A stretch of 63,740 nucleotides of DNA, the filler included, from Octopus bimaculoides (lineage: Eukaryota): NCBI RefSeq assembly GCF_001194135.2. It is 11 parts of 11 records of this genome, joined end to end, with 100 filler letters (N's around TTAATTAATTAA, not from the genome) between each part and the next. Parts side by side here need not be neighbours in the genome. Positions count along the whole stretch, not along the records: positions 12,912 to 25,594 come from NC_069006.1; positions 25,695 to 31,232 come from NW_026348398.1; positions 31,333 to 48,485 come from NC_068984.1; positions 48,586 to 55,672 come from NW_026418270.1; positions 55,773 to 58,257 come from NC_068994.1; positions 58,358 to 60,621 come from NW_026304631.1; positions 60,722 to 62,533 come from NC_068988.1; 4 more parts are not named here. The stretch is one strand, 5' to 3'. Below, in pieces: positions 1-63,740 of the stretch (positions are counted from its first letter, which is position 1; each line of letters opens with the position of its first letter). A program made the translations under genes and the position numbers. The notes under the pieces were generated by a model. The model did no database searches, was not told where the DNA came from, and saw nothing but the letters and a program-made list of their open reading frames with translations.

Positions 1-199
1 TATATATATATATATATATATGCGTGTGTCTTTGTGTGTATGTGTGTTTGTGTGAGTGTGTCAAAACGAATGTGACAACAGTAGAGCTGACCAATAGAGA
101 GTGTAGGCGTGGCTGGTAGTCCACAGGAGAATGAGATAATGGCAGAAGAAAATCATCAATAGAAATGAACTAGATAAATACAGCGACATTTACATTTAT

Positions 200-549
200 G
201 TCACTATAGCATTTTACATACACACGCACGTATATACGCGCGTATACTCCACGCCACATACATACATACATACATATATACATGCATACATACATACATA
301 CATACATATATACACACACACATACATACATAATACATACATACATACATACATGCAAACATGTACATATATAGACATATATATCACGCACACACACATA
401 TATATTTGTACTTCCATTTGTACATATATGTATATTAAAATATTTATATACATATGCATGTGTATATACATATATACAGTTCTAAATGTATCTATAGGAA
501 TGCAAAATATAATTTTATAGACATACACGCAGACACACATATATTTGTA

Positions 550-587
<38 letters not shown>

Positions 588-950
588 CATATGCATATAT
601 ACACACATATATATATATATATATATTCACACATATATATGTGCATATATATATATGTATATACATGTGTACACATACTTGTATATATATATGTATATGC
701 ATATCTATGTAAACATTTGTATATATATATATATNNNNNNNNNNNNNNNNNNNNNNNNNNNNNNNNNNNNNNNNNNNNNNNNNNCAAATGTTTACATAGA
801 TATGCATATACATATATATATACAAGTATGTGTACACATGTATATACATATATATATATGCACATATATATGTGTGAATATATATATATATATATATGTA
901 CGCATATGCACATATATATATTTATATACCATTGTGTGTCTGTGTATGTG
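200..950. repeat. Complex (TA)/(CA)/(TACA)n microsatellite
   Basis: Direct inspection; explains the Y/I/H/C/V/M-rich ORFs in the track. Confidence 0.95.
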
Positions 951-2404
951 TTGTAGTGTACTTGCAAGCATGCTGGTAGTTTTATCAAAAGCCGATCTCA
1001 TCAAATAGCTTACCATTTAACTCCTTAGCTACTCATAGTTCTACGAAACTGTAACCCTAGTGCCAAGGACATAGAACATAGCATCTCATTCTTGCGTTAT
1101 AGCTGAAGCTAATATGCGAAACCAAAGATAGCTGTAATCTCTGCAATGACGCTCCAACTATTTTCATTAACAACTTGCTCTTCCTTGTTCTTTGGTTTGT
1201 ACTTTCACTTTAGAAGCCTCTAAGGGAAAATACACGTGCTAACTATATCTTACTGCGGAAAAGTACGCTCTGATCTCATTAACAGAACGAAAAACGTCCA
1301 TTTTATGAATGTTGACTCTGACTTCGACCATTCTGCACACAAGTAGCAAACGTATCTATGCAGTACGTCAAGTAATCATAACTGCTGCCACCCGTTCCTG
1401 AACAGTTGCTCTGTTGTCCTTGCCGAATGCTAGCTCGAGATGGACGGGGCTGGGTGAATTTTACTTAAAACGTTTGCATTCTGCTGTGTGGACACCCCCA
1501 GGCGAAGAAGTAGGATCTCCTAAGACATATAAATAGAGGTAGCCTGGCCGTAGTAGGTGCGTTGAGTTAACAGTCGAGTCGCAGTTGTGTAGCGGTTGAG
1601 TAGAGATCATCCGAAGGTGCTAGATAGTAGTAGCTTGAGACAATCATATCTCTATTCGGAACATGGTACAAAAATTTCCTGTGCTGAACATGCAAACGTA
1701 ATTACTTTAAATTTAAGTTGTTTTCCTTGAATCTGTTTAATAATCCATATTGACTTTCCAAGACAAAGACATCTCAAACAACAGAACGTTTTATTAAAGC
1801 AGTGAGGCAATGCTCTTGTTCCGAGCATCTTGTATTTATTGCAATGTATATGTTCTGTTGACGAGCGCTTCTTTAAAATCAGTCACTATCTAGCAGTCAT
1901 TAATATTTCCGCCGTTCATATGTCTGAGTCATAGCTTTAATATATTTACGCTTGTGCATTGTTTATTGTTTTTTCTCGCTCTGCTTGCTGAAGACAACAT
2001 GATACAAATTGAGTTCGATTCAGACGTCTTTGAATTTGATGGATTGCTTTTATACTGTATCCGTAATCTTTTGACTTCTTACTTTTTCCTCGTTTCAGAT
2101 AATGGACTGCAGCTGTACTGCATTACTGCGATCCTAGTACTATTTTTAGTGCGATATATTCTGTCGGTCTCATAAGCCCAACAGTTACATTACGAGAAAG
2201 TAAACAAACCAACACCGGTTTTCAAGTGGTGGTGGGGAATCACAAACACAGAAACGCACACTCATACACATATATATGCATACATAAGTCCATAGATACA
2301 TACGTACATACATATATACATATATACATATGTGCGTGTGTGAGTTTGTATGTGTGTGCGTGCATATATATATATCTATACGTATATGTATGTATGTTTG
2401 GCCG

Positions 2405-2500
2405 CCTACACATTTTTCTGCAAAATAGGGGTAGCTTATCCTGTTCAGGCTATATTATTAGCATTATCCTGCGTTTGATACGTTCATCGTATTTTGAATT
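2405..2500 (+). mobile_element. Short 3' fragment of the Tx1/L1-type LINE also found at 24580-25186
   Basis: Shares aggggtagcttatcc(t)tgttcaggctatatt(a/g)ttagcattatcctgcgtttga with about 24958-25010. Confidence 0.7.
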
Positions 2501-2532
2501 TGATATATATATATATATACATATACATATAC

Positions 2533-2912
2533 GCAATGGCCCAGTGGTTAGGGCAGCGGACTCGCAGTCGTCAGATCGCGGTTTCGATTGATTCCAAGAG
2601 CGAGCGTTTTGAGTGTTTTTTGAGCGAAAACACCTAAAGCCCCACGCGGCTCCTGCAGGGGATGGTGGCGAACCCTGCTGTACTCTTTCACTACAACTTT
2701 CTCTCACTCTTACTTCCTGTTTCTGTTGTACCTGTATTTCAAAGAATCAGCCTTGTCACACTGTGTCACGCTGAATATCCCAGAGAACTACGTTAAGGGT
2801 ACACGGTGTCTGTGGAGTGCTCAGCCACTTGCACGTTAATTTCACGAGCAGGCTGTGCCGCTGATCGGATCAACTGGAACCCTCGACGTCGTAAGCGACG
2901 GAGTGCCAACAA
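2533..2912 (+). mobile_element. tRNA-derived SINE family C
   Basis: A-box-like tggcccagtggttag and B-box-like ggtttcgatt, followed by about 330 bp of GC-richer body. Confidence 0.7.
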
Positions 2913-3383
2913 TATACACACACAAACATATATATATATATATATACGACGAGCTTCTTTAAGTTTCCGTCTATCGAATCCACTCACAAAGCTTTGGCCA
3001 GCCCGAGGCTATAGTAGAAGGCATTTGTCAAAGGTGCCTCGTAGTGGGATTGAACCCGGAACCATGTGGCTGGGAAGGAAGCTTCTTAACACGCAACCAC
3101 TTCTGCAGCTATATGTGCAGAATTTATGTGTTGGAGCAATGGGTCACGATTTTTTACCTTCAAATGTGAAATGATTTTCTTTGTTGAAAGAAACAAAACA
3201 GGCATGTTTTAGTTGAAAGCCATGATCATCGCTCTGTGGTTATCACAAATTCAGTTTGGATTTTAGCGTGAGCTGTGTACAGAGAATATAAAAAGAATGC
3301 TCACTGAAAAACATACATCCATACATATAAAGATACACAAATATATTTACACACACATGCACGCACATACACAAACGCACATA

Positions 3384-3444
<61 letters not shown>

Positions 3445-3525
3445 GTATGTATGTATATATGTAAGTATCTGTATGTATATATAAATATCTATCTATCTAT
3501 CCATCTATCTATCTATCTATCTATC

Positions 3526-3556
<31 letters not shown>

Positions 3557-4462
3557 ATATATCTATCTATATCTATATACACGTATGAATGTATACTTTA
3601 GCCAATAAAAAAATGTGATGTTTATGAAAATTTACAGCGTTACAATGACTGGGAGCACGAAGAGGAACGGCTACTCAATCTGGAGACTCAGACCGAACAC
3701 TTGCAACCGAGTAGACTCTGTTAAAAGCAGTCAGCGTACCAAATGGTGGGGTTAAACTAGTCTTGTGGATGAGTGAGAGTGTACGTACGCATATATATAT
3801 TTTCAGCATATCCATATACATGTATGGTTATATATAATATAATAGATACATGTGTCTATATACATACATATAAATATACATACATATAAATATACATACA
3901 TATACATACATATATATATATATATATACATATACACATATACATATATGCATACATGCATCCATGTATATATTCATATATGTTTTTTCTAAACAAAAAT
4001 AGATTATTCAATACATTCTGTACAGTGTATAATTATATTTATAATTATAAATAAATGTATATCCTGAAGAAGAAAATCAAATTATATCCCGATGCAAATA
4101 TCAGTTTATGTGACTGAAAGAGTGCATAGCATAGAAAATGATGCCATAACAAATGGATTAAATTACACAATAATGCAAAGACAGAGAACTAGACCAATAC
4201 ATTGGGTAAAACGTATTTTGAAGCCAATTATAATTCTGTTATAACTTCTGCCTGAATGCACTTAGATTCAAGAAGCATGAGTTAATTATCGCCCCTGTTT
4301 GTTTGACAGAAAATTACGACATCCGCATGGTGGTCCTTTATCAGAAAAAAACCCAAAAAAAAACAAGACACACTCACAGACAAGCAAGAGAGAAGCCACG
4401 GGCTGCTCCCCATATATANNNNNNNNNNNNNNNNNNNNNNNNNNNNNNNNNNNNNNNNNNNN

Positions 4463-4474
4463 TTAATTAATTAA
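4463..4474. other. Artificial scaffold linker TTAATTAATTAA; also at 7439, 12856, 25639, 31277, 48530, 55717, 58302, 60666 and 62578
   Basis: Ten identical 12-mers, each centred in a 100-bp N block (44 N on each side where counted); stops in all six frames. Confidence 0.95.
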
Positions 4475-4959
4475 NNNNNNNNNNNNNNNNNNNNNNNNNN
4501 NNNNNNNNNNNNNNNNNNGAGAGTGAGTGTGATGCGCTGAAAAAAAGAAAGAGAGAGAGAACAGTACTTGGAGTGTAGTTTCATTCCAGTAGTAACTATC
4601 CGTGTAAAGTAATCCTTGTGGGAATTTTCCGGAGATAGTTGCTGCAGCAAAGGCTGAGATAGCAGAGGTGTATATATTCCATATTGTGTCCGAGGTATAT
4701 TGCTTGTGTTTACTTGAAGGATGCCCAAGTCAAGTGAGAAATGTGCGTAGGGTAAGTAGGTCAAGTCTTGAAGACAGAATGGGAAGGGGATAGAGGAAAG
4801 ATTCAGGTGGAGAATGGTAGTGGTATATTTTTATGGTCAGTTGATCTGACTGGATAGAGAGGATGAGTATAGTGGTGGAAGAACTTGTGTGGTCCAATGA
4901 TTCCGAGAGCGATGCCTTCTGGAGTCTTAGACTCCTGGTAGGGCCACCCAGAGGACGAG

Positions 4960-6425
4960 GTCTCAAACTAAACACGACCAAACAGCAACAAGACCCCAAC
5001 GACGAAGCAAGCAATCAAGCTCCCATGTATTGACCCCGGTGGAAGAGGGCAACGTCTGGCGGGCAGGTGTGACAAAGGCGGATAGACTCCGGCAGCTCGC
5101 TGCAACCAGCCTCAATTCTTGAGCCGCAGTGGAGAAGTTCCTGGCCAAGTGCGTGCGCGTGGCCGTCGCGCAGCCATGATCACCTCAAACAATTTATTTA
5201 CTCAGCGACTGGCTTCGTCTTTGAGTCTCAAAAAAAAAAAAGAAAGAAAGAAAAATCCCAATGCCGATGGTATCGCAGGCGCCGGAGGCAGGTCTGGAAA
5301 GTTGGAAGCGTCTAGTCCGTGACCACACACTGGCGGCAAATCTTAGATGGTCGCTCTCCAATGAATAGTCGTGATATTGGAGTTCGGCAACTGGACTCGT
5401 GACTGGGCTGGCCTCTTTAGGATTACTGCAGCCCACCCCTTAAGGGAGAGCTCCTAGAAAAGGTGAGGTAAACATCGGACACGACAACACGATCTGGTCA
5501 GCATACTGCGGCTGGCGGACTTCCCACTCAGCGGTCGGAACTCTACTTCTACTCATCCATCATCGACTACTAAATCCTTTGTCTCACAACCTCTCACTTT
5601 CGGAGATTAGAGTGACATTAATCGTCCGGAGCGACGTACAGCCCTCGTCTGCAAGGAACTTGCCCGCTTTAACATCGACGTGGCAGCCTTGAACGAGACT
5701 AGGCTTCCTGGAGAAGGCAGCATCAGAGAAGCTGGGTCCAAATACACCATTTTTTGGAAGGGGAAGAATCCTAACGAACCACACATCCATCAAAACGAAA
5801 CTCGTGGACCAACACAGACTCGTTCCAACTGCTGTCAGTGAGCGCCTGATAACTGTTCAGATCCCGCTCATTCGGGACAGATACCTTATGCTGATTTCTG
5901 TGTACGCCCCCACCCCCACATCTGAAGACGACGTCAAGGCCTCGTTCTACAACCTGCTGGACCATCCAGACAGTCACCGTGCATGACAAACTCGTCGTGT
6001 TGGGGGACGTTAACGGCAGAGTCGGCAGTGACCATAGTCTGTGGAACAGCATTCTTGGTCATCACAGCATTGGGAAATGCAATGCCAATGGCTAGCTCCT
6101 CTTGGGCCTTTGCGTCGAGCACGAACTCGTCATCACCAACTCCCTATTTCGTCTCCCTACCCGGCAAAAGACGACCTGGAAACACCCAGAGTCTAAACAC
6201 TGGCACATCCTCGACTACGTTCTGACAAGATCCAAGGACAGACGAGATGTACACATCACCTGCTCCATACCTGGTGCAGATGGCTGGACGGATCACCGCC
6301 TTCTTATTTCTCGCATTGGCATCAAGGTCCACCGTCCACCAAAGCGGGTCTCAGCAAACATCCTTTGCCGACGCTTCGACTGCGCCAAACTCCGGAACTC
6401 ACAGGCATCCCAAGACTCCAGAGAA
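4960..6425 (+). mobile_element. RTE-clade LINE (BovB-like) 5' portion: putative 5' UTR plus decayed AP-endonuclease domain
   Basis: From about 5590, across frameshifts: [67 protein letters not shown]. Assignment of 4960-5590 as 5' UTR is less certain. Confidence 0.85.
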
Positions 6426-6568
6426 TCCAGAGAATCCATACATACATATATATGTATGTATATGTGCGTATATATATGTATAGGTATGTATATATGTATA
6501 TATATGTGTGTGTATGTATATATCTATATATATATATATATGTATATATATGTACATATATATACATA

Positions 6569-6618
<50 letters not shown>

Positions 6619-6814
6619 CATATATACATACGTATATATATATGCGTGTGTGTGTGTATGTATTTTTATTTATTTATTGGTTTCAGCCAAGTGGCTGTGG
6701 TCATGCTGGAGCACNNNNNNNNNNNNNNNNNNNNNNNNNNNNNNNNNNNNNNNNNNNNNNNNNNNNNNNNNNNNNNNNNNNNNNNNNNNNNNNNNNNNNN
6801 NNNNNNNNNNNNNN

Positions 6815-7394
6815 AGAACTAGGCCTCCTACTTAGATTGACATATGACGATGTATATCTAGATAAGTACGACCTTAGAGATTTCTGCCCTAGTAGACGTT
6901 TAAGAGGTAGACCACCCACAATTACCTCTATGGCTAGGAAGACTCCGATAGAGAGATGGAGTGGATGGACCAGAGCCGTACGGACCCCCGCTAATATTCA
7001 TCAGGTAAAGAAAATGATCGCATATGCACTAGGAGCTAGTATAAAGGTTACCCTAAAAGGCCACACATTTAAGTTTAACAACAAATTATACGCCCAGGAC
7101 GAGGGGGCAGCCATCGGTGTTAGTATCGCCGGTGATGTGGCCAATCTCTTCATGGTGTGGTGGGACAGAAGGCTTAAGGAACGCCTGACACAGAACTCCA
7201 TACTCGTGAATATGTACTCTCGATATGTCGATGATATCAACTTAGTGGTAAAGACACCCCGACAAGAGAGTACTCTTGAAATAGAAATAGAAACTAATAC
7301 TATGGAGAGCATCCAGCAAATAGCTAACTCCATCCACCAGAGTATTAAAGTTACGATAGACTACCCTACTAAACACCCTAACCATAAATTACCT
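6815..7394 (+). mobile_element. Penelope-like element reverse transcriptase fragment, open frame bounded by gaps
   Basis: HTFKFNNKLYAQDEGAAIGVSIAGDVANLFM, YSRYVDD and DYPTKHPNHKLP; no stops over about 193 codons. Confidence 0.85.
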
Positions 7395-7723
7395 NNNNNN
7401 NNNNNNNNNNNNNNNNNNNNNNNNNNNNNNNNNNNNNNTTAATTAATTAANNNNNNNNNNNNNNNNNNNNNNNNNNNNNNNNNNNNNNNNNNNNATATAT
7501 ATATATATACCTATGTGTGCATATATATGCATGTGTATATCTATGTGTGCATGTAAATATGTGTATATATATATATATGTATGTATGTGTGCATGTAAAT
7601 ATGTGTGTATATATATGTATGTATGTGTGCATGTAAATATGTATATATATATGTGTATGTCTGGACGCGTGCGTATCTACATGTGTGCTGGCATGTCTAC
7701 GTTCGTGTATATATACATCTATG

Positions 7724-9342
7724 CAGGGGTTGGACAAAATAATGGAAACGTATCATAATTTTGAAATATCTAAAAAAAAACGTCAAAAGCTTGTTCTTTT
7801 TTATGTATTTTGATTTATTCTTAGTGTTGCTTAATATGTTTTGCTAAAATTGCTGTTGCTTTTCAGATATCAGNNNNNNNNNNNNNNNNNNNNNNNNNNN
7901 NNNNNNNNNNNNNNNNNNNNNNNNNNNNNNNNNNNNNNNNNNNNNNNNNNNNNNNNNNNNNNNNNNNNNNNNNNNNNNNNNNNNNNNNNNNNNNNNNNNN
8001 NNNNNNNNNNNNNNNNNNNNNNNNNNNNNNNNNNNNNNNNNNNNNNNNNNNNNNNNNNNNNNNNNNNNNNNNNNNNNNNNNNNNNNNNNNNNNNNNNNNN
8101 NNNNNNNNNNNNNNNNNNNNNNNNNNNNNNNNNNNNNNNNNNNNNNNNNNNNNNNNNNNNNNNNNNNNNNNNNNNNNNNNNNNNNNNNNNNNNNNNNNNN
8201 NNNNNNNNNNNNNNNNNNNNNNNNNNNNNNNNNNNNNNNNNNNNNNNNNNNNNNNNNNNNNNNNNNNNNNNNNNNNNNNNNNNNNNNNNNNNNNNNNNNN
8301 NNNNNNNNNNNNNNNNNNNNNNNNNNNNNNNNNNNNNNNNNNNNNNNNNNNNNNNNNNNNNNNNNNNNNNNNNNNNNNNNNNNNNNNNNNNNNNNNNNNN
8401 NNNNNNNNNNNNNNNNNNNNNNNNNCTTAGTGTTGCTTAATATGTTTTGCTAAAATTGCTGTTGCTTTTCAGATATCAGAAAAAAGGTAATTAATATTCA
8501 TTAAAATGACAGATCTATCACACTTTCAAAGAGGTCAAAATGTTGGTGCTTGTATGGCAGGTACTAGCGTAATGAAAACAGCTGAAATGTTTGGTGTATC
8601 AAGAAGTACTGTCTTAAAAGTAATGACAGCCTTTAAGAAAGAGGGAAAAATCTCCTCCTCAAAACAAAGCTCCAGAAAACCAAAACCATCAGATATGGAC
8701 CATCTAAATCTTATGCGAATTGTTAGAAAAGATCACAAAAGTTGAGCTCCTAAAATTACTGCAGAGCTCAATGACCACCTCGAGAACCCAGTTTCCACAA
8801 AAACTGTTTGCCAGGAGCGGCACAAAGCCAGATTTCACAGGGTGGCTGCAATGAGAAAACAACTACTTTCAAAAACAAGCGTTGCAAAACGTCTAGAGTG
8901 GAGTAAAAACCTACAGAATTGGTCCCTATAGCAGTGGAAGAAACGTATTTTCTCGGATGAGTCATCCTTTACTGTATTTCTGACCACTGGTTAAGTATAC
9001 GTGTGGAGACAGCCAAAAGAAGCATTTGACCCAGACTGCATTCTTCCAACTGTTAAACATGAAGGAGGATCAGGGATGATCTGGGGGGCTATGTCTTAGA
9101 AATCCGCTGGTTTCCCTTCATGGCAGAATTAATCTGCAAGACTGTTAAAGCATTTTATCTGATCACATTCATCCTATGATTGCTAAACTGTTTCCAGAGG
9201 GAAACACTATCATTCAGGAGGATAATGCACCAATTCTCATAGTTCAAGTTGTAACTGAATGGCACGAGGAATGTACAAGTGAAGATGAACATCTTTTCTG
9301 GCCACCACTGTCTCCAGATCTTAATATTATGTCCAACCCCTG
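7724..9342 (+). mobile_element. Tc1-family DNA transposon, decayed, with 3' internal deletion
   Basis: Left end caggggttggaca (7724) and right end tgtccaacccctg (ending 9342) followed by TA. Pseudo-ORF 8506-9330 has an HTH region, FSDES, QEDNAP and WPPLSPDLN, with stops and frameshifts. Confidence 0.92.
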
Positions 9343-10271
9343 TATGTGTGTGTATGTATATATATGTGCATGTATGTATATATCTGTATATGTGTATGTA
9401 TCTATGTATGTGCATGTATACATCCGCATATGTGCATGTGTGTGTACATCTGCATCTTTGCATGTGTACATCCACATTTGCATGTATATGTACATCTGCA
9501 TGTGTGCATGTATGTATACATCTATGTGCATCTACACATATCTGTGTGCATCTATATATGTAAACCTATGTGCATCTATACATGTATATATATATATGTG
9601 TATATGTATATACATGTGTATATATATGTGTGTGTGTATATATGTATGTATATNNNNNNNNNNNNNNNNNNNNNNNNNNNNNNNNNNNNNNNNNNNNNNN
9701 NNNNNNNNNNNNNNNNNNNNNNNNNNNNNNNNNNNNNNNNNNNNNNNNNNNNNNNNNNNNNNNNNNNNNNNNNNNNNNNNNNNNNNNNNNNNNNNNNNNN
9801 NNNNNNNNNNNNNNNNNNNNNNNNNNNNNNNNNNNNNNNNNNNNNNNNNNNNNNNNNNNNNNNNNNNNNNNNNNNNNNNNNNNNNNNNNNNNNNNNNNNN
9901 NNNNNNNNNNNNNNNNNNNNNNNNNNNNNNNNNNNNNNNNNNNNNNNNNNNNNNNNNNNNNNNNNNNNNNNNNNNNNNNNNNNNNNNNNNNNNNNNNNNN
10001 NNNNNNNNNNNNNNNNNNNNNNNNNNNNNNNNNNNNNNNNNNNNNNNNNNNNNNNNNNNNNNNNNNNNNNNNNNNNNNNNNNNNNNNNNNNNNNNNNNNN
10101 NNNNNNNNNNNNNNNNNNNNNNNNNNNNNNNTATATATATATGTATATGTATATATATGTGTATATATATATATGTGTGTGTGTGTGTATATATATGTAT
10201 ATATATGTGTGTGTGTGTGTGTATATATATATATGTATATATGTGTGTGTCTGTGTATATATATGTATATA

Positions 10272-10324
<53 letters not shown>

Positions 10325-10339
10325 ATATATATATATATA

Positions 10340-10382
<43 letters not shown>

Positions 10383-10415
10383 ATATATATATATATATGT
10401 GTGTGTATATATATA

Positions 10416-12742
10416 CAGAAGGTGACCAGCTTGGAGGAGAAGGGTCTGGAAGCTCAAAGATCCTGCGAAAGGACAGAGATTTATCGACTTATTACTTGAA
10501 GCCTTTGATGAAATACAGGGGGATGTAGCTTCGCACAATGTAGAAGACAACTGGACATTTCTATGGGACAACCTGCTGAGGGCCACTGACCAGATCTGTG
10601 GATGGTGCAAAGTCCCCTCTCGACCCAAAATAATGTGGTGGTGGTGGAACAATATTGTTGACAGGGCAATTAGGGAAAAGAAACAGGACTGGAAGAACGG
10701 TGGTAGCAGGGAATTGTATCAGACTGCCAGAAGGGAAGCTAGGCGACAGGTTTATTTAGCCAGAGGGGAAGCAGATACGAAAAAGTTTGTCTATGTTCTG
10801 CGCCGTGAGGACCAAAGACTTGAGATATTTCATGTTGCAAGACAGTGTGTGAGAGACAATCGTGATGTCGTGGGAGAGAAATGTGTTCGCATGGATGATG
10901 GTATGCTTGCACTAAACGAGGCTGCAAAGAAAGAGGTTTGGAGATGCCACTACGAAAGATTGCTCAATAAAGAGAATGAATGAGAGAAAGAGAGTCTGCC
11001 GAATGTCGACCCAACTGAGGGACCAGAAGGAGTCATACCCAATGACTGGTGTAGCAGCACCATAGTCAACTGCTACAAAGGTAAAGGTGACACTTTAGAT
11101 ACAAATAATTACAGAGGTATCAAGCTGTTAGATCAGGTAATGAAAGTCACGGAGAGGGTCATAGCCCAACTACTCAGGGAGCGGGTCAGTTTAGATGAGA
11201 TGTAGTTTGGGTTCGTGCCTGGGAAAAGCACCAATGAAGCTATATTTCTGGTAAGACAGCTTCAGGAGAAATACCTAGCCAAGGATAAACCTCTGTACCT
11301 GGCTTTCGTTGACATGGAGAAAGCCTTTGACAGGATCCCCCGATTCCTCATCTGGTGGTCAATGAGGAAACTAGCGATAGAAGAATGGTCAGTGAAAGCA
11401 ATGCGAGCCATGTACAGTGATGCTGTCAGTAAGGTGAGGGTTGGCAATGAGTACAGTGAAGAATTCCGGGTAGAGGTAAGAGTTCACCAAGGTCTGTCCT
11501 CAGCCCCCTCCTATTTATCATAGTCCTCCAGGCTATAACAGAGGAATTCAAGACAGGATGCCCCTGGGAGCTCCTCTATGCTGATGACCTTGCACTAATT
11601 CCTGAGTCACTATCAGAACTAGAGGAGAAGTTTCAGGTGTAGAAGCAAGGACTAGAATCGAAGGGCCTTAGAATCAACCTAGCTAAAACCAAAGTCCTAA
11701 TTAAGTAGGAAGGTCAAAAAATCACAAGTAATTTTAGGTAGATGGCCCTGCTCGATCTGTAGAAAAGGCGTAGGTAGAAACTCCATAAGATGCACCCAGT
11801 GCAAGCTATGGACACATATTAAAGGAAGGTTAACAAGGAAGTTAGTTTTTGTATGTAGCAGATGTTCAGGAGCTATAAACACTGTAAATGTGCAGAAAAC
11901 AACTTCTGCCACATTCCAGGGAGAAAAACTAGAAGTGGTTGATAGCTTCTGCTATTTAGGTGACCGAGTTAGTAGTGGGGGAGGGTGCGCTGAAAGTGTA
12001 GCTGCTAGAATAAGAATAGCCTGGGCAAAGTTCAGAGAGCTCTTACCTCTGCTGGCGACAAAGGGTCTCTCTCTCAAAGTAAAAGGTAGACTGTATGATG
12101 CATGTGTACGAACAGCTATGCTTCATGGCAGTGAAACATGGGCCGTGACTGCTGAAGACATGCGTAGGCTTGCAAGGAATGAAGCCAGTATGCTTCGATG
12201 GATGTGTAATGTCAGTGTGCATACTAGACAGAGTAGAGAGAAAAGTTGGACCTAAAAAGCATCAGTTGTGGTGTGCAAGAGAGACGATTGCGTTGGTATG
12301 ATCATGTGGCGAGAATGGACGAGGATAACTGTGTGACACACCCTAGCAGTTGAGGGAACCTGTGGAAGAGGTAGGCCCAGGAAGACCTGGGATGAGGTGG
12401 TGAGGAACGACCTTCGAACATTGGGCCTCACCGAGGCGATGACTTCTGACCAAGACCTTTGGAAATATGCTCTGCGTGAGAAGACCCGGCAAGCCAAGTG
12501 AGACCTAAATCCAGGGGTATAGCCAGCCCACTTATGTGTACCTTCCCTTCGTTGGACACTAAACCCCGCTTGCAAAGACCTATCGAGGCAAGTGAAATCG
12601 AAATTGTACTCAATTCGACGACTGGCACCCATGCCAACGTCGTCTCCTTCATTGGACACGGAACTCAGCTTGCGAAGACCTGTTGGGGCAAACAAAAGCG
12701 AAATCGTGACAGCACCTGTGTCCAGTGTCGCCTTTCTGGCAC
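10416..12742 (+). mobile_element. RTE-clade LINE, truncated at both ends: linker, RT, PHD-like finger, C-terminus and part of the 3' UTR
   Basis: NYRGIKLL, FGFVPGKST, AFVDMEKAFD, LLYADDL, MLHGSETW, GRGRPRKTW; stop at 12499-12501; several in-frame stops and frameshifts. Confidence 0.95.
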
Positions 12743-14639
12743 TTTCAAGACTATTGAAAAGGTTGTGTTAAATTTTAAGGCACAATAAGAAAATGACTCT
12801 CCCCAGACACANNNNNNNNNNNNNNNNNNNNNNNNNNNNNNNNNNNNNNNNNNNNTTAATTAATTAANNNNNNNNNNNNNNNNNNNNNNNNNNNNNNNNN
12901 NNNNNNNNNNNTATATATATATATATATATATATGCATATACATGTGTGTGTGTGTGTGTATGTATGTGTGCGTATTTATATACATTTAATACGCATATT
13001 TGTTTTTGCACAGCGAGTGGAAGATAATAGTGTATATTTTCAAATACATACATAATACATACATACACAGAGACACACATATGTTCGGTGAGAGTGAGAC
13101 GATGGTGCATAATATTTGTATGGAGACGTACATACCTCTGTCCCATGTGAAACGGCTAATTAAAGAGATGCATGAAATTTGAAGAAGATTTAAGAAGTAA
13201 AAAAAAAAGCGATATACATAAAACAGCTACAAACTTAAAACTATTCACAAAGCACATGGAGAGAACAACACATATATATATACAATATGCATACACACAC
13301 ACAGACACACACAGATATATATATGTATGTATGTATGAAAGAGAGCGACAGATGGAGAAAAAGATGATTATAAATGACACTTGCACACACACACAGACGT
13401 TGCGCAAGTTCAATGTTGTTTTTCATACATAGAGACATATTGTGTAAGCGTAACTCTCCGTATCTCGTGTGTATAGATACATAAGCTCCTGCTACATCTG
13501 TAGAGAGTCTAATAAAGGCTAATCACGTTAATAGATACACGCACACACACNNNNNNNNNNNNNNNNNNNNNNNNNNNNNNNNNNNNNNNNNNNNNNNNNN
13601 NNNNNNNNNNNNNNNNNNNNNNNNNNNNNNNNNNNNNNNNNNNNNNNNNNNNNNNNNNNNNNNNNNNNNNNNNNNNNNNNNNNNNNNNNNNNNNNNNNNN
13701 NNNNNNNNNNNNNNNNNNNNNNNNNNNNNNNNNNNNNNNNNNNNNNNNNNNNNNNNNNNNNNNNNNNNNNNNNNNNNNNNNNNNNNNNNNNNNNNNNNNN
13801 NNNNNNNNNNNNNNNNNNNNNNNNNNNNNNNNNNNNNNNNNNNNNNNNNNNNNNNNNNNNNNNNNNNNNNNNNNNNNNNNNNNNNNNNNNNNNNNNNNNN
13901 NNNNNNNNNNNNNNNNNNNNNNNNNNNNNNNNNNNNNNNNNNNNNNNNNNNNNNNNNNNNNNNNNNNNNNNNNNNNNNNNNNNNNNNNNNNNNNNNNNNN
14001 NNNNNNNNNNNNNNNNNNNNNNNNNNNNNNNNNNNNNNNNNNNNNNNNNNNNNNNNNNNNNNNNNNNNNNNNNNNNNNNNNNNNNNNNNNNNNNNNNNNN
14101 NNNNNNNNNNNNNNNNNNNNNNNNNNNNNNNNNNNNNNNNNNNNNNNNNNNNNNNNNNNNNNNNNNNNNNNNNNNNNNNNNNNNNNNNNNNNNNNNNNNN
14201 NNNNNNNNNNNNNNNNNNNNNNNNNNNNNNNNNNNNNNNNNNNNNNNNNNNNNNNNNNNNNNNNNNNNNGTGGTGGTGGTGGTGGTGGTGGTGGTGGTGG
14301 TGGTGGTATTGATGGTGGTGGTGATGGCGGTGATAACTGTTGTTTGGCCCATAGCCAGCCTCATCGGGCAGACCTGCGATCAAAGATGTTCCAGATTATA
14401 TTGCGTGTGTGTGAATGCGCGTATGTGTGTGTGATTTGGTCAATGATGGAGGTGCAAATTTTTTTTTTTTTTTCCGTGAAATGTGCTGTTCTGATTTTTG
14501 GATTGAAATGGCTCGGTCATATCCTGATCTCTCAAAGGTGGTTCTTACAGTCATATCCTGATGTCTCAAAGATGGCTCCTATGAATTTGAGACCGCGTTT
14601 CCCACTCTCCTTGACATGAAAGCAAAGTAGCGAAATCGT

Positions 14640-14941
14640 AAGGATGAAAGACAAAGTCGACCTCGGTGGAATTTGAACTCAGAACGTAAAGACAGATGAA
14701 ATACCGCTAAGCGTGTTAACGATTCTGCCAGCTCACCGATGCACAAGGCCTGAAATTTGGGAGAGAGAGAGAGGAATAGTCGATTACAGCCATCCTCAGT
14801 GTTCGACTGGTATCTATTTTATATCGACCCCGAAAGAATGATAAGCAAAGTTTGGCCTCGGTGAAACTTGAACACAGAACGTAAAGACGGACGAAATGCT
14901 GCCGAGCACTTTATCCGGCGTGCTAACGATTCCGCCCGCTC
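14640..14941 (-). mobile_element. Two head-to-tail copies of tRNA-derived SINE family A
   Basis: Reverse complement carries the B-box gagttcaaattcc and the body gaggtcgactttgcctttcatcctttcggggtcgata. Confidence 0.85.
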
Positions 14942-15203
14942 TGTTCCTCCTGGGGAAATTAATATTGAAATACCGTACACTGCCTTGTTTTGAAACGATT
15001 TCAAGTGATTATAAATCAGTTTTGCATCGTTGAAATTAATTCTTCATTTAAACTTCAGCCTAAAACGGCCATCTTGAAAAACACATCAATTAATTGGTTG
15101 GGTTATTTAGGCGTTCCTTTTAATTAGCCAACGAACATCTTAAAACGATGGCAATAATTGGTGTTGCTCTAAATGATCATAGTGTTGTTGTTGCTGCTCC
15201 TGC

Positions 15204-15252
<49 letters not shown>

Positions 15253-15436
15253 GGCGGCAGTGGTGGTGGGGTTCTCTTGTCGACAAAGATGTTTCATGTT
15301 TTTTAAGATGTTGAATTGTTAAAAAAACATTTTTCTGGCGATGACGACGACGATGGTGATGGAGGAAGAGGAGGAGGAAAAATAACAGCAACCTAAGCAT
15401 GAATAAGAAGACAGAAAGAAAGGTGAAAAAGAAGGA

Positions 15437-15537
15437 GAAGAAGAAGAAGAAGAAGAAGAAGAAGAAGAAGAAGAAGAAGAAGAAGAAGAAGAAGAAGAAG
15501 AAGAAGAAGAAGAAGAAGAAGAAGAAGAAGAAGAAGA
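15437..15537. repeat. Pure (AAG)n tract within a compound trinucleotide array (about 15186-15630)
   Basis: Direct inspection; the poly-K and poly-F ORFs here are artefacts. Confidence 0.95.
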
Positions 15538-15543
15538 TGGTGA

Positions 15544-15575
<32 letters not shown>

Positions 15576-15910
15576 AAGGAGATCAAGAAGAAGAAGAATG
15601 ACAACATCAATAATAACAACAACAACAAATGGGTGTAACAGAAGGTAAATGGATCTGTAACGAATTCAGTCAGTCATCAACCGATCCCGTGTTCAAATCT
15701 CTCTCTCTCTCTCTCTTTCTCTAAAAATCAATTAAAAAAAAAAACCCACATTAAATTCTTCGTGAAGGTTTTCATGGAACTCTCCCGTATAAATTTAAGG
15801 ATTATGATTGGTTCAGGTGTTTCGGCGATCTCTCACTCGCATCATCATCATCATCATCACCATCATCATCAATTAAAAAATAGAAAAGACAGACAGACAG
15901 ACAGACATAC

Positions 15911-16015
15911 GAAAATATCCTGTTACTGATGTTGAAATTCCGGTGAAGGAGCCTTGAATCTAGGTTAGAAACCGGTTCTTTCTTTATTGGCAAGAAATTT
16001 TAAAATAAAACTGAA
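15911..16015. repeat. About 105-bp dispersed repeat, copy 1
   Basis: gatgttgaaattccggtgaaggagccttg(a/g)atctaggttagaaaccgg, near-identical at 16647-16750. Confidence 0.85.
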
Positions 16016-16439
16016 CACCTTACATACATAAAAAACAAAAAAAAACTGATTCATCCAAGGGGAATAACATGGGATGGAGTTACGTCCCTTTAGCTTTACC
16101 TGCTTAAATATAATAATGTTGTCACAACTATAATTCTGATGTTTCGCAATGAGACAAAACCATTCATTTATATACAAACGTAAAAGAACGTCCAATGCAA
16201 GGAAATTTTAATGCCGAACAATCTCGGAAGAATTAGTTAATCCCATCCGGATTTGAAGAAACGAAATAAGATAATTTTTTTTTAATGAGTAAGTAAATTA
16301 CTAGTTGAATACGTGTACTACCACGACCACCATCAGCAGGCGGATAGTAACACAAACAAGTACAACAATAAGATCTACAGAGAACGAGACAGACAAAACG
16401 AGTTCAATGAACCAATGGCGCCGGTTGTTGACCATCCAC

Positions 16440-16453
16440 TGCGTCTGGTGAGT
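16440..16453 (+). promoter_or_regulatory. Consensus 5' splice donor, possibly ending an upstream GPCR exon
   Basis: ctg|GTGAGT with GT at 16448-16449, in a unique GC-richer island. Confidence 0.25.
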
Positions 16454-16646
16454 TAGCAAGAAAATGTTAGCGACACTTAAGATGAAGTTGTGTGGTAGTC
16501 GCCTGATTCTGCCGACAGCTGGCTCTTGACAATCCTGGATTGTGTCGTTAGGTTCAACAGTAACCAGGAGTCATTCGGTACACTTATGTTTTAGGTACAT
16601 ACTTACAGACATACATACATACATACATACATACATACATACATAC

Positions 16647-16750
16647 AAAAATACCCTGTTGTTGATGTTGAAATTCCGGTGAAGGAGCCTTGGATCTAGG
16701 TTAGAAACCGGCTCTTTCTCTATTGGCAAGATATCTTCAAATAAACTGAA
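16647..16750. repeat. About 105-bp dispersed repeat, copy 2
   Basis: Direct repeat of 15911-16015; both copies are preceded by a tetranucleotide run. Confidence 0.85.
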
Positions 16751-16806
16751 TAATGACAAACAAACATAACATACATATATACACACACACATATATATAC
16801 ATGTAT

Positions 16807-16885
<79 letters not shown>

Positions 16886-16888
<3 letters not shown>

Positions 16889-17055
16889 TGGGCTTCTTTC
16901 AGTTTTCGTCTACCAAATCCACTCACAAGGCTTTGGTCGGCCTGAGGCTATAGTAGAAGACACTTGCCCATGGTGCCATGCATTGGGACTGAACCGAGAA
17001 CCATGTGGCTGGTAAGCAAGCTACTTACCCTTACCACACAGCCACTCCTGCGCCT
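16886..17055 (-). mobile_element. SINE B 5' half
   Basis: ccaaatccactcacaaggctttggtcgg...gactgaaccgagaaccatgtgg...cacacagccactcctgcgcct. Confidence 0.85.
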
Positions 17056-17112
17056 GTATTACTATATTACACAGACGTTGAATATGGTGAGTGCGTACAA
17101 TACGCATCGCTT

Positions 17113-17500
17113 TATGTATGTATGTATGTATGTATGTATGTATGTATGTATGTATGTACGTACGTTCGTATATAAGTATGTATGTATGTACGTACGTTCG
17201 TATATATGTATGTACGTATGCTTGTATGTATGTATGTATGTGTGTACCTACGTATGTATGTGTTTGTATATATGTGTGTATGTATGTATGTATGCATGTA
17301 CGTACGTACGTACGTATATATGTATGTATGATTGTATGTATGTACCTACGTACGTATGAACATATGTATGTATGTACGCACGTATGTATGTATGTATGTA
17401 TGTATGTACGTACGTACGTACGTATGTATGTATGTATGTATTATGTATGTATATATGTATGTATGTATGTACGTACGTACGTACGTACGTATGTAGGTAT
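17113..17500. repeat. (TATG)/(TACG)n compound tetranucleotide array
   Basis: Direct inspection. Confidence 0.95.
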
Positions 17501-18217
17501 GCCTGTATGTTCGGACGGATGGATGGATGCATATCGCTTCCCCGGTGTGTCAACGTGACAATTAGTAATACGTCCGTTTGTCCCATGACAAAACCACTTG
17601 GCCGCCTTCGTATCGTCTGGTACACAATGTCTCAGTGTGGTTGACGCAGGCACACATTCTGGTCACGTGACTCGGGGCCGCATTTCGACTCTTTAACCTT
17701 CTCCTCCATTGGACAGGATAGGCGGATGGGGGGGGGGATGGTATGTATATTCTTATATCTATATATGTCTATTTATATTTGTATCTAGAATTATATTTGC
17801 AATCGCTTCCTGTAATATTTGCGTTGTGTTTCCATTCCGTTACATTCCGTTCCAAAGAACTGTTGAGACTCTGAGAAAGGATCTATAAGAAGTGTTTAAC
17901 TTCTCCTGCCAAGAATATATTTCCAAACTGAAGAATATTTTGACATCGATCTGGTAACGTAGGAAACCATTCTTCGTTCGTTTTTTTTAATTTCTTTTTC
18001 CTTTCTTTCTTTCTTTCTTTCTTTCTTTCCTTCTTTCTTTCTTTCCTTCTTTCTTTCTTTCTTTTCTGGCGGTGGAGGGAGTTCTTCATATTGAATGAAA
18101 TATGGCTGTCACGGCTCCTTTATTGATAATGTTGCTTGTGGTTGTGGTGATAATGTTGTTGTTCTTCGGTGTGGAGAAATCGGGGTTGTTGTTGTTGTTG
18201 CTGTTGCTGGTTTTGTT

Positions 18218-18248
<31 letters not shown>

Positions 18249-18439
18249 CTCTTGTTGCAGTTACTGATGTTGTTAATAGCGTTATCGGGGTGGCTGTTGT
18301 TGTTGTTGTCTTTGTTGTTGCTGGTTTTGTTTGTGTTGTTATTGATGCTGCTCGAGGTCTCAGTCACGCGCAGCAGCCATTGAAACCAAGGATTCGCTGT
18401 GCTAGGGCATTGCCCTGATGAAACTCGTTCCACCCCGTT

Positions 18440-18545
18440 CTTAATTTAGTGACCCCCGGAAGGACGAAAGGAAAAGTTTTAACCTCAAACGGAATCTGAA
18501 CTCAGAACGCTGGAAGCCGGAATGAGTATCACATACCACAAGGCA
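18440..18545 (-). mobile_element. Degenerate SINE A copy
   Basis: gaccccggaaggacgaaaggaaaagtt...ctgaactcagaacg. Confidence 0.6.
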
Positions 18546-18602
18546 TTTCCTCCCCGGTACTTTAATGGCTCAACCAAAGAAAGGAAGAAAGAAAGAAAGA
18601 TA

Positions 18603-18667
<65 letters not shown>

Positions 18668-19098
18668 GAAGGAATAACAATAAGTAAAACACAAACAACA
18701 GATGAAAGAAGTATGTTTGTGAAAAACCGGAAATGTAATAATATACAAAAGTGATTAAGTCTTCGGATAGAAATCCTTCATTTTATGATCAACAATAACA
18801 ACAAGTAGATCGTTTGTTTGTCTTGTTTTTATTCCTTTATTGTCTTCTTTGTTTGTTTGTTATGCGTAATTTCCGGTAATTTCCGGTCAAGTGCAGCAAT
18901 CCAGAGTGAGGCTAAGTTGTCCTGGTTATCAACCTTATTTTTTCCCCTCTTCACAACAAAAACAGAAAAGACAAGCGAAATGAACAAAGAATAAAACAAG
19001 GAGACGAACCAATGAGTGACGTTTTAAGGGGGGAGGGTCACATGACCTGCTAATAATCGTTTCTACTTCAGGCAAAAGGAGAAGGATTCCAATGTGTT

Positions 19099-19252
19099 AT
19101 GTTCCGAGTTCAAACTCCATCGAGGTCGACTTTGTTTTTCATCGTTTCGGGGGTCCATAAAATATGAACCCCTTTAATACTGGGGTCGATATAATCGACT
19201 TGACCCCTTACCACAAAATAAATTCCAAGCTTTGTTCTTAAAAGTAGAAACG
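19099..19252 (+). mobile_element. SINE A copy, 5' truncated
   Basis: gagttcaaactccatcgaggtcgactttg...ggggtcgatataatcgact. Confidence 0.8.
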
Positions 19253-19269
19253 ACACTGGTTTCAAATTT

Positions 19270-19412
19270 TGGCACAAGGCCATTAATTTAAGGGGACGGG
19301 GTAAAGACGGTTACATCGACCCCAGGGCTCAACTGGTACTCATTTTATCGATCCCGTACGGATGGAAGGCAAAGTTGACCTCGGTGGAATTTGAACTCAA
19401 AACGTAAAGACG
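19270..19412 (-). mobile_element. SINE A copy
   Basis: ggcacaaggcc...acatcgaccccag...aactggtact...gaatttgaactcaaaacgtaaagac. Confidence 0.8.
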
Positions 19413-19817
19413 TTTGTACGTTGTTTATTACCATTTTAATAGGAATCCGGTAGAAATTACCATCAAGCTATTTCCGCTGTACTGGGAAGGCAGGAGCCGG
19501 GATGAGAAGATTCCAGAGGGACGGACGGTGATCTGGTGTGTGGGCGGGGAGAAAGGATTGGGAATAGTTGTTAGTGCAGGGGATGGGGGTTGGACACAGT
19601 AGGGGTGGCGAGAGATTGGCCATGGTTGCCTGAACAAAGAAGGTTCGAGACGAACCAGCTCCGAGGAACAAGGACTTTTATGCATCCATGTATGTATGTA
19701 TGTAGGTATGTAGGTATCTGTGTGTATGTATATGTGCTTGCGTGCATGAATGTATGTGTGTATGTATAGATGTGTGTGTATGTATGTATGTGTGTGTGTG
19801 TATGTATGTATGTATGT

Positions 19818-20002
19818 AATTCTTTATTGCCCACAAGGGGCTAAACATAGAGGGGACAAACAAGGACAGACAAAGGAACTAAGTCGATTACATCGACCCC
19901 AGTGCGTAACTGGTACTTATTTAATCGACCCCGAAAGGATGAAAAGCAAAGTCAACCTCGGCGGAATTTGAACTCAGAACGTCGCGGCAGACGAAATACC
20001 GT
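19818..20002 (-). mobile_element. SINE A subfamily copy with an alternative 3' part
   Basis: cacaaggggctaaaca(t/c)agagggga...caaggacagacaaag, shared with 45118-45352. Confidence 0.85.
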
Positions 20003-20448
20003 TAATCGTCATTTGGTTGCTGTGTTTACAAAAACCGTAACACAGGAGAATACAACTCTTGAATGACCAATAATAAAGACTTAGAGTTATTTCCCTTTGA
20101 CTAAATAATAAACTTTAGAAATGACCGAATTATAAATTTCACAGAGAGAATTACCTCCCATAATTCTATTAACTGGAATTTTTTTGTTATGAAACTTTGA
20201 ATTCTAGCATAAAACAGCCTTAGAAACACGCTGGAATGATCAAAATAACATTTTAAATAGAAATAAGCGAGATACCTTTCTCTCTCTATTTCCCCCTCTC
20301 TCTCACTCCCTAACCTTCTCTCTGTCTCACACACACACACACACACTCACTCAGAGTTATCCAAGCACACACACACACAATATTGATTCTGGAGAAAATG
20401 ACTCTTTGACCTGACAGCATTTTGTAAACACAAATCTCAGCGTTTTCT

Positions 20449-20501
<53 letters not shown>

Positions 20502-20980
20502 CTGACAGACAATGCCAGCATTGTATAGTGCCACATAGAAACCAGTGCAAATTATGGGAGGGTGGAGTGGAGATGGCCATGTCGTGCTTCCGATAAAACT
20601 CGAGAAGAGAGAGAGAGAGGAAGAAAGAAAGGAAAAAGCGAACGAAAGAGAGAAGTAAAGAAAAAGAAAACGCAGGAGAAAGAGAAAGAAAGAAAAAGAG
20701 AGCAAGAGAGAGAGAGAGAGAAAGGAAGAGAGAAAGAGAGACTAAGAAAGAAATACAAAAAACAGAATAACAAACGCTCTGAGTGTGGTTCTTATCAAAT
20801 TGTATGTAAAACTAAAACAAATACAAGCCGTTCCCCTCTCTCTCTCTCTCTCTCGCTCTCTCTTTCACTTTCTCTCTCTCTCTCTCTCTCTACACACACA
20901 TATATATATGTACACGTATGTATGTATCTATGAATATGTATGTGTGCGTCTTTATATATGTATGTATATACGTATGTACG

Positions 20981-21046
<66 letters not shown>

Positions 21047-21102
21047 CTTATCTATATACATATATATACATACACACACATACACACATACATACATATA
21101 TA

Positions 21103-21138
<36 letters not shown>

Positions 21139-21167
21139 TGTATATAGAGGCTATGAGCGGTAGTGAC

Positions 21168-21214
<47 letters not shown>

Positions 21215-22199
21215 CTGGCGAATGCACGTGGCGGCGGTGCGTTGTGTCGTTGAGGAAGACATTTCATTTCCCATTGCTGCAGTCCACTCAGCTGTCAAAG
21301 CGTATCGTGACCAGCGATGTATAACAACACCGAATAGTCAAGTTGATATAGCGATGTCAAGACATAGCGAGGCTGACAGAGTGACGGACTAACAGTCAGG
21401 TAGACAGGCAGGCAGGTAGACAGGCAGGCAGCCAGACAGAGACAGATAGACAGGCTGAGAGGCCTGATAGACGGACAGGCAGGCAGACAGACATGTAGGC
21501 AGGCAGACAGACGGCTCACACCAGTGAGTGTGTTTAAGTAAGCTCCATGTGTGTTTGACTCCGCCATCGTTTTGTTGATGTTCTGCTGAACGAAGCCATA
21601 AGAAGAGAGATCTTCCTGCTCTGCCATGTTACCATGTTTGTGCAAAAGGAAATCGTTTGGTGCGTTTCACTTCCGAGGTTCCTGTAAACACGTTCGTTGG
21701 GAACACGATCCACACACATACTTCAGTTTGGATGAGTGCGGCTGTGTGGAGAGTGGGGGGGGGGTGTTTATCTGGAAAGTAAATCTATCTATATATGTGT
21801 GCGTGTGTATCTATCTGTGTGTGTGTGGATCTATCTATCTGTATATGTGTGTGTGTGTGTATGTAGGCATGTATGTATACAGAAAGAGAGAGGGAGAGAT
21901 GGCTGGATAGACAGCAGATAGACAACTAGATAGATAGAGAGAGAGAGAGAGATAAATAGATAGAAGGATAAATAGAGAGATAGATAGATAGATAGATAGG
22001 TAGGTAGGTAGGTAGGTAGGTAGCTTAGAAATTGATATAGGCATGTACACGTGTCTGTGTGTGTGTATGTGTGTGTGTGTGTGTGTGTAAACGAGAGGCA
22101 TACAGAGTGTGATAAACTTTATTGATACATTTATATAGTTGTGTGTCTATATATCTGTATACATACATATGTGTGAGTGTGTGTGTGTGTGTGTGTATG

Positions 22200-22282
<83 letters not shown>

Positions 22283-22304
22283 ATATTAATTATTAATTAA
22301 TCTT

Positions 22305-22321
22305 TGTATTTTTTCTTGCAG
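22305..22321 (+). promoter_or_regulatory. Candidate 3' splice acceptor upstream of the GPCR coding exon
   Basis: tctttgtattttttcttgcag|tgac: pyrimidine tract plus CAG, at the transition from microsatellite to unique sequence. Confidence 0.55.
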
Positions 22322-22545
22322 TGACAGCTACGGCGGTCTTTCACAGCGGAACTACAACACACAAGAAGTGGAGGACGAGGAGAAGAAGAAGAAAAAGAAG
22401 TTTGAGACAGAGGAGTGAAGAAATTATATCAGGAAAAGAAAGAAAGAAAGCTAAGGAAAGCAACACTCGGTTGTATACATTGTGTATACAGCGTGTATAG
22501 AATGTGCATGTGTATACAATTATACATCGTTTGTTCAACATCACA

Positions 22546-22560
22546 ACATATTTTTCCCAG
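22546..22560 (+). promoter_or_regulatory. Second candidate splice acceptor, phase 0 and in frame with the GPCR ORF
   Basis: acatatttttcccag|gcg; position 22561 is the first base of a codon in the 22504-23877 frame. Confidence 0.4.
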
Positions 22561-22618
22561 GCGTTTTCACTGCTGTTGTATCTGTTTAACCCCGAGTTAA
22601 ACATCTGTCTCTATTTCC

Positions 22619-22658
22619 TGCTTTCTGATGAAAGACTCTCGGAGCGAAACGTCAGACA
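22619..22658 (+). ncRNA. Hammerhead-like motif in the GPCR leader
   Basis: CTGATGA (22625-22631)...GAAAC GTC (22646-22653); stems I and II imperfect. Confidence 0.35.
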
Positions 22659-22794
22659 ATTCTTCTCGAAACGTTTTTATAAGTTTTCCCTTATTCTAAC
22701 TTCAGTCGTCTTCGTTGTTTGTTTGGGTTTTTTTTTTTCATATTTTGCTCTGTTTTTGTGGTTGTTGCTTTTGTTGCCCTCCTTAACGACGACG

Positions 22795-23877
22795 ATGTCG
22801 ATGAATTCGTCTTTCTTTCCGTCGAAGGAGCAGAACGAATCAACCACGAATTGGATTGAAGAAATTAACATGACGATGGTGATGTACAATGCCCCGGCTC
22901 TTACTTACAGCTTCCTCACGCTCATAATCGGTGGAATAGGCAACGGATTGATAGCATACGTATACGGCCGGAGCATGAAGAAGAAAACAACGCCTATGAA
23001 CTACTTTATAATGATATTAAGTCTGCTTAACCTAGTCACTTGCAGTACAGTCATTCCCTTGATGATATTGTACGATTTTATGCCAGTCCTTTTCGTATCA
23101 GACGTAGCTTGTAAAATACTACGGTATATTTACAATTTAACGATGCTGGCATCCAGTTTCACATTGGTGGCCATAGCTGTTGACCGCTATCGGCGAATTT
23201 GTCGCCCGACTTCATCCCAGTTGAACGTGAAGCAAGTTAAGATTACTAGCGTCGTATTAGTAACAATGGCGGCTGCTTTATGTGCGCCGGTGATCGTCAT
23301 AGCCGGAACTCAAACCGAACATTTATATTTCAATCAAATTAATCACACATTTTGCAATACTCAAGAGGATTACGAAAACACTATCTACCCGAATTTATAC
23401 TCCTCGTATCTCTTCATCATTCTTATCACAGCTATTATCATCACTATCGTTTGCTATACAAAAATATTATGCAATATCCGACGCAGTATGGCTCCTCGCA
23501 GACGGTCTTTTGAGAAACATAGAAACAGGATTTCGATAAAGCCACCAAGTAAACCAAATATTAAAAAAGTCTTCTTAATTACATTATTGTTCATATTCAG
23601 CTTCGTGCCGTGTGTTCTGGTCATAATAATTTTCATGGTTACCCAGATTACAGACGATAACTTCCATCCAGTCGTCAACAGCTTTTTGAATATAAGCAGA
23701 CGATCTTATCTGTTGAGTTGCTTGCTAAACCCTCTCATTATTTGGTACTGTAACCTCAATTTTCGCGCCGAAGTCAAATTCCTGTGCACTTTCTGCCATT
23801 GTTCTCGTCACTCGACAAACGATTTAGCAAATTCTTCTTTTTCTAATCCTCTTGAACTGGTCACCGGAGAAAGTTAA
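22795..23877 (+). CDS. Rhodopsin-like (class A) GPCR, single coding exon, 360 aa; orphan, neuropeptide-receptor-like
   Basis: First ATG in the 22504-23877 open frame is at 22795. Seven hydrophobic segments; TM1 GIGNGLI; TM3 C (VACK) and VDRYRRICRP; ECL2 Cys; TM5 CY; TM6 FIFSFVP; TM7 LLNPL; helix 8 NFRAEV; N-terminal sequons NSS, NES, NMT. Ligand family cannot be assigned from sequence alone. Confidence 0.95.
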   Translation: MSMNSSFFPSKEQNESTTNWIEEINMTMVMYNAPALTYSFLTLIIGGIGNGLIAYVYGRSMKKKTTPMNYFIMILSLLNLVTCSTVIPLMILYDFMPVLFVSDVACKILRYIYNLTMLASSFTLVAIAVDRYRRICRPTSSQLNVKQVKITSVVLVTMAAALCAPVIVIAGTQTEHLYFNQINHTFCNTQEDYENTIYPNLYSSYLFIILITAIIITIVCYTKILCNIRRSMAPRRRSFEKHRNRISIKPPSKPNIKKVFLITLLFIFSFVPCVLVIIIFMVTQITDDNFHPVVNSFLNISRRSYLLSCLLNPLIIWYCNLNFRAEVKFLCTFCHCSRHSTNDLANSSFSNPLELVTGES

Positions 23878-23935
23878 TGAGTGGCGACCTAAATGCGACG
23901 CGCTCGTTACATCACTCGAAGAAACAGCCAGGCAG

Positions 23936-24175
23936 ATGACTATCATCATCGTCCTCAATGTCATCGTTATCATCATCACCATCATCGTCGTCGTCGTCAT
24001 CACCACCACCACCACCATCATTATCATCATCATCATATCATCGTCGTCGTCGTCATTATCATTATCATCATCACCACCACCATCATCGTCATCATCATCT
24101 ACATCATCATCGCCATCAGCAGCAGCAGCACCACCACCACTCCCACTTGACCCCTCCCTCACCACCACCATCCGC
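23936..24175. repeat. Compound (ATC)/(GTC)/(ACC)/(AGC)n array in the presumed GPCR 3' UTR
   Basis: Direct inspection; starts about 60 nt after the stop codon. Confidence 0.9.
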
Positions 24176-24510
24176 CGTCTTAACTGATCCTGTCGTAAGC
24201 AATTATGGATTTGGTACCCCGTAAGCTGCCTCCGACGTTTGTCAACAGTTTCTTAGGGATCAGTGACCTCCAGATTAGTGGTGGGGGGGGTTCCTCGACT
24301 GACCCTACTTGGAGGCTCTCCTGTATCAGGAGGACTTCATCACAAATAATTCCACACATTTTATTTACCTTGTACCGTAGACTTTATTTTTATCTTATTT
24401 CCCCTCCCTCTCCCTCCCTCTCCCTTTGTCCTTTATGTAACCCCCCAAACACACACACATAAATCGTACACTAGCTTTGTGATATCTTTATTCGATTCCC
24501 CCCTATGGCA

Positions 24511-24560
24511 AATAAAAAAAAAGTCACTTTGTTGTTGTTGTTGTTATTGTTGTTGTTGTT
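24511..24560 (+). terminator. Candidate polyadenylation signal of the GPCR transcript
   Basis: AATAAA at 24511-24516 followed by a GT/T-rich tract (ctttgttgttgttg...), about 630 nt after the stop codon. Confidence 0.5.
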
Positions 24561-24579
24561 GGGGGGGGGCTAGTTGATG

Positions 24580-25108
24580 GTATGAGCGTTGACGGTCCAG
24601 AATTGAATCCAAGCATTGACGAGTACAGTCTGAGTAGTCTCTTCCGCAGGACCTTCGGGTCGAAGATCTTGGACACGATGCCAATTCAGTGCTGCAAGGG
24701 ATCATTGCCTGTTCGAGACAAGCTCTTCGGGTATGGAAGCGCTAACAGCCGAACCTGTCCGAGATGCTCGCAGTGAGGACGAAACCGTCCTGCACGCAAT
24801 AATTCAGTGTCCGTGCATCAGAGAGTTGTGGGATGATTGCATGGAACAGCTGGCTGTTGTCGCGTGTAAGAAGAATTCAGTCGTCTGCCGAGTGTTTTGT
24901 GAAGATCGACTTTACATCTCATCCTTTCGGTGTCGACAACACTTTTTTTCTGGAAATTAGGGGTAGCTTATCCTTGTTCAGGCTATATTGTTAGCATTAT
25001 CCTGCGTTTGAGAATTTAAAAATCACTTCTTTAACTTTCTAAGACATCTCAACGCTTCTAAGAGCAAACTTGGTTTGTTTGTTTACGTTTATCGTAATTT
25101 GAATTTAA

Positions 25109-25186
<78 letters not shown>
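24580..25186 (+). mobile_element. Tx1/L1-type LINE 3' fragment with C-terminal CCHC finger and (TAA)n tail
   Basis: GSLPVRDKL...TCPRC...ETVLHAIIQCPCIRELWD (zf-RVT-like), followed by a 3' UTR and (TAA)n at 25111-25186. Confidence 0.8.
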
Positions 25187-25187
<1 letters not shown>

Positions 25188-25543
25188 CTTCTACCTTTAA
25201 TACTACACTTGTAACAGTAACAACTACACTAACCACATCAACTACAACCACAACAATAGTGATGACAATAACACGTGTGTTTCTTGCGGGTGCAGAAGGG
25301 GTGGCAGTTGTTCTAGGTTTGTTTGTTTAATCAGTAAGAGAGATAAACCACAGCTACGTCTCACACCACCGCCGCCAGGTGGCGCCCTTCATCATCTATC
25401 CCGATGTTACAAGAAAATATCTGATTCATTCAACACGAACAACTTCAAGATGATTCACACCTTGATTGGTTTGCTTTTATTCTTGTTTAATTTTATGTTA
25501 TTTTTTTTTAATGTTTTATATTTTTTGCTTCAAATTATACGTG

Positions 25544-25594
<51 letters not shown>

Positions 25595-25699
25595 NNNNNN
25601 NNNNNNNNNNNNNNNNNNNNNNNNNNNNNNNNNNNNNNTTAATTAATTAANNNNNNNNNNNNNNNNNNNNNNNNNNNNNNNNNNNNNNNNNNNNATATT

Positions 25700-25996
25700 T
25701 ATTATAGCCTCAGGCTCACCAAACCCTTGTGAGTGGATTTTGTACACAGAAACTGAAACAAGACTGTTATATATATGTATATATTTGTGTGTGTCTCTGT
25801 GTCCCCATGATTGTACCCTCACCATTGCTTGGCAACTGATGTTGCTGTGATTCCTTCCCCATAATTTAGTGGTTCAGCAAAAGGCACTGATAGAATAAGT
25901 TCTAGGCTTGCAAAAAATAAATCCTGAGGTTGACTCATTCGATTAAAGCCAGTGCTCCATCATGGCCGCAGTCACATAACTGAAACAAGTAAAACA
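25700..25996 (+). mobile_element. SINE B copy; its head is lost in the gap
   Basis: tatagcctcagg...ttgtgagtggatttt...catggccgcagtc...tgaaacaagtaaaa. Confidence 0.75.
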
Positions 25997-26060
25997 ATAA
26001 AAAACCATGCCATTTTAATCCCAACCAACGCCAGCTATCTCTGCTAGTGTGTGTATGTAT

Positions 26061-28336
26061 ATCATCATCATCATCGTATAACGTCCGCTTTCCATGCTAG
26101 CATGGGTTGGACGATTTGACTGAGGACTGGCGAACCAGATGGCTACACCAGGCTTCAATCTGATTTGGCAGAGTTTCTACAGCTGGATGCCCTTCCTAAC
26201 GCCAACCACTCCGAGAGTGTAGTGGGTGCTTTTACATGCCACCGGCACAAAGGCCAGTCAGGCGGTACTGGCAATGGCCACGCTCAAAATGGTGTATTTT
26301 ATGTGCCACCTGCAGAGGAGCCAGTCCAGCAGCACTGGCAATGATCTCGCTCGAATGTCTTTACACGTGCCAGGAAGGCGACGCTGGCACAGGTGCCATA
26401 ACGATTTCGCTTTTGCTTGTCCCAACAGGTCTTCGCAAGCGGAGTTCAGTGTCCAATGAAGGAAGGTACGCATAAGTGGGCTGGCTACACCCCTGGCAGA
26501 GGCCTTGGATTTAGGTCTCACTTGTTCNNNNNNNNNNNNNNNNNNNNNNNNNNNNNNNNNNNNNNNNNNNNNNNNNNNNNNNNNNNNNNNNNNNNNNNNN
26601 NNNNNNNNNNNNNNNNNNNNNNNNNNNNNNNNNNNNNNNNNNNNNNNNNNNNNNNNNNNNNNNNNNNNNNNNNNNNNNNNNNNNNNNNNNNNNNNNNNNN
26701 NNNNNNNNNNNNNNNNNNNNNNNNNNNNNNNNNNNNNNNNNNNNNNNNNNNNNNNNNNNNNNNNNNNNNNNNNNNNNNNNNNNNNNNNNNNNNNNNNNNN
26801 NNNNNNNNNNNNNNNNNNNNNNNNNNNNNNNNNNNNNNNNNNNNNNNNNNNNNNNNNNNNNNNNNNNNNNNNNNNNNNNNNNNNNNNNNNNNNNNNNNNN
26901 NNNNNNNNNNNNNNNNNNNNNNNNNNNNNNNNNNNNNNNNNNNNNNNNNNNNNNNNNNNNNNNNNNNNNNNNNNNNNNNNNNNNNNNNNNNNNNNNNNNN
27001 NNNNNNNNNNNNNNNNNNNNNNNNNNNNNNNNNNNNNNNNNNNNNNNNNNNNNNNNNNNNNNNNNNNNNNNNNNNNNNNNNNNNNNNNNNNNNNNNNNNN
27101 NNNNNNNNNNNNNNNNNNNNNNNNNNNNNNNNNNNNNNNNNNNNNNNNNNNNNNNNNNNNNNNNNNNNNNNNNNNNNNNNNNNNNNNNNNNNNNNNNNNN
27201 NNNNNNNNNNNNNNNNNNNNNNNNNNNNNNNNNNNNNNNNNNNNNNNNNNNNNNNNNNNNNNNNNNNNNNNNNNNNNNNNNNNNNNNNNNNGAGTTTCGT
27301 GTCCAATGAAGGAGATGATGTTAGCAAGGGTGCTAGTCGTCAAATTTAGTTTGATTTTGATTTCACTTGCCTCAACAGGTCTTCGCAAGCGGAGTTCAGT
27401 GTCCAATGAAGGAAGGTACGCATAAGTGGGCTGGCTACACCCCTGGCAGAGGCCTTGGATTTAGGTCTCACTTGTTCTGCCTGGTCTTCTCACGCACAAC
27501 ATATTTCCAAAGGTTTTGGTCACAAGTCATCGCCTCAGTGAGGCCCAATGTTCGGAGGTCGTGCCTCCCCATCTCAGCCCAGGTCTTCCTGGGCCTACCT
27601 CTTCCACAGATTTCCTCAACCGCTAGGCTGTGGCACTTTTTCACACAGCTATCCTCATCCATTCTCGCCACATGACTGTACCAGCGCAATCGTCTCTCTT
27701 GCACACTACAACTGATGCTTCTTAGGTTCAACTTTTCTCTCAAAGTACTTACACTCTGTCTAGTATGCACACTAACATTACACATCCATCGGAGCATACT
27801 GGCTTCATTCCTTGTGAGCCTACGCATGTCCTCAGCAGTCACGGCCCATGTTTCACTGCCATGAAGCATGNNNNNNNNNNNNNNNNNNNNNNNNNNNNNN
27901 NNNNNNNNNNNNNNNNNNNNNNNNNNNNNNNNNNNNNNNNNNNNNNNNNNNNNNNNNNNNNNNNNNNNNNNNNNNNNNNNNNNNNNNTGAGTGAGAGGCC
28001 CCTTGACACTAGCAGAGGTAAGAGCTCTCTGAACTTTGCCCAGGCTATTCTTATTCTAGCAGCTACACTTTCAGTGCACCCACCCCCACTACTAACTTGG
28101 TCACCTAGATAGCGGAAGCTATCAACTAAATCTAGTTTTTCTTCCTGGAATGTGGCCAAAGTTCTTTTCTGCACATTTTCAGTGTTTATTGCTCCTGAAC
28201 ATCTGCCACATACAAAAACTAACTTCCTAGTTAACCTTCCTTTGATATTGCTGCACCTCTTATGTGTCCATAGCTTGCACTGGGTACATCTTATAGAGTT
28301 TCTACCTATGCCTTTTCTACAGATCGAGCAGGGCCA
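26061..28336 (-). mobile_element. RTE-clade LINE of the same family as 10416-12742; 5' truncated, with complete 3' end and (GAT)n tail
   Basis: Minus-strand DSFRYLGDQVSSGGG, MLHGSETWAVTAEDMRR and GRGRPRKTW; 3' motif ttggcgttaggaagggcatccagctgtagaaac; (ATC)n at 26061-26075 on the + strand. Confidence 0.95.
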
Positions 28337-28394
28337 TATATGTAAGTATATATAAGTGTGTGTGTGTGTGTGTGTGTTTACATTCTGTCACATA

Positions 28395-28475
28395 TGTTTT
28401 TCCATGCTAGCATGGGTTAGAAGAATATATTATTGAGGTAAGTTTTACGACTGGATGTCCTTCCTGTCACTAAAC
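28395..28475 (-). mobile_element. Degenerate RTE 3' end fragment
   Basis: Shares ttccatgctagcatgggtt and ctggatg(c/t)ccttcct with about 26090-26200. Confidence 0.6.
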
Positions 28476-28599
28476 CATACCTGCTTTTATTCCACAAGTC
28501 TTTCAAGAATGATTTCTTAAGGGAAATTACATCACCACTTGAAGTTCAACAATTTTCAGAGAAGTGCTTAAGTAAACCAACAAACACACACATATATAA

Positions 28600-28755
28600 A
28601 GAGCTTGTTTTCAGTTCCCATCAAGCAAATCCATTCACAAAGCTTCGGTTAACCCAGGGCTATAGTAGAAGATACTTGCCCAGGATGTTGCACAGCAAAG
28701 CTGAACCCAAAGTCACATGGTTGAGAAGTGATCCTTTTAGCCACACCTGTGCCTA
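28600..28755 (-). mobile_element. Degenerate SINE B 5' half
   Basis: caaatccattcacaaagc...ggctatagtagaagatacttgccc. Confidence 0.7.
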
Positions 28756-29319
28756 TGTAAATGAACACACACTTGTAAGACTCCAACATAGTCTGATTTT
28801 CTTATTGTATTTTTACAATTTAACAAATACTTTCATATTTTATAACTAGCTTCAGGTACATGTTTTTATAATGGCAGTAATAAACAGCTAATGTGTTTAA
28901 CAATTGTCAACCATAGCGAAATGTCTGAATTTTTCTTTTAAATACCTTCTGATAAGCTCTAGTAGACTAAAACTAATAAAAGCTATTTTAGCCAATAAGC
29001 TTAGAGATCACAGCTTAGGTAATATACAAACATAGTTGACTTCAGTAATGTTTATTCATGGAAACATTTAAGCCAACTAGAGTCACTGATAGAAGATTCA
29101 TCTATAATCAGATGTTGAGAAATATCTAATACTACAAACAGTAGTGAAATCCTACCTTAAATATTTTTGAATGAAATTTAATTCAAATCAAAATTACTGT
29201 CAATATTACTACAGCATTTGAATAAAATGAAATCAATATTAATATTATTATTCAAATTATTGCTCATTCAGAACAAATTTAAACTTATATTAATCTATAC
29301 ACAATTTTACAAACCCCAA

Positions 29320-30382
29320 CCATGCATTCATCTTCTCTGCCCACTATTCTAAGAAGGGTTGTGGGTAGTCAAGTCTTCACACACCTCCTCCATAGAATCC
29401 TATCGAGTGCAACCATTAAACTTTCTGGTAGGATTCCTACCACAACCAACTGAAACTATGGATATTATCCAGCCAGTTTGTTCTTTGTCTACTTTGTCTC
29501 CTACCAATTGGCTCAGCTTGAAGAATCCATCTTGTGATTCTTTCCTTCAACATTCTAATCTCATGCCCATAGTAACAAAGCTGTGATCTCTCAATTTGGA
29601 GAAGTACTGGCTCAACCTGAAGAGACTCCCTAATCTCCAAGTTACACAACCATTTGAGTAACATTACTCCCAAGATCCTTTGGAAGAATCCCATTTCAGC
29701 CATTTGTTTTCATGATCTCGTTCTTTCAGTTATTACTTAACATTCATGATAATATGGAAAGGATAGGCATGAAAACCAAATTGCAGATTTTGAGGATCAA
29801 ATGCTGGACCTGGCAGATTACTGTGCTAGTACCTGCAATTCTAGCATCCAAATCAGCCTCCTGCTTTCCATCACTCATGAATATAACCTAGAGATACTTA
29901 ACTTTTCCACGTATCTCACTGATGTTCCACTAACATGCAGATTGCACTGGGAAGACTTTCTTGAGAGAGCCAATGTTTCAGTCTTCACAACACTAATTCT
30001 CATCCCTACTTTGCAGCATCCAGCAGCAAACCCATTCAGTGCATACTGGAGATCACCTTCAGATGCCAAGTAGCACCATGCTGTCAGCAAATATCAGCTG
30101 ACTGATTCTACACCCACCAATTATGATACCACTTCCACACCAGCTGCGCATGTCAATCCAGTTCATAAAAATTATGTAAAGGAAAGGTGACAATACACAC
30201 CCGTGTTAGTCCAAGACCCATACTGAACGGTTTCAACTTAACGCCATTTACCCAGACAAAGACATTAGGGCATTCTTCATATAGGGACTTCATGGCAATC
30301 AGAAGTTACCCATTAATCCCAAACTCCTTCAAAATTCTCCACAACATGTCATGCAATATGCAGTCAAATGCCTTTTCAAGGT
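29320..30382 (-). mobile_element. Old RTE-clade LINE (Rex3/Expander-like) RT and C-terminal fragment
   Basis: Minus-strand DLEKAFD, GMRISVVKTE, a PILTYG-like segment, AEMGFFQRILG and QLCYYGHEIRM; cut at 30383 by a SINE B insertion. Confidence 0.8.
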
Positions 30383-30592
30383 CTCTTTTTACTCTTTTAC
30401 TTGTTTCAGTCTTTTGACTGTGGCCATGCTGGAGCACCGCCTTTAGTCGAGCAAATCGACCCCAGGACTTATTCTTTGGAAGCCTAGTACTTATTCTATT
30501 GGTCTCTTTTGCCGAACCGCTAAGTTACGGGGACATAAACACACCAGCATCGGTTGTCAAGCGATGTTGGGGGGACAAACACAGACATACAA

Positions 30593-30639
<47 letters not shown>

Positions 30640-30806
30640 TACGACAGGCTTCTTTCAGTTTCCATCTACCAAATCCACTCACAAGGCTTTGGTCGGCCCG
30701 AGGCTATAGTAGAAGACACTTGCCCAAGATGCCACGCAGTGAGACTGAACCCGGGACCATGTGGTTGGTAAGCAAACTACTTACCACACAGCCACTCCTA
30801 CGCCTA
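30383..30806 (-). mobile_element. Complete SINE family B copy: tRNA head, CORE-like accttgggcaagtg segment, internal microsatellite, (GTAAAAGA)n tail
   Basis: Minus strand begins taggcgtaggagtggctgtgtggtaagtag, has B-box ggttcagtctc and ends acaagtaaaagagtaaaaagag. Confidence 0.9.
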
Positions 30807-31006
30807 TATAGGAAAAATTAGCTCCAAGAGGCCACCGCTTCTAGCTAGCTTTGTGACACACAAAGCCTGTGTCCTTTATAACCTTCGAACAGGGGAGATC
30901 AGCAGCTTCCCCTTGCTGGTTTGGCATCCAGGGTATTGCCCCTTGTCAATGCAGAGCAGCTGAGCCCCAGCAGTGTATTTCTCTTGGCAATATTCTCAGT
31001 GTTTTA

Positions 31007-31225
31007 AGGCAGCGAGCTAGCAGAAACATAAGCACGCCAGGTGAAACGCTTAGTGGCATTTCATCCATCTTTACGTTCTGAGTTCAAACTCCACCGAGGT
31101 CAACTTGGCCTTTCATCTTTTTGGGGTCGACAAATTAAGTACCAGTTGCATACTGGGGTCGATCTAATCAACTAGTCCCTATGCCAAAATTTTGGGCCTT
31201 GTGCCTAGAGTAGAAAAGAATATTC
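31007..31225 (+). mobile_element. Full-length SINE A copy
   Basis: A-box-like gctagcagaaacataag, B-box gagttcaaactcc, conserved body and 3' ggccttgtgcctagagtagaaa. Confidence 0.85.
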
Positions 31226-33617
31226 TCATAATNNNNNNNNNNNNNNNNNNNNNNNNNNNNNNNNNNNNNNNNNNNNTTAATTAATTAANNNNNNNNNNNN
31301 NNNNNNNNNNNNNNNNNNNNNNNNNNNNNNNNTATATATATATATATGCATAATGACTGATGTTAACAGTTGTACGTCAAATTCACGATAATAAAGAAAT
31401 ATGTAACGTACATTATGTTTACCTTGTCTTGTACATCACTCGCTGTAAAAATTAATAAAACAGTGTAAAGGGAACACAATCATGGATTTACAAAGTGGCG
31501 GTAAACTAATACCTCGAACCCTACCAGAAGAGTTTTGAAAAGTTTTTACTAGTCTAAACTATATTATTAATCTGGTTTCCAACAGAAACCTTATTGTGCA
31601 TTTTCTCATATTAATGACCCCTTAGTAATAGCTATATATATATATTTATATTTACAGTGTACTCGAACTCACATCATTGTGAAGCGAATTTCTTAACTGT
31701 ACAAATATCCTTCCATATTATGACTATAATTTGATATAATACACTTTAAGTGATTTACTGCTCATAGTTATTAACAAAGTTCCAATAATACTAGAACAAT
31801 TGCAATGATTAAACTTTGCCTTTTAAAAATTTGCAATAATCTCTATCAGCGCATTCATATATATTCCCACTTTATTTGTTCTTACAATATTGAAATTTTC
31901 GCTGCACAAATTGTTAATTCATATTAGACTCCGATAATATATATTAATATAGTGTTTTATATGTGTGAATCTAAATGTCGATATTACAACTTTCCTTGAA
32001 GTGATATCGCTCTACTTCATCTTATACAAATGATATGACATGTAACATAATATCATTACTATGGATTATTAACACGTTAAGGAGTACTGGCAATCACCGC
32101 ACTCTAACTGATACCAATTCCCTTTATGAAATCATCAATCGACAATATGACTCCGTAGAAAGAAACTCAGATAGGATCAATTCATATATTCTATGTAGTG
32201 TATGGCATGTGAAATGATCAGTTCTCTACTTCTAAATACACAATTGTGTGTAGATTCAAAGGAGGCGTTAATCGAAGTATTGTATTCGTGGTTTTCTTTT
32301 TAACGCAGATTTGATATTTCAATTGAAATTTGAGATTAACCCTATTTCTGGCAACACATTATGGCATTCCGTCGAACATAATATGGTAGCATATGCAGCT
32401 TTCTGTGAAGAAATCAGATTTAACTTCGAACATTTCTGTGAAATACTTCATTATGTATGATATTTTGTAAATATTTTCTTTGGGAACGTAATTCAAGTAT
32501 AGATCAAATTAGTCTTTAGGATATCCTGTTTATAAAACTATAAAATATTTTATATGTGTCGCAGAATTAAACAATATTTGTGTTTAAATACTGAGAATAT
32601 ATGAGCGGCATATGTAACATCCGCAACGTATACAGGAAAAAATGAAATGGAGAAAATGCTGAGAAAGTAAATGCATGGATATCACCCGCAGCAGCACAGC
32701 TGTTTATTCTATGCAGCATTTGCACTTATAGACTCACGAATCAAAGAATAAGCTTGTGCATTATACTGCAGATGACTATAGTTGTAATTCAAACGTGGGT
32801 TCCATTAAGTCTTGTATTTTCCCTATAAAAAAATGAACACAAAAAATTTCGATACTGTATTTTGTAGAAAATATCAAAAGGTTACCGGGATAGAAATACA
32901 ACTCCGAACCTTTCTATATTTTAGCCTTTGTCTGCGTCACTATAACGTTTGCCATTGTTTTTTGGCATAATAAAAATTAGCACATTGTGAGTTCTCGTAT
33001 AAAAGCATTAATGGTGTTTCGAGGAATACGATTAATTATTCTTGATGTGATGACCGTATTTTAAAGAAATAAAATAGTGGATTTGATTATTTCTATTATT
33101 ATCAGCCAACAATCTCGTATATCAAACCAGATGCTTTATCAAGGAAGCACAGGTCAGATATTTAACTTTTACATGTTCTAAAAAAGATGACATTATAACG
33201 GCTTTTAGTTGTAGGCTTGGTGATAAAATTTGACACGATGCTAAAGAAAACTCTCTGTGCAGAGGATAAAATATAAAATCCCAAACTGCTATATCGAACG
33301 CCATTTATTAGATGACTGCATGATATATTTGTGCGATTACTGATGTACTTAACTATGCATATTCACCTAATACATGCAATAATACATTTCTGCTATTAAT
33401 TGCCCCAAGGTTTTCCTGCATTGCATAAGTTACTGTTTCAAGGCTTATTGAAAAATCATATGAACAAAAATGTAACGGTAACACAAATAGTATAGAGAGA
33501 CATGTAACACCATGTTTAATAACTATTACCATATTTGGCAATGCTAATAACAAAGACTCAAATAGTTGCATACAAAGATCAGTATGAACATGTTACATAC
33601 CTTCGTAACATACATTT

Positions 33618-33830
33618 CAGAGTGCCGAAATGTTCCTGTCTTTTAGGGTATCAAGAAAGGCCTGGTTTGGAGGCCCAAACTTCCAAGTTTTTTCACAAAG
33701 CGTAGACAAGCTGAAAAACCGCTGCCATAAATGTATGAATCTGAGAGGGGAATGTGCTGAATAACATGATAATCAACTGATCCTCCTGTACTTTCTTTTC
33801 CTCAATGGTCAGGAACATTTCAGTTCCCCA
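33618..33830. mobile_element. Mariner-derived non-autonomous element (MITE)
   Basis: Perfect 12-bp inverted repeat gaaatgttcctg (33627-33638) and caggaacatttc (33810-33821); interior resembles a mariner transposase 3' end; homologous to 61187-61404. Confidence 0.7.
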
Positions 33831-34737
33831 AAACTTTCTCTAACCGGGTAAAATTTTGGAAAGTATAAGTTACTGAACTTTTTATTACAGGGGTACTGTA
33901 TTATTGTTTATATGACTATAATGGACTATGTTATGTACTTGAGAGGAAAAAGTGTTCACGTATAATTGTTGAAGTAGCACCCTCAGGGTCATTGGTCTAT
34001 CCAAACAAAATAGATCAGAGCTAACAAGACCGATAAAGCAGACAACGGGCGAGACTTCATAAAAAACATTAAAAAATATTAACGTCGATAAAAGCCATAT
34101 TGCCGCAAAACAATAGAAACAAAAGAAAGACTATAAAGGTTATATCAATATAACATCAACAGGTGGAATTAAAAATGTCTCCGTTGTTGTTGCAAAAGAT
34201 GTCTATAACTCACTGATATAAGTTGTTTAATCTGGTGAGAATAATCGTGAGATAATCAACTAGAGACATTGGCACCGTTAAATAACCGAGTTGTCATGGA
34301 CATAACTAATTAAAGGTACAATTAGGTGATACAATATTTTGGACACTATATTGCGCGTATGTCTCTCTCTTTGTCTCTCTTTGCCCACTTTTTCCCCCAC
34401 TTTCTCAAAGACACACATTGTAATATATTCAACTACTTCTTAAGTTATAGTAATGCTATTATTACTATTATTGTCACTATTATTATTATTATTATTATTG
34501 CTCTTGTTGTTGTTGTTACCGCGACTACCACTACTACTGCTGCTGCTGCTGTTGTTGTTATTATTATTACTACTATTGTTTTTTCTTATTATTAATTATA
34601 TATTTGTTTGCCTTTGTTTCACATCTGTATTATTAATGTGTTCAATATTTATTGTAACACCCAAGGAAAATACAAATGAAATAGACAAAACATAACCTAT
34701 TCTTTAACAATTCAGCCATTTTGATAAAGTGCCAGTT

Positions 34738-34775
<38 letters not shown>

Positions 34776-35055
34776 CGGTTCTGTCCTTTGCTATTCCTAC
34801 CTTTGTCTCTTCGTCTCTATTCGTTCGTTTTTTATCCCATTGTTGCTCACATTTTCACCCGTTCAATAACTCACATTTACATATGTATAAACATACCTCC
34901 ACTATTTTCCTTTTATCATTTCATTTATTCTTTCGTTCTAAAAGAATTAACATTATTATTGCTTTTCATAAGCTTCAGAATATTTATAACTATATTTGGA
35001 AAGCATGAAATTATGCCAAGAGATCTATCTCTCTATCTCTGAATCTATGTATCTG

Positions 35056-35098
<43 letters not shown>

Positions 35099-35108
35099 NN
35101 NNNNNNNN

Positions 35109-35158
<50 letters not shown>

Positions 35159-35353
35159 GTATGCATATATATATATACATACATATTTACTTATATATCT
35201 ATTTGCCTGTCTGTCTATACACTCACACACATATATACATATATGTAAATATGTATACATAAAGCCATACCATCTTCATATTTATGTGTATTCCTTCCAA
35301 TCTATCATATTTTTTTCTAGTTTTCCACTCACGTACATATTCACACACTCAGA

Positions 35354-35400
<47 letters not shown>

Positions 35401-36432
35401 GTGTGTAGGTAGGTATGCATATATGTGTGTATACATGCATAAATACATGTGCGTAGATGCATTTGTATATACATATATATGTGAATGTATGTGTGTAATT
35501 GTTTATATTCCTGCGTATGTGTGATAAGAATATTCGTTTCTTTCAGAGTTGAATCATTGCATAAACATTACTTGCAAAAATCGTAATGTCAGATAATTTC
35601 ATCTATCTTTGGAAGTATTCCAAAATTCTTTAAAAAAAACGTCTTACGAACTTGATTTTCCTGCCGAAGTAAACGGAGAAAATTCTTGAACTTGGCGTCT
35701 CTATACTGCATCAGTGATGATGGTGATGGTGATGATGATGATGGTGATGATAATGATGATGATAAGGAGGATGAGGAGCAGGAGGAGCAGGACGACGATG
35801 TGCAAGACGTGCAAGATGATGATGAAGTTCATGATTATTATGGTGATGAGGAAGAGGATAACATGGAGTAAGACAAGGCCGGTGGTTAAGACGATGACGT
35901 TCTGTTAGCATTCATGATTGCGTTGCTGTAAGTTACGGTGCAGGGTAAGGGAGAAAATGAAACAAAATAAATAATTCAAGGCAGAGGAAATTAAAGAAAG
36001 TTAAGTGAATACATCATTTTGTTCATCCAATGGTATTGTGCAGTTCCTAGCATGTCAACTCACCGCAATATATGAGGAGGTCCTTAATCTACTTAAAGTA
36101 TCACATTTATTTATGGATATTAGTATCGGTTTGCAACAGAATGATATGCTAGTAAAATAAATAAATTCTGTCTGAGAAGAACGTTAAGAGATCAGTTGAA
36201 GTATTTGAATACTTTTTTATATATTCGCACATATATTAATGCTATGCTGTATACACTTATATATATATACTTATGCGTACATATATATGTGCTCATGAGT
36301 GTGTTATGTATGTGCGTGCATGTTTTTTTATCTCTCTCTCCGTGGTGTGTGTGGGAACCAGTATACATGTTTGTATACATGTCTTCGTTGATGTTGAACA
36401 CCCACACAAACAAACACACACCACACGTACAA

Positions 36433-36464
<32 letters not shown>

Positions 36465-37292
36465 GCACACAAACACGCTTATGTAAATTCATAGAGAGGC
36501 ATATGCATAGAAAAGTAGATATATTGTAGGGAATGCCTTTAATTAACTACGTCAATTCCTTTTGGACATAGAAATAGAGCAGTCAATTATGAACTGAATA
36601 TTTTATAAGCAACGATACGATCTCCCGGAATAGCTACGACTGGTACGATTTTGTGTTTTTCGCTGCATGCAATTCATGATTAAGATGTTCGGGTATGCAG
36701 GACGTATTATTTTCTTCGTATGAGTAGAAATTGTTGTAACCATTGAACGACCATGATAATTATGATGATTATGATGGCGACAATGATCACACATTGGAGG
36801 TTTTAGTAGTCATTCGGAGTCAGCTAAGATAAGTATAGTGTATCGAGTATATGGTCTAAGTTTGGAGGGCAAGTTGGAAAAGAAGTGTTGTTGGCGTTGT
36901 TCGGGATTACGGTTTGTCATTTATTTCAATCCACTGTTAAAATTACGTATGTAGGGTGAAGTCTATAAGCGGGTGGATTATCCAGGAAATATGTGTGCGA
37001 GACATAGATGAGAATTGTATTCATCTTGATGTCAATCAACTTTATTTCCAACAAAATTCTTCTAAGGCAGGATCTTACGTTTCAATGACGAAAGGATTCT
37101 TGTTGCTCGGATTTAAAAAAAAAATCCGTACTGGTGGTAATTGTGGAGTGAGAGAGTTATTCAAAGTAATACGAATGTTGGCATCACTTTCTTCTGGTAT
37201 TGTGCGTAGAGTAGCACGGAATTTGCTAAATGGGGCAATTTTGCGGAATGCAACACACTGTAGCAATCCTCCATAGAAGAGTAGATATCATT

Positions 37293-37359
<67 letters not shown>

Positions 37360-37475
37360 AGAGAGAGAGTGAGAGAAAGGAGAGAGTGAGAGAAAGAAGA
37401 GAGAGAAAGAAGAGAGAGAAAGGAGAGAGTGAGAGAAAGAAGAGAGAGAAAGGAGAGAGAGAGAGACTATGGCGA
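37293..37475. repeat. (GA)n/purine-rich microsatellite
   Basis: Direct inspection. Confidence 0.95.
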
Positions 37476-40400
37476 GAGAGATAGATATGCGAATTGAAGT
37501 CTTTAGACTATATAGATGCTTACTTTAGTGTGCATATTTTGAGACTATTGGAATGACTTTATGAGGGTGGGTGGCTTGCTGTCTTCAAACTACGAGAGTT
37601 GTTTACATACTTTGCATGCATGACGTGTTTGTTCTGCGTTAATTAGCTTATTGTTGAGGAAAGAAAAAAATCGAATGTAATTTGAATTGTATGTAATATA
37701 GATTTTTTTTTCTGCAAAGGAGGTATAAAAACATATTCATATGCTTTCGCGCTAATTTTATTGTTTAGAGAAACATCATAGCTATGAAGTTTTGGAAACG
37801 CAGTTTCTTAAAAGATTGTTTAGATTGTTTGTGTCAATAAACCAAAAGAACTGGGTACTGTTTATGAGAGAGGAGTTTAAGACAAGGGTAACCTGCAGGA
37901 ATATCCGATACGATCCAAATAATAGTCTTGTAAGTGTTAGCTGTGTAAAACCATTAAAGTTTTATTAGTGGCGGTGCCGATTTACTAGTCTGTGTGGGAG
38001 TGTATGTCCCTGTGGTAGGTGTAAATATAGCAATTAGAAAACTCGAGTCCACGTGATGTTTTGTCTGGGATTGTGCAAGTATTTGTTTAAGAGCGGAACT
38101 ATGTAACACCAATCTACAAATTATGCATTACCAATAGTACAGATCATATTCGTTGCAAAGCGAGAAATTAATAAGCATAATATTATTCCATAATTACGCT
38201 GTCTACTAATTACATTGAAGACTAAGGCTGCGAGTTGAGAGAATTATTACCGCCCCTAGAATAATGCTTAGCGGCCCTTCTTTCGACTTTACGTTCTATG
38301 ATCAAATGCTGCCAACGTTTATTTTGCTTGCCATACGTTTGGGGTAGATAAAACATGTTCGATTTGAACATAAGGATCAATGTAATCGAATTATCCCCTA
38401 AACTGCTAGCCATGAGCCAACAACTGAAATAAACAATTACATCGAAGACTAAATATATATTTATTACATCTTTAAACGAAATGTTAATTTTTTTTATATG
38501 AATAACGTACCATACACCAATGTAAAACATAGAATGAAACCGATATAATCACGTTTTAATTGACATAAAGTTATGCATTGTATAACGTAATGCTACCTGT
38601 TTTCATTGGAATTGTCATTCTTTTAAACGGCTCTGCTCATATCAATCAACGAGTTCAAAGAAGTTTTGATCGTTCCGAATGTAAATCCTTTCTAGTATCT
38701 GTAGGAATTTTATATCCTTTTGTATAGACTTTAAGGCATATAAACCAATATTTATCATAATTTTACTAGTCGCACATAGAATGGCCATAGTCCATAAGGT
38801 AAATCTTATAAGACTATAGTAACATTGTATCACCATAGATATCATTACACTAAGTCTAACGTGAATGAGATGTCCTAAGATGAATAGAATTTCAAATGGG
38901 AGCCTCTCGTCTGCTTTTTATGACTGTAATATACTGTGGACGTATGTAATAATCCCTTCTCAAGTTTTTCCATGTTATAATGTGATTAGTATTAAGTTTA
39001 TTTAGGTCCACCTAGCAGTCTAAGAATCGTTCATTTCCTCGTTGAAAGAGGAAAACTCCTTGCCGTTAAATCTGCCAAAATTTGAGAACACCCTGTGGTT
39101 TTCCAAATATAAATGTGCATGATATTTATACTTTCTTTTTCAGAAATATTTTGGTTGTAATTCAGTGGCAACGGTAAGCTACCGGTTTAGATGCGCGTTG
39201 TGCACTGCTTTCAATTATTGTTTCTTTCGCTGTCACGCGTTTGTTTACTCCAGAAGCTACGTTTAATGTGTTGTTGAGTATATTATTCGAACTTCATGTA
39301 ATCTTAAGCTGAAATCTTGAGTAATTTCGAACACATTATGCTAGAAAGGAATGTGGTGTGGTTATGGAGGTTATGCCAATGTTCATGCCTATTGGATTGA
39401 TCAAAGCTGATCAGGAGTTATAAAGCAATAAAGCAACGACGGAAACTTCAGCAAATTCGTTATAATATGGATATTTCTTATTATTTCAGTGTTGTATGAT
39501 AACGATTGGTTGAGTGAAGTCACTAATCCATTGTAGATATAAAAGAAGTATAAGTGATAGAGAGAGGGAGAGAGAGAGAGAGAGAGATAAATAGATAGAG
39601 TTTGGTAGAGAGAGAGAGAGAGAGAGAGTGAAAGAGTGAAAGAGATAGAGATTGATAGAGAGAGAGAGAAAGGGAAAGATCTATATATATATATAGAGAG
39701 AGGGAAATAGATATATATATAGAGAGAATGAAAGAGAGATGGAGTGGATGAGCTAGTAATGTATAAACTATTGGAAGTTTGACATTCAGATTTTTCGCTA
39801 AGAACGTAAAATAACAGTTTGTTTATGATGACATGTGTTCGTGTCTTAATCAAAGCCTTCAATAAAATAAAACATTTTTAAGTGTCACGCTTTAAACGAG
39901 CTTAACTATTGAACGAAATCGAAGAGATAATTGAATGTTTTTTAAGATAATGAATCATGTTAAAGAACCACACTTACAACGATTATAATTGCGTAAAGAA
40001 ATCAAGAGTTTAATCAAAATCTTTAATATAATGAAATGATGTTATAAAGAACTAAAATTTTCAGCATCCAAAATAGAAATAACACTAATAAAATACTGTC
40101 TTCCCACGTGCACCACTAGTCTAACGTAAATTTATTTTTACAATTTATCATTTTCTTGAATTGCCTCGTATTTTTCCTTTGAGTATTGCTAACACCTACA
40201 CAAAGGCATTTTCTTTATTTGAATAAATTGTGAATTATCTGTGTGTCATTCTGTACATTGTAACTAAACTTATCTATTTTCATTAATTGGCTCTTTTGAG
40301 GGATTTTTTTTTTGTCCATTTAATTTTTTAAACATTCAGTACTAGAGCTTTGGTATTTCGGTAGAAGCGATATGATGCACTCAAGTAGTACAACCTGAGT

Positions 40401-43400
40401 TAATATACACTTATATCAAGAAAGATTTAATTTAGTGATAGGTTTTAATTAACTGAGAGATATAACATTCACAACTAATAATTATCTTTCATACAAAAGT
40501 CTGAAAGATCACATATTTTCAAAATATATTATTTTTCTCCAATTGCAATTAAATATCTTATAATAATATATTTTAATATAGATAATATTCAGTAATGGTT
40601 AAGCAGAAGTAACATTCATATTGTTTGATGAAAGATTTAGTTTCGTCAAATATATTATGAAACTATTTTAATCTGTGTTGCTATTTGCAATTGTTTGTTG
40701 CATTCTGTCAAGGTTTTCAAATAGCATAAAACTTGAGAAAATCCAACAGACAATTAAGTTAAAGTTATTAAATGCTTAAAGGAACAGAGTATATTTGCAA
40801 GCTATTTTCAGATTTTGAGTATTTAAATTGATATAAGAAATTAAGATTCATATAAAGAAATGAAATATATTTTGGTCGAGAATAAAATCGAAAATTTATA
40901 TTAGTACATTAAAAATTGAATTCAAACAACGAAAATAACACACACATACAAATAATTGAAGCAAAGAAATTTGATGTGATTCACCCAATATATAGCTTCA
41001 ATGGGTAATGCTAGCATTTATTAATATCTCTGTGTTGAAGATTAACAAATATTTTATGTGATCATTCAGCCAACTCCAATCACTTCCTCTCGTAAAAAAT
41101 TGTTGTTCGTCAAATTTTGTACAGCTGGCTTCCTTATTGCTGCTTAGACAGATTCAGTTTCATTTCTTTGATTTGAACTATGTTACCGCCCGTAAAGGAA
41201 TAAGACTTAAATAAAATACTAAGGAAGCATACATTTAAAAAATGTGTGTTTCTGAAATGTAAATTGTTAAACTTGGTTCGTATTACTATGTAACGGTAAT
41301 GCCATGAACTGTCCACCTGTTTTTGAAACAGACAGAAACGTGTCATATATCCTAACGTGTCATATATCCTACACACTGTATTAGAATCCGTAATCCCACA
41401 AAAAAAAAACCGACAGGTAACTCTTGGATGCATTTGTCGGAGTCCACTACGTTTGGCATCTGTTCGGAGCAGGTCACCTTCTTCAGACACATTCGAGGCA
41501 TCATTTATAGTAACATATCAGATGTTATTTGCCGTTACAAATGATTTCGGTGAGCACCCAATTATCCCCAGAAGATACAAAAATATATTATGATAGCTGA
41601 TATCATACTAAATGGTATTTTGGTTGTATCATTTAAAGTGTTAGAAATCCAGCCTGGAAATACGAGTCTATGGGATCTTTTTTGCTTTCTATGTACTATA
41701 ATATAAATAAATTTACTGCAGGCATGCATCCTACAGGCCGGCGAAATTTGAATCACCCCTAAAGTTTATATTACTTAAGAGATGCATAACCTAATTTGTG
41801 TTTATACACACATACATACGCATACACATACACACACATACGCACACACATACACACATACGCGCACACACAACAAGAGTATTTCGTAGTATCTAAACTT
41901 GCACATGTACTTGTATATCTATTGTAATGTGTATGTGTATGTCGGTCATCATACGCACAAAGACACACACGCACGCTCACATATACACACACATATGCAG
42001 AGGCATATATACAGCCTAAACTCAGTCGGTGACGAATTGTAGTTTGACTGTCTAATACATAAGCATTTAGATCTTTCCCTTTTTTGGTAAATTAGAAAGT
42101 CAATATGCAACTATACAAAATTCCGTATTGCAAAGTCACTCGCTTGTATAGAACTCACTTGTATGGAACTATCTTAATGGAACTACAAAAATATGTAGCG
42201 GCTCTTCTCACGTTAAATTAGTGTACAGATCACTAATTTCATTAGTGGAAGTTTCATTTTTTTTCTATTTTCTTTGATTCTGCTTCGTGCTTCTATCAGT
42301 TAGTGTGTTATGATAAAATCAAACAGATTTCCAGACCTGCGTCATAAATTATAAATGATGATATAATGAAATTATTTCAAATAGGACACTCAACTAGAAG
42401 AGTGGAATTAAATAATATATATGCTTCTATTGGAATTAATTCGGTAATATTGAAAATCAGATGCTATGTGCAGCTAACTGTAAAAAAAGAAATCAAATAT
42501 TTTATTTTGATTATTTAGTCTTATTCGTGAGTCGATGAATTTTTAATGCAGACGAATGACAGACTAAAAATGTTAATGCATAAATGGTTATAATCGCTCA
42601 TATATCATTTGGCACACATATATTTGACGTCCTCTGTAATGCAAATCACCAGTTATCATATATTTCATATAAAATCATATTACGTATTTATACAATGAAA
42701 TATAAAAGAGGAGTTCAGGTCTTACTGATTGCACAGATTCGTATACCACAAATATTAAAGTACAAACAGAACGACAGTTGTTCATAGCTCGAAGGTGGCC
42801 ATCATTTTCACGAAGTGTAACAGTTGTGGATTTCCAATCCTAAATTTAAGCTTATAAAAAAAATCTAACTCATATATGCGTATGGGCCGATTCTTAAAGG
42901 TCAGCTAAGTACAATCGCATGTGTAACGAACCACGAAGAAAAAAATCAAAACTAGAAAAAAAGTAATATGCCAACCCCTTTAAATCGGTAACTACTTTAA
43001 CTGAACCAGAATCTCCATCCCTCTGCATCTACACATTGAAAGTAGTTTGCCAACGTTTCTTCAATAACAACATACGTCGATAAACACAGTGGCAACTACT
43101 GACTTCAGGTCATGACAGATTAAGAGGATTTGAATTTACGGAGATAATATTTACATATCGTCTGATGAAACACAACTAGATCTCATAATGCAGTGAAACG
43201 TTTGCATAATCCAGTACCTGCAGTCATAGAGAAATACGTTGCGAAGAAACAATTGTAGTGATTGAAAATAACTGTGCAACTATACGCCTTGTTGACTCCA
43301 AATTCTTTAGATTATATGTGCGTGTGTGTGCGCATGTGTGTGTATGTATTAAAGTAATTCATAAACATTACAAGGAAACAGTGTACAGTTTCTCACGAGT

Positions 43401-43509
43401 GAGCCAAAATTTATTTTAAAAAAGCTTCGGTAATCCTTCAGGTTAATGTTAAATTGTTTTCATATGATACTTGAAATAAAAGCAAAAATTTAAATAAAGG
43501 TTTGTGTTA

Positions 43510-43690
43510 CGTAGCGAGTTGGCAGAATCGTTAGCGCGCCAGCGAGGTTTCTTATCAGGCATTTCGTCCGTCATTACGCAGTGAGTACAAATCGCAATGG
43601 GATCGACTTCGTCTTTCATCCTTTTGGGGTCGGCACTGGGGACGACATAATCGACTCACCCTCTCCAATGATCTTGCTGTCTTTTGGCCT
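43510..43690 (+). mobile_element. Degenerate SINE A copy
   Basis: agcgagttggcagaatcgttagcg...gacttcgtctttcatccttttggggtcg. Confidence 0.7.
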
Positions 43691-43768
43691 AAATTCGATA
43701 CTAATATATATGTTTGTACGTGTGTATGTATCTGCATGTATGTTTCTAGATGTGTGTGTATATAAAAA

Positions 43769-43866
43769 AAATCAAAATAAGCAACACGGATTTCAAAGAT
43801 GATTGCAGTACGCACGTTTCATGCTACTCCAATCATCTTTGAAATCCGTGTTGCTTACTTTGATTT
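43769..43866. repeat. 98-nt near-perfect inverted repeat (hairpin)
   Basis: 37-bp arms 43769-43805 and 43830-43866 with one mismatch; further pairing inside the 24-nt spacer. Confidence 0.9.
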
Positions 43867-44924
43867 CTTGATCACCTAGTTTTTTGGAATGGTTTTTGTA
43901 TGATACCATACCATACTATACTATATTCTGGTGCCTAAACATAAGTGCCATATTCAATCTTGAATCTAAATCTAAACCTGTATATATATATATATATATA
44001 TGCATACATGCTACTTTGAACGAGTGCATAAAAAGCTTTTCCATACCTACTTGAATTGTGGATTTTCTACAGTTTCCTCATAACTTAAGCCTTCCTGTGA
44101 TTGAACATAGTCAACTTAACATATTGGTTTTTCTGAAATTATCTTTAATGCAGATCTGCCAGTAAGTTTCTTCGATTAAGCTTAACTGCATGAAACCTTC
44201 CAGTTTGAGATAATAGCGTCTTTACATCGTCATCGAATCACACATTTCGCCTGAAATGCTAAAGTTTCTGCCAGCTCGCCGCCTTAAAAACGCGGGTATA
44301 TTAGATGTTTATGCTTAACACTATGCCAATGTTGATCAAACTGAAGCATGATCGGAACACTTTGAAGAAGCTATTCCTATACTGATTATATTATCGATAT
44401 GTTCTATTTCTTTAAGACAGTAGCTGATTATAGGGGCATTTTAACAGAGTATGACTCTTTGTGGGTAATGTTGAAACTACAATGATTACAATTTGATGAC
44501 ATGTATAAGAAGTTTGAGTGAGACGCCGTTGTAGGTTGGATCGTATGTTACTTAAGTATTAAATTTTTCATCAAGTGCATTTGCTTCTCGAATAAAATTG
44601 TATGTAATACACCGTGACTAAAAGAAATCATCTACGTAATCACTAAATCTGCTAGACATAGAAGGTAAATTCTATCAGGGCATATAAGGTCTTTTTTTTT
44701 TCTGAAAGCAGACGATTATGCTGAGCGTACATATAACATGATACGGCTTTTATGTCTTTGGATATATGGGTACACAGTCATAGATGAAAAAGAACCAAGA
44801 ACTAAAAACAAGAAAACAGTGATAGATTAGACGCAACCACACCCGTTAACCTTCAGTTGAAAATAATGGTTTATTTATTAGTATGAAGAAAGTCAAATAC
44901 CGAAATTAGCAGTATTAAATATTC

Positions 44925-45352
44925 TTTTCTATTCTACGAACAAAGACCGAAAGTTTGGAGGAGGAGGCCAGTCGATTAGATCGACCCCAGTACGCAACTG
45001 GTACTTTATCGACCCCGATAAAGGATGAAAGGCAAAGTCAATCTTGGTGGAATTTGAACTAAGAGCGTAAAGACAGAAGAAATATCGCTATGCAATTCCC
45101 CCGGCGTGCTGATATTTTTTATTTCTTTATTGCTCACAAGGGGCTAAACACAGAGGGGAGAAACAAGGACAGACAAAGAGATTAATTCGATTACATCGAC
45201 CCCAGTGCGTAACTGGTACTTAATTAATCGATCCCGAAATGATGAAATGCAAAGTCGGCCTCGGCGGAATTTGAACTCAAAACGTAAAGACAGACGAAAC
45301 ACCGCTAAGCATTTCGCCCGGCGTGCTGATATTTCTGCCAGCTCGCCGCTTT
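44925..45352 (-). mobile_element. Two tandem SINE A copies from different subfamilies
   Basis: Two successive bodies, each ending in gaatttgaact; the second keeps the head tctgccagctcgcc. Confidence 0.85.
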
Positions 45353-46184
45353 AGCAGTGTTAAAATATTGTTTTAGAAAAGTTTCTACTTTACCTAAATT
45401 GAAAATGCTAGTGACCTCGTTGTCCGGGAAAACTTGTCCAAATTGCCCAAAACATTTGTCTAGCTTCAGATAAAATTATTATTGAAAGAGGTGCTAAATT
45501 AGTAGTAACTGAATGAACTAACATATTAATGCAACAAGTAGGAATGGAACCAAACATTAGAATTATTACTACAAATCATATAGTTGTTTTATTCACTTGC
45601 AACGAATCTTGCTACAACAAAACTTTGAACAAATAAAGCTGATACATATACTATTGATTTTAAATTATGGAATATATTATTTTGAAGAAAAATGAAAAAC
45701 AAATAAAGCAAAAATACAATATAGCGTAAAATTATATAAAATTACTGCAATGGCAGCAGTAATTGGATGCATATAATATAGTTTGTGTGAAGTAGCGTGA
45801 ATCAAATCAAGAATAAGAAAGAAAAAACTGTTAAAAATTGGTAACGAGATATATGAAAAAAGAATTTAAACTTACATTAACGAAATAACATTTGGAAGTC
45901 AACGAGAATAACATTGTGAAAAATATTTTACTATGAAATAAAAACAGTAGAATTAAAATAATGAATAACGTGCAATATAGAAACTTCAATTAGACGAAAG
46001 CATCATGTGATGCTATTCTCCCTGTGTTCAACATCTTTTTAGTATATGCAACATTAATGTATATCTCAAAAAGTATGCATACACATGCAGTATATTTCTC
46101 TCTCTCCCTCTCACTCTGTCAGCCTGTATGTATCTCTCTCTCTCTCTCTCTCTCTCTCGAAACACATACATATGCACTTATATA

Positions 46185-46225
<41 letters not shown>

Positions 46226-46669
46226 GCACTCACACAGAAACGTAGACACATGTATATAAGCATATATATATGTGTGTGCGTGTGTGTGTGTGTGTGTTGG
46301 GTGTGTGTGTGTGTGTGTGTATGTATTCACTTTTTCATGAATATATTTTATGCTTCATGAATCTGGATTATTAAAAATGAGTGTACTAAAGATAGAGTTT
46401 AAACATGTGTGCGCAACTGTAGTCAAGAAAACTTAAATACGATTTCTCAATGGTAGAATGTTAGACCATGGCTGCCTAAATAGAAATCCCTCGAAACGAA
46501 TAGGTGTGGTATGATATACTTTGGGTCTATGGCAAATTATGCAGATAGTAGCTAGAAGCATTGGTTTACGTTCTATGAAGCTAATTTATCATATCATACA
46601 TACATGTAGGCATATGTATATGCCTACATGCATATATATACACATACACTCGTATACATATGTGTATGC

Positions 46670-46717
<48 letters not shown>

Positions 46718-47162
46718 TGTACTCTTCTGTGATGGTAAGATCAAGAAAAACGAACTCCATTTGGTGAGTAAGAAATATTATTTAAAAGACACAATACATG
46801 ATTTCATGAGCTACAAATAATTTCATATGTTGAAAAATACATCAAACGTATTCTTCAGGCACAACATACATATCATAACAAACTAAAAATTCAATACAAG
46901 AAAAGAGGTGAAAACGTGGAATTTGTAAAAACGGAAAACGAAGAAAGGAAAACAAAAAAGGAAAAAAAAAACTAGATGTTTTCCTAGACCTGAAGTCCTC
47001 CTTGTATAATCCTTTCCAGAAGCCAAATGAGAAACTTGCATATATACATAAACAATCTGGTCAACCTCGTCTATTTTTTAAAAACTTGATAGCTAATATT
47101 AGTGACAAGGTGTCTAATCTCACTTCCTCTAAACAGTCGCTTCTAATAATAATCAGAATTAT

Positions 47163-47282
47163 AATAATCGAATGGATGAAAGGCAAAGTCAATCTCGACG
47201 GAATTTGAACTCAGAACGTAAAGACAGACGAAATACCGCTATGCCTTTCGCCCGACGTGCTAACATTTCTGCCAGCTCATCA
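47163..47282 (-). mobile_element. SINE A copy inserted in the PLE
   Basis: ggatgaaaggcaaagtcaatctcgacggaatttgaactcagaacgtaaagac. Confidence 0.85.
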
Positions 47283-47761
47283 TCTAATAACCCCAGTAAT
47301 ATCAATCAGAAAATAATAGCAGACCTAAATGTAGGACAAGGAAAATTATTTGGTTCCCCCCTTCCTTTTCCATTAATATAAAAACTAACATAGGTAAAAA
47401 ATTCTAACCTCTTCTAGACAGTAACTCACAGATCCATATAAATATTTAATAGTCGCCCTGTGAAATTATCATATAGCAGCTGCCACAATATCAAGTGTAT
47501 CATTACACGAGTTCGATACAAAGAGCCTAAATCTAGTTGTAATTTTTAGGACCTAGGCTCCTGTCCATTTGACCAATGGTGTATGATTAAATCTGTCATA
47601 TATAAAACAGAAGTTATTCCAACAGTAGATGACACTACAAGAGATAAGATGACCTATATTGGATTTTGTAAAGAAGAATGTCAAACACATAGACTCCATC
47701 CAACATAAGAACAAAAGCAAAGCTACTAAATTGACTAGCCACATACAGAGTTTAAAATATA

Positions 47762-47962
47762 ACGCAGAATCGTTAGCACGACAGGCGAAATGCTCAACAG
47801 TATTTCATCTGTCTTTATGCTCTGAGTTCAATATTCCGCCGAGGTCGATTCTGTGTTTCATTCTTTCAGGGTCGATACATTAAGTACCAGTTGCGTGGTG
47901 GGGTCGATCTAATTGACTGGCCCCCTCCCCAAAACTTTCGAGCCTTGTGCCAAGAGTAGCAA
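47762..47962 (+). mobile_element. SINE A copy inserted in the PLE
   Basis: gcagaatcgttagcacg...gagttcaatattccgccgaggtcg...ggggtcgatctaattgact. Confidence 0.85.
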
Positions 47963-48378
47963 ATGATGCTACATGTGATTAAGGGGGAATTAATGGAGAC
48001 ATCTACACCTTATGTTAATGAATCAAATAAATGCAAGCTATGTTTAGCTGAAAGAACACAGATCATTTTCAGATCTAAGATCCCTAACTCGTTATTAAAC
48101 TCTAGGTATGAAATATTTTGCAGTCATAAACATTTGTCTAATTACATTTTGAAGAAATGGCATATTCGGCCTATTCCTGATTAAGTTATTGAAATACTTC
48201 CAGCCTTAAATCTACAGTCTTAGGAGCTTTATTTTTTTACAGCTTGTACATTTTACATTTTATTGTTCGTTTCTTTTTTTTCGTTTTCTTTTTTCTAACC
48301 TTTCCCTTTTTCTATATGCTTCTTTTCAACTTTCGCGATTCTTCTCTGACTCAATTGTTAGTTCGTTATAATATGTGG

Positions 48379-48439
48379 TTTGTGCCTGATGAATATTTTC
48401 GAGATATTTCGCAATATAAGAAACTATTAGCAGCTCAGA
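48379..48439 (+). ncRNA. Decayed type I hammerhead-like motif in a PLE tail
   Basis: tttgtgc CTGATGA atatt...aatat aa GAAA ct att ag c a gctcaga. Confidence 0.45.
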
Positions 48440-48585
48440 AAACATGTATTGTGTCTATTAAGTAGAAATAATATATATATATATANNNNNNNNNNNNNNN
48501 NNNNNNNNNNNNNNNNNNNNNNNNNNNNNTTAATTAATTAANNNNNNNNNNNNNNNNNNNNNNNNNNNNNNNNNNNNNNNNNNNN

Positions 48586-48629
<44 letters not shown>

Positions 48630-49109
48630 CTACCCAGTTAATTCACCGTGTGACTATCATTTGAATTACGTAACCGTGATCTAATCTTGTAGTAGGTAGA
48701 AGATTTAATTAAACGTGTCCAGAACTCAAAGAATCACGTTAACATGACATAACCACATTGAGATACTTTAATCATGAACTCTAGATTTGACCGACAGCAC
48801 GATTTCTACGAAGAAGATGTGTCCTAAACTCTGCCACTGACATGTTCAAAGATAAAAACCGTACAAATTCCACATAATATTTAATCGGCAAACACTAAAA
48901 GAAAGCGCTTATTTTCAATTATGATTCACTACACTCAAAAATAATTCGCTCGAAAAGGAAACTTATGCTCTACGATATCACGTTGTTAGTAAGTAATCCC
49001 CACAAAAAAACAACAAAAAACAAAAACAAAAACAAAAAACAAAACAAAAGACCCAAAAAAGCAAAACTGACGAAAAGGAGTAAAGCGAAGCTATCAAACA
49101 CGACCAGTT

Positions 49110-49328
49110 ACTCTTTACTCTTTTACTTGTTTCAGCAATTCGACTGCGGCCATGCTGGAGCACCGCCTTTAGTCGAAGAAATCGACCCAGGACTTATTCT
49201 TTTTAAAGCCTAGTACTTATTCTATCGGTTTCTTTTGCCGAACCGCTATGTGACGGGGACGTAAACACACCAGCATCGGTTGTCAAGCGATGTTGGGGGA
49301 CAAATACAGACACACAAACATATACACA

Positions 49329-49359
<31 letters not shown>

Positions 49360-49481
49360 GTATATATACACATATATACATATATACGACGGGCTTCTTT
49401 CAGTTTCCGTCTACCAAATCTACTCAGAAGGCTTTGGTCGGCCCGAAGCTATAGTAGAAAACACTTGCCCAAGATGCCACG
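49110..49481 (-). mobile_element. SINE B copy lacking most of the tRNA head
   Basis: Colinear with about 30383-30735. Confidence 0.9.
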
Positions 49482-49606
49482 ACTTAGCCCGATTCCGAAA
49501 TTGCTGGCCTTGTGCCAAAATTTGAAGTTAATATCTTGTATTAAACAATGTTTAATGCAAAATATGTAGAGCCAATTAACTTTGTTTGATTAACAATCGA
49601 TTACAT

Positions 49607-49650
49607 TACAAAGATACGTTTCGTCGATTCTTCGACTCATCAGGTGTGTA
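49607..49650 (-). ncRNA. Hammerhead-like motif with perfect core and stem II
   Basis: Minus strand CTGATGA GTCGA agaa TCGAC GAAAC GTA; stem I only partly paired. Confidence 0.55.
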
Positions 49651-50461
49651 TAAAATCATAAACATGGGAAATTATGATAAACACAACTTTATATCGTTTC
49701 ATTACTCCATATGTTTCACCATCGTAGCTGTTTGAAATTGTATGCTTAACCACAACAGATCATCAAGAGAAAATTTTATTGCATTATGTCACAGCATAAT
49801 ACAGAAGTTGAGAATAACCTCGATGTTGAAACGTACGTAGGAACTAGTGATGTAAACTTGTGTTTAATGTAATTTCTCCCACATTTGCTCTGCACATCAT
49901 ATCATTAATACTATTAAGTACATTAGTAGCCAAACCACTATATCCGAATTAGACTGGATAACGATAATCTATGTGGAGATCTAACCCACCTGTAGCAGTC
50001 GTACATCTATCTATACACACAAGATATATTGCCAATACAAGTAATAATATCTTCCACTACGCCCTCTAAATGTCTTTACATTTTATCGCACGTCACCTAG
50101 TCTGTATTTTCTCAACTTAATAAACTGTCTTTTTCTTCCTCCATCTATCGCTGACTTCCTATAAATTCACTGCTGAATTCATTCTCTTATTTTTTTCATA
50201 TACACGACAACTTTTCTCCTCGTTTGCTTAATCCTACTTCATTCTCTCCCTCGTCTTAAATTCACGCATAGAACTCTCTGCTCTACATTATTCATTTATT
50301 ATATTGAATCTTTTATTTTACTTTTGAGCCATCTTGATTTCCTCTTCTCCCTTTCGCTCAAATATTAATGGCCATATGTATACATACGACAACACATATA
50401 GACACACAATCGTATCCACACATACACACATATGTAGGCATGTAGGTATATATATATATAT

Positions 50462-50624
50462 ATTGACCGTTATTATGATTGACCGTTGACTGAACACTAT
50501 TCAATTTTTTTTCTCCGTGTTTTTCTCCTTGTCTCCGTATTCTTTCTGTTGAAGAGCGTAGCTCGAAACGTCAAAGACTTTCCGTATTCCCGAGCGTCAT
50601 ACTAATATATACTTTTGTTATTTA
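50462..50624 (+). mobile_element. Short repeat resembling a PLE pseudo-LTR, with a hammerhead-like motif
   Basis: Shares gaagagcgta(g)gctcgaaacgt(c/t)aaagacttt...ttcccgagcgt...actaata with 61015-61135. Confidence 0.6.
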
Positions 50625-51030
50625 NNNNNNNNNNNNNNNNNNNNNNNNNNNNNNNNNNNNNNNNNNNNNNNNNNNNNNNNNNNNNNNNNNNNNNNNNNNN
50701 NNNNNNNNNNNNNNNNNNNNNNNNNNNNNNNNNNNNNNNNNNNNNNNNNNNNNNNNNNNNNNNNNNNNNNNNNNNNNNNNNNNNNNNNNNNNNNNNNNNN
50801 NNNNNNNNNNNNNNNNNNNNNNNNNNNNNNNNNNNNNNNNNNNNNNNNNNCACACACACACATGTATTCATGTATCCTGCTCATGGTTTTTATCATTCTG
50901 TTTCTTCTTTCCCTTTGGTTGTAACTATTATTTTTCTCTCTCTCTCTCTCTTTATTCCAACGTATCTATTCTCTCCCTTTATATGAACAAACACAGCTTA
51001 TACTTTCTTCCTTCCTTCCTTCCTTCCTTC

Positions 51031-51077
<47 letters not shown>

Positions 51078-51248
51078 TCCTTCCTTCCATCCTTTCATAT
51101 AGCTCTCCATATTTCATCTATCCCATCTATTTGCCGTTTCTATTAGCTGACGCCATCTATATTTCTCACCAAACTCTCTCAACTTTATCTTCCTTATGGT
51201 TTCTACACTAGGAGAACGGAAGCTGTGGATGGCAATGCATTATTATTA

Positions 51249-51279
<31 letters not shown>

Positions 51280-52727
51280 CATTTCCATCATCATCATCAT
51301 CATCATCATTATTGTGGCCACCACCACCAACATTATTATGAACACCATCACCGCCGCCGCCGCCGCCGCCNNNNNNNNNNNNNNNNNNNNNNNNNNNNNN
51401 NNNNNNNNNNNNNNNNNNNNNNNNNNNNNNNNNNNNNNNNNNNNNNNNNNNNNNNNNNNNNNNNNNNNNNNNNNNNNNNNNNNNNNNNNNNNNNNNNNNN
51501 NNNNNNNNNNNNNNNNNNNNNNNNNNNNNNNNNNNNNNNNNNNNNNNNNNNNNNNNNNNNNNNNNNNNNNNNNNNNNNNNNNNNNNNNNNNNNNNNNNNN
51601 NNNNNNNNNNNNNNNNNNNNNNNNNNNNNNNNNNNNNNNNNNNNNNNNNNNNNNNNNNNNNNNNNNNNNNNNNNNNNNNNNNNNNNNNNNNNNNNNNNNN
51701 NNNNNNNNNNNNNNNNNNNNNNNNNNNNNNNNNNNNNNNNNNNNNNNNNNNNNNNNNNNNNNNNNNNNNNNNNNNNCCACCACCACCACCACCACCACCA
51801 CCACCAAAACCACCACCACCACCACCATCGACGTCGTCGTCATCAGGATTATTATTGCTATCATTATTGTCATTATTATTATCATTAATAGTATTTTCCT
51901 TATTAGTAATGCTATTACTATTATTGTTATTATTAATGTTATTATTATTATTGTTGTTGTTGTTGTTGTTATCATTATCATTATCATTATTACTATTATT
52001 ATTATTCGAAAATAGAAAGAAAGAAAGAAAAAAACTAAAGGAAGCTAAAAAAAGTAGGCGTTAAATAAGGAATACAAAATTCCCAAAGAAAACGAAACTA
52101 CAAAATAAACATTAAGCACAAACAAAAATATAATAGAAATTAAAAATAAAAAAAACAATGGTAAGAGAAAGCTGGGGGTGAGTGGTGTAGCTAGTAGTGG
52201 TGGGGTGGGAGGAAGGGCTCGGTTTGGTTTTGATTCGGTTTGCTTCGGTTTGGTTCTGTGAATTTATGTCAGGTCAATAAACTGTGGTTTGTTAGCCAGC
52301 CATGATTAATTACCTCCCCTTGGCAGAGGTCATCTCGGTCGGCAGCCATTACCTTGTAAACTGATTGACAGGTAATTTCCAGTAACAAAACGACCCTGCT
52401 TCTCAATTGCTCGCGCTCTTCTCCCGCCCCACCACCCGACACCGCCATTGTTCCATCGCTCTCTTCTGTCTCCTCTGGCCATCCCCCATCTTCTTTTTCT
52501 TCGTCATTTTTCCTTCTTCCTCTTTTATTCTCCATCGAACGACTCCCCGCCTCCGCATCCCCAACCCACGCCTTGATATTCCTAATTCACTCTTTCTTCC
52601 TTATATTCCTTCTGCTTTTTCTCTGTCATTCATTTCTGCAAACACTAACGCAAACGTCTACCGGATCATCACCTCTTTCTTGCCTCCGCCTCCGCCGTAC
52701 TTACTCATTACCAATCTACATTTTACC

Positions 52728-52775
<48 letters not shown>

Positions 52776-52845
52776 GTCTATATGTCAGTCTGTCTGCCTG
52801 TCTGTCCGTCCGTCAGTCTTTCCGTCCATCTGTGTGTGAGTCTAT

Positions 52846-52891
<46 letters not shown>

Positions 52892-52914
52892 GTCTGTCTA
52901 TCTGCCTGCCTGCC

Positions 52915-52946
<32 letters not shown>

Positions 52947-52947
52947 C

Positions 52948-53012
<65 letters not shown>
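52728..53012. repeat. (CTAT)/(CTGT)/(CTGC)n compound array
   Basis: Direct inspection. Confidence 0.95.
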
Positions 53013-53014
<2 letters not shown>

Positions 53015-53143
53015 CTAATCTAACTTTCTGTCTCTTCGCTCTCTCTCACACATACTTCCTCTTTCTTTCTTTCTCTCCTATATTTCCTTTTCTTATACAC
53101 AGCCTCTCTCATTTACATCTTTTCCCTCCCTTTCACTATCTGA

Positions 53144-53181
<38 letters not shown>

Positions 53182-54105
53182 TCAATAGACTCTCATTTTA
53201 ACTATTGCCTTCTTTTTCTATTCTTCTCTCCTAACTTTCTTCCATCAATCTTCATATTTTTAACTTTACCTCCTATTCTCACAAACACATTTCTTCTTTC
53301 CTATTCTCTCGCTGTTCTATCCCCTTCCCCCCTCTCTCTCTATCTTTATAGCTCTTCACAAGTCTTACTTTCCATTATTCATCTGGTTGTCTCCCCTTCT
53401 TTTGTTTCCTTCCTCAAGCACTCTCTTGTGCACTACTCGCGCTTTCTCACTGTTCGTATTTATGATAAAATAATTCACTCTACATATTTACCACACACTC
53501 TCTCCTATTCTTCGATTTCCTTTCATTTCTATTGCATATCCTCTCTTTCTTTCCGTCACCCATACTCTCTTCTATGTTTCGTTCTTTTAATCATTAGACT
53601 ACATATTTTAGTCATTAGACTATATATATATATAAGTTCAAAAAGACAATAACAAAAGAACAAAAGAACAACAAAGTGAGGACGTGATATGGATAGTGTT
53701 ATTGGACGCTCAGGAAAGGAAAAAGAGACTAGCAGTATAGCTATCTCCACTCACTTTTTTCCTTGATGGAAAAAAAAAACAAAATATTTTCACTAAAAGA
53801 TGACACAAATACCGCCACCCCCACACACACCGTGCACGTGGATATATGTATATATGCATATGGTAAAAAGACGAGGGGAAACAATAACATACAAGGTGTA
53901 TTGGTTTAATGCTCTAGAAAAATGGAATAAATCTTTAACATTTTGAGCATATGCTCTTCTGCAGATAAGACAGATAAGGAGAGAAAATAATATGTATCTG
54001 CATAAAGCGGTCAAGGTATATTTAAATGATTGGAAGAGGAAGTAGTTGGCTTGTTGTGTGGATGCCAAGAGGGACAACATTCACCTGGCATATGTGTGTT
54101 TGTGT

Positions 54106-54332
54106 GGAGGCGCGTGTACATGTGGTTAGGGTGTTGGACTCTTCGTCGTAAGATTGTGGTTTCGATCCCTGAACCGAGTGAGGCGTTGTGTTCTTGAGCA
54201 AAACACTTCATTTCACGTCGCTGCAGTCCACTCAGCTGGCAAAAATGAGTAACCATGAGACGGACCGGCGTTCCGTCCAAGTGGGGAATATCTACGCTGT
54301 GGAGACCGGGAAACCGGCCCTCATGAGTCGGC
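54106..54332 (+). mobile_element. tRNA-derived SINE family D
   Basis: A-box-like gtggttagggtg and B-box ggtttcgatccc; body gctgcagtccactcagctg also present as a fragment at about 21215-21298. Confidence 0.75.
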
Positions 54333-54415
54333 ATTACTTGAGAACGAAACTTCATCTTTTGTTTTTATGTTATAAGTGTGTGTCGGCAAGCGCGCTTATT
54401 TGTAAGAAGCTAAAG

Positions 54416-54460
<45 letters not shown>

Positions 54461-54470
54461 NNNNNNNNNN

Positions 54471-54514
<44 letters not shown>

Positions 54515-54622
54515 ACGAATGCCATTTGCAAGATATTTGATGGGAGGAACTGGCAAAAAGCTAGAAACTTCGGATAACAGATTATGTGCACCCGTTGATG
54601 CTTGTTTATTTATGCTTGCAGA

Positions 54623-54688
<66 letters not shown>

Positions 54689-55622
54689 GATATACATATA
54701 TGCACACATAATCCTATATGCGATTATATATACATACGTACGTACATACATACACATACATACATACACATACATACATATATATATATATATTGGTTTA
54801 TTGTTGTACCACTATCCNNNNNNNNNNNNNNNNNNNNNNNNNNNNNNNNNNNNNNNNNNNNNNNNNNNNNNNNNNNNNNNNNNNNNNNNNNNNNNNNNNN
54901 NNNATATATATATATATATATATATATATTTAGTTATAATGTTTGCATAAATGCATACATAGATGCTTACATACTCATACATACGCGCATACTCACATAA
55001 ATACATGCGTACATACATGCATACATACATACATACATACATACATACATACGTATATACACATATACATACATGCATATATACATACGTACATACACAT
55101 ATAATACATGCATACATACATACATAAAACCGTGCAATTCTTCTTACAGATTTGGGTATGCATTGCCTTCTGCTTGTGTTCATGAATTTCGCTTTGCATG
55201 GGAGGAAATTAGATTTGCCTTCTCCTAGGTGTGGTATATCTTTTAGGGAATCAAGCACTAAACCAATTTTCACACTCGCACCCTCTATGCACTTCCTGAG
55301 TCTTGTACCCAGGCCTACTACTCGCCAATATTTGTATGTCATTGAATACGAAACCGCAAAATCATACACTCATACAGGCAGACACATACAGACAGACGCA
55401 TAGAGACACATACGAATACACCACGTATATACAGATGCGTGTATACACGTATACAGAGACTCATACGCTTGCTGCCTTATATGCATTCTCATAAAATATG
55501 CATGTATATACGAGCATGCAAAACGAAAAATGCAGATGCGTAGTCAAAACATATTCAGGCATATATAAATATATAACTGCATGCATAATATACACATACA
55601 ATATGCAAGTACATATACGTGC

Positions 55623-55672
<50 letters not shown>

Positions 55673-57589
55673 NNNNNNNNNNNNNNNNNNNNNNNNNNNN
55701 NNNNNNNNNNNNNNNNTTAATTAATTAANNNNNNNNNNNNNNNNNNNNNNNNNNNNNNNNNNNNNNNNNNNNTCTGCCGGAGTCCACCAGTCTCAGACAG
55801 CCAGCAAGTGGGCCACTCACACGACACTGGAGCAGTTTTTCCAATTTCGGTGGTGGTATCACTCTCGTCCTTAACGCTCTCACCTCAAAACCATGAGTGG
55901 TTTGCTTTACCAGATTGACAGGGACTGATCTTCCTTTCACCGAAAGCTTCATAGAGCACAAGTTTAGTTGACAAATAATTGACGCCAGGTAGTCCAGACC
56001 CAAGATACTCTAATCCTCAATCTCCACTACATAGACAGGAAGCACGACCTCTTGTCCAGCAACATCGAGCAGGCTATTAACCGGCCCTCTCAACTCAGTA
56101 CAGTGACCGGTAACACCACATAACTGCTGCGATGACTCTGGCAAGTCTAGACGCTGCAACACTTCGGGTTTCAGAAACGTTTGTCCCGAAGCCGAATCAA
56201 TCACAGGGAAACATTTCCGGTGGTTAATCCTTCCATCCACTTGTACACTGTCAATCACAGACTTTGTACGTCGTCTCGGAGGTGGGATCTCCTNNNNNNN
56301 NNNNNNNNNNNNNNNNNNNNNNNNNNNNNNNNNNNNNNNNNNNNNNNNNNNNNNNNNNNNNNNNNNNNNNNNNNNNNNNNCTTGCTCGGCAGTCGCAGCT
56401 CATATGTCATTTTTTTTACCACATATCCTGCACTCCTTCTTAAAAGTAGACTTGGCTTTATCATTCTGTTTTGCTTTCTCTTCAGGCTGTAACAATCTTG
56501 CCGCTTGCGTCCAGATTGCCTACAGTGCCAGCAACNNNNNNNNNNCTGTAACAATCTTGCCGCTTGCGTCCAGATTGCCTACAGTGCCAGCAACATATAC
56601 CAATTACCTCTTCATTCTTCTCACACCTTTCCTTAAACATTCCAGCTTCACAGATTTTCCCTCTCTTTGCTTGGAATCCAGCCCACCCGGATATTTCTGG
56701 TGCTATACCTGACATACGACTCAAATTCCAGAGCTCTAGCCAGTGCCTCTCGCATAGTACTTGGCTGTATCTGCTTCACTTCCATTTTGAGATTCGCACT
56801 GGCCAGAGGGTCAATGAACTGTCCTTTCAAAAGAGCCAACAGGTCAGGGGTTGCTGTGAAGTAGGCTTTAAGCACCGTGCTCTGCAGGTCCTGGGCAAAC
56901 TGATGAAGGGTTTCTCCTCTACCCCTTACACGGGTACGAAAGCGTGCCCTGTACATTTCCTTCTCGTACATAGTACCGTATTTTCTCAGCAGAACTTCTA
57001 CCAAAGCCGAATAACGACTCCTGTTCTCAACTGAAAACTGGCTCAGCACCTCTACTGCAGGACCCTTCAAACTAGTAGCAAGCTGAACTGCTCTCTGCCT
57101 CTCGTCCCATTCATTCTGGTCAGGCAGCATCTCAAACTGGATTCGGTAGGCCTCCCAAGACACTTTGCCATCGAATTTCCCAATGGGGACTCCACAGTCA
57201 CTGTGATCTTCATGGGATCCGGGTCTAAATATTAAAGCATCATGATGTGACTCAGTAACAACTACTTGTTGCTCAGCAGCCTGAGATTCGGTAGCACACA
57301 ACCTTTCCACGGACTCTAATCTCTTGTAAAACCGGTCTATTTGCTGCTTGTACCATACAACATTACCGCTCACATCAAGTAACTCTACCTTAAACGGTTA
57401 CAGCTGAAGTTGAAGTTGTGTGTGCCGCATTCTCAGCTCCTCCTTGAGTTCATTTAAAATATCATGTTGCTCTTTTCACATCCTCACAATTGTAGCCAGA
57501 GACAACACTTCTAAACTTGCTTGACTTTTTGTAAGTACTCCTTCCAAATCCATAGCGAATAATTGACTCGCTGCATCAATGAAAATACA

Positions 57590-57602
57590 ACTCCTGACAC
57601 CA
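57590..57602 (-). promoter_or_regulatory. Primer binding site TGGTGTCAGGAGT, complementary to a tRNA-Leu 3' end
   Basis: The + strand reads actcctgacacca, matching the 3' end of eukaryotic tRNA-Leu(CAG) as I recall it. Confidence 0.8.
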
Positions 57603-57604
57603 GT

Positions 57605-57840
57605 TGTTACGTCGCATGCAGCCTTCTGATACTACAAAGGGCTCCACACAACGATCTGTTGTCTGATGGCTCGGAAGATTGCGCGGGCAATGCTCAACGA
57701 ATGAACATGCTTTGAGTAGAAGAAACAGTAGCCNNNNNNNNNNGATGTCAGAAGAGTCGCGAATAACAAGGAAAAACCGTCGAGTAAAATCAAAATAAAT
57801 GAACTTTTAATTAAGAGACGAATAAAACATTTATGTAACA
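57605..57840 (-). repeat. 5' LTR of the Gypsy element (about 236 bp)
   Basis: Termini tgttac...gtaaca (TG...CA); ends 2 nt from the PBS; ATTAAA on the minus strand near 57806. Confidence 0.75.
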
Positions 57841-58357
57841 AATGGACAGTTTTTTAGTGAGTTATCTTTTAAGGTGTTCTTTCATTTACCTCTGAAGTCT
57901 TACGCGTTTTTTATGTTGTGTAGCTCACATTGATTGCCGAAACCAAATGCATCGTCGCATATCTCCTTTCAGAAGACTTCGAACAATCTCTTCGCACTCA
58001 TTTCCGTTCAGCTTCGCTTTCTTACGTCAACTAACCCTCGGAGCCAACCGTACGGCTCGGCTCATGTTCAATAGCCTTTTAGTCCGCCACGCACCGAAAA
58101 TCGAATCTATTCAATCTCAGTCACAGATTTTNNNNNNNNNNAATTAATTTCTTTTAACTAAACAGTTTGAAACTACGGATACTTGGTGAATGGGCTACGT
58201 AGAACACGGTTTACTCTTAACGTTTTTGACAAAATTTGTATTTTAGAAGTTATTTCGNNNNNNNNNNNNNNNNNNNNNNNNNNNNNNNNNNNNNNNNNNN
58301 NTTAATTAATTAANNNNNNNNNNNNNNNNNNNNNNNNNNNNNNNNNNNNNNNNNNNN

Positions 58358-58384
<27 letters not shown>

Positions 58385-58391
<7 letters not shown>

Positions 58392-58626
58392 CCTTTCTAC
58401 TATAGGCACAAGGCCTGAAATTTTGGGGGAGGGGACTAGTCGATAACATCAAACCCAGTGTTTCACTGGTACTTAATTTATCGACCCCGAAAGGATGAAA
58501 AGCCAAGATGACCTCAGCAGAATTTGAACTCAGACCGTAGCGACTAACTATTCTGCCAGTTCGCTGCCTATTCTTTTATAGACACACCACCATCGGATGT
58601 CAAGTGATGGTGGGAGACAAACACAG

Positions 58627-58680
<54 letters not shown>

Positions 58681-59065
58681 CGGACTTCTTTCAGTTTCCA
58701 TCTACCAAATCCACTCACAAGGCTTTGGTCGGCCCGAGGCTATAGTAGAAGACACTTGCCCAAGGTGCCATGCAGTGGGAATGAACCTGGAATCATGTGG
58801 CTGGTAAACAAGCTACCTACCACACAGTCACTCCTGTGCCTTAATAATAATAATTCTTTCTTACTATAAACACAAAGTCTGAAATTTATGGGAAGCGGGC
58901 AAGTTGATTACATCAACCCTAGCCTTGAATTGGTACTTATTTTATTGACCACAAAAGGATGAAAGACAAAGTCATCCTCGGCAGATTTTGAATTCAGAAT
59001 GTAAAGATAGACAAAATGCCACGAAGCATTTTGCCTGACACATTAATGATTCTACTTAGCCTTAA
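58385..59065 (-). mobile_element. SINE cluster: SINE A (58385-58570), SINE B (58580-58841), SINE A (58848-59065)
   Basis: Family motifs as in the other copies, with (TAA)n runs at the junctions. Confidence 0.85.
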
Positions 59066-59086
59066 TAATAACAATTCTTTCTACTA

Positions 59087-60330
59087 GTGATTAACTGGCA
59101 CCGACGTTTCGCTGGCATTTCAAAAGTGTTGCATGAAAGTTACCAACATGTGGTGAAAAAATATCCCAGTTTCAAACAAACATTTCCTCAGCCGCCCATT
59201 GTAGCCTTTCGACGGAATAAGAACATAAAAGAATTATTGACCTCTATATCTGACTCCAAGAAAACGAACATTGGAGTATCTACACGCTGTACCTTAAAGA
59301 ACAGCCGCAAGAGAGGTAAGCCCTGTTCATTGTGCAACAACATGAGTGAAGTGAATACCATCAAAAATCATAATAGAAATGTTATGATTTATACAGAAGG
59401 GGGAACCTGCAAAGATTCCCATTTAGTGTACGGTNNNNNNNNNNNNNNNNNNNNNNNNNNNNNNNNNNNNNNNNNNNNNNNNNNNNNNNNNNNNNNNNNN
59501 NNNNNNNNNNNNNNNNNNNNNNNNNNNNNNNNNNNNNNNNNNNNNNNNNNNNNNNNNNNNNNNNNNNNNNNNNNNNNNNNNNNNNNNNNNNNNNNNNNNN
59601 NNNNNNNNNNNNNNNNNNNNNNNNNNNNNNNNNNNNNNNNNNNNNNNNNNNNNNNNNNNNNNNNNNNNNNNNNNNNNNNNNNNNNNNNNNNNNNNNNNNN
59701 NNNNNNNNNNNNNNNNNNNNNNNNNNNNNNNNNNNNNNNNNNNNNNNNNNNNNNNNNNNNNNNNNNNNNNNNNNNNNNNNNNNNNNNNNNNNNNNNNNNN
59801 NNNNNNNNNNNNNNNNNNNNNNNNNNNNNNNNNNNNNNNNNNNNNNNNNNNNNNNNNNNNNNNNNNNNNNNNNNNNNNNNNNNNNNNNNNNNNNNNNNNN
59901 NNNNNNNNNNNNNNNNNNNNNNNNNNNNNNNNNNNNNNNNNNNNNNNNNNNNNNNNNNNNNNNNNNNNNNNNNNNNNNNNNNNNNNNATCAAATTTATAC
60001 AAAACTGTTTGATTGAATATTCTTCTTTCTCTCTTTTTCTTTTCTTTTTCTGTCGTCTTCCTTTTTCTTTCTTTCTTTCTGCTTATTAAAAAAACTGACA
60101 AAAGCTGATGATGTCATTCTATCAACGTATGGTCGCTGATTACTCACGTTCATAGTTTACGTTTGGTTTCTGAAATTTTGAATTTTCAATCACCTTTTGG
60201 TTTGAACTTGAGAAAGACAGACGTTCTGTCGAAATGTTGTTCAAAAAATAAAACATCTAAAATCGCGCTCTTCGTTTTGACTATTTACCTTCGTGAAGAG
60301 TTACGTCAATCCTTTTTTTAATAACAATAA
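59087..60330 (+). mobile_element. Penelope-like element: pre-GIY-YIG segment, N gap, then pseudo-LTR-like tail
   Basis: FPQPPIVAFRRNKNIKELL, a Cys cluster (CSLC) and CKDSHLVY at the gap edge; tail after 59988 contains a hammerhead-like motif. Continuity across the 553-N gap is inferred. Confidence 0.75.
60201..60245 (+). ncRNA. Minimal type I hammerhead-ribozyme-like motif
   Basis: Stem I tttgaac/gttcaaa (7 bp); core UUGAGAA plus A; stem II gacag/ctgtc (5 bp); GAAA-UG-UU. Confidence 0.65.
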
Positions 60331-60721
60331 TAATAATAATAATAATAATAATTTTGGCATCTGGATGGGTTAAGCCAGTCTTTTGGGAGGAGGGGTCCCT
60401 TTAGCCTTGGTTGGTAACCCCTCTAGACAAGGTGACTCAATTAAAGCACTAAAATTCTCAGGAGTGAAAATGTCAAATGCAAAGATATAAAACAATGAAT
60501 TGAATGAGACTAGCACTAAAATCAGTGTACACGAAGGTAGGCGTGGACTCTTGCAACCTTGGCTAGCATTACAAATGAGTGATGTCAAAATTAAATAATG
60601 ATCTTTTTAAGGCCTCTGTCGNNNNNNNNNNNNNNNNNNNNNNNNNNNNNNNNNNNNNNNNNNNNTTAATTAATTAANNNNNNNNNNNNNNNNNNNNNNN
60701 NNNNNNNNNNNNNNNNNNNNN

Positions 60722-60764
<43 letters not shown>

Positions 60765-60933
60765 CACATATAGACATACACATACATGCATATACAAACA
60801 GACACATACACACACGCGCATGCACAGACACACACACATAATACATGCATACAAACATACATAAATACACACATATATATATATATATACATACATGCAT
60901 ATACACATAAATGTATAGACAGACCGACAGACC

Positions 60934-60987
<54 letters not shown>

Positions 60988-61014
60988 TAGATAGATAGGT
61001 AGATAGATAGATAG

Positions 61015-61135
61015 TTTCTTTCTGTGTTCCTTTCTTTGGAAGAGCGTAGGCTCGAAACGTTAAAGACTTTTTCAATTCCCGAGCGTTAAACTAATACATC
61101 TGTTTGTTTTCTGCACCACCTGTCTTCGTTTTCTT
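61015..61135 (+). mobile_element. Second copy of the short hammerhead-like repeat
   Basis: Homologous to about 50535-50624. Confidence 0.6.
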
Positions 61136-61186
61136 TTTTCTCTTTTTTGGTGAGGGGAATTTTCCCTATATATGTATATGTATATA

Positions 61187-61404
61187 CGAGAGGGTGCTAG
61201 GGAGTTTCTGGCTTTTAGGGTATCGCAAAAGGCCTGTTTTGAGACCCAAATTTATGAGTTCTTTCACAGGGCTTAGAATACTTAAAGGTCGACTGCAATA
61301 AGTGAGTGAGTCTGAGAGGGGAATATGTTGAATAAAATCATAATGAACTGATCATCCTGTATTTTCTTTTCCCCCCAAACCAGGAACGTTTCAGGTAGCA
61401 CTTC
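61187..61404. mobile_element. Mariner-derived MITE, second copy
   Basis: TA followed by cgagagggtgct...ctggctttt; degenerate right TIR ccaggaacgtttcaggtagcac; shares ttttagggtatc, ctgagaggggaat and aactgatc with the 33.6 kb copy. Confidence 0.7.
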
Positions 61405-61655
61405 AACGGTCGTTCGCTATATTTTCAATCAATCGATCGATTGATTGATTAATTCGAACCATGAACGCACGCAACATAGGTATCTGAAACAGCTGTAAGT
61501 CTGTAATGCACAAATATAATGTATAATGCTTATCATTTAGTCCTATTGTATAGGTGTGTATTATTGATGTGAAATCGTGTGTTAAAACAAATTTTGTTAT
61601 GTTGAAAGAGTGCTTACGCTAATAATGATAACACTCGCATAGGTGAGTCGTAGGT

Positions 61656-61856
61656 AATCAATCGGTTAAATATCAAACTAACTAATCGATCGTTTGTTTA
61701 ATGTCCTAGTTAAACAATGAATTCATTGTTTGTTAGGCAATGCACTTTTGCCGCCGTTTGCGACCTTTCGTTCAAGCGGACTCAAAGCAGATCTCGAAGC
61801 CCATTAAACAAACGATTGATTAATTAGTTAATTAGATGATATCTAACCAATTGACT
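61656..61856. mobile_element. Foldback/MITE-like element with about 47-bp imperfect inverted arms
   Basis: 61678-61703 pairs with 61802-61827 (2 mismatches); 61656-61675 pairs with 61837-61856 (3 mismatches); TA at both outer edges. Confidence 0.6.
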
Positions 61857-62490
61857 ATCAACAACGAATTGGAAATAAACCGGTGCGTGTGTTATTTTCA
61901 ATATTGGTGTAATGTTTTTCCCAAGACGCACCAATATATATCACCTCCTTTTAAAAGGAATAAAAGAAAGAATTGAGGGATATTTAGCTGCTATTTTCTA
62001 ATACACCGAGGTATTTCATTTTGGCATTTTGGATTACAGTTCTATGTTGGAGAAGCAAGCGAGTGCGCTATCCGTCTGCCTGCCTGCCTGGTTGCCTGCC
62101 TGCCTGGTTGCCTGCCTGCCTGGTTGCCTGCCTGCCTGGTTGCCTGCCTCACCGTCTGTCTATCAGTCTGTCAGGTTGTCTGTGTGACTGTCTGTCTGTC
62201 CAGCTGCTCAGCCAGTCAGTCGGTTGGTCGTTTAGTTGTTGATAATTTGCAAAAGGAAACGAAATAAGACAAATAACAAAAACACACACACACACACAGA
62301 CAAACACACACACACACACACACACATATATATGTATATATTTATGTATATATTTATATATGCATGTGTATATATATATATGCATGTGTATATATATATA
62401 TATGTGTATATGTATATATGTATATATCTATCTATCTATATATATATATGTATATACATATACTTATATATGTATGTATATATCTATCTA

Positions 62491-62533
<43 letters not shown>

Positions 62534-63740
62534 NNNNNNNNNNNNNNNNNNNNNNNNNNNNNNNNNNNNNNNNNNNNTTAATTAATTAANNNNNNNNNNN
62601 NNNNNNNNNNNNNNNNNNNNNNNNNNNNNNNNNTATGTTAAAAGAAAAACATCTGACCCACCTTTTTCCTCCTTTATTGTACTTTTCACAAAGAAGGAGA
62701 ACTACTGCCACAAGTGGATGTGTGAAAAACAAAATTTGAATTTTGAAAGTGTATCTATAAAGTGACATTTCAAGTCATTTATTTAACCTTCCTCTGCTAA
62801 TTCATCAAATTCAATTACTTGAAATAGATGGGTTTTGAGGATTAAATATGGTGATTTTCTTAGATGTTTTCTTGTGCATAAGAAGTCCACTGAACTTGAA
62901 GTGTGTGGCCCTATGGTTTAAATCCATACAAAATTTTAGCTTAAAGTTATAGAATTTACCAAAAAGAACAACAGTACATACAACCTCTAGGAAATTTGAT
63001 GTTGTCAAGGGCAACATTAGACTAAGGAAAGAAAAAAATAGAAAAAAGCCCAACATCCTTAAAACAAAAGTTTCTGTGCAAAACAGGAACCATGGAAGTT
63101 CTAGTATTTGTGTTTTATGTGTTTTAAAATTTGTATTTTCTCAGTCATATTGTCAAAATATACCAGAGAGAATCAGAACAGTATTACTTTAATAATGCAG
63201 TCAATATGCACAATTACTAGATTAAGTGTAAAAAAACAAAATCTAATTTGGAGGAGGGTGAATGGGATACATTAAAAACCAGCAGAAGACAGATGGGAAT
63301 TGTCTTTTCTTCTCACCACCATGAACCAGTCCATGTTTACATTGATTTGAATAGAGTTCATGTGTAACCAAACTTATTTATTAAAATAATCATAAAATAA
63401 TATTTTGTCTTTCCCTGACTCTTGTCTAGTTTTATCTTTGTAATTATCTTTTTCATGATACAGTTATTATCATTTCTTTTCGTGTCTCAGTTCTTTGTTC
63501 TCATTACTATCTAGTACCTATAAAATTATGGAAGAATACACTAATAAAACTGGAAAATAATGGTTTATTTTCTTGACTGCATTATCAAGTAATAACTGTT
63601 TCCCATGTTAACATGGGTTTAATACTTTGACAGGATCAGATAAATGAGAGGACCATGAAAGAGAAATGAGGGAGTCATAGATGTAGGCTGCAGATGGAGA
63701 GGGTACAACTGATTTACAGAGTTGAAAAAAATTCAGTCTC

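What the first reader, a model, noticed from the sequence alone, without database searches (positions are those of the whole stretch)
22619..61066. Six hammerhead-ribozyme-like motifs of at least four architectures in one 64-kb window
Seen: motifs at 22619 (+), 48379 (+), 49607 (-), 50541 (+), 60201 (+) and 61033 (+) follow core / stem II / GAAA / short or palindromic stem III / UH. Known: Penelope-like elements carry minimal hammerheads in their pseudo-LTRs that can cleave as dimers, and metazoan non-LTR retrozymes use type I hammerheads to make small circular RNAs. Inference: this genome may hold a large, unannotated population of PLE-derived ribozymes, including a short non-autonomous family and copies inside host transcripts. 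This is my best candidate for an undescribed system here.
Basis: partly seen in the sequence, partly recalled or inferred. Interest (0 to 1): 0.75.

Follow-up and report, generated by a model that had tools for sequence, protein, structure and literature searches.

The report
Penelope tails with altered hammerhead core
Four of the six motifs are tail ends of three abundant Penelope-type jumping-gene families, a known arrangement, and two are lone remnants; the commonest family has spread to over 9,000 copies with one normally fixed ribozyme letter changed (A6 to U), which likely slows self-cutting, though cutting is untested.

Summary
The motifs exist, but the window is a pack of 11 stretches and the six lie on five of them, so there is no cluster. 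Only M5 (60208) is an intact textbook minimal hammerhead. M2, M4, M5 and M6 are 3' pseudo-LTR ends of three protein-coding Penelope-like element (PLE) families. M1 and M3 are single-copy and lack sound stems. M1 lies in a spliced GPCR 5' UTR. The 'short non-autonomous family' (M4, M6) is the 5'-truncated end of a Neptune/Nematis-type PLE, not a retrozyme. Thousands of such motifs per animal genome are published (PMC4209133). Not in the papers I could read: this lineage carries U at core position 6, and a pattern census finds 9,462 U6 against 1,659 A6 motifs. Across nine U6 subfamilies 0 of 30 structural positions change, against 28 of 110 flanking ones. RNA reads are plentiful but show no ends at the cut site. 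Earlier scan notes report PLE hammerhead ends in this genome and an A6U core in shark-like genomes (unchecked). Verdict: known kind, core variant worth one cleavage assay.

The parts
22622..22656 (+). M1: decayed minimal hammerhead-like motif (core 22625-22631) in the 5' UTR exon of a rhodopsin-family GPCR; single copy, parent family not found
   Evidence: One hit, itself, in the genome. Covered without differences by a 1,956-nt spliced contig (intron 17954-22321). 7tm_1 E 1.5e-35.
46779..46971 (-).
   Evidence: 72% identical over 199 nt to 48275-48464 on the opposite strand.
46912..48181 (+). Broken remnants of a Hydra-type PLE ORF: RT thumb fragment (about 46970-47130) and C-terminal endonuclease fragment (47960-48181), interrupted by other repeats
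   Evidence: Translation. 27 of 52 residues identical, counted by eye, to Hydra-1_Obim as printed in the supplement of PMC8557442. The EN fragment recurs in 5 of 20 M2-family loci, two of which overlap. No Pfam hit for the thumb fragment.
48382..48436 (+). M2: decayed hammerhead in the 3' pseudo-LTR of that element (family form: stem I 4 bp, long AU-rich stem II closed by A-U, 3-4 bp stem III, GUA triplet); this copy has U11.1A and U16.1C
   Evidence: 122 pattern hits, control 0; family form from 20 loci.
49615..49643 (-). M3: perfect core, 5-bp stem II, GAAA-CG-UA, but no stem I; lone relic or chance
   Evidence: The pattern finds only itself and one locus that shares only the 29-nt motif, control 1.
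50463..50624 (+). 5'-truncated 3' end of the youngest U6 subfamily of a Neptune/Nematis-type PLE (runs into an N gap); contains M4 at 50541-50577 (core 50546-50552 with U6, predicted cut after 50572)
   Evidence: Subfamily copies are about 1% from their majority.
53886..53990 (-).
59072..60016 (+). C-terminal part of a PLE ORF (linker and GIY-YIG endonuclease) spanning an N gap, ending just upstream of M5
   Evidence: 91-95% identical to the ORF upstream of the motif in loci L125 and L132. L125 protein hits GIY-YIG above the curated cut-off, E 3.4e-05.
60201..60245 (+). M5: intact minimal hammerhead, U3-A8 core, extra A after A9, stem I 7 bp, stem II 6 bp, self-complementary 4-nt stem III with G-U pairs, predicted cut after 60238; followed by the PLE 'tail' (about 60286-60318) and (TAA)n
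   Evidence: 216 hits, control 0, many as head-to-head pairs. The tail is present in some copies and absent in others.
61014..61166 (+). 5'-truncated 3' end of an older U6 subfamily ending in (TA)n; contains M6 at 61030-61065 (core 61034-61040, private G5U)
   Evidence: 84% identical to family loci over 166 nt.

Best explanation
M2, M4, M5 and M6 are the ribozyme-bearing 3' ends of three protein-coding Penelope-like retrotransposon families, likely left by incomplete reverse transcription into microsatellites, M1 and M3 are likely older remnants of the same kind, and the commonest family (M4, M6) carries a fixed A6U core that is predicted to make it a slow, protein- and dimer-dependent ribozyme. 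Shown: physical linkage of each of the three families to PLE coding sequence; fixed 3' ends, ragged 5' ends, inverted partner copies; U6 fixed through a ladder of subfamilies up to the youngest; all other core and stem positions unchanged between subfamilies. Inferred from published PLE work: the master element's RNA folds two motifs into a dimer through the palindromic stem III and is trimmed with the help of the element's protein. Inferred: solo genomic copies are passengers in host RNA and mostly do not cut. I put the chance that the U6 motif still cuts measurably with partner and protein at about 0.5.
For: Linkage: U6 family to the CxxxxCxxC linker, GIY-YIG and RT (Pfam GIY-YIG E 0.002-0.012 and RVT_1 E 0.0014, below the curated cut-offs); M5 family to GIY-YIG; M2 to a Hydra-type ORF with an inverted pseudo-LTR. 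Truncation gradient: 7,710 hits for a 3' flank motif and 9,462 for the ribozyme, but 303 and 86 for motifs 120 and about 215 nt upstream in single subfamilies. 88 of 97 matched 3' ends abut TA runs; loci overlap, so these are not independent. Census 1,659 A6 and 9,462 U6 against controls of 8 and 10. Among 30 A6 loci of several families, stem II is paired in 73 of 90 cells (shuffled mean 62.6) and stem I in 95 of 120 (83.4), 0 of 2,000 shuffles reaching either; related rows inflate this. Among 129 distinct copies picked by flanking sequence, 106 had a readable motif: position 6 was U 100, C 5, G 1, A 0; position 17 was U 61, C 43, A 2, G 0. U6 copies form one clade apart from the A6 sister families, and stem I pair 4 is C-G in U6 but G-C or A-U in A6 sisters. 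Between nine U6 subfamily majorities only N7, loop II and H17 vary: 0 of 30 constrained sites against 28 of 110 flank sites, Fisher p 6e-4. Literature: low dimer-only activity of PLE minimal hammerheads (PMC4209133); protein-assisted cutting that is dispensable for insertion in vitro (PMC11167929); changes at position 6 give low but detectable activity (PMC3088659 section 8; PMC7151607).
Against: No cleavage was measured. In three RNA runs (2,932, 2,971 and 2,143 reads laid, about 6% of each run) depth peaks across the predicted cut and no place with many starts or ends was listed. Fragmented cDNA libraries and mostly solo copies make this a weak test, and reads ending at the cut were also not found for the active Anolis motif. 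Within the U6 lineage there is no compensatory change: pairing equals the shuffled value because the stems are invariant. Four of the nine subfamily groups have only 4-8 members, and part of the sample was found by ribozyme patterns, which biases towards conservation. No intact full-length ORF was recovered for any family. No parent was found for M1 or M3. Clade names rest on motifs, not on an RT tree.
Confidence: 0.8

Rival explanations
1. The U6 motif no longer cuts. It is kept because the fold or sequence serves another step, such as binding by the element's protein, the start of transcription of the downstream tandem copy, or positioning of reverse transcription.
For: Catalytic mutants did not affect insertion in vitro for the Anolis element (PMC11167929). 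A6 changes lower activity, by orders of magnitude in Mg2+ for A6C (PMC7151607). No cut-site ends in RNA. The invariant stems fit a sequence-specific protein site as well as a ribozyme. This rival concerns only the function of the U6 motif, not its PLE origin.
Against: The positions that vary between subfamilies are exactly those free in a hammerhead (N7 takes all four letters; H17 takes U, C and A and never G in 106 copies; loop II), which a non-catalytic site need not respect. The missing G17 alone is weak evidence.
Confidence: 0.35
2. The U6 motif is neutrally decaying and its apparent conservation comes from short divergence time and pattern-based sampling.
For: Part of the sample was found with patterns that fix the motif; groups are small. 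In RNA reads, 2 of 37 motif positions against about 21 of 146 flank positions varied at 5% or more, which is not a significant difference by itself (counted).
Against: Flank-picked copies give the same picture. 0 of 30 against 28 of 110, p 6e-4, with three CpG sites in the motif unchanged.
Confidence: 0.12
3. M4 and M6 belong to a short non-autonomous retrozyme family that makes small circular RNAs.
For: High copy number and high read counts; a few same-strand pairs 122-196 nt apart; a few back-going joints of 2-8 reads per run.
Against: No fixed unit: 5' ends are ragged and run into the ORF. 3 of 30 loci had a second same-strand copy, and in L004 the two belong to different subfamilies separated by a TA run. 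The hammerhead is minimal, not the canonical type of retrozymes (PMC7229834 passages).
Confidence: 0.06
4. M1 was kept by the host as a regulatory self-cleaving element in the GPCR 5' UTR.
For: It lies in the spliced transcript upstream of the coding region and has a perfect core.
Against: Weak stems; the lowest-energy fold is not the hammerhead fold; no partner copy. The contig runs through it unbroken, and one low-depth 190-nt contig of a second organism carries changes that break one stem I and one stem II pair (6 of its 12 differences were listed, orthology not shown).
Confidence: 0.04

Closest known systems
Minimal type I hammerheads (min-HHR) of metazoan Penelope-like elements (Cervera and de la Pena 2014, PMC4209133; parts 1-2 of 4 of the text and parts 1-2 of 3 of the supplement read)
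   Same: Core with C3-G8 or U3-A8, extra nucleotide after A9, G10.1-C11.1, palindromic 15.2-16.2, 3-7 bp helix I, location in 3' pseudo-LTRs, thousands of solo copies, opposite-strand pairs.
   Different: All 56 representatives in its Fig. S3 have A6 (their descriptor required it), and none is a cephalopod. Here the dominant lineage has U6.
Neptune/Nematis-type EN+ PLEs (Craig et al. 2021, PMC8557442; passages and supplement hits read)
   Same: C-terminal GIY-YIG, CX2-5CxxC linker, microsatellite targeting, 5' truncation.
   Different: No octopus Neptune family or A6U core appeared in the passages and supplement rows seen; RT tree not built.
Hydra-clade PLE Hydra-1_Obim (PMC8557442 supplement)
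   Same: RT thumb 27 of 52 residues identical to the M2 element; (TA)n insertion; hammerhead with A10.1-U11.1 and a short, almost loopless stem III.
   Different: A different family: the hammerhead sequence listed in File S2 differs from the M2 family.
Natural A6C hammerhead of phage Bcep176 (PMC3088659 section 8; PMC7151607 parts 1-2 of 4 read)
   Same: Natural pyrimidine at core position 6 with the rest of the core kept.
   Different: A single phage motif with C, tested active and Mn2+-preferring. Here U, in a stem-III-less retroelement motif, over 9,000 copies, untested.
Poseidon element PAc of Anolis (Frangione et al. 2024, PMC11167929; passages read)
   Same: PLE hammerhead, tail at one end, AT-rich targets, no reads ending at the cut.
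   Different: Cutting was shown there with protein; the passages give no position-6 change.
Metazoan non-LTR retrozymes (PMC7229834 passages; bioRxiv 10.64898/2026.07.22.740005 part 1 of 5 read)
   Same: Type I hammerhead in a dispersed repeat, PLE-related.
   Different: Retrozymes are tandem units with canonical hammerheads and circular RNAs; these are solo, ragged PLE ends with minimal motifs.

Membership tests
PLE minimal hammerhead | Core CUGANGA or U3-A8 variant plus GAAA and UH | tested here: met
   Met by M5, M1, M3 and by the M2 family form; the M2 copy itself has C at 16.1.
PLE minimal hammerhead | A at core position 6 (M4/M6 family) | tested here: not met
   0 of 106 flank-picked copies have A6, 100 have U. 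Filed as a variant, not a plain member.
PLE minimal hammerhead | Extra nucleotide after A9, G10.1-C11.1, self-complementary 15.2-16.2 | tested here: met
   M4, M5, M6. The M2 family differs (A-U closing pair, short stem III).
PLE minimal hammerhead | Helices I and II supported by covariation | tested here: inconclusive
   Met across A6 families and between A6 and U6 sisters; no covariation inside the U6 lineage because the stems are invariant; M3 lacks helix I, M1 weak.
PLE minimal hammerhead | Located in the pseudo-LTR 3' of a PLE ORF | tested here: met
   M2, M4/M6 family, M5; not shown for M1 and M3.
PLE minimal hammerhead | Self-cleavage as dimer or with protein | not testable with these tools
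   No assay; RNA reads showed no cut-site ends.
Neptune/Nematis-type PLE (M4/M6 parent) | C-terminal GIY-YIG preceded by a CX2-5CxxC linker | tested here: met
   Linker C-x4-C-x2-C in L037 and L044, EN in L044, L058, L156; Pfam GIY-YIG hits below cut-off.
Neptune/Nematis-type PLE (M4/M6 parent) | RT phylogeny places it in the clade | not tested
   Only broken RT fragments were in hand (L050).
Hydra-clade PLE (M2 parent) | RT similarity to Hydra elements and (TA)n insertion | tested here: met
   27 of 52 residues by eye; ends in (TA)n. No tree.
Non-LTR retrozyme | Tandem units of fixed length, each with a complete hammerhead | tested here: not met
   3 of 30 loci with a second same-strand copy; ragged 5' ends continuous with an ORF.
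Non-LTR retrozyme | Abundant circular RNA | tested here: inconclusive
   Only a few back-going joints of 2-8 reads per run, which tandem DNA copies also give; no RNase R data.

The most novel reading that the evidence does not exclude
The most successful Penelope lineage of this octopus-like genome runs on a naturally selected A6U hammerhead: a ribozyme that is off as free RNA and is switched on by the element's own protein, a partner copy or Mn2+. If the unchecked scan notes on shark-like genomes hold, the same core change was fixed independently in cephalopod and shark retroelements, each time in a lineage that went on to very high copy number, so damping the ribozyme would be a recurrent, advantageous step in PLE evolution.
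Probability: 0.3. Interest if true: 0.65.

Novelty: new variant of a known kind. Interest (0 to 1): 0.4.

Why it matters
What hammerheads do for Penelope-like elements is open: they are weak in vitro, protein-assisted, and dispensable for insertion in one test-tube system. This genome offers a natural pair: sister lineages with A6 and U6 cores, where the U6 lineage amplified far more and kept every other structural position. One side-by-side assay would show whether these elements need cutting, a damped cut, or only the fold. It also shows that CUGANGA-based searches would miss the larger part of the motifs counted here (9,462 of 11,121 under one pattern). The rest of the finding is ordinary transposon debris.

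Tried and rejected
Rfam scan: the 150 best rows were microRNA-family matches to microsatellites (one was a viral UTR family), all below the gathering score; no hammerhead family among them. Repeat finder swamped by microsatellites. DNA search of the own genome with the M4 stretch returned nothing because common words are skipped; patterns were used instead. M1 and M3 matched none of the fetched loci beyond low-complexity bits. 5' truncation points of 13 copies lacking a readable motif did not gather at the cut site. Minimum-energy folding gave the hammerhead stems for M5 and M4 but cannot show the dimer core. The tandem scan used too narrow a pattern and is not used. Position-17 and loop counts had a parsing error and are replaced. 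The look-up of sequencing runs: no RNA holder listed on record; X1 is treated as RNA only because its contig is spliced at a GT-AG intron. Raw run X21 had almost no reads on the GPCR, so it says nothing on M1. Literature: seven searches listed no paper on an A6U PLE hammerhead or on cephalopod PLE hammerheads beyond PMC8557442. Lunse et al. 2017 (short-stem-III hammerheads) and the Terminon paper (Arkhipova et al. 2017) were not held and may already show position-6 variants; figures and bioRxiv supplements were not visible. PMC6765202 was seen as passages only. Rejected: clustering of the six motifs (packing artefact) and chance origin of M2, M4, M5, M6 (genome counts).

Full report
Setting. 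The window is a pack of 11 stretches of a 2.34-Gb, microsatellite-rich animal genome in 145,327 contigs. It is likely an octopus: this is inferred from size and composition (recalled), from similarity to Hydra-1_Obim and from earlier scan notes; the species was not established. The six motifs (M1 22625, M2 48386, M3 49643 minus, M4 50546, M5 60208, M6 61034; core starts) lie on five stretches, so their co-occurrence is a packing effect.

Observation. All strings are present. A strict descriptor finds only M5 (0.13 expected from 15 local shuffles); relaxed versions find 2 against 1.2 and 3 against 0.53. The window alone therefore gives weak support. The genome gives strong support: the pattern core + extra A + G10.1...C11.1 + GAAACGUH has 1,659 exact hits with A6 (control 8) and 9,462 with U6 (control 10). 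Among 30 A6 loci from several families, both stems are paired more than in any of 2,000 row shuffles, though relatedness inflates this.

M5. Intact: U3-A8 core, extra A, stem I 7 bp, stem II 6 bp. Its family has 216 hits, many in head-to-head pairs. The window ORF fragment 59072-59434 is 91-95% identical to the ORF upstream of the motif in 2 of 20 loci and is also present in one further overlapping pair. That ORF is a GIY-YIG endonuclease whose last residues reappear at 59988-60016. A 30-40-nt tail is present in only some copies, as described for PLEs (PMC8557442). U3-A8 minimal hammerheads are published (PMC4209133).

M2. It lies 3' of broken RT-thumb and endonuclease fragments, with an inverted 72%-identical copy at 46779-46971, the standard PLE layout. 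The thumb matches Hydra-1_Obim at 27 of 52 residues by eye. The family has 122 hits. Against 20 family loci this copy has lost U11.1 and U16.1, so it is predicted inactive.

M4 and M6. These are one lineage. A 26-mer gives 1,699 hits. Copies share a 3' end in TA runs (88 of 97 matches, overlapping loci) and have ragged 5' ends. Walking upstream leads through a C/A-rich UTR into a GIY-YIG domain, a C-x4-C-x2-C linker and RT, and the same holds for M4's own subfamily (L156). Pfam hits are in the expected families but below cut-off. The lineage is thus the truncated end of a Neptune/Nematis-type PLE, not a stand-alone short element. Same-strand neighbours are rare (3 of 30 loci).

The A6U core. 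In the first 100 of 3,850 hits of a pattern leaving positions 6-7 free, position 6 was U 95, C 4, A 1. Of 129 distinct copies picked by flanking sequence, 106 were readable (23 were truncated, gapped or unmatched): U 100, C 5, G 1, A 0; position 17 was U 61, C 43, A 2, G 0; 48 of 106 matched the family at all 30 constrained sites. A midpoint-rooted tree of 100 copies separates U6 from the A6 sister families and shows a ladder of subfamilies ending in near-identical copies (two youngest groups 1% from their majority). Stem I pair 4 is C-G in U6 and G-C or A-U in the sisters. Between nine U6 subfamily majorities only N7, loop II and H17 change: 0 of 30 constrained against 28 of 110 flank sites, p 6e-4. 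Against this: small groups, partly pattern-picked samples, and no compensatory change inside the lineage. No other letter at position 6 reached 5% in three RNA runs or in contigs of a second organism, so U6 is shared with that organism. All 56 published representatives have A6. Natural position-6 change is published for a phage, A6C, with low Mg2+ activity and Mn2+ preference. Seven searches listed nothing on A6U in PLEs, but two key papers were not available. Earlier scan notes describe A6U cores in shark-like genomes; I could not check them.

RNA. The M4 subfamily drew 2,932, 2,971 and 2,143 reads from about 6% of three runs, about equally in both read orientations; depth peaks across the predicted cut and no pile of ends was listed. 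This fits passive transcription of solo copies inside host RNA and is a weak test of cutting. The same negative was reported for an Anolis motif that does cut with protein.

M1 and M3. M1 is single-copy and lies in the 5' UTR of a rhodopsin-family GPCR. A spliced contig runs through it unchanged, and a short contig of a second organism has changes that break two of its pairs. M3 has no stem I and no family. Both are best read as old remnants; M3 could be chance.

Mechanism. Shown: PLE linkage, truncation pattern, fixed U6, constraint pattern. Inferred from the literature: master transcripts fold two motifs into a dimer through the palindromic stem III and are trimmed with protein help; reverse transcription from the 3' end at microsatellite nicks leaves mostly short stubs. 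I commit to a damped, assisted ribozyme for U6 (about even odds that it still cuts), with a non-catalytic conserved fold as the main rival.

Verdict. Known kind; one core variant not found in the papers I could read. Interest 0.4.

Noticed in passing
window 22501-23877 (+), upstream exon ending at 17953: Rhodopsin-family GPCR gene (7tm_1 E 1.5e-35) with an intronless coding region and a 4.4-kb 5' UTR intron (17954-22321) spliced in contig X1.
   Followed up: partly
window 6819-7394 (+): Fragment of a PLE-like reverse transcriptase (RVT_1 E 5.9e-05, below cut-off) from another family; PLE label by motif, recalled.
   Followed up: no
window 43120-43300 (+): Dispersed repeat (81% identical to a site in L099) with a hammerhead-like first core half and a GAAA 25 nt later, but no clear stems.
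   Followed up: partly
L141 (G000:C13:52679526, minus): Canonical-looking type I hammerhead with full stems I, II and III in a roughly 350-nt non-coding stretch between microsatellites; retrozyme-like, unrelated to M3 outside the core.
   Followed up: no
U6 family, flank-picked copies and RNA reads: Recurrent minor variants: C6 in 5 of 106 and A4 in 6 of 106 copies; A4 also in 2-6% of RNA reads. They may be small subfamilies with further core changes.
   Followed up: no
L004 (also L003, L019): A young U6 copy sits directly behind the TA run that ends an older copy; L003 and L019 also hold two copies about 280 nt apart. Such nesting creates mixed dimers by chance.
   Followed up: no
window 10426-12255, 27468-28387 and 56648-57397: Broken RTE-type LINE coding fragments and a gag-like ORF of an LTR element; labels recalled from the translations, not tested.
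   Followed up: no
window 507-862 around the N gap at 735-784: The sequence on the two sides of the gap is partly mirror-duplicated, which may be an assembly artefact.
   Followed up: no
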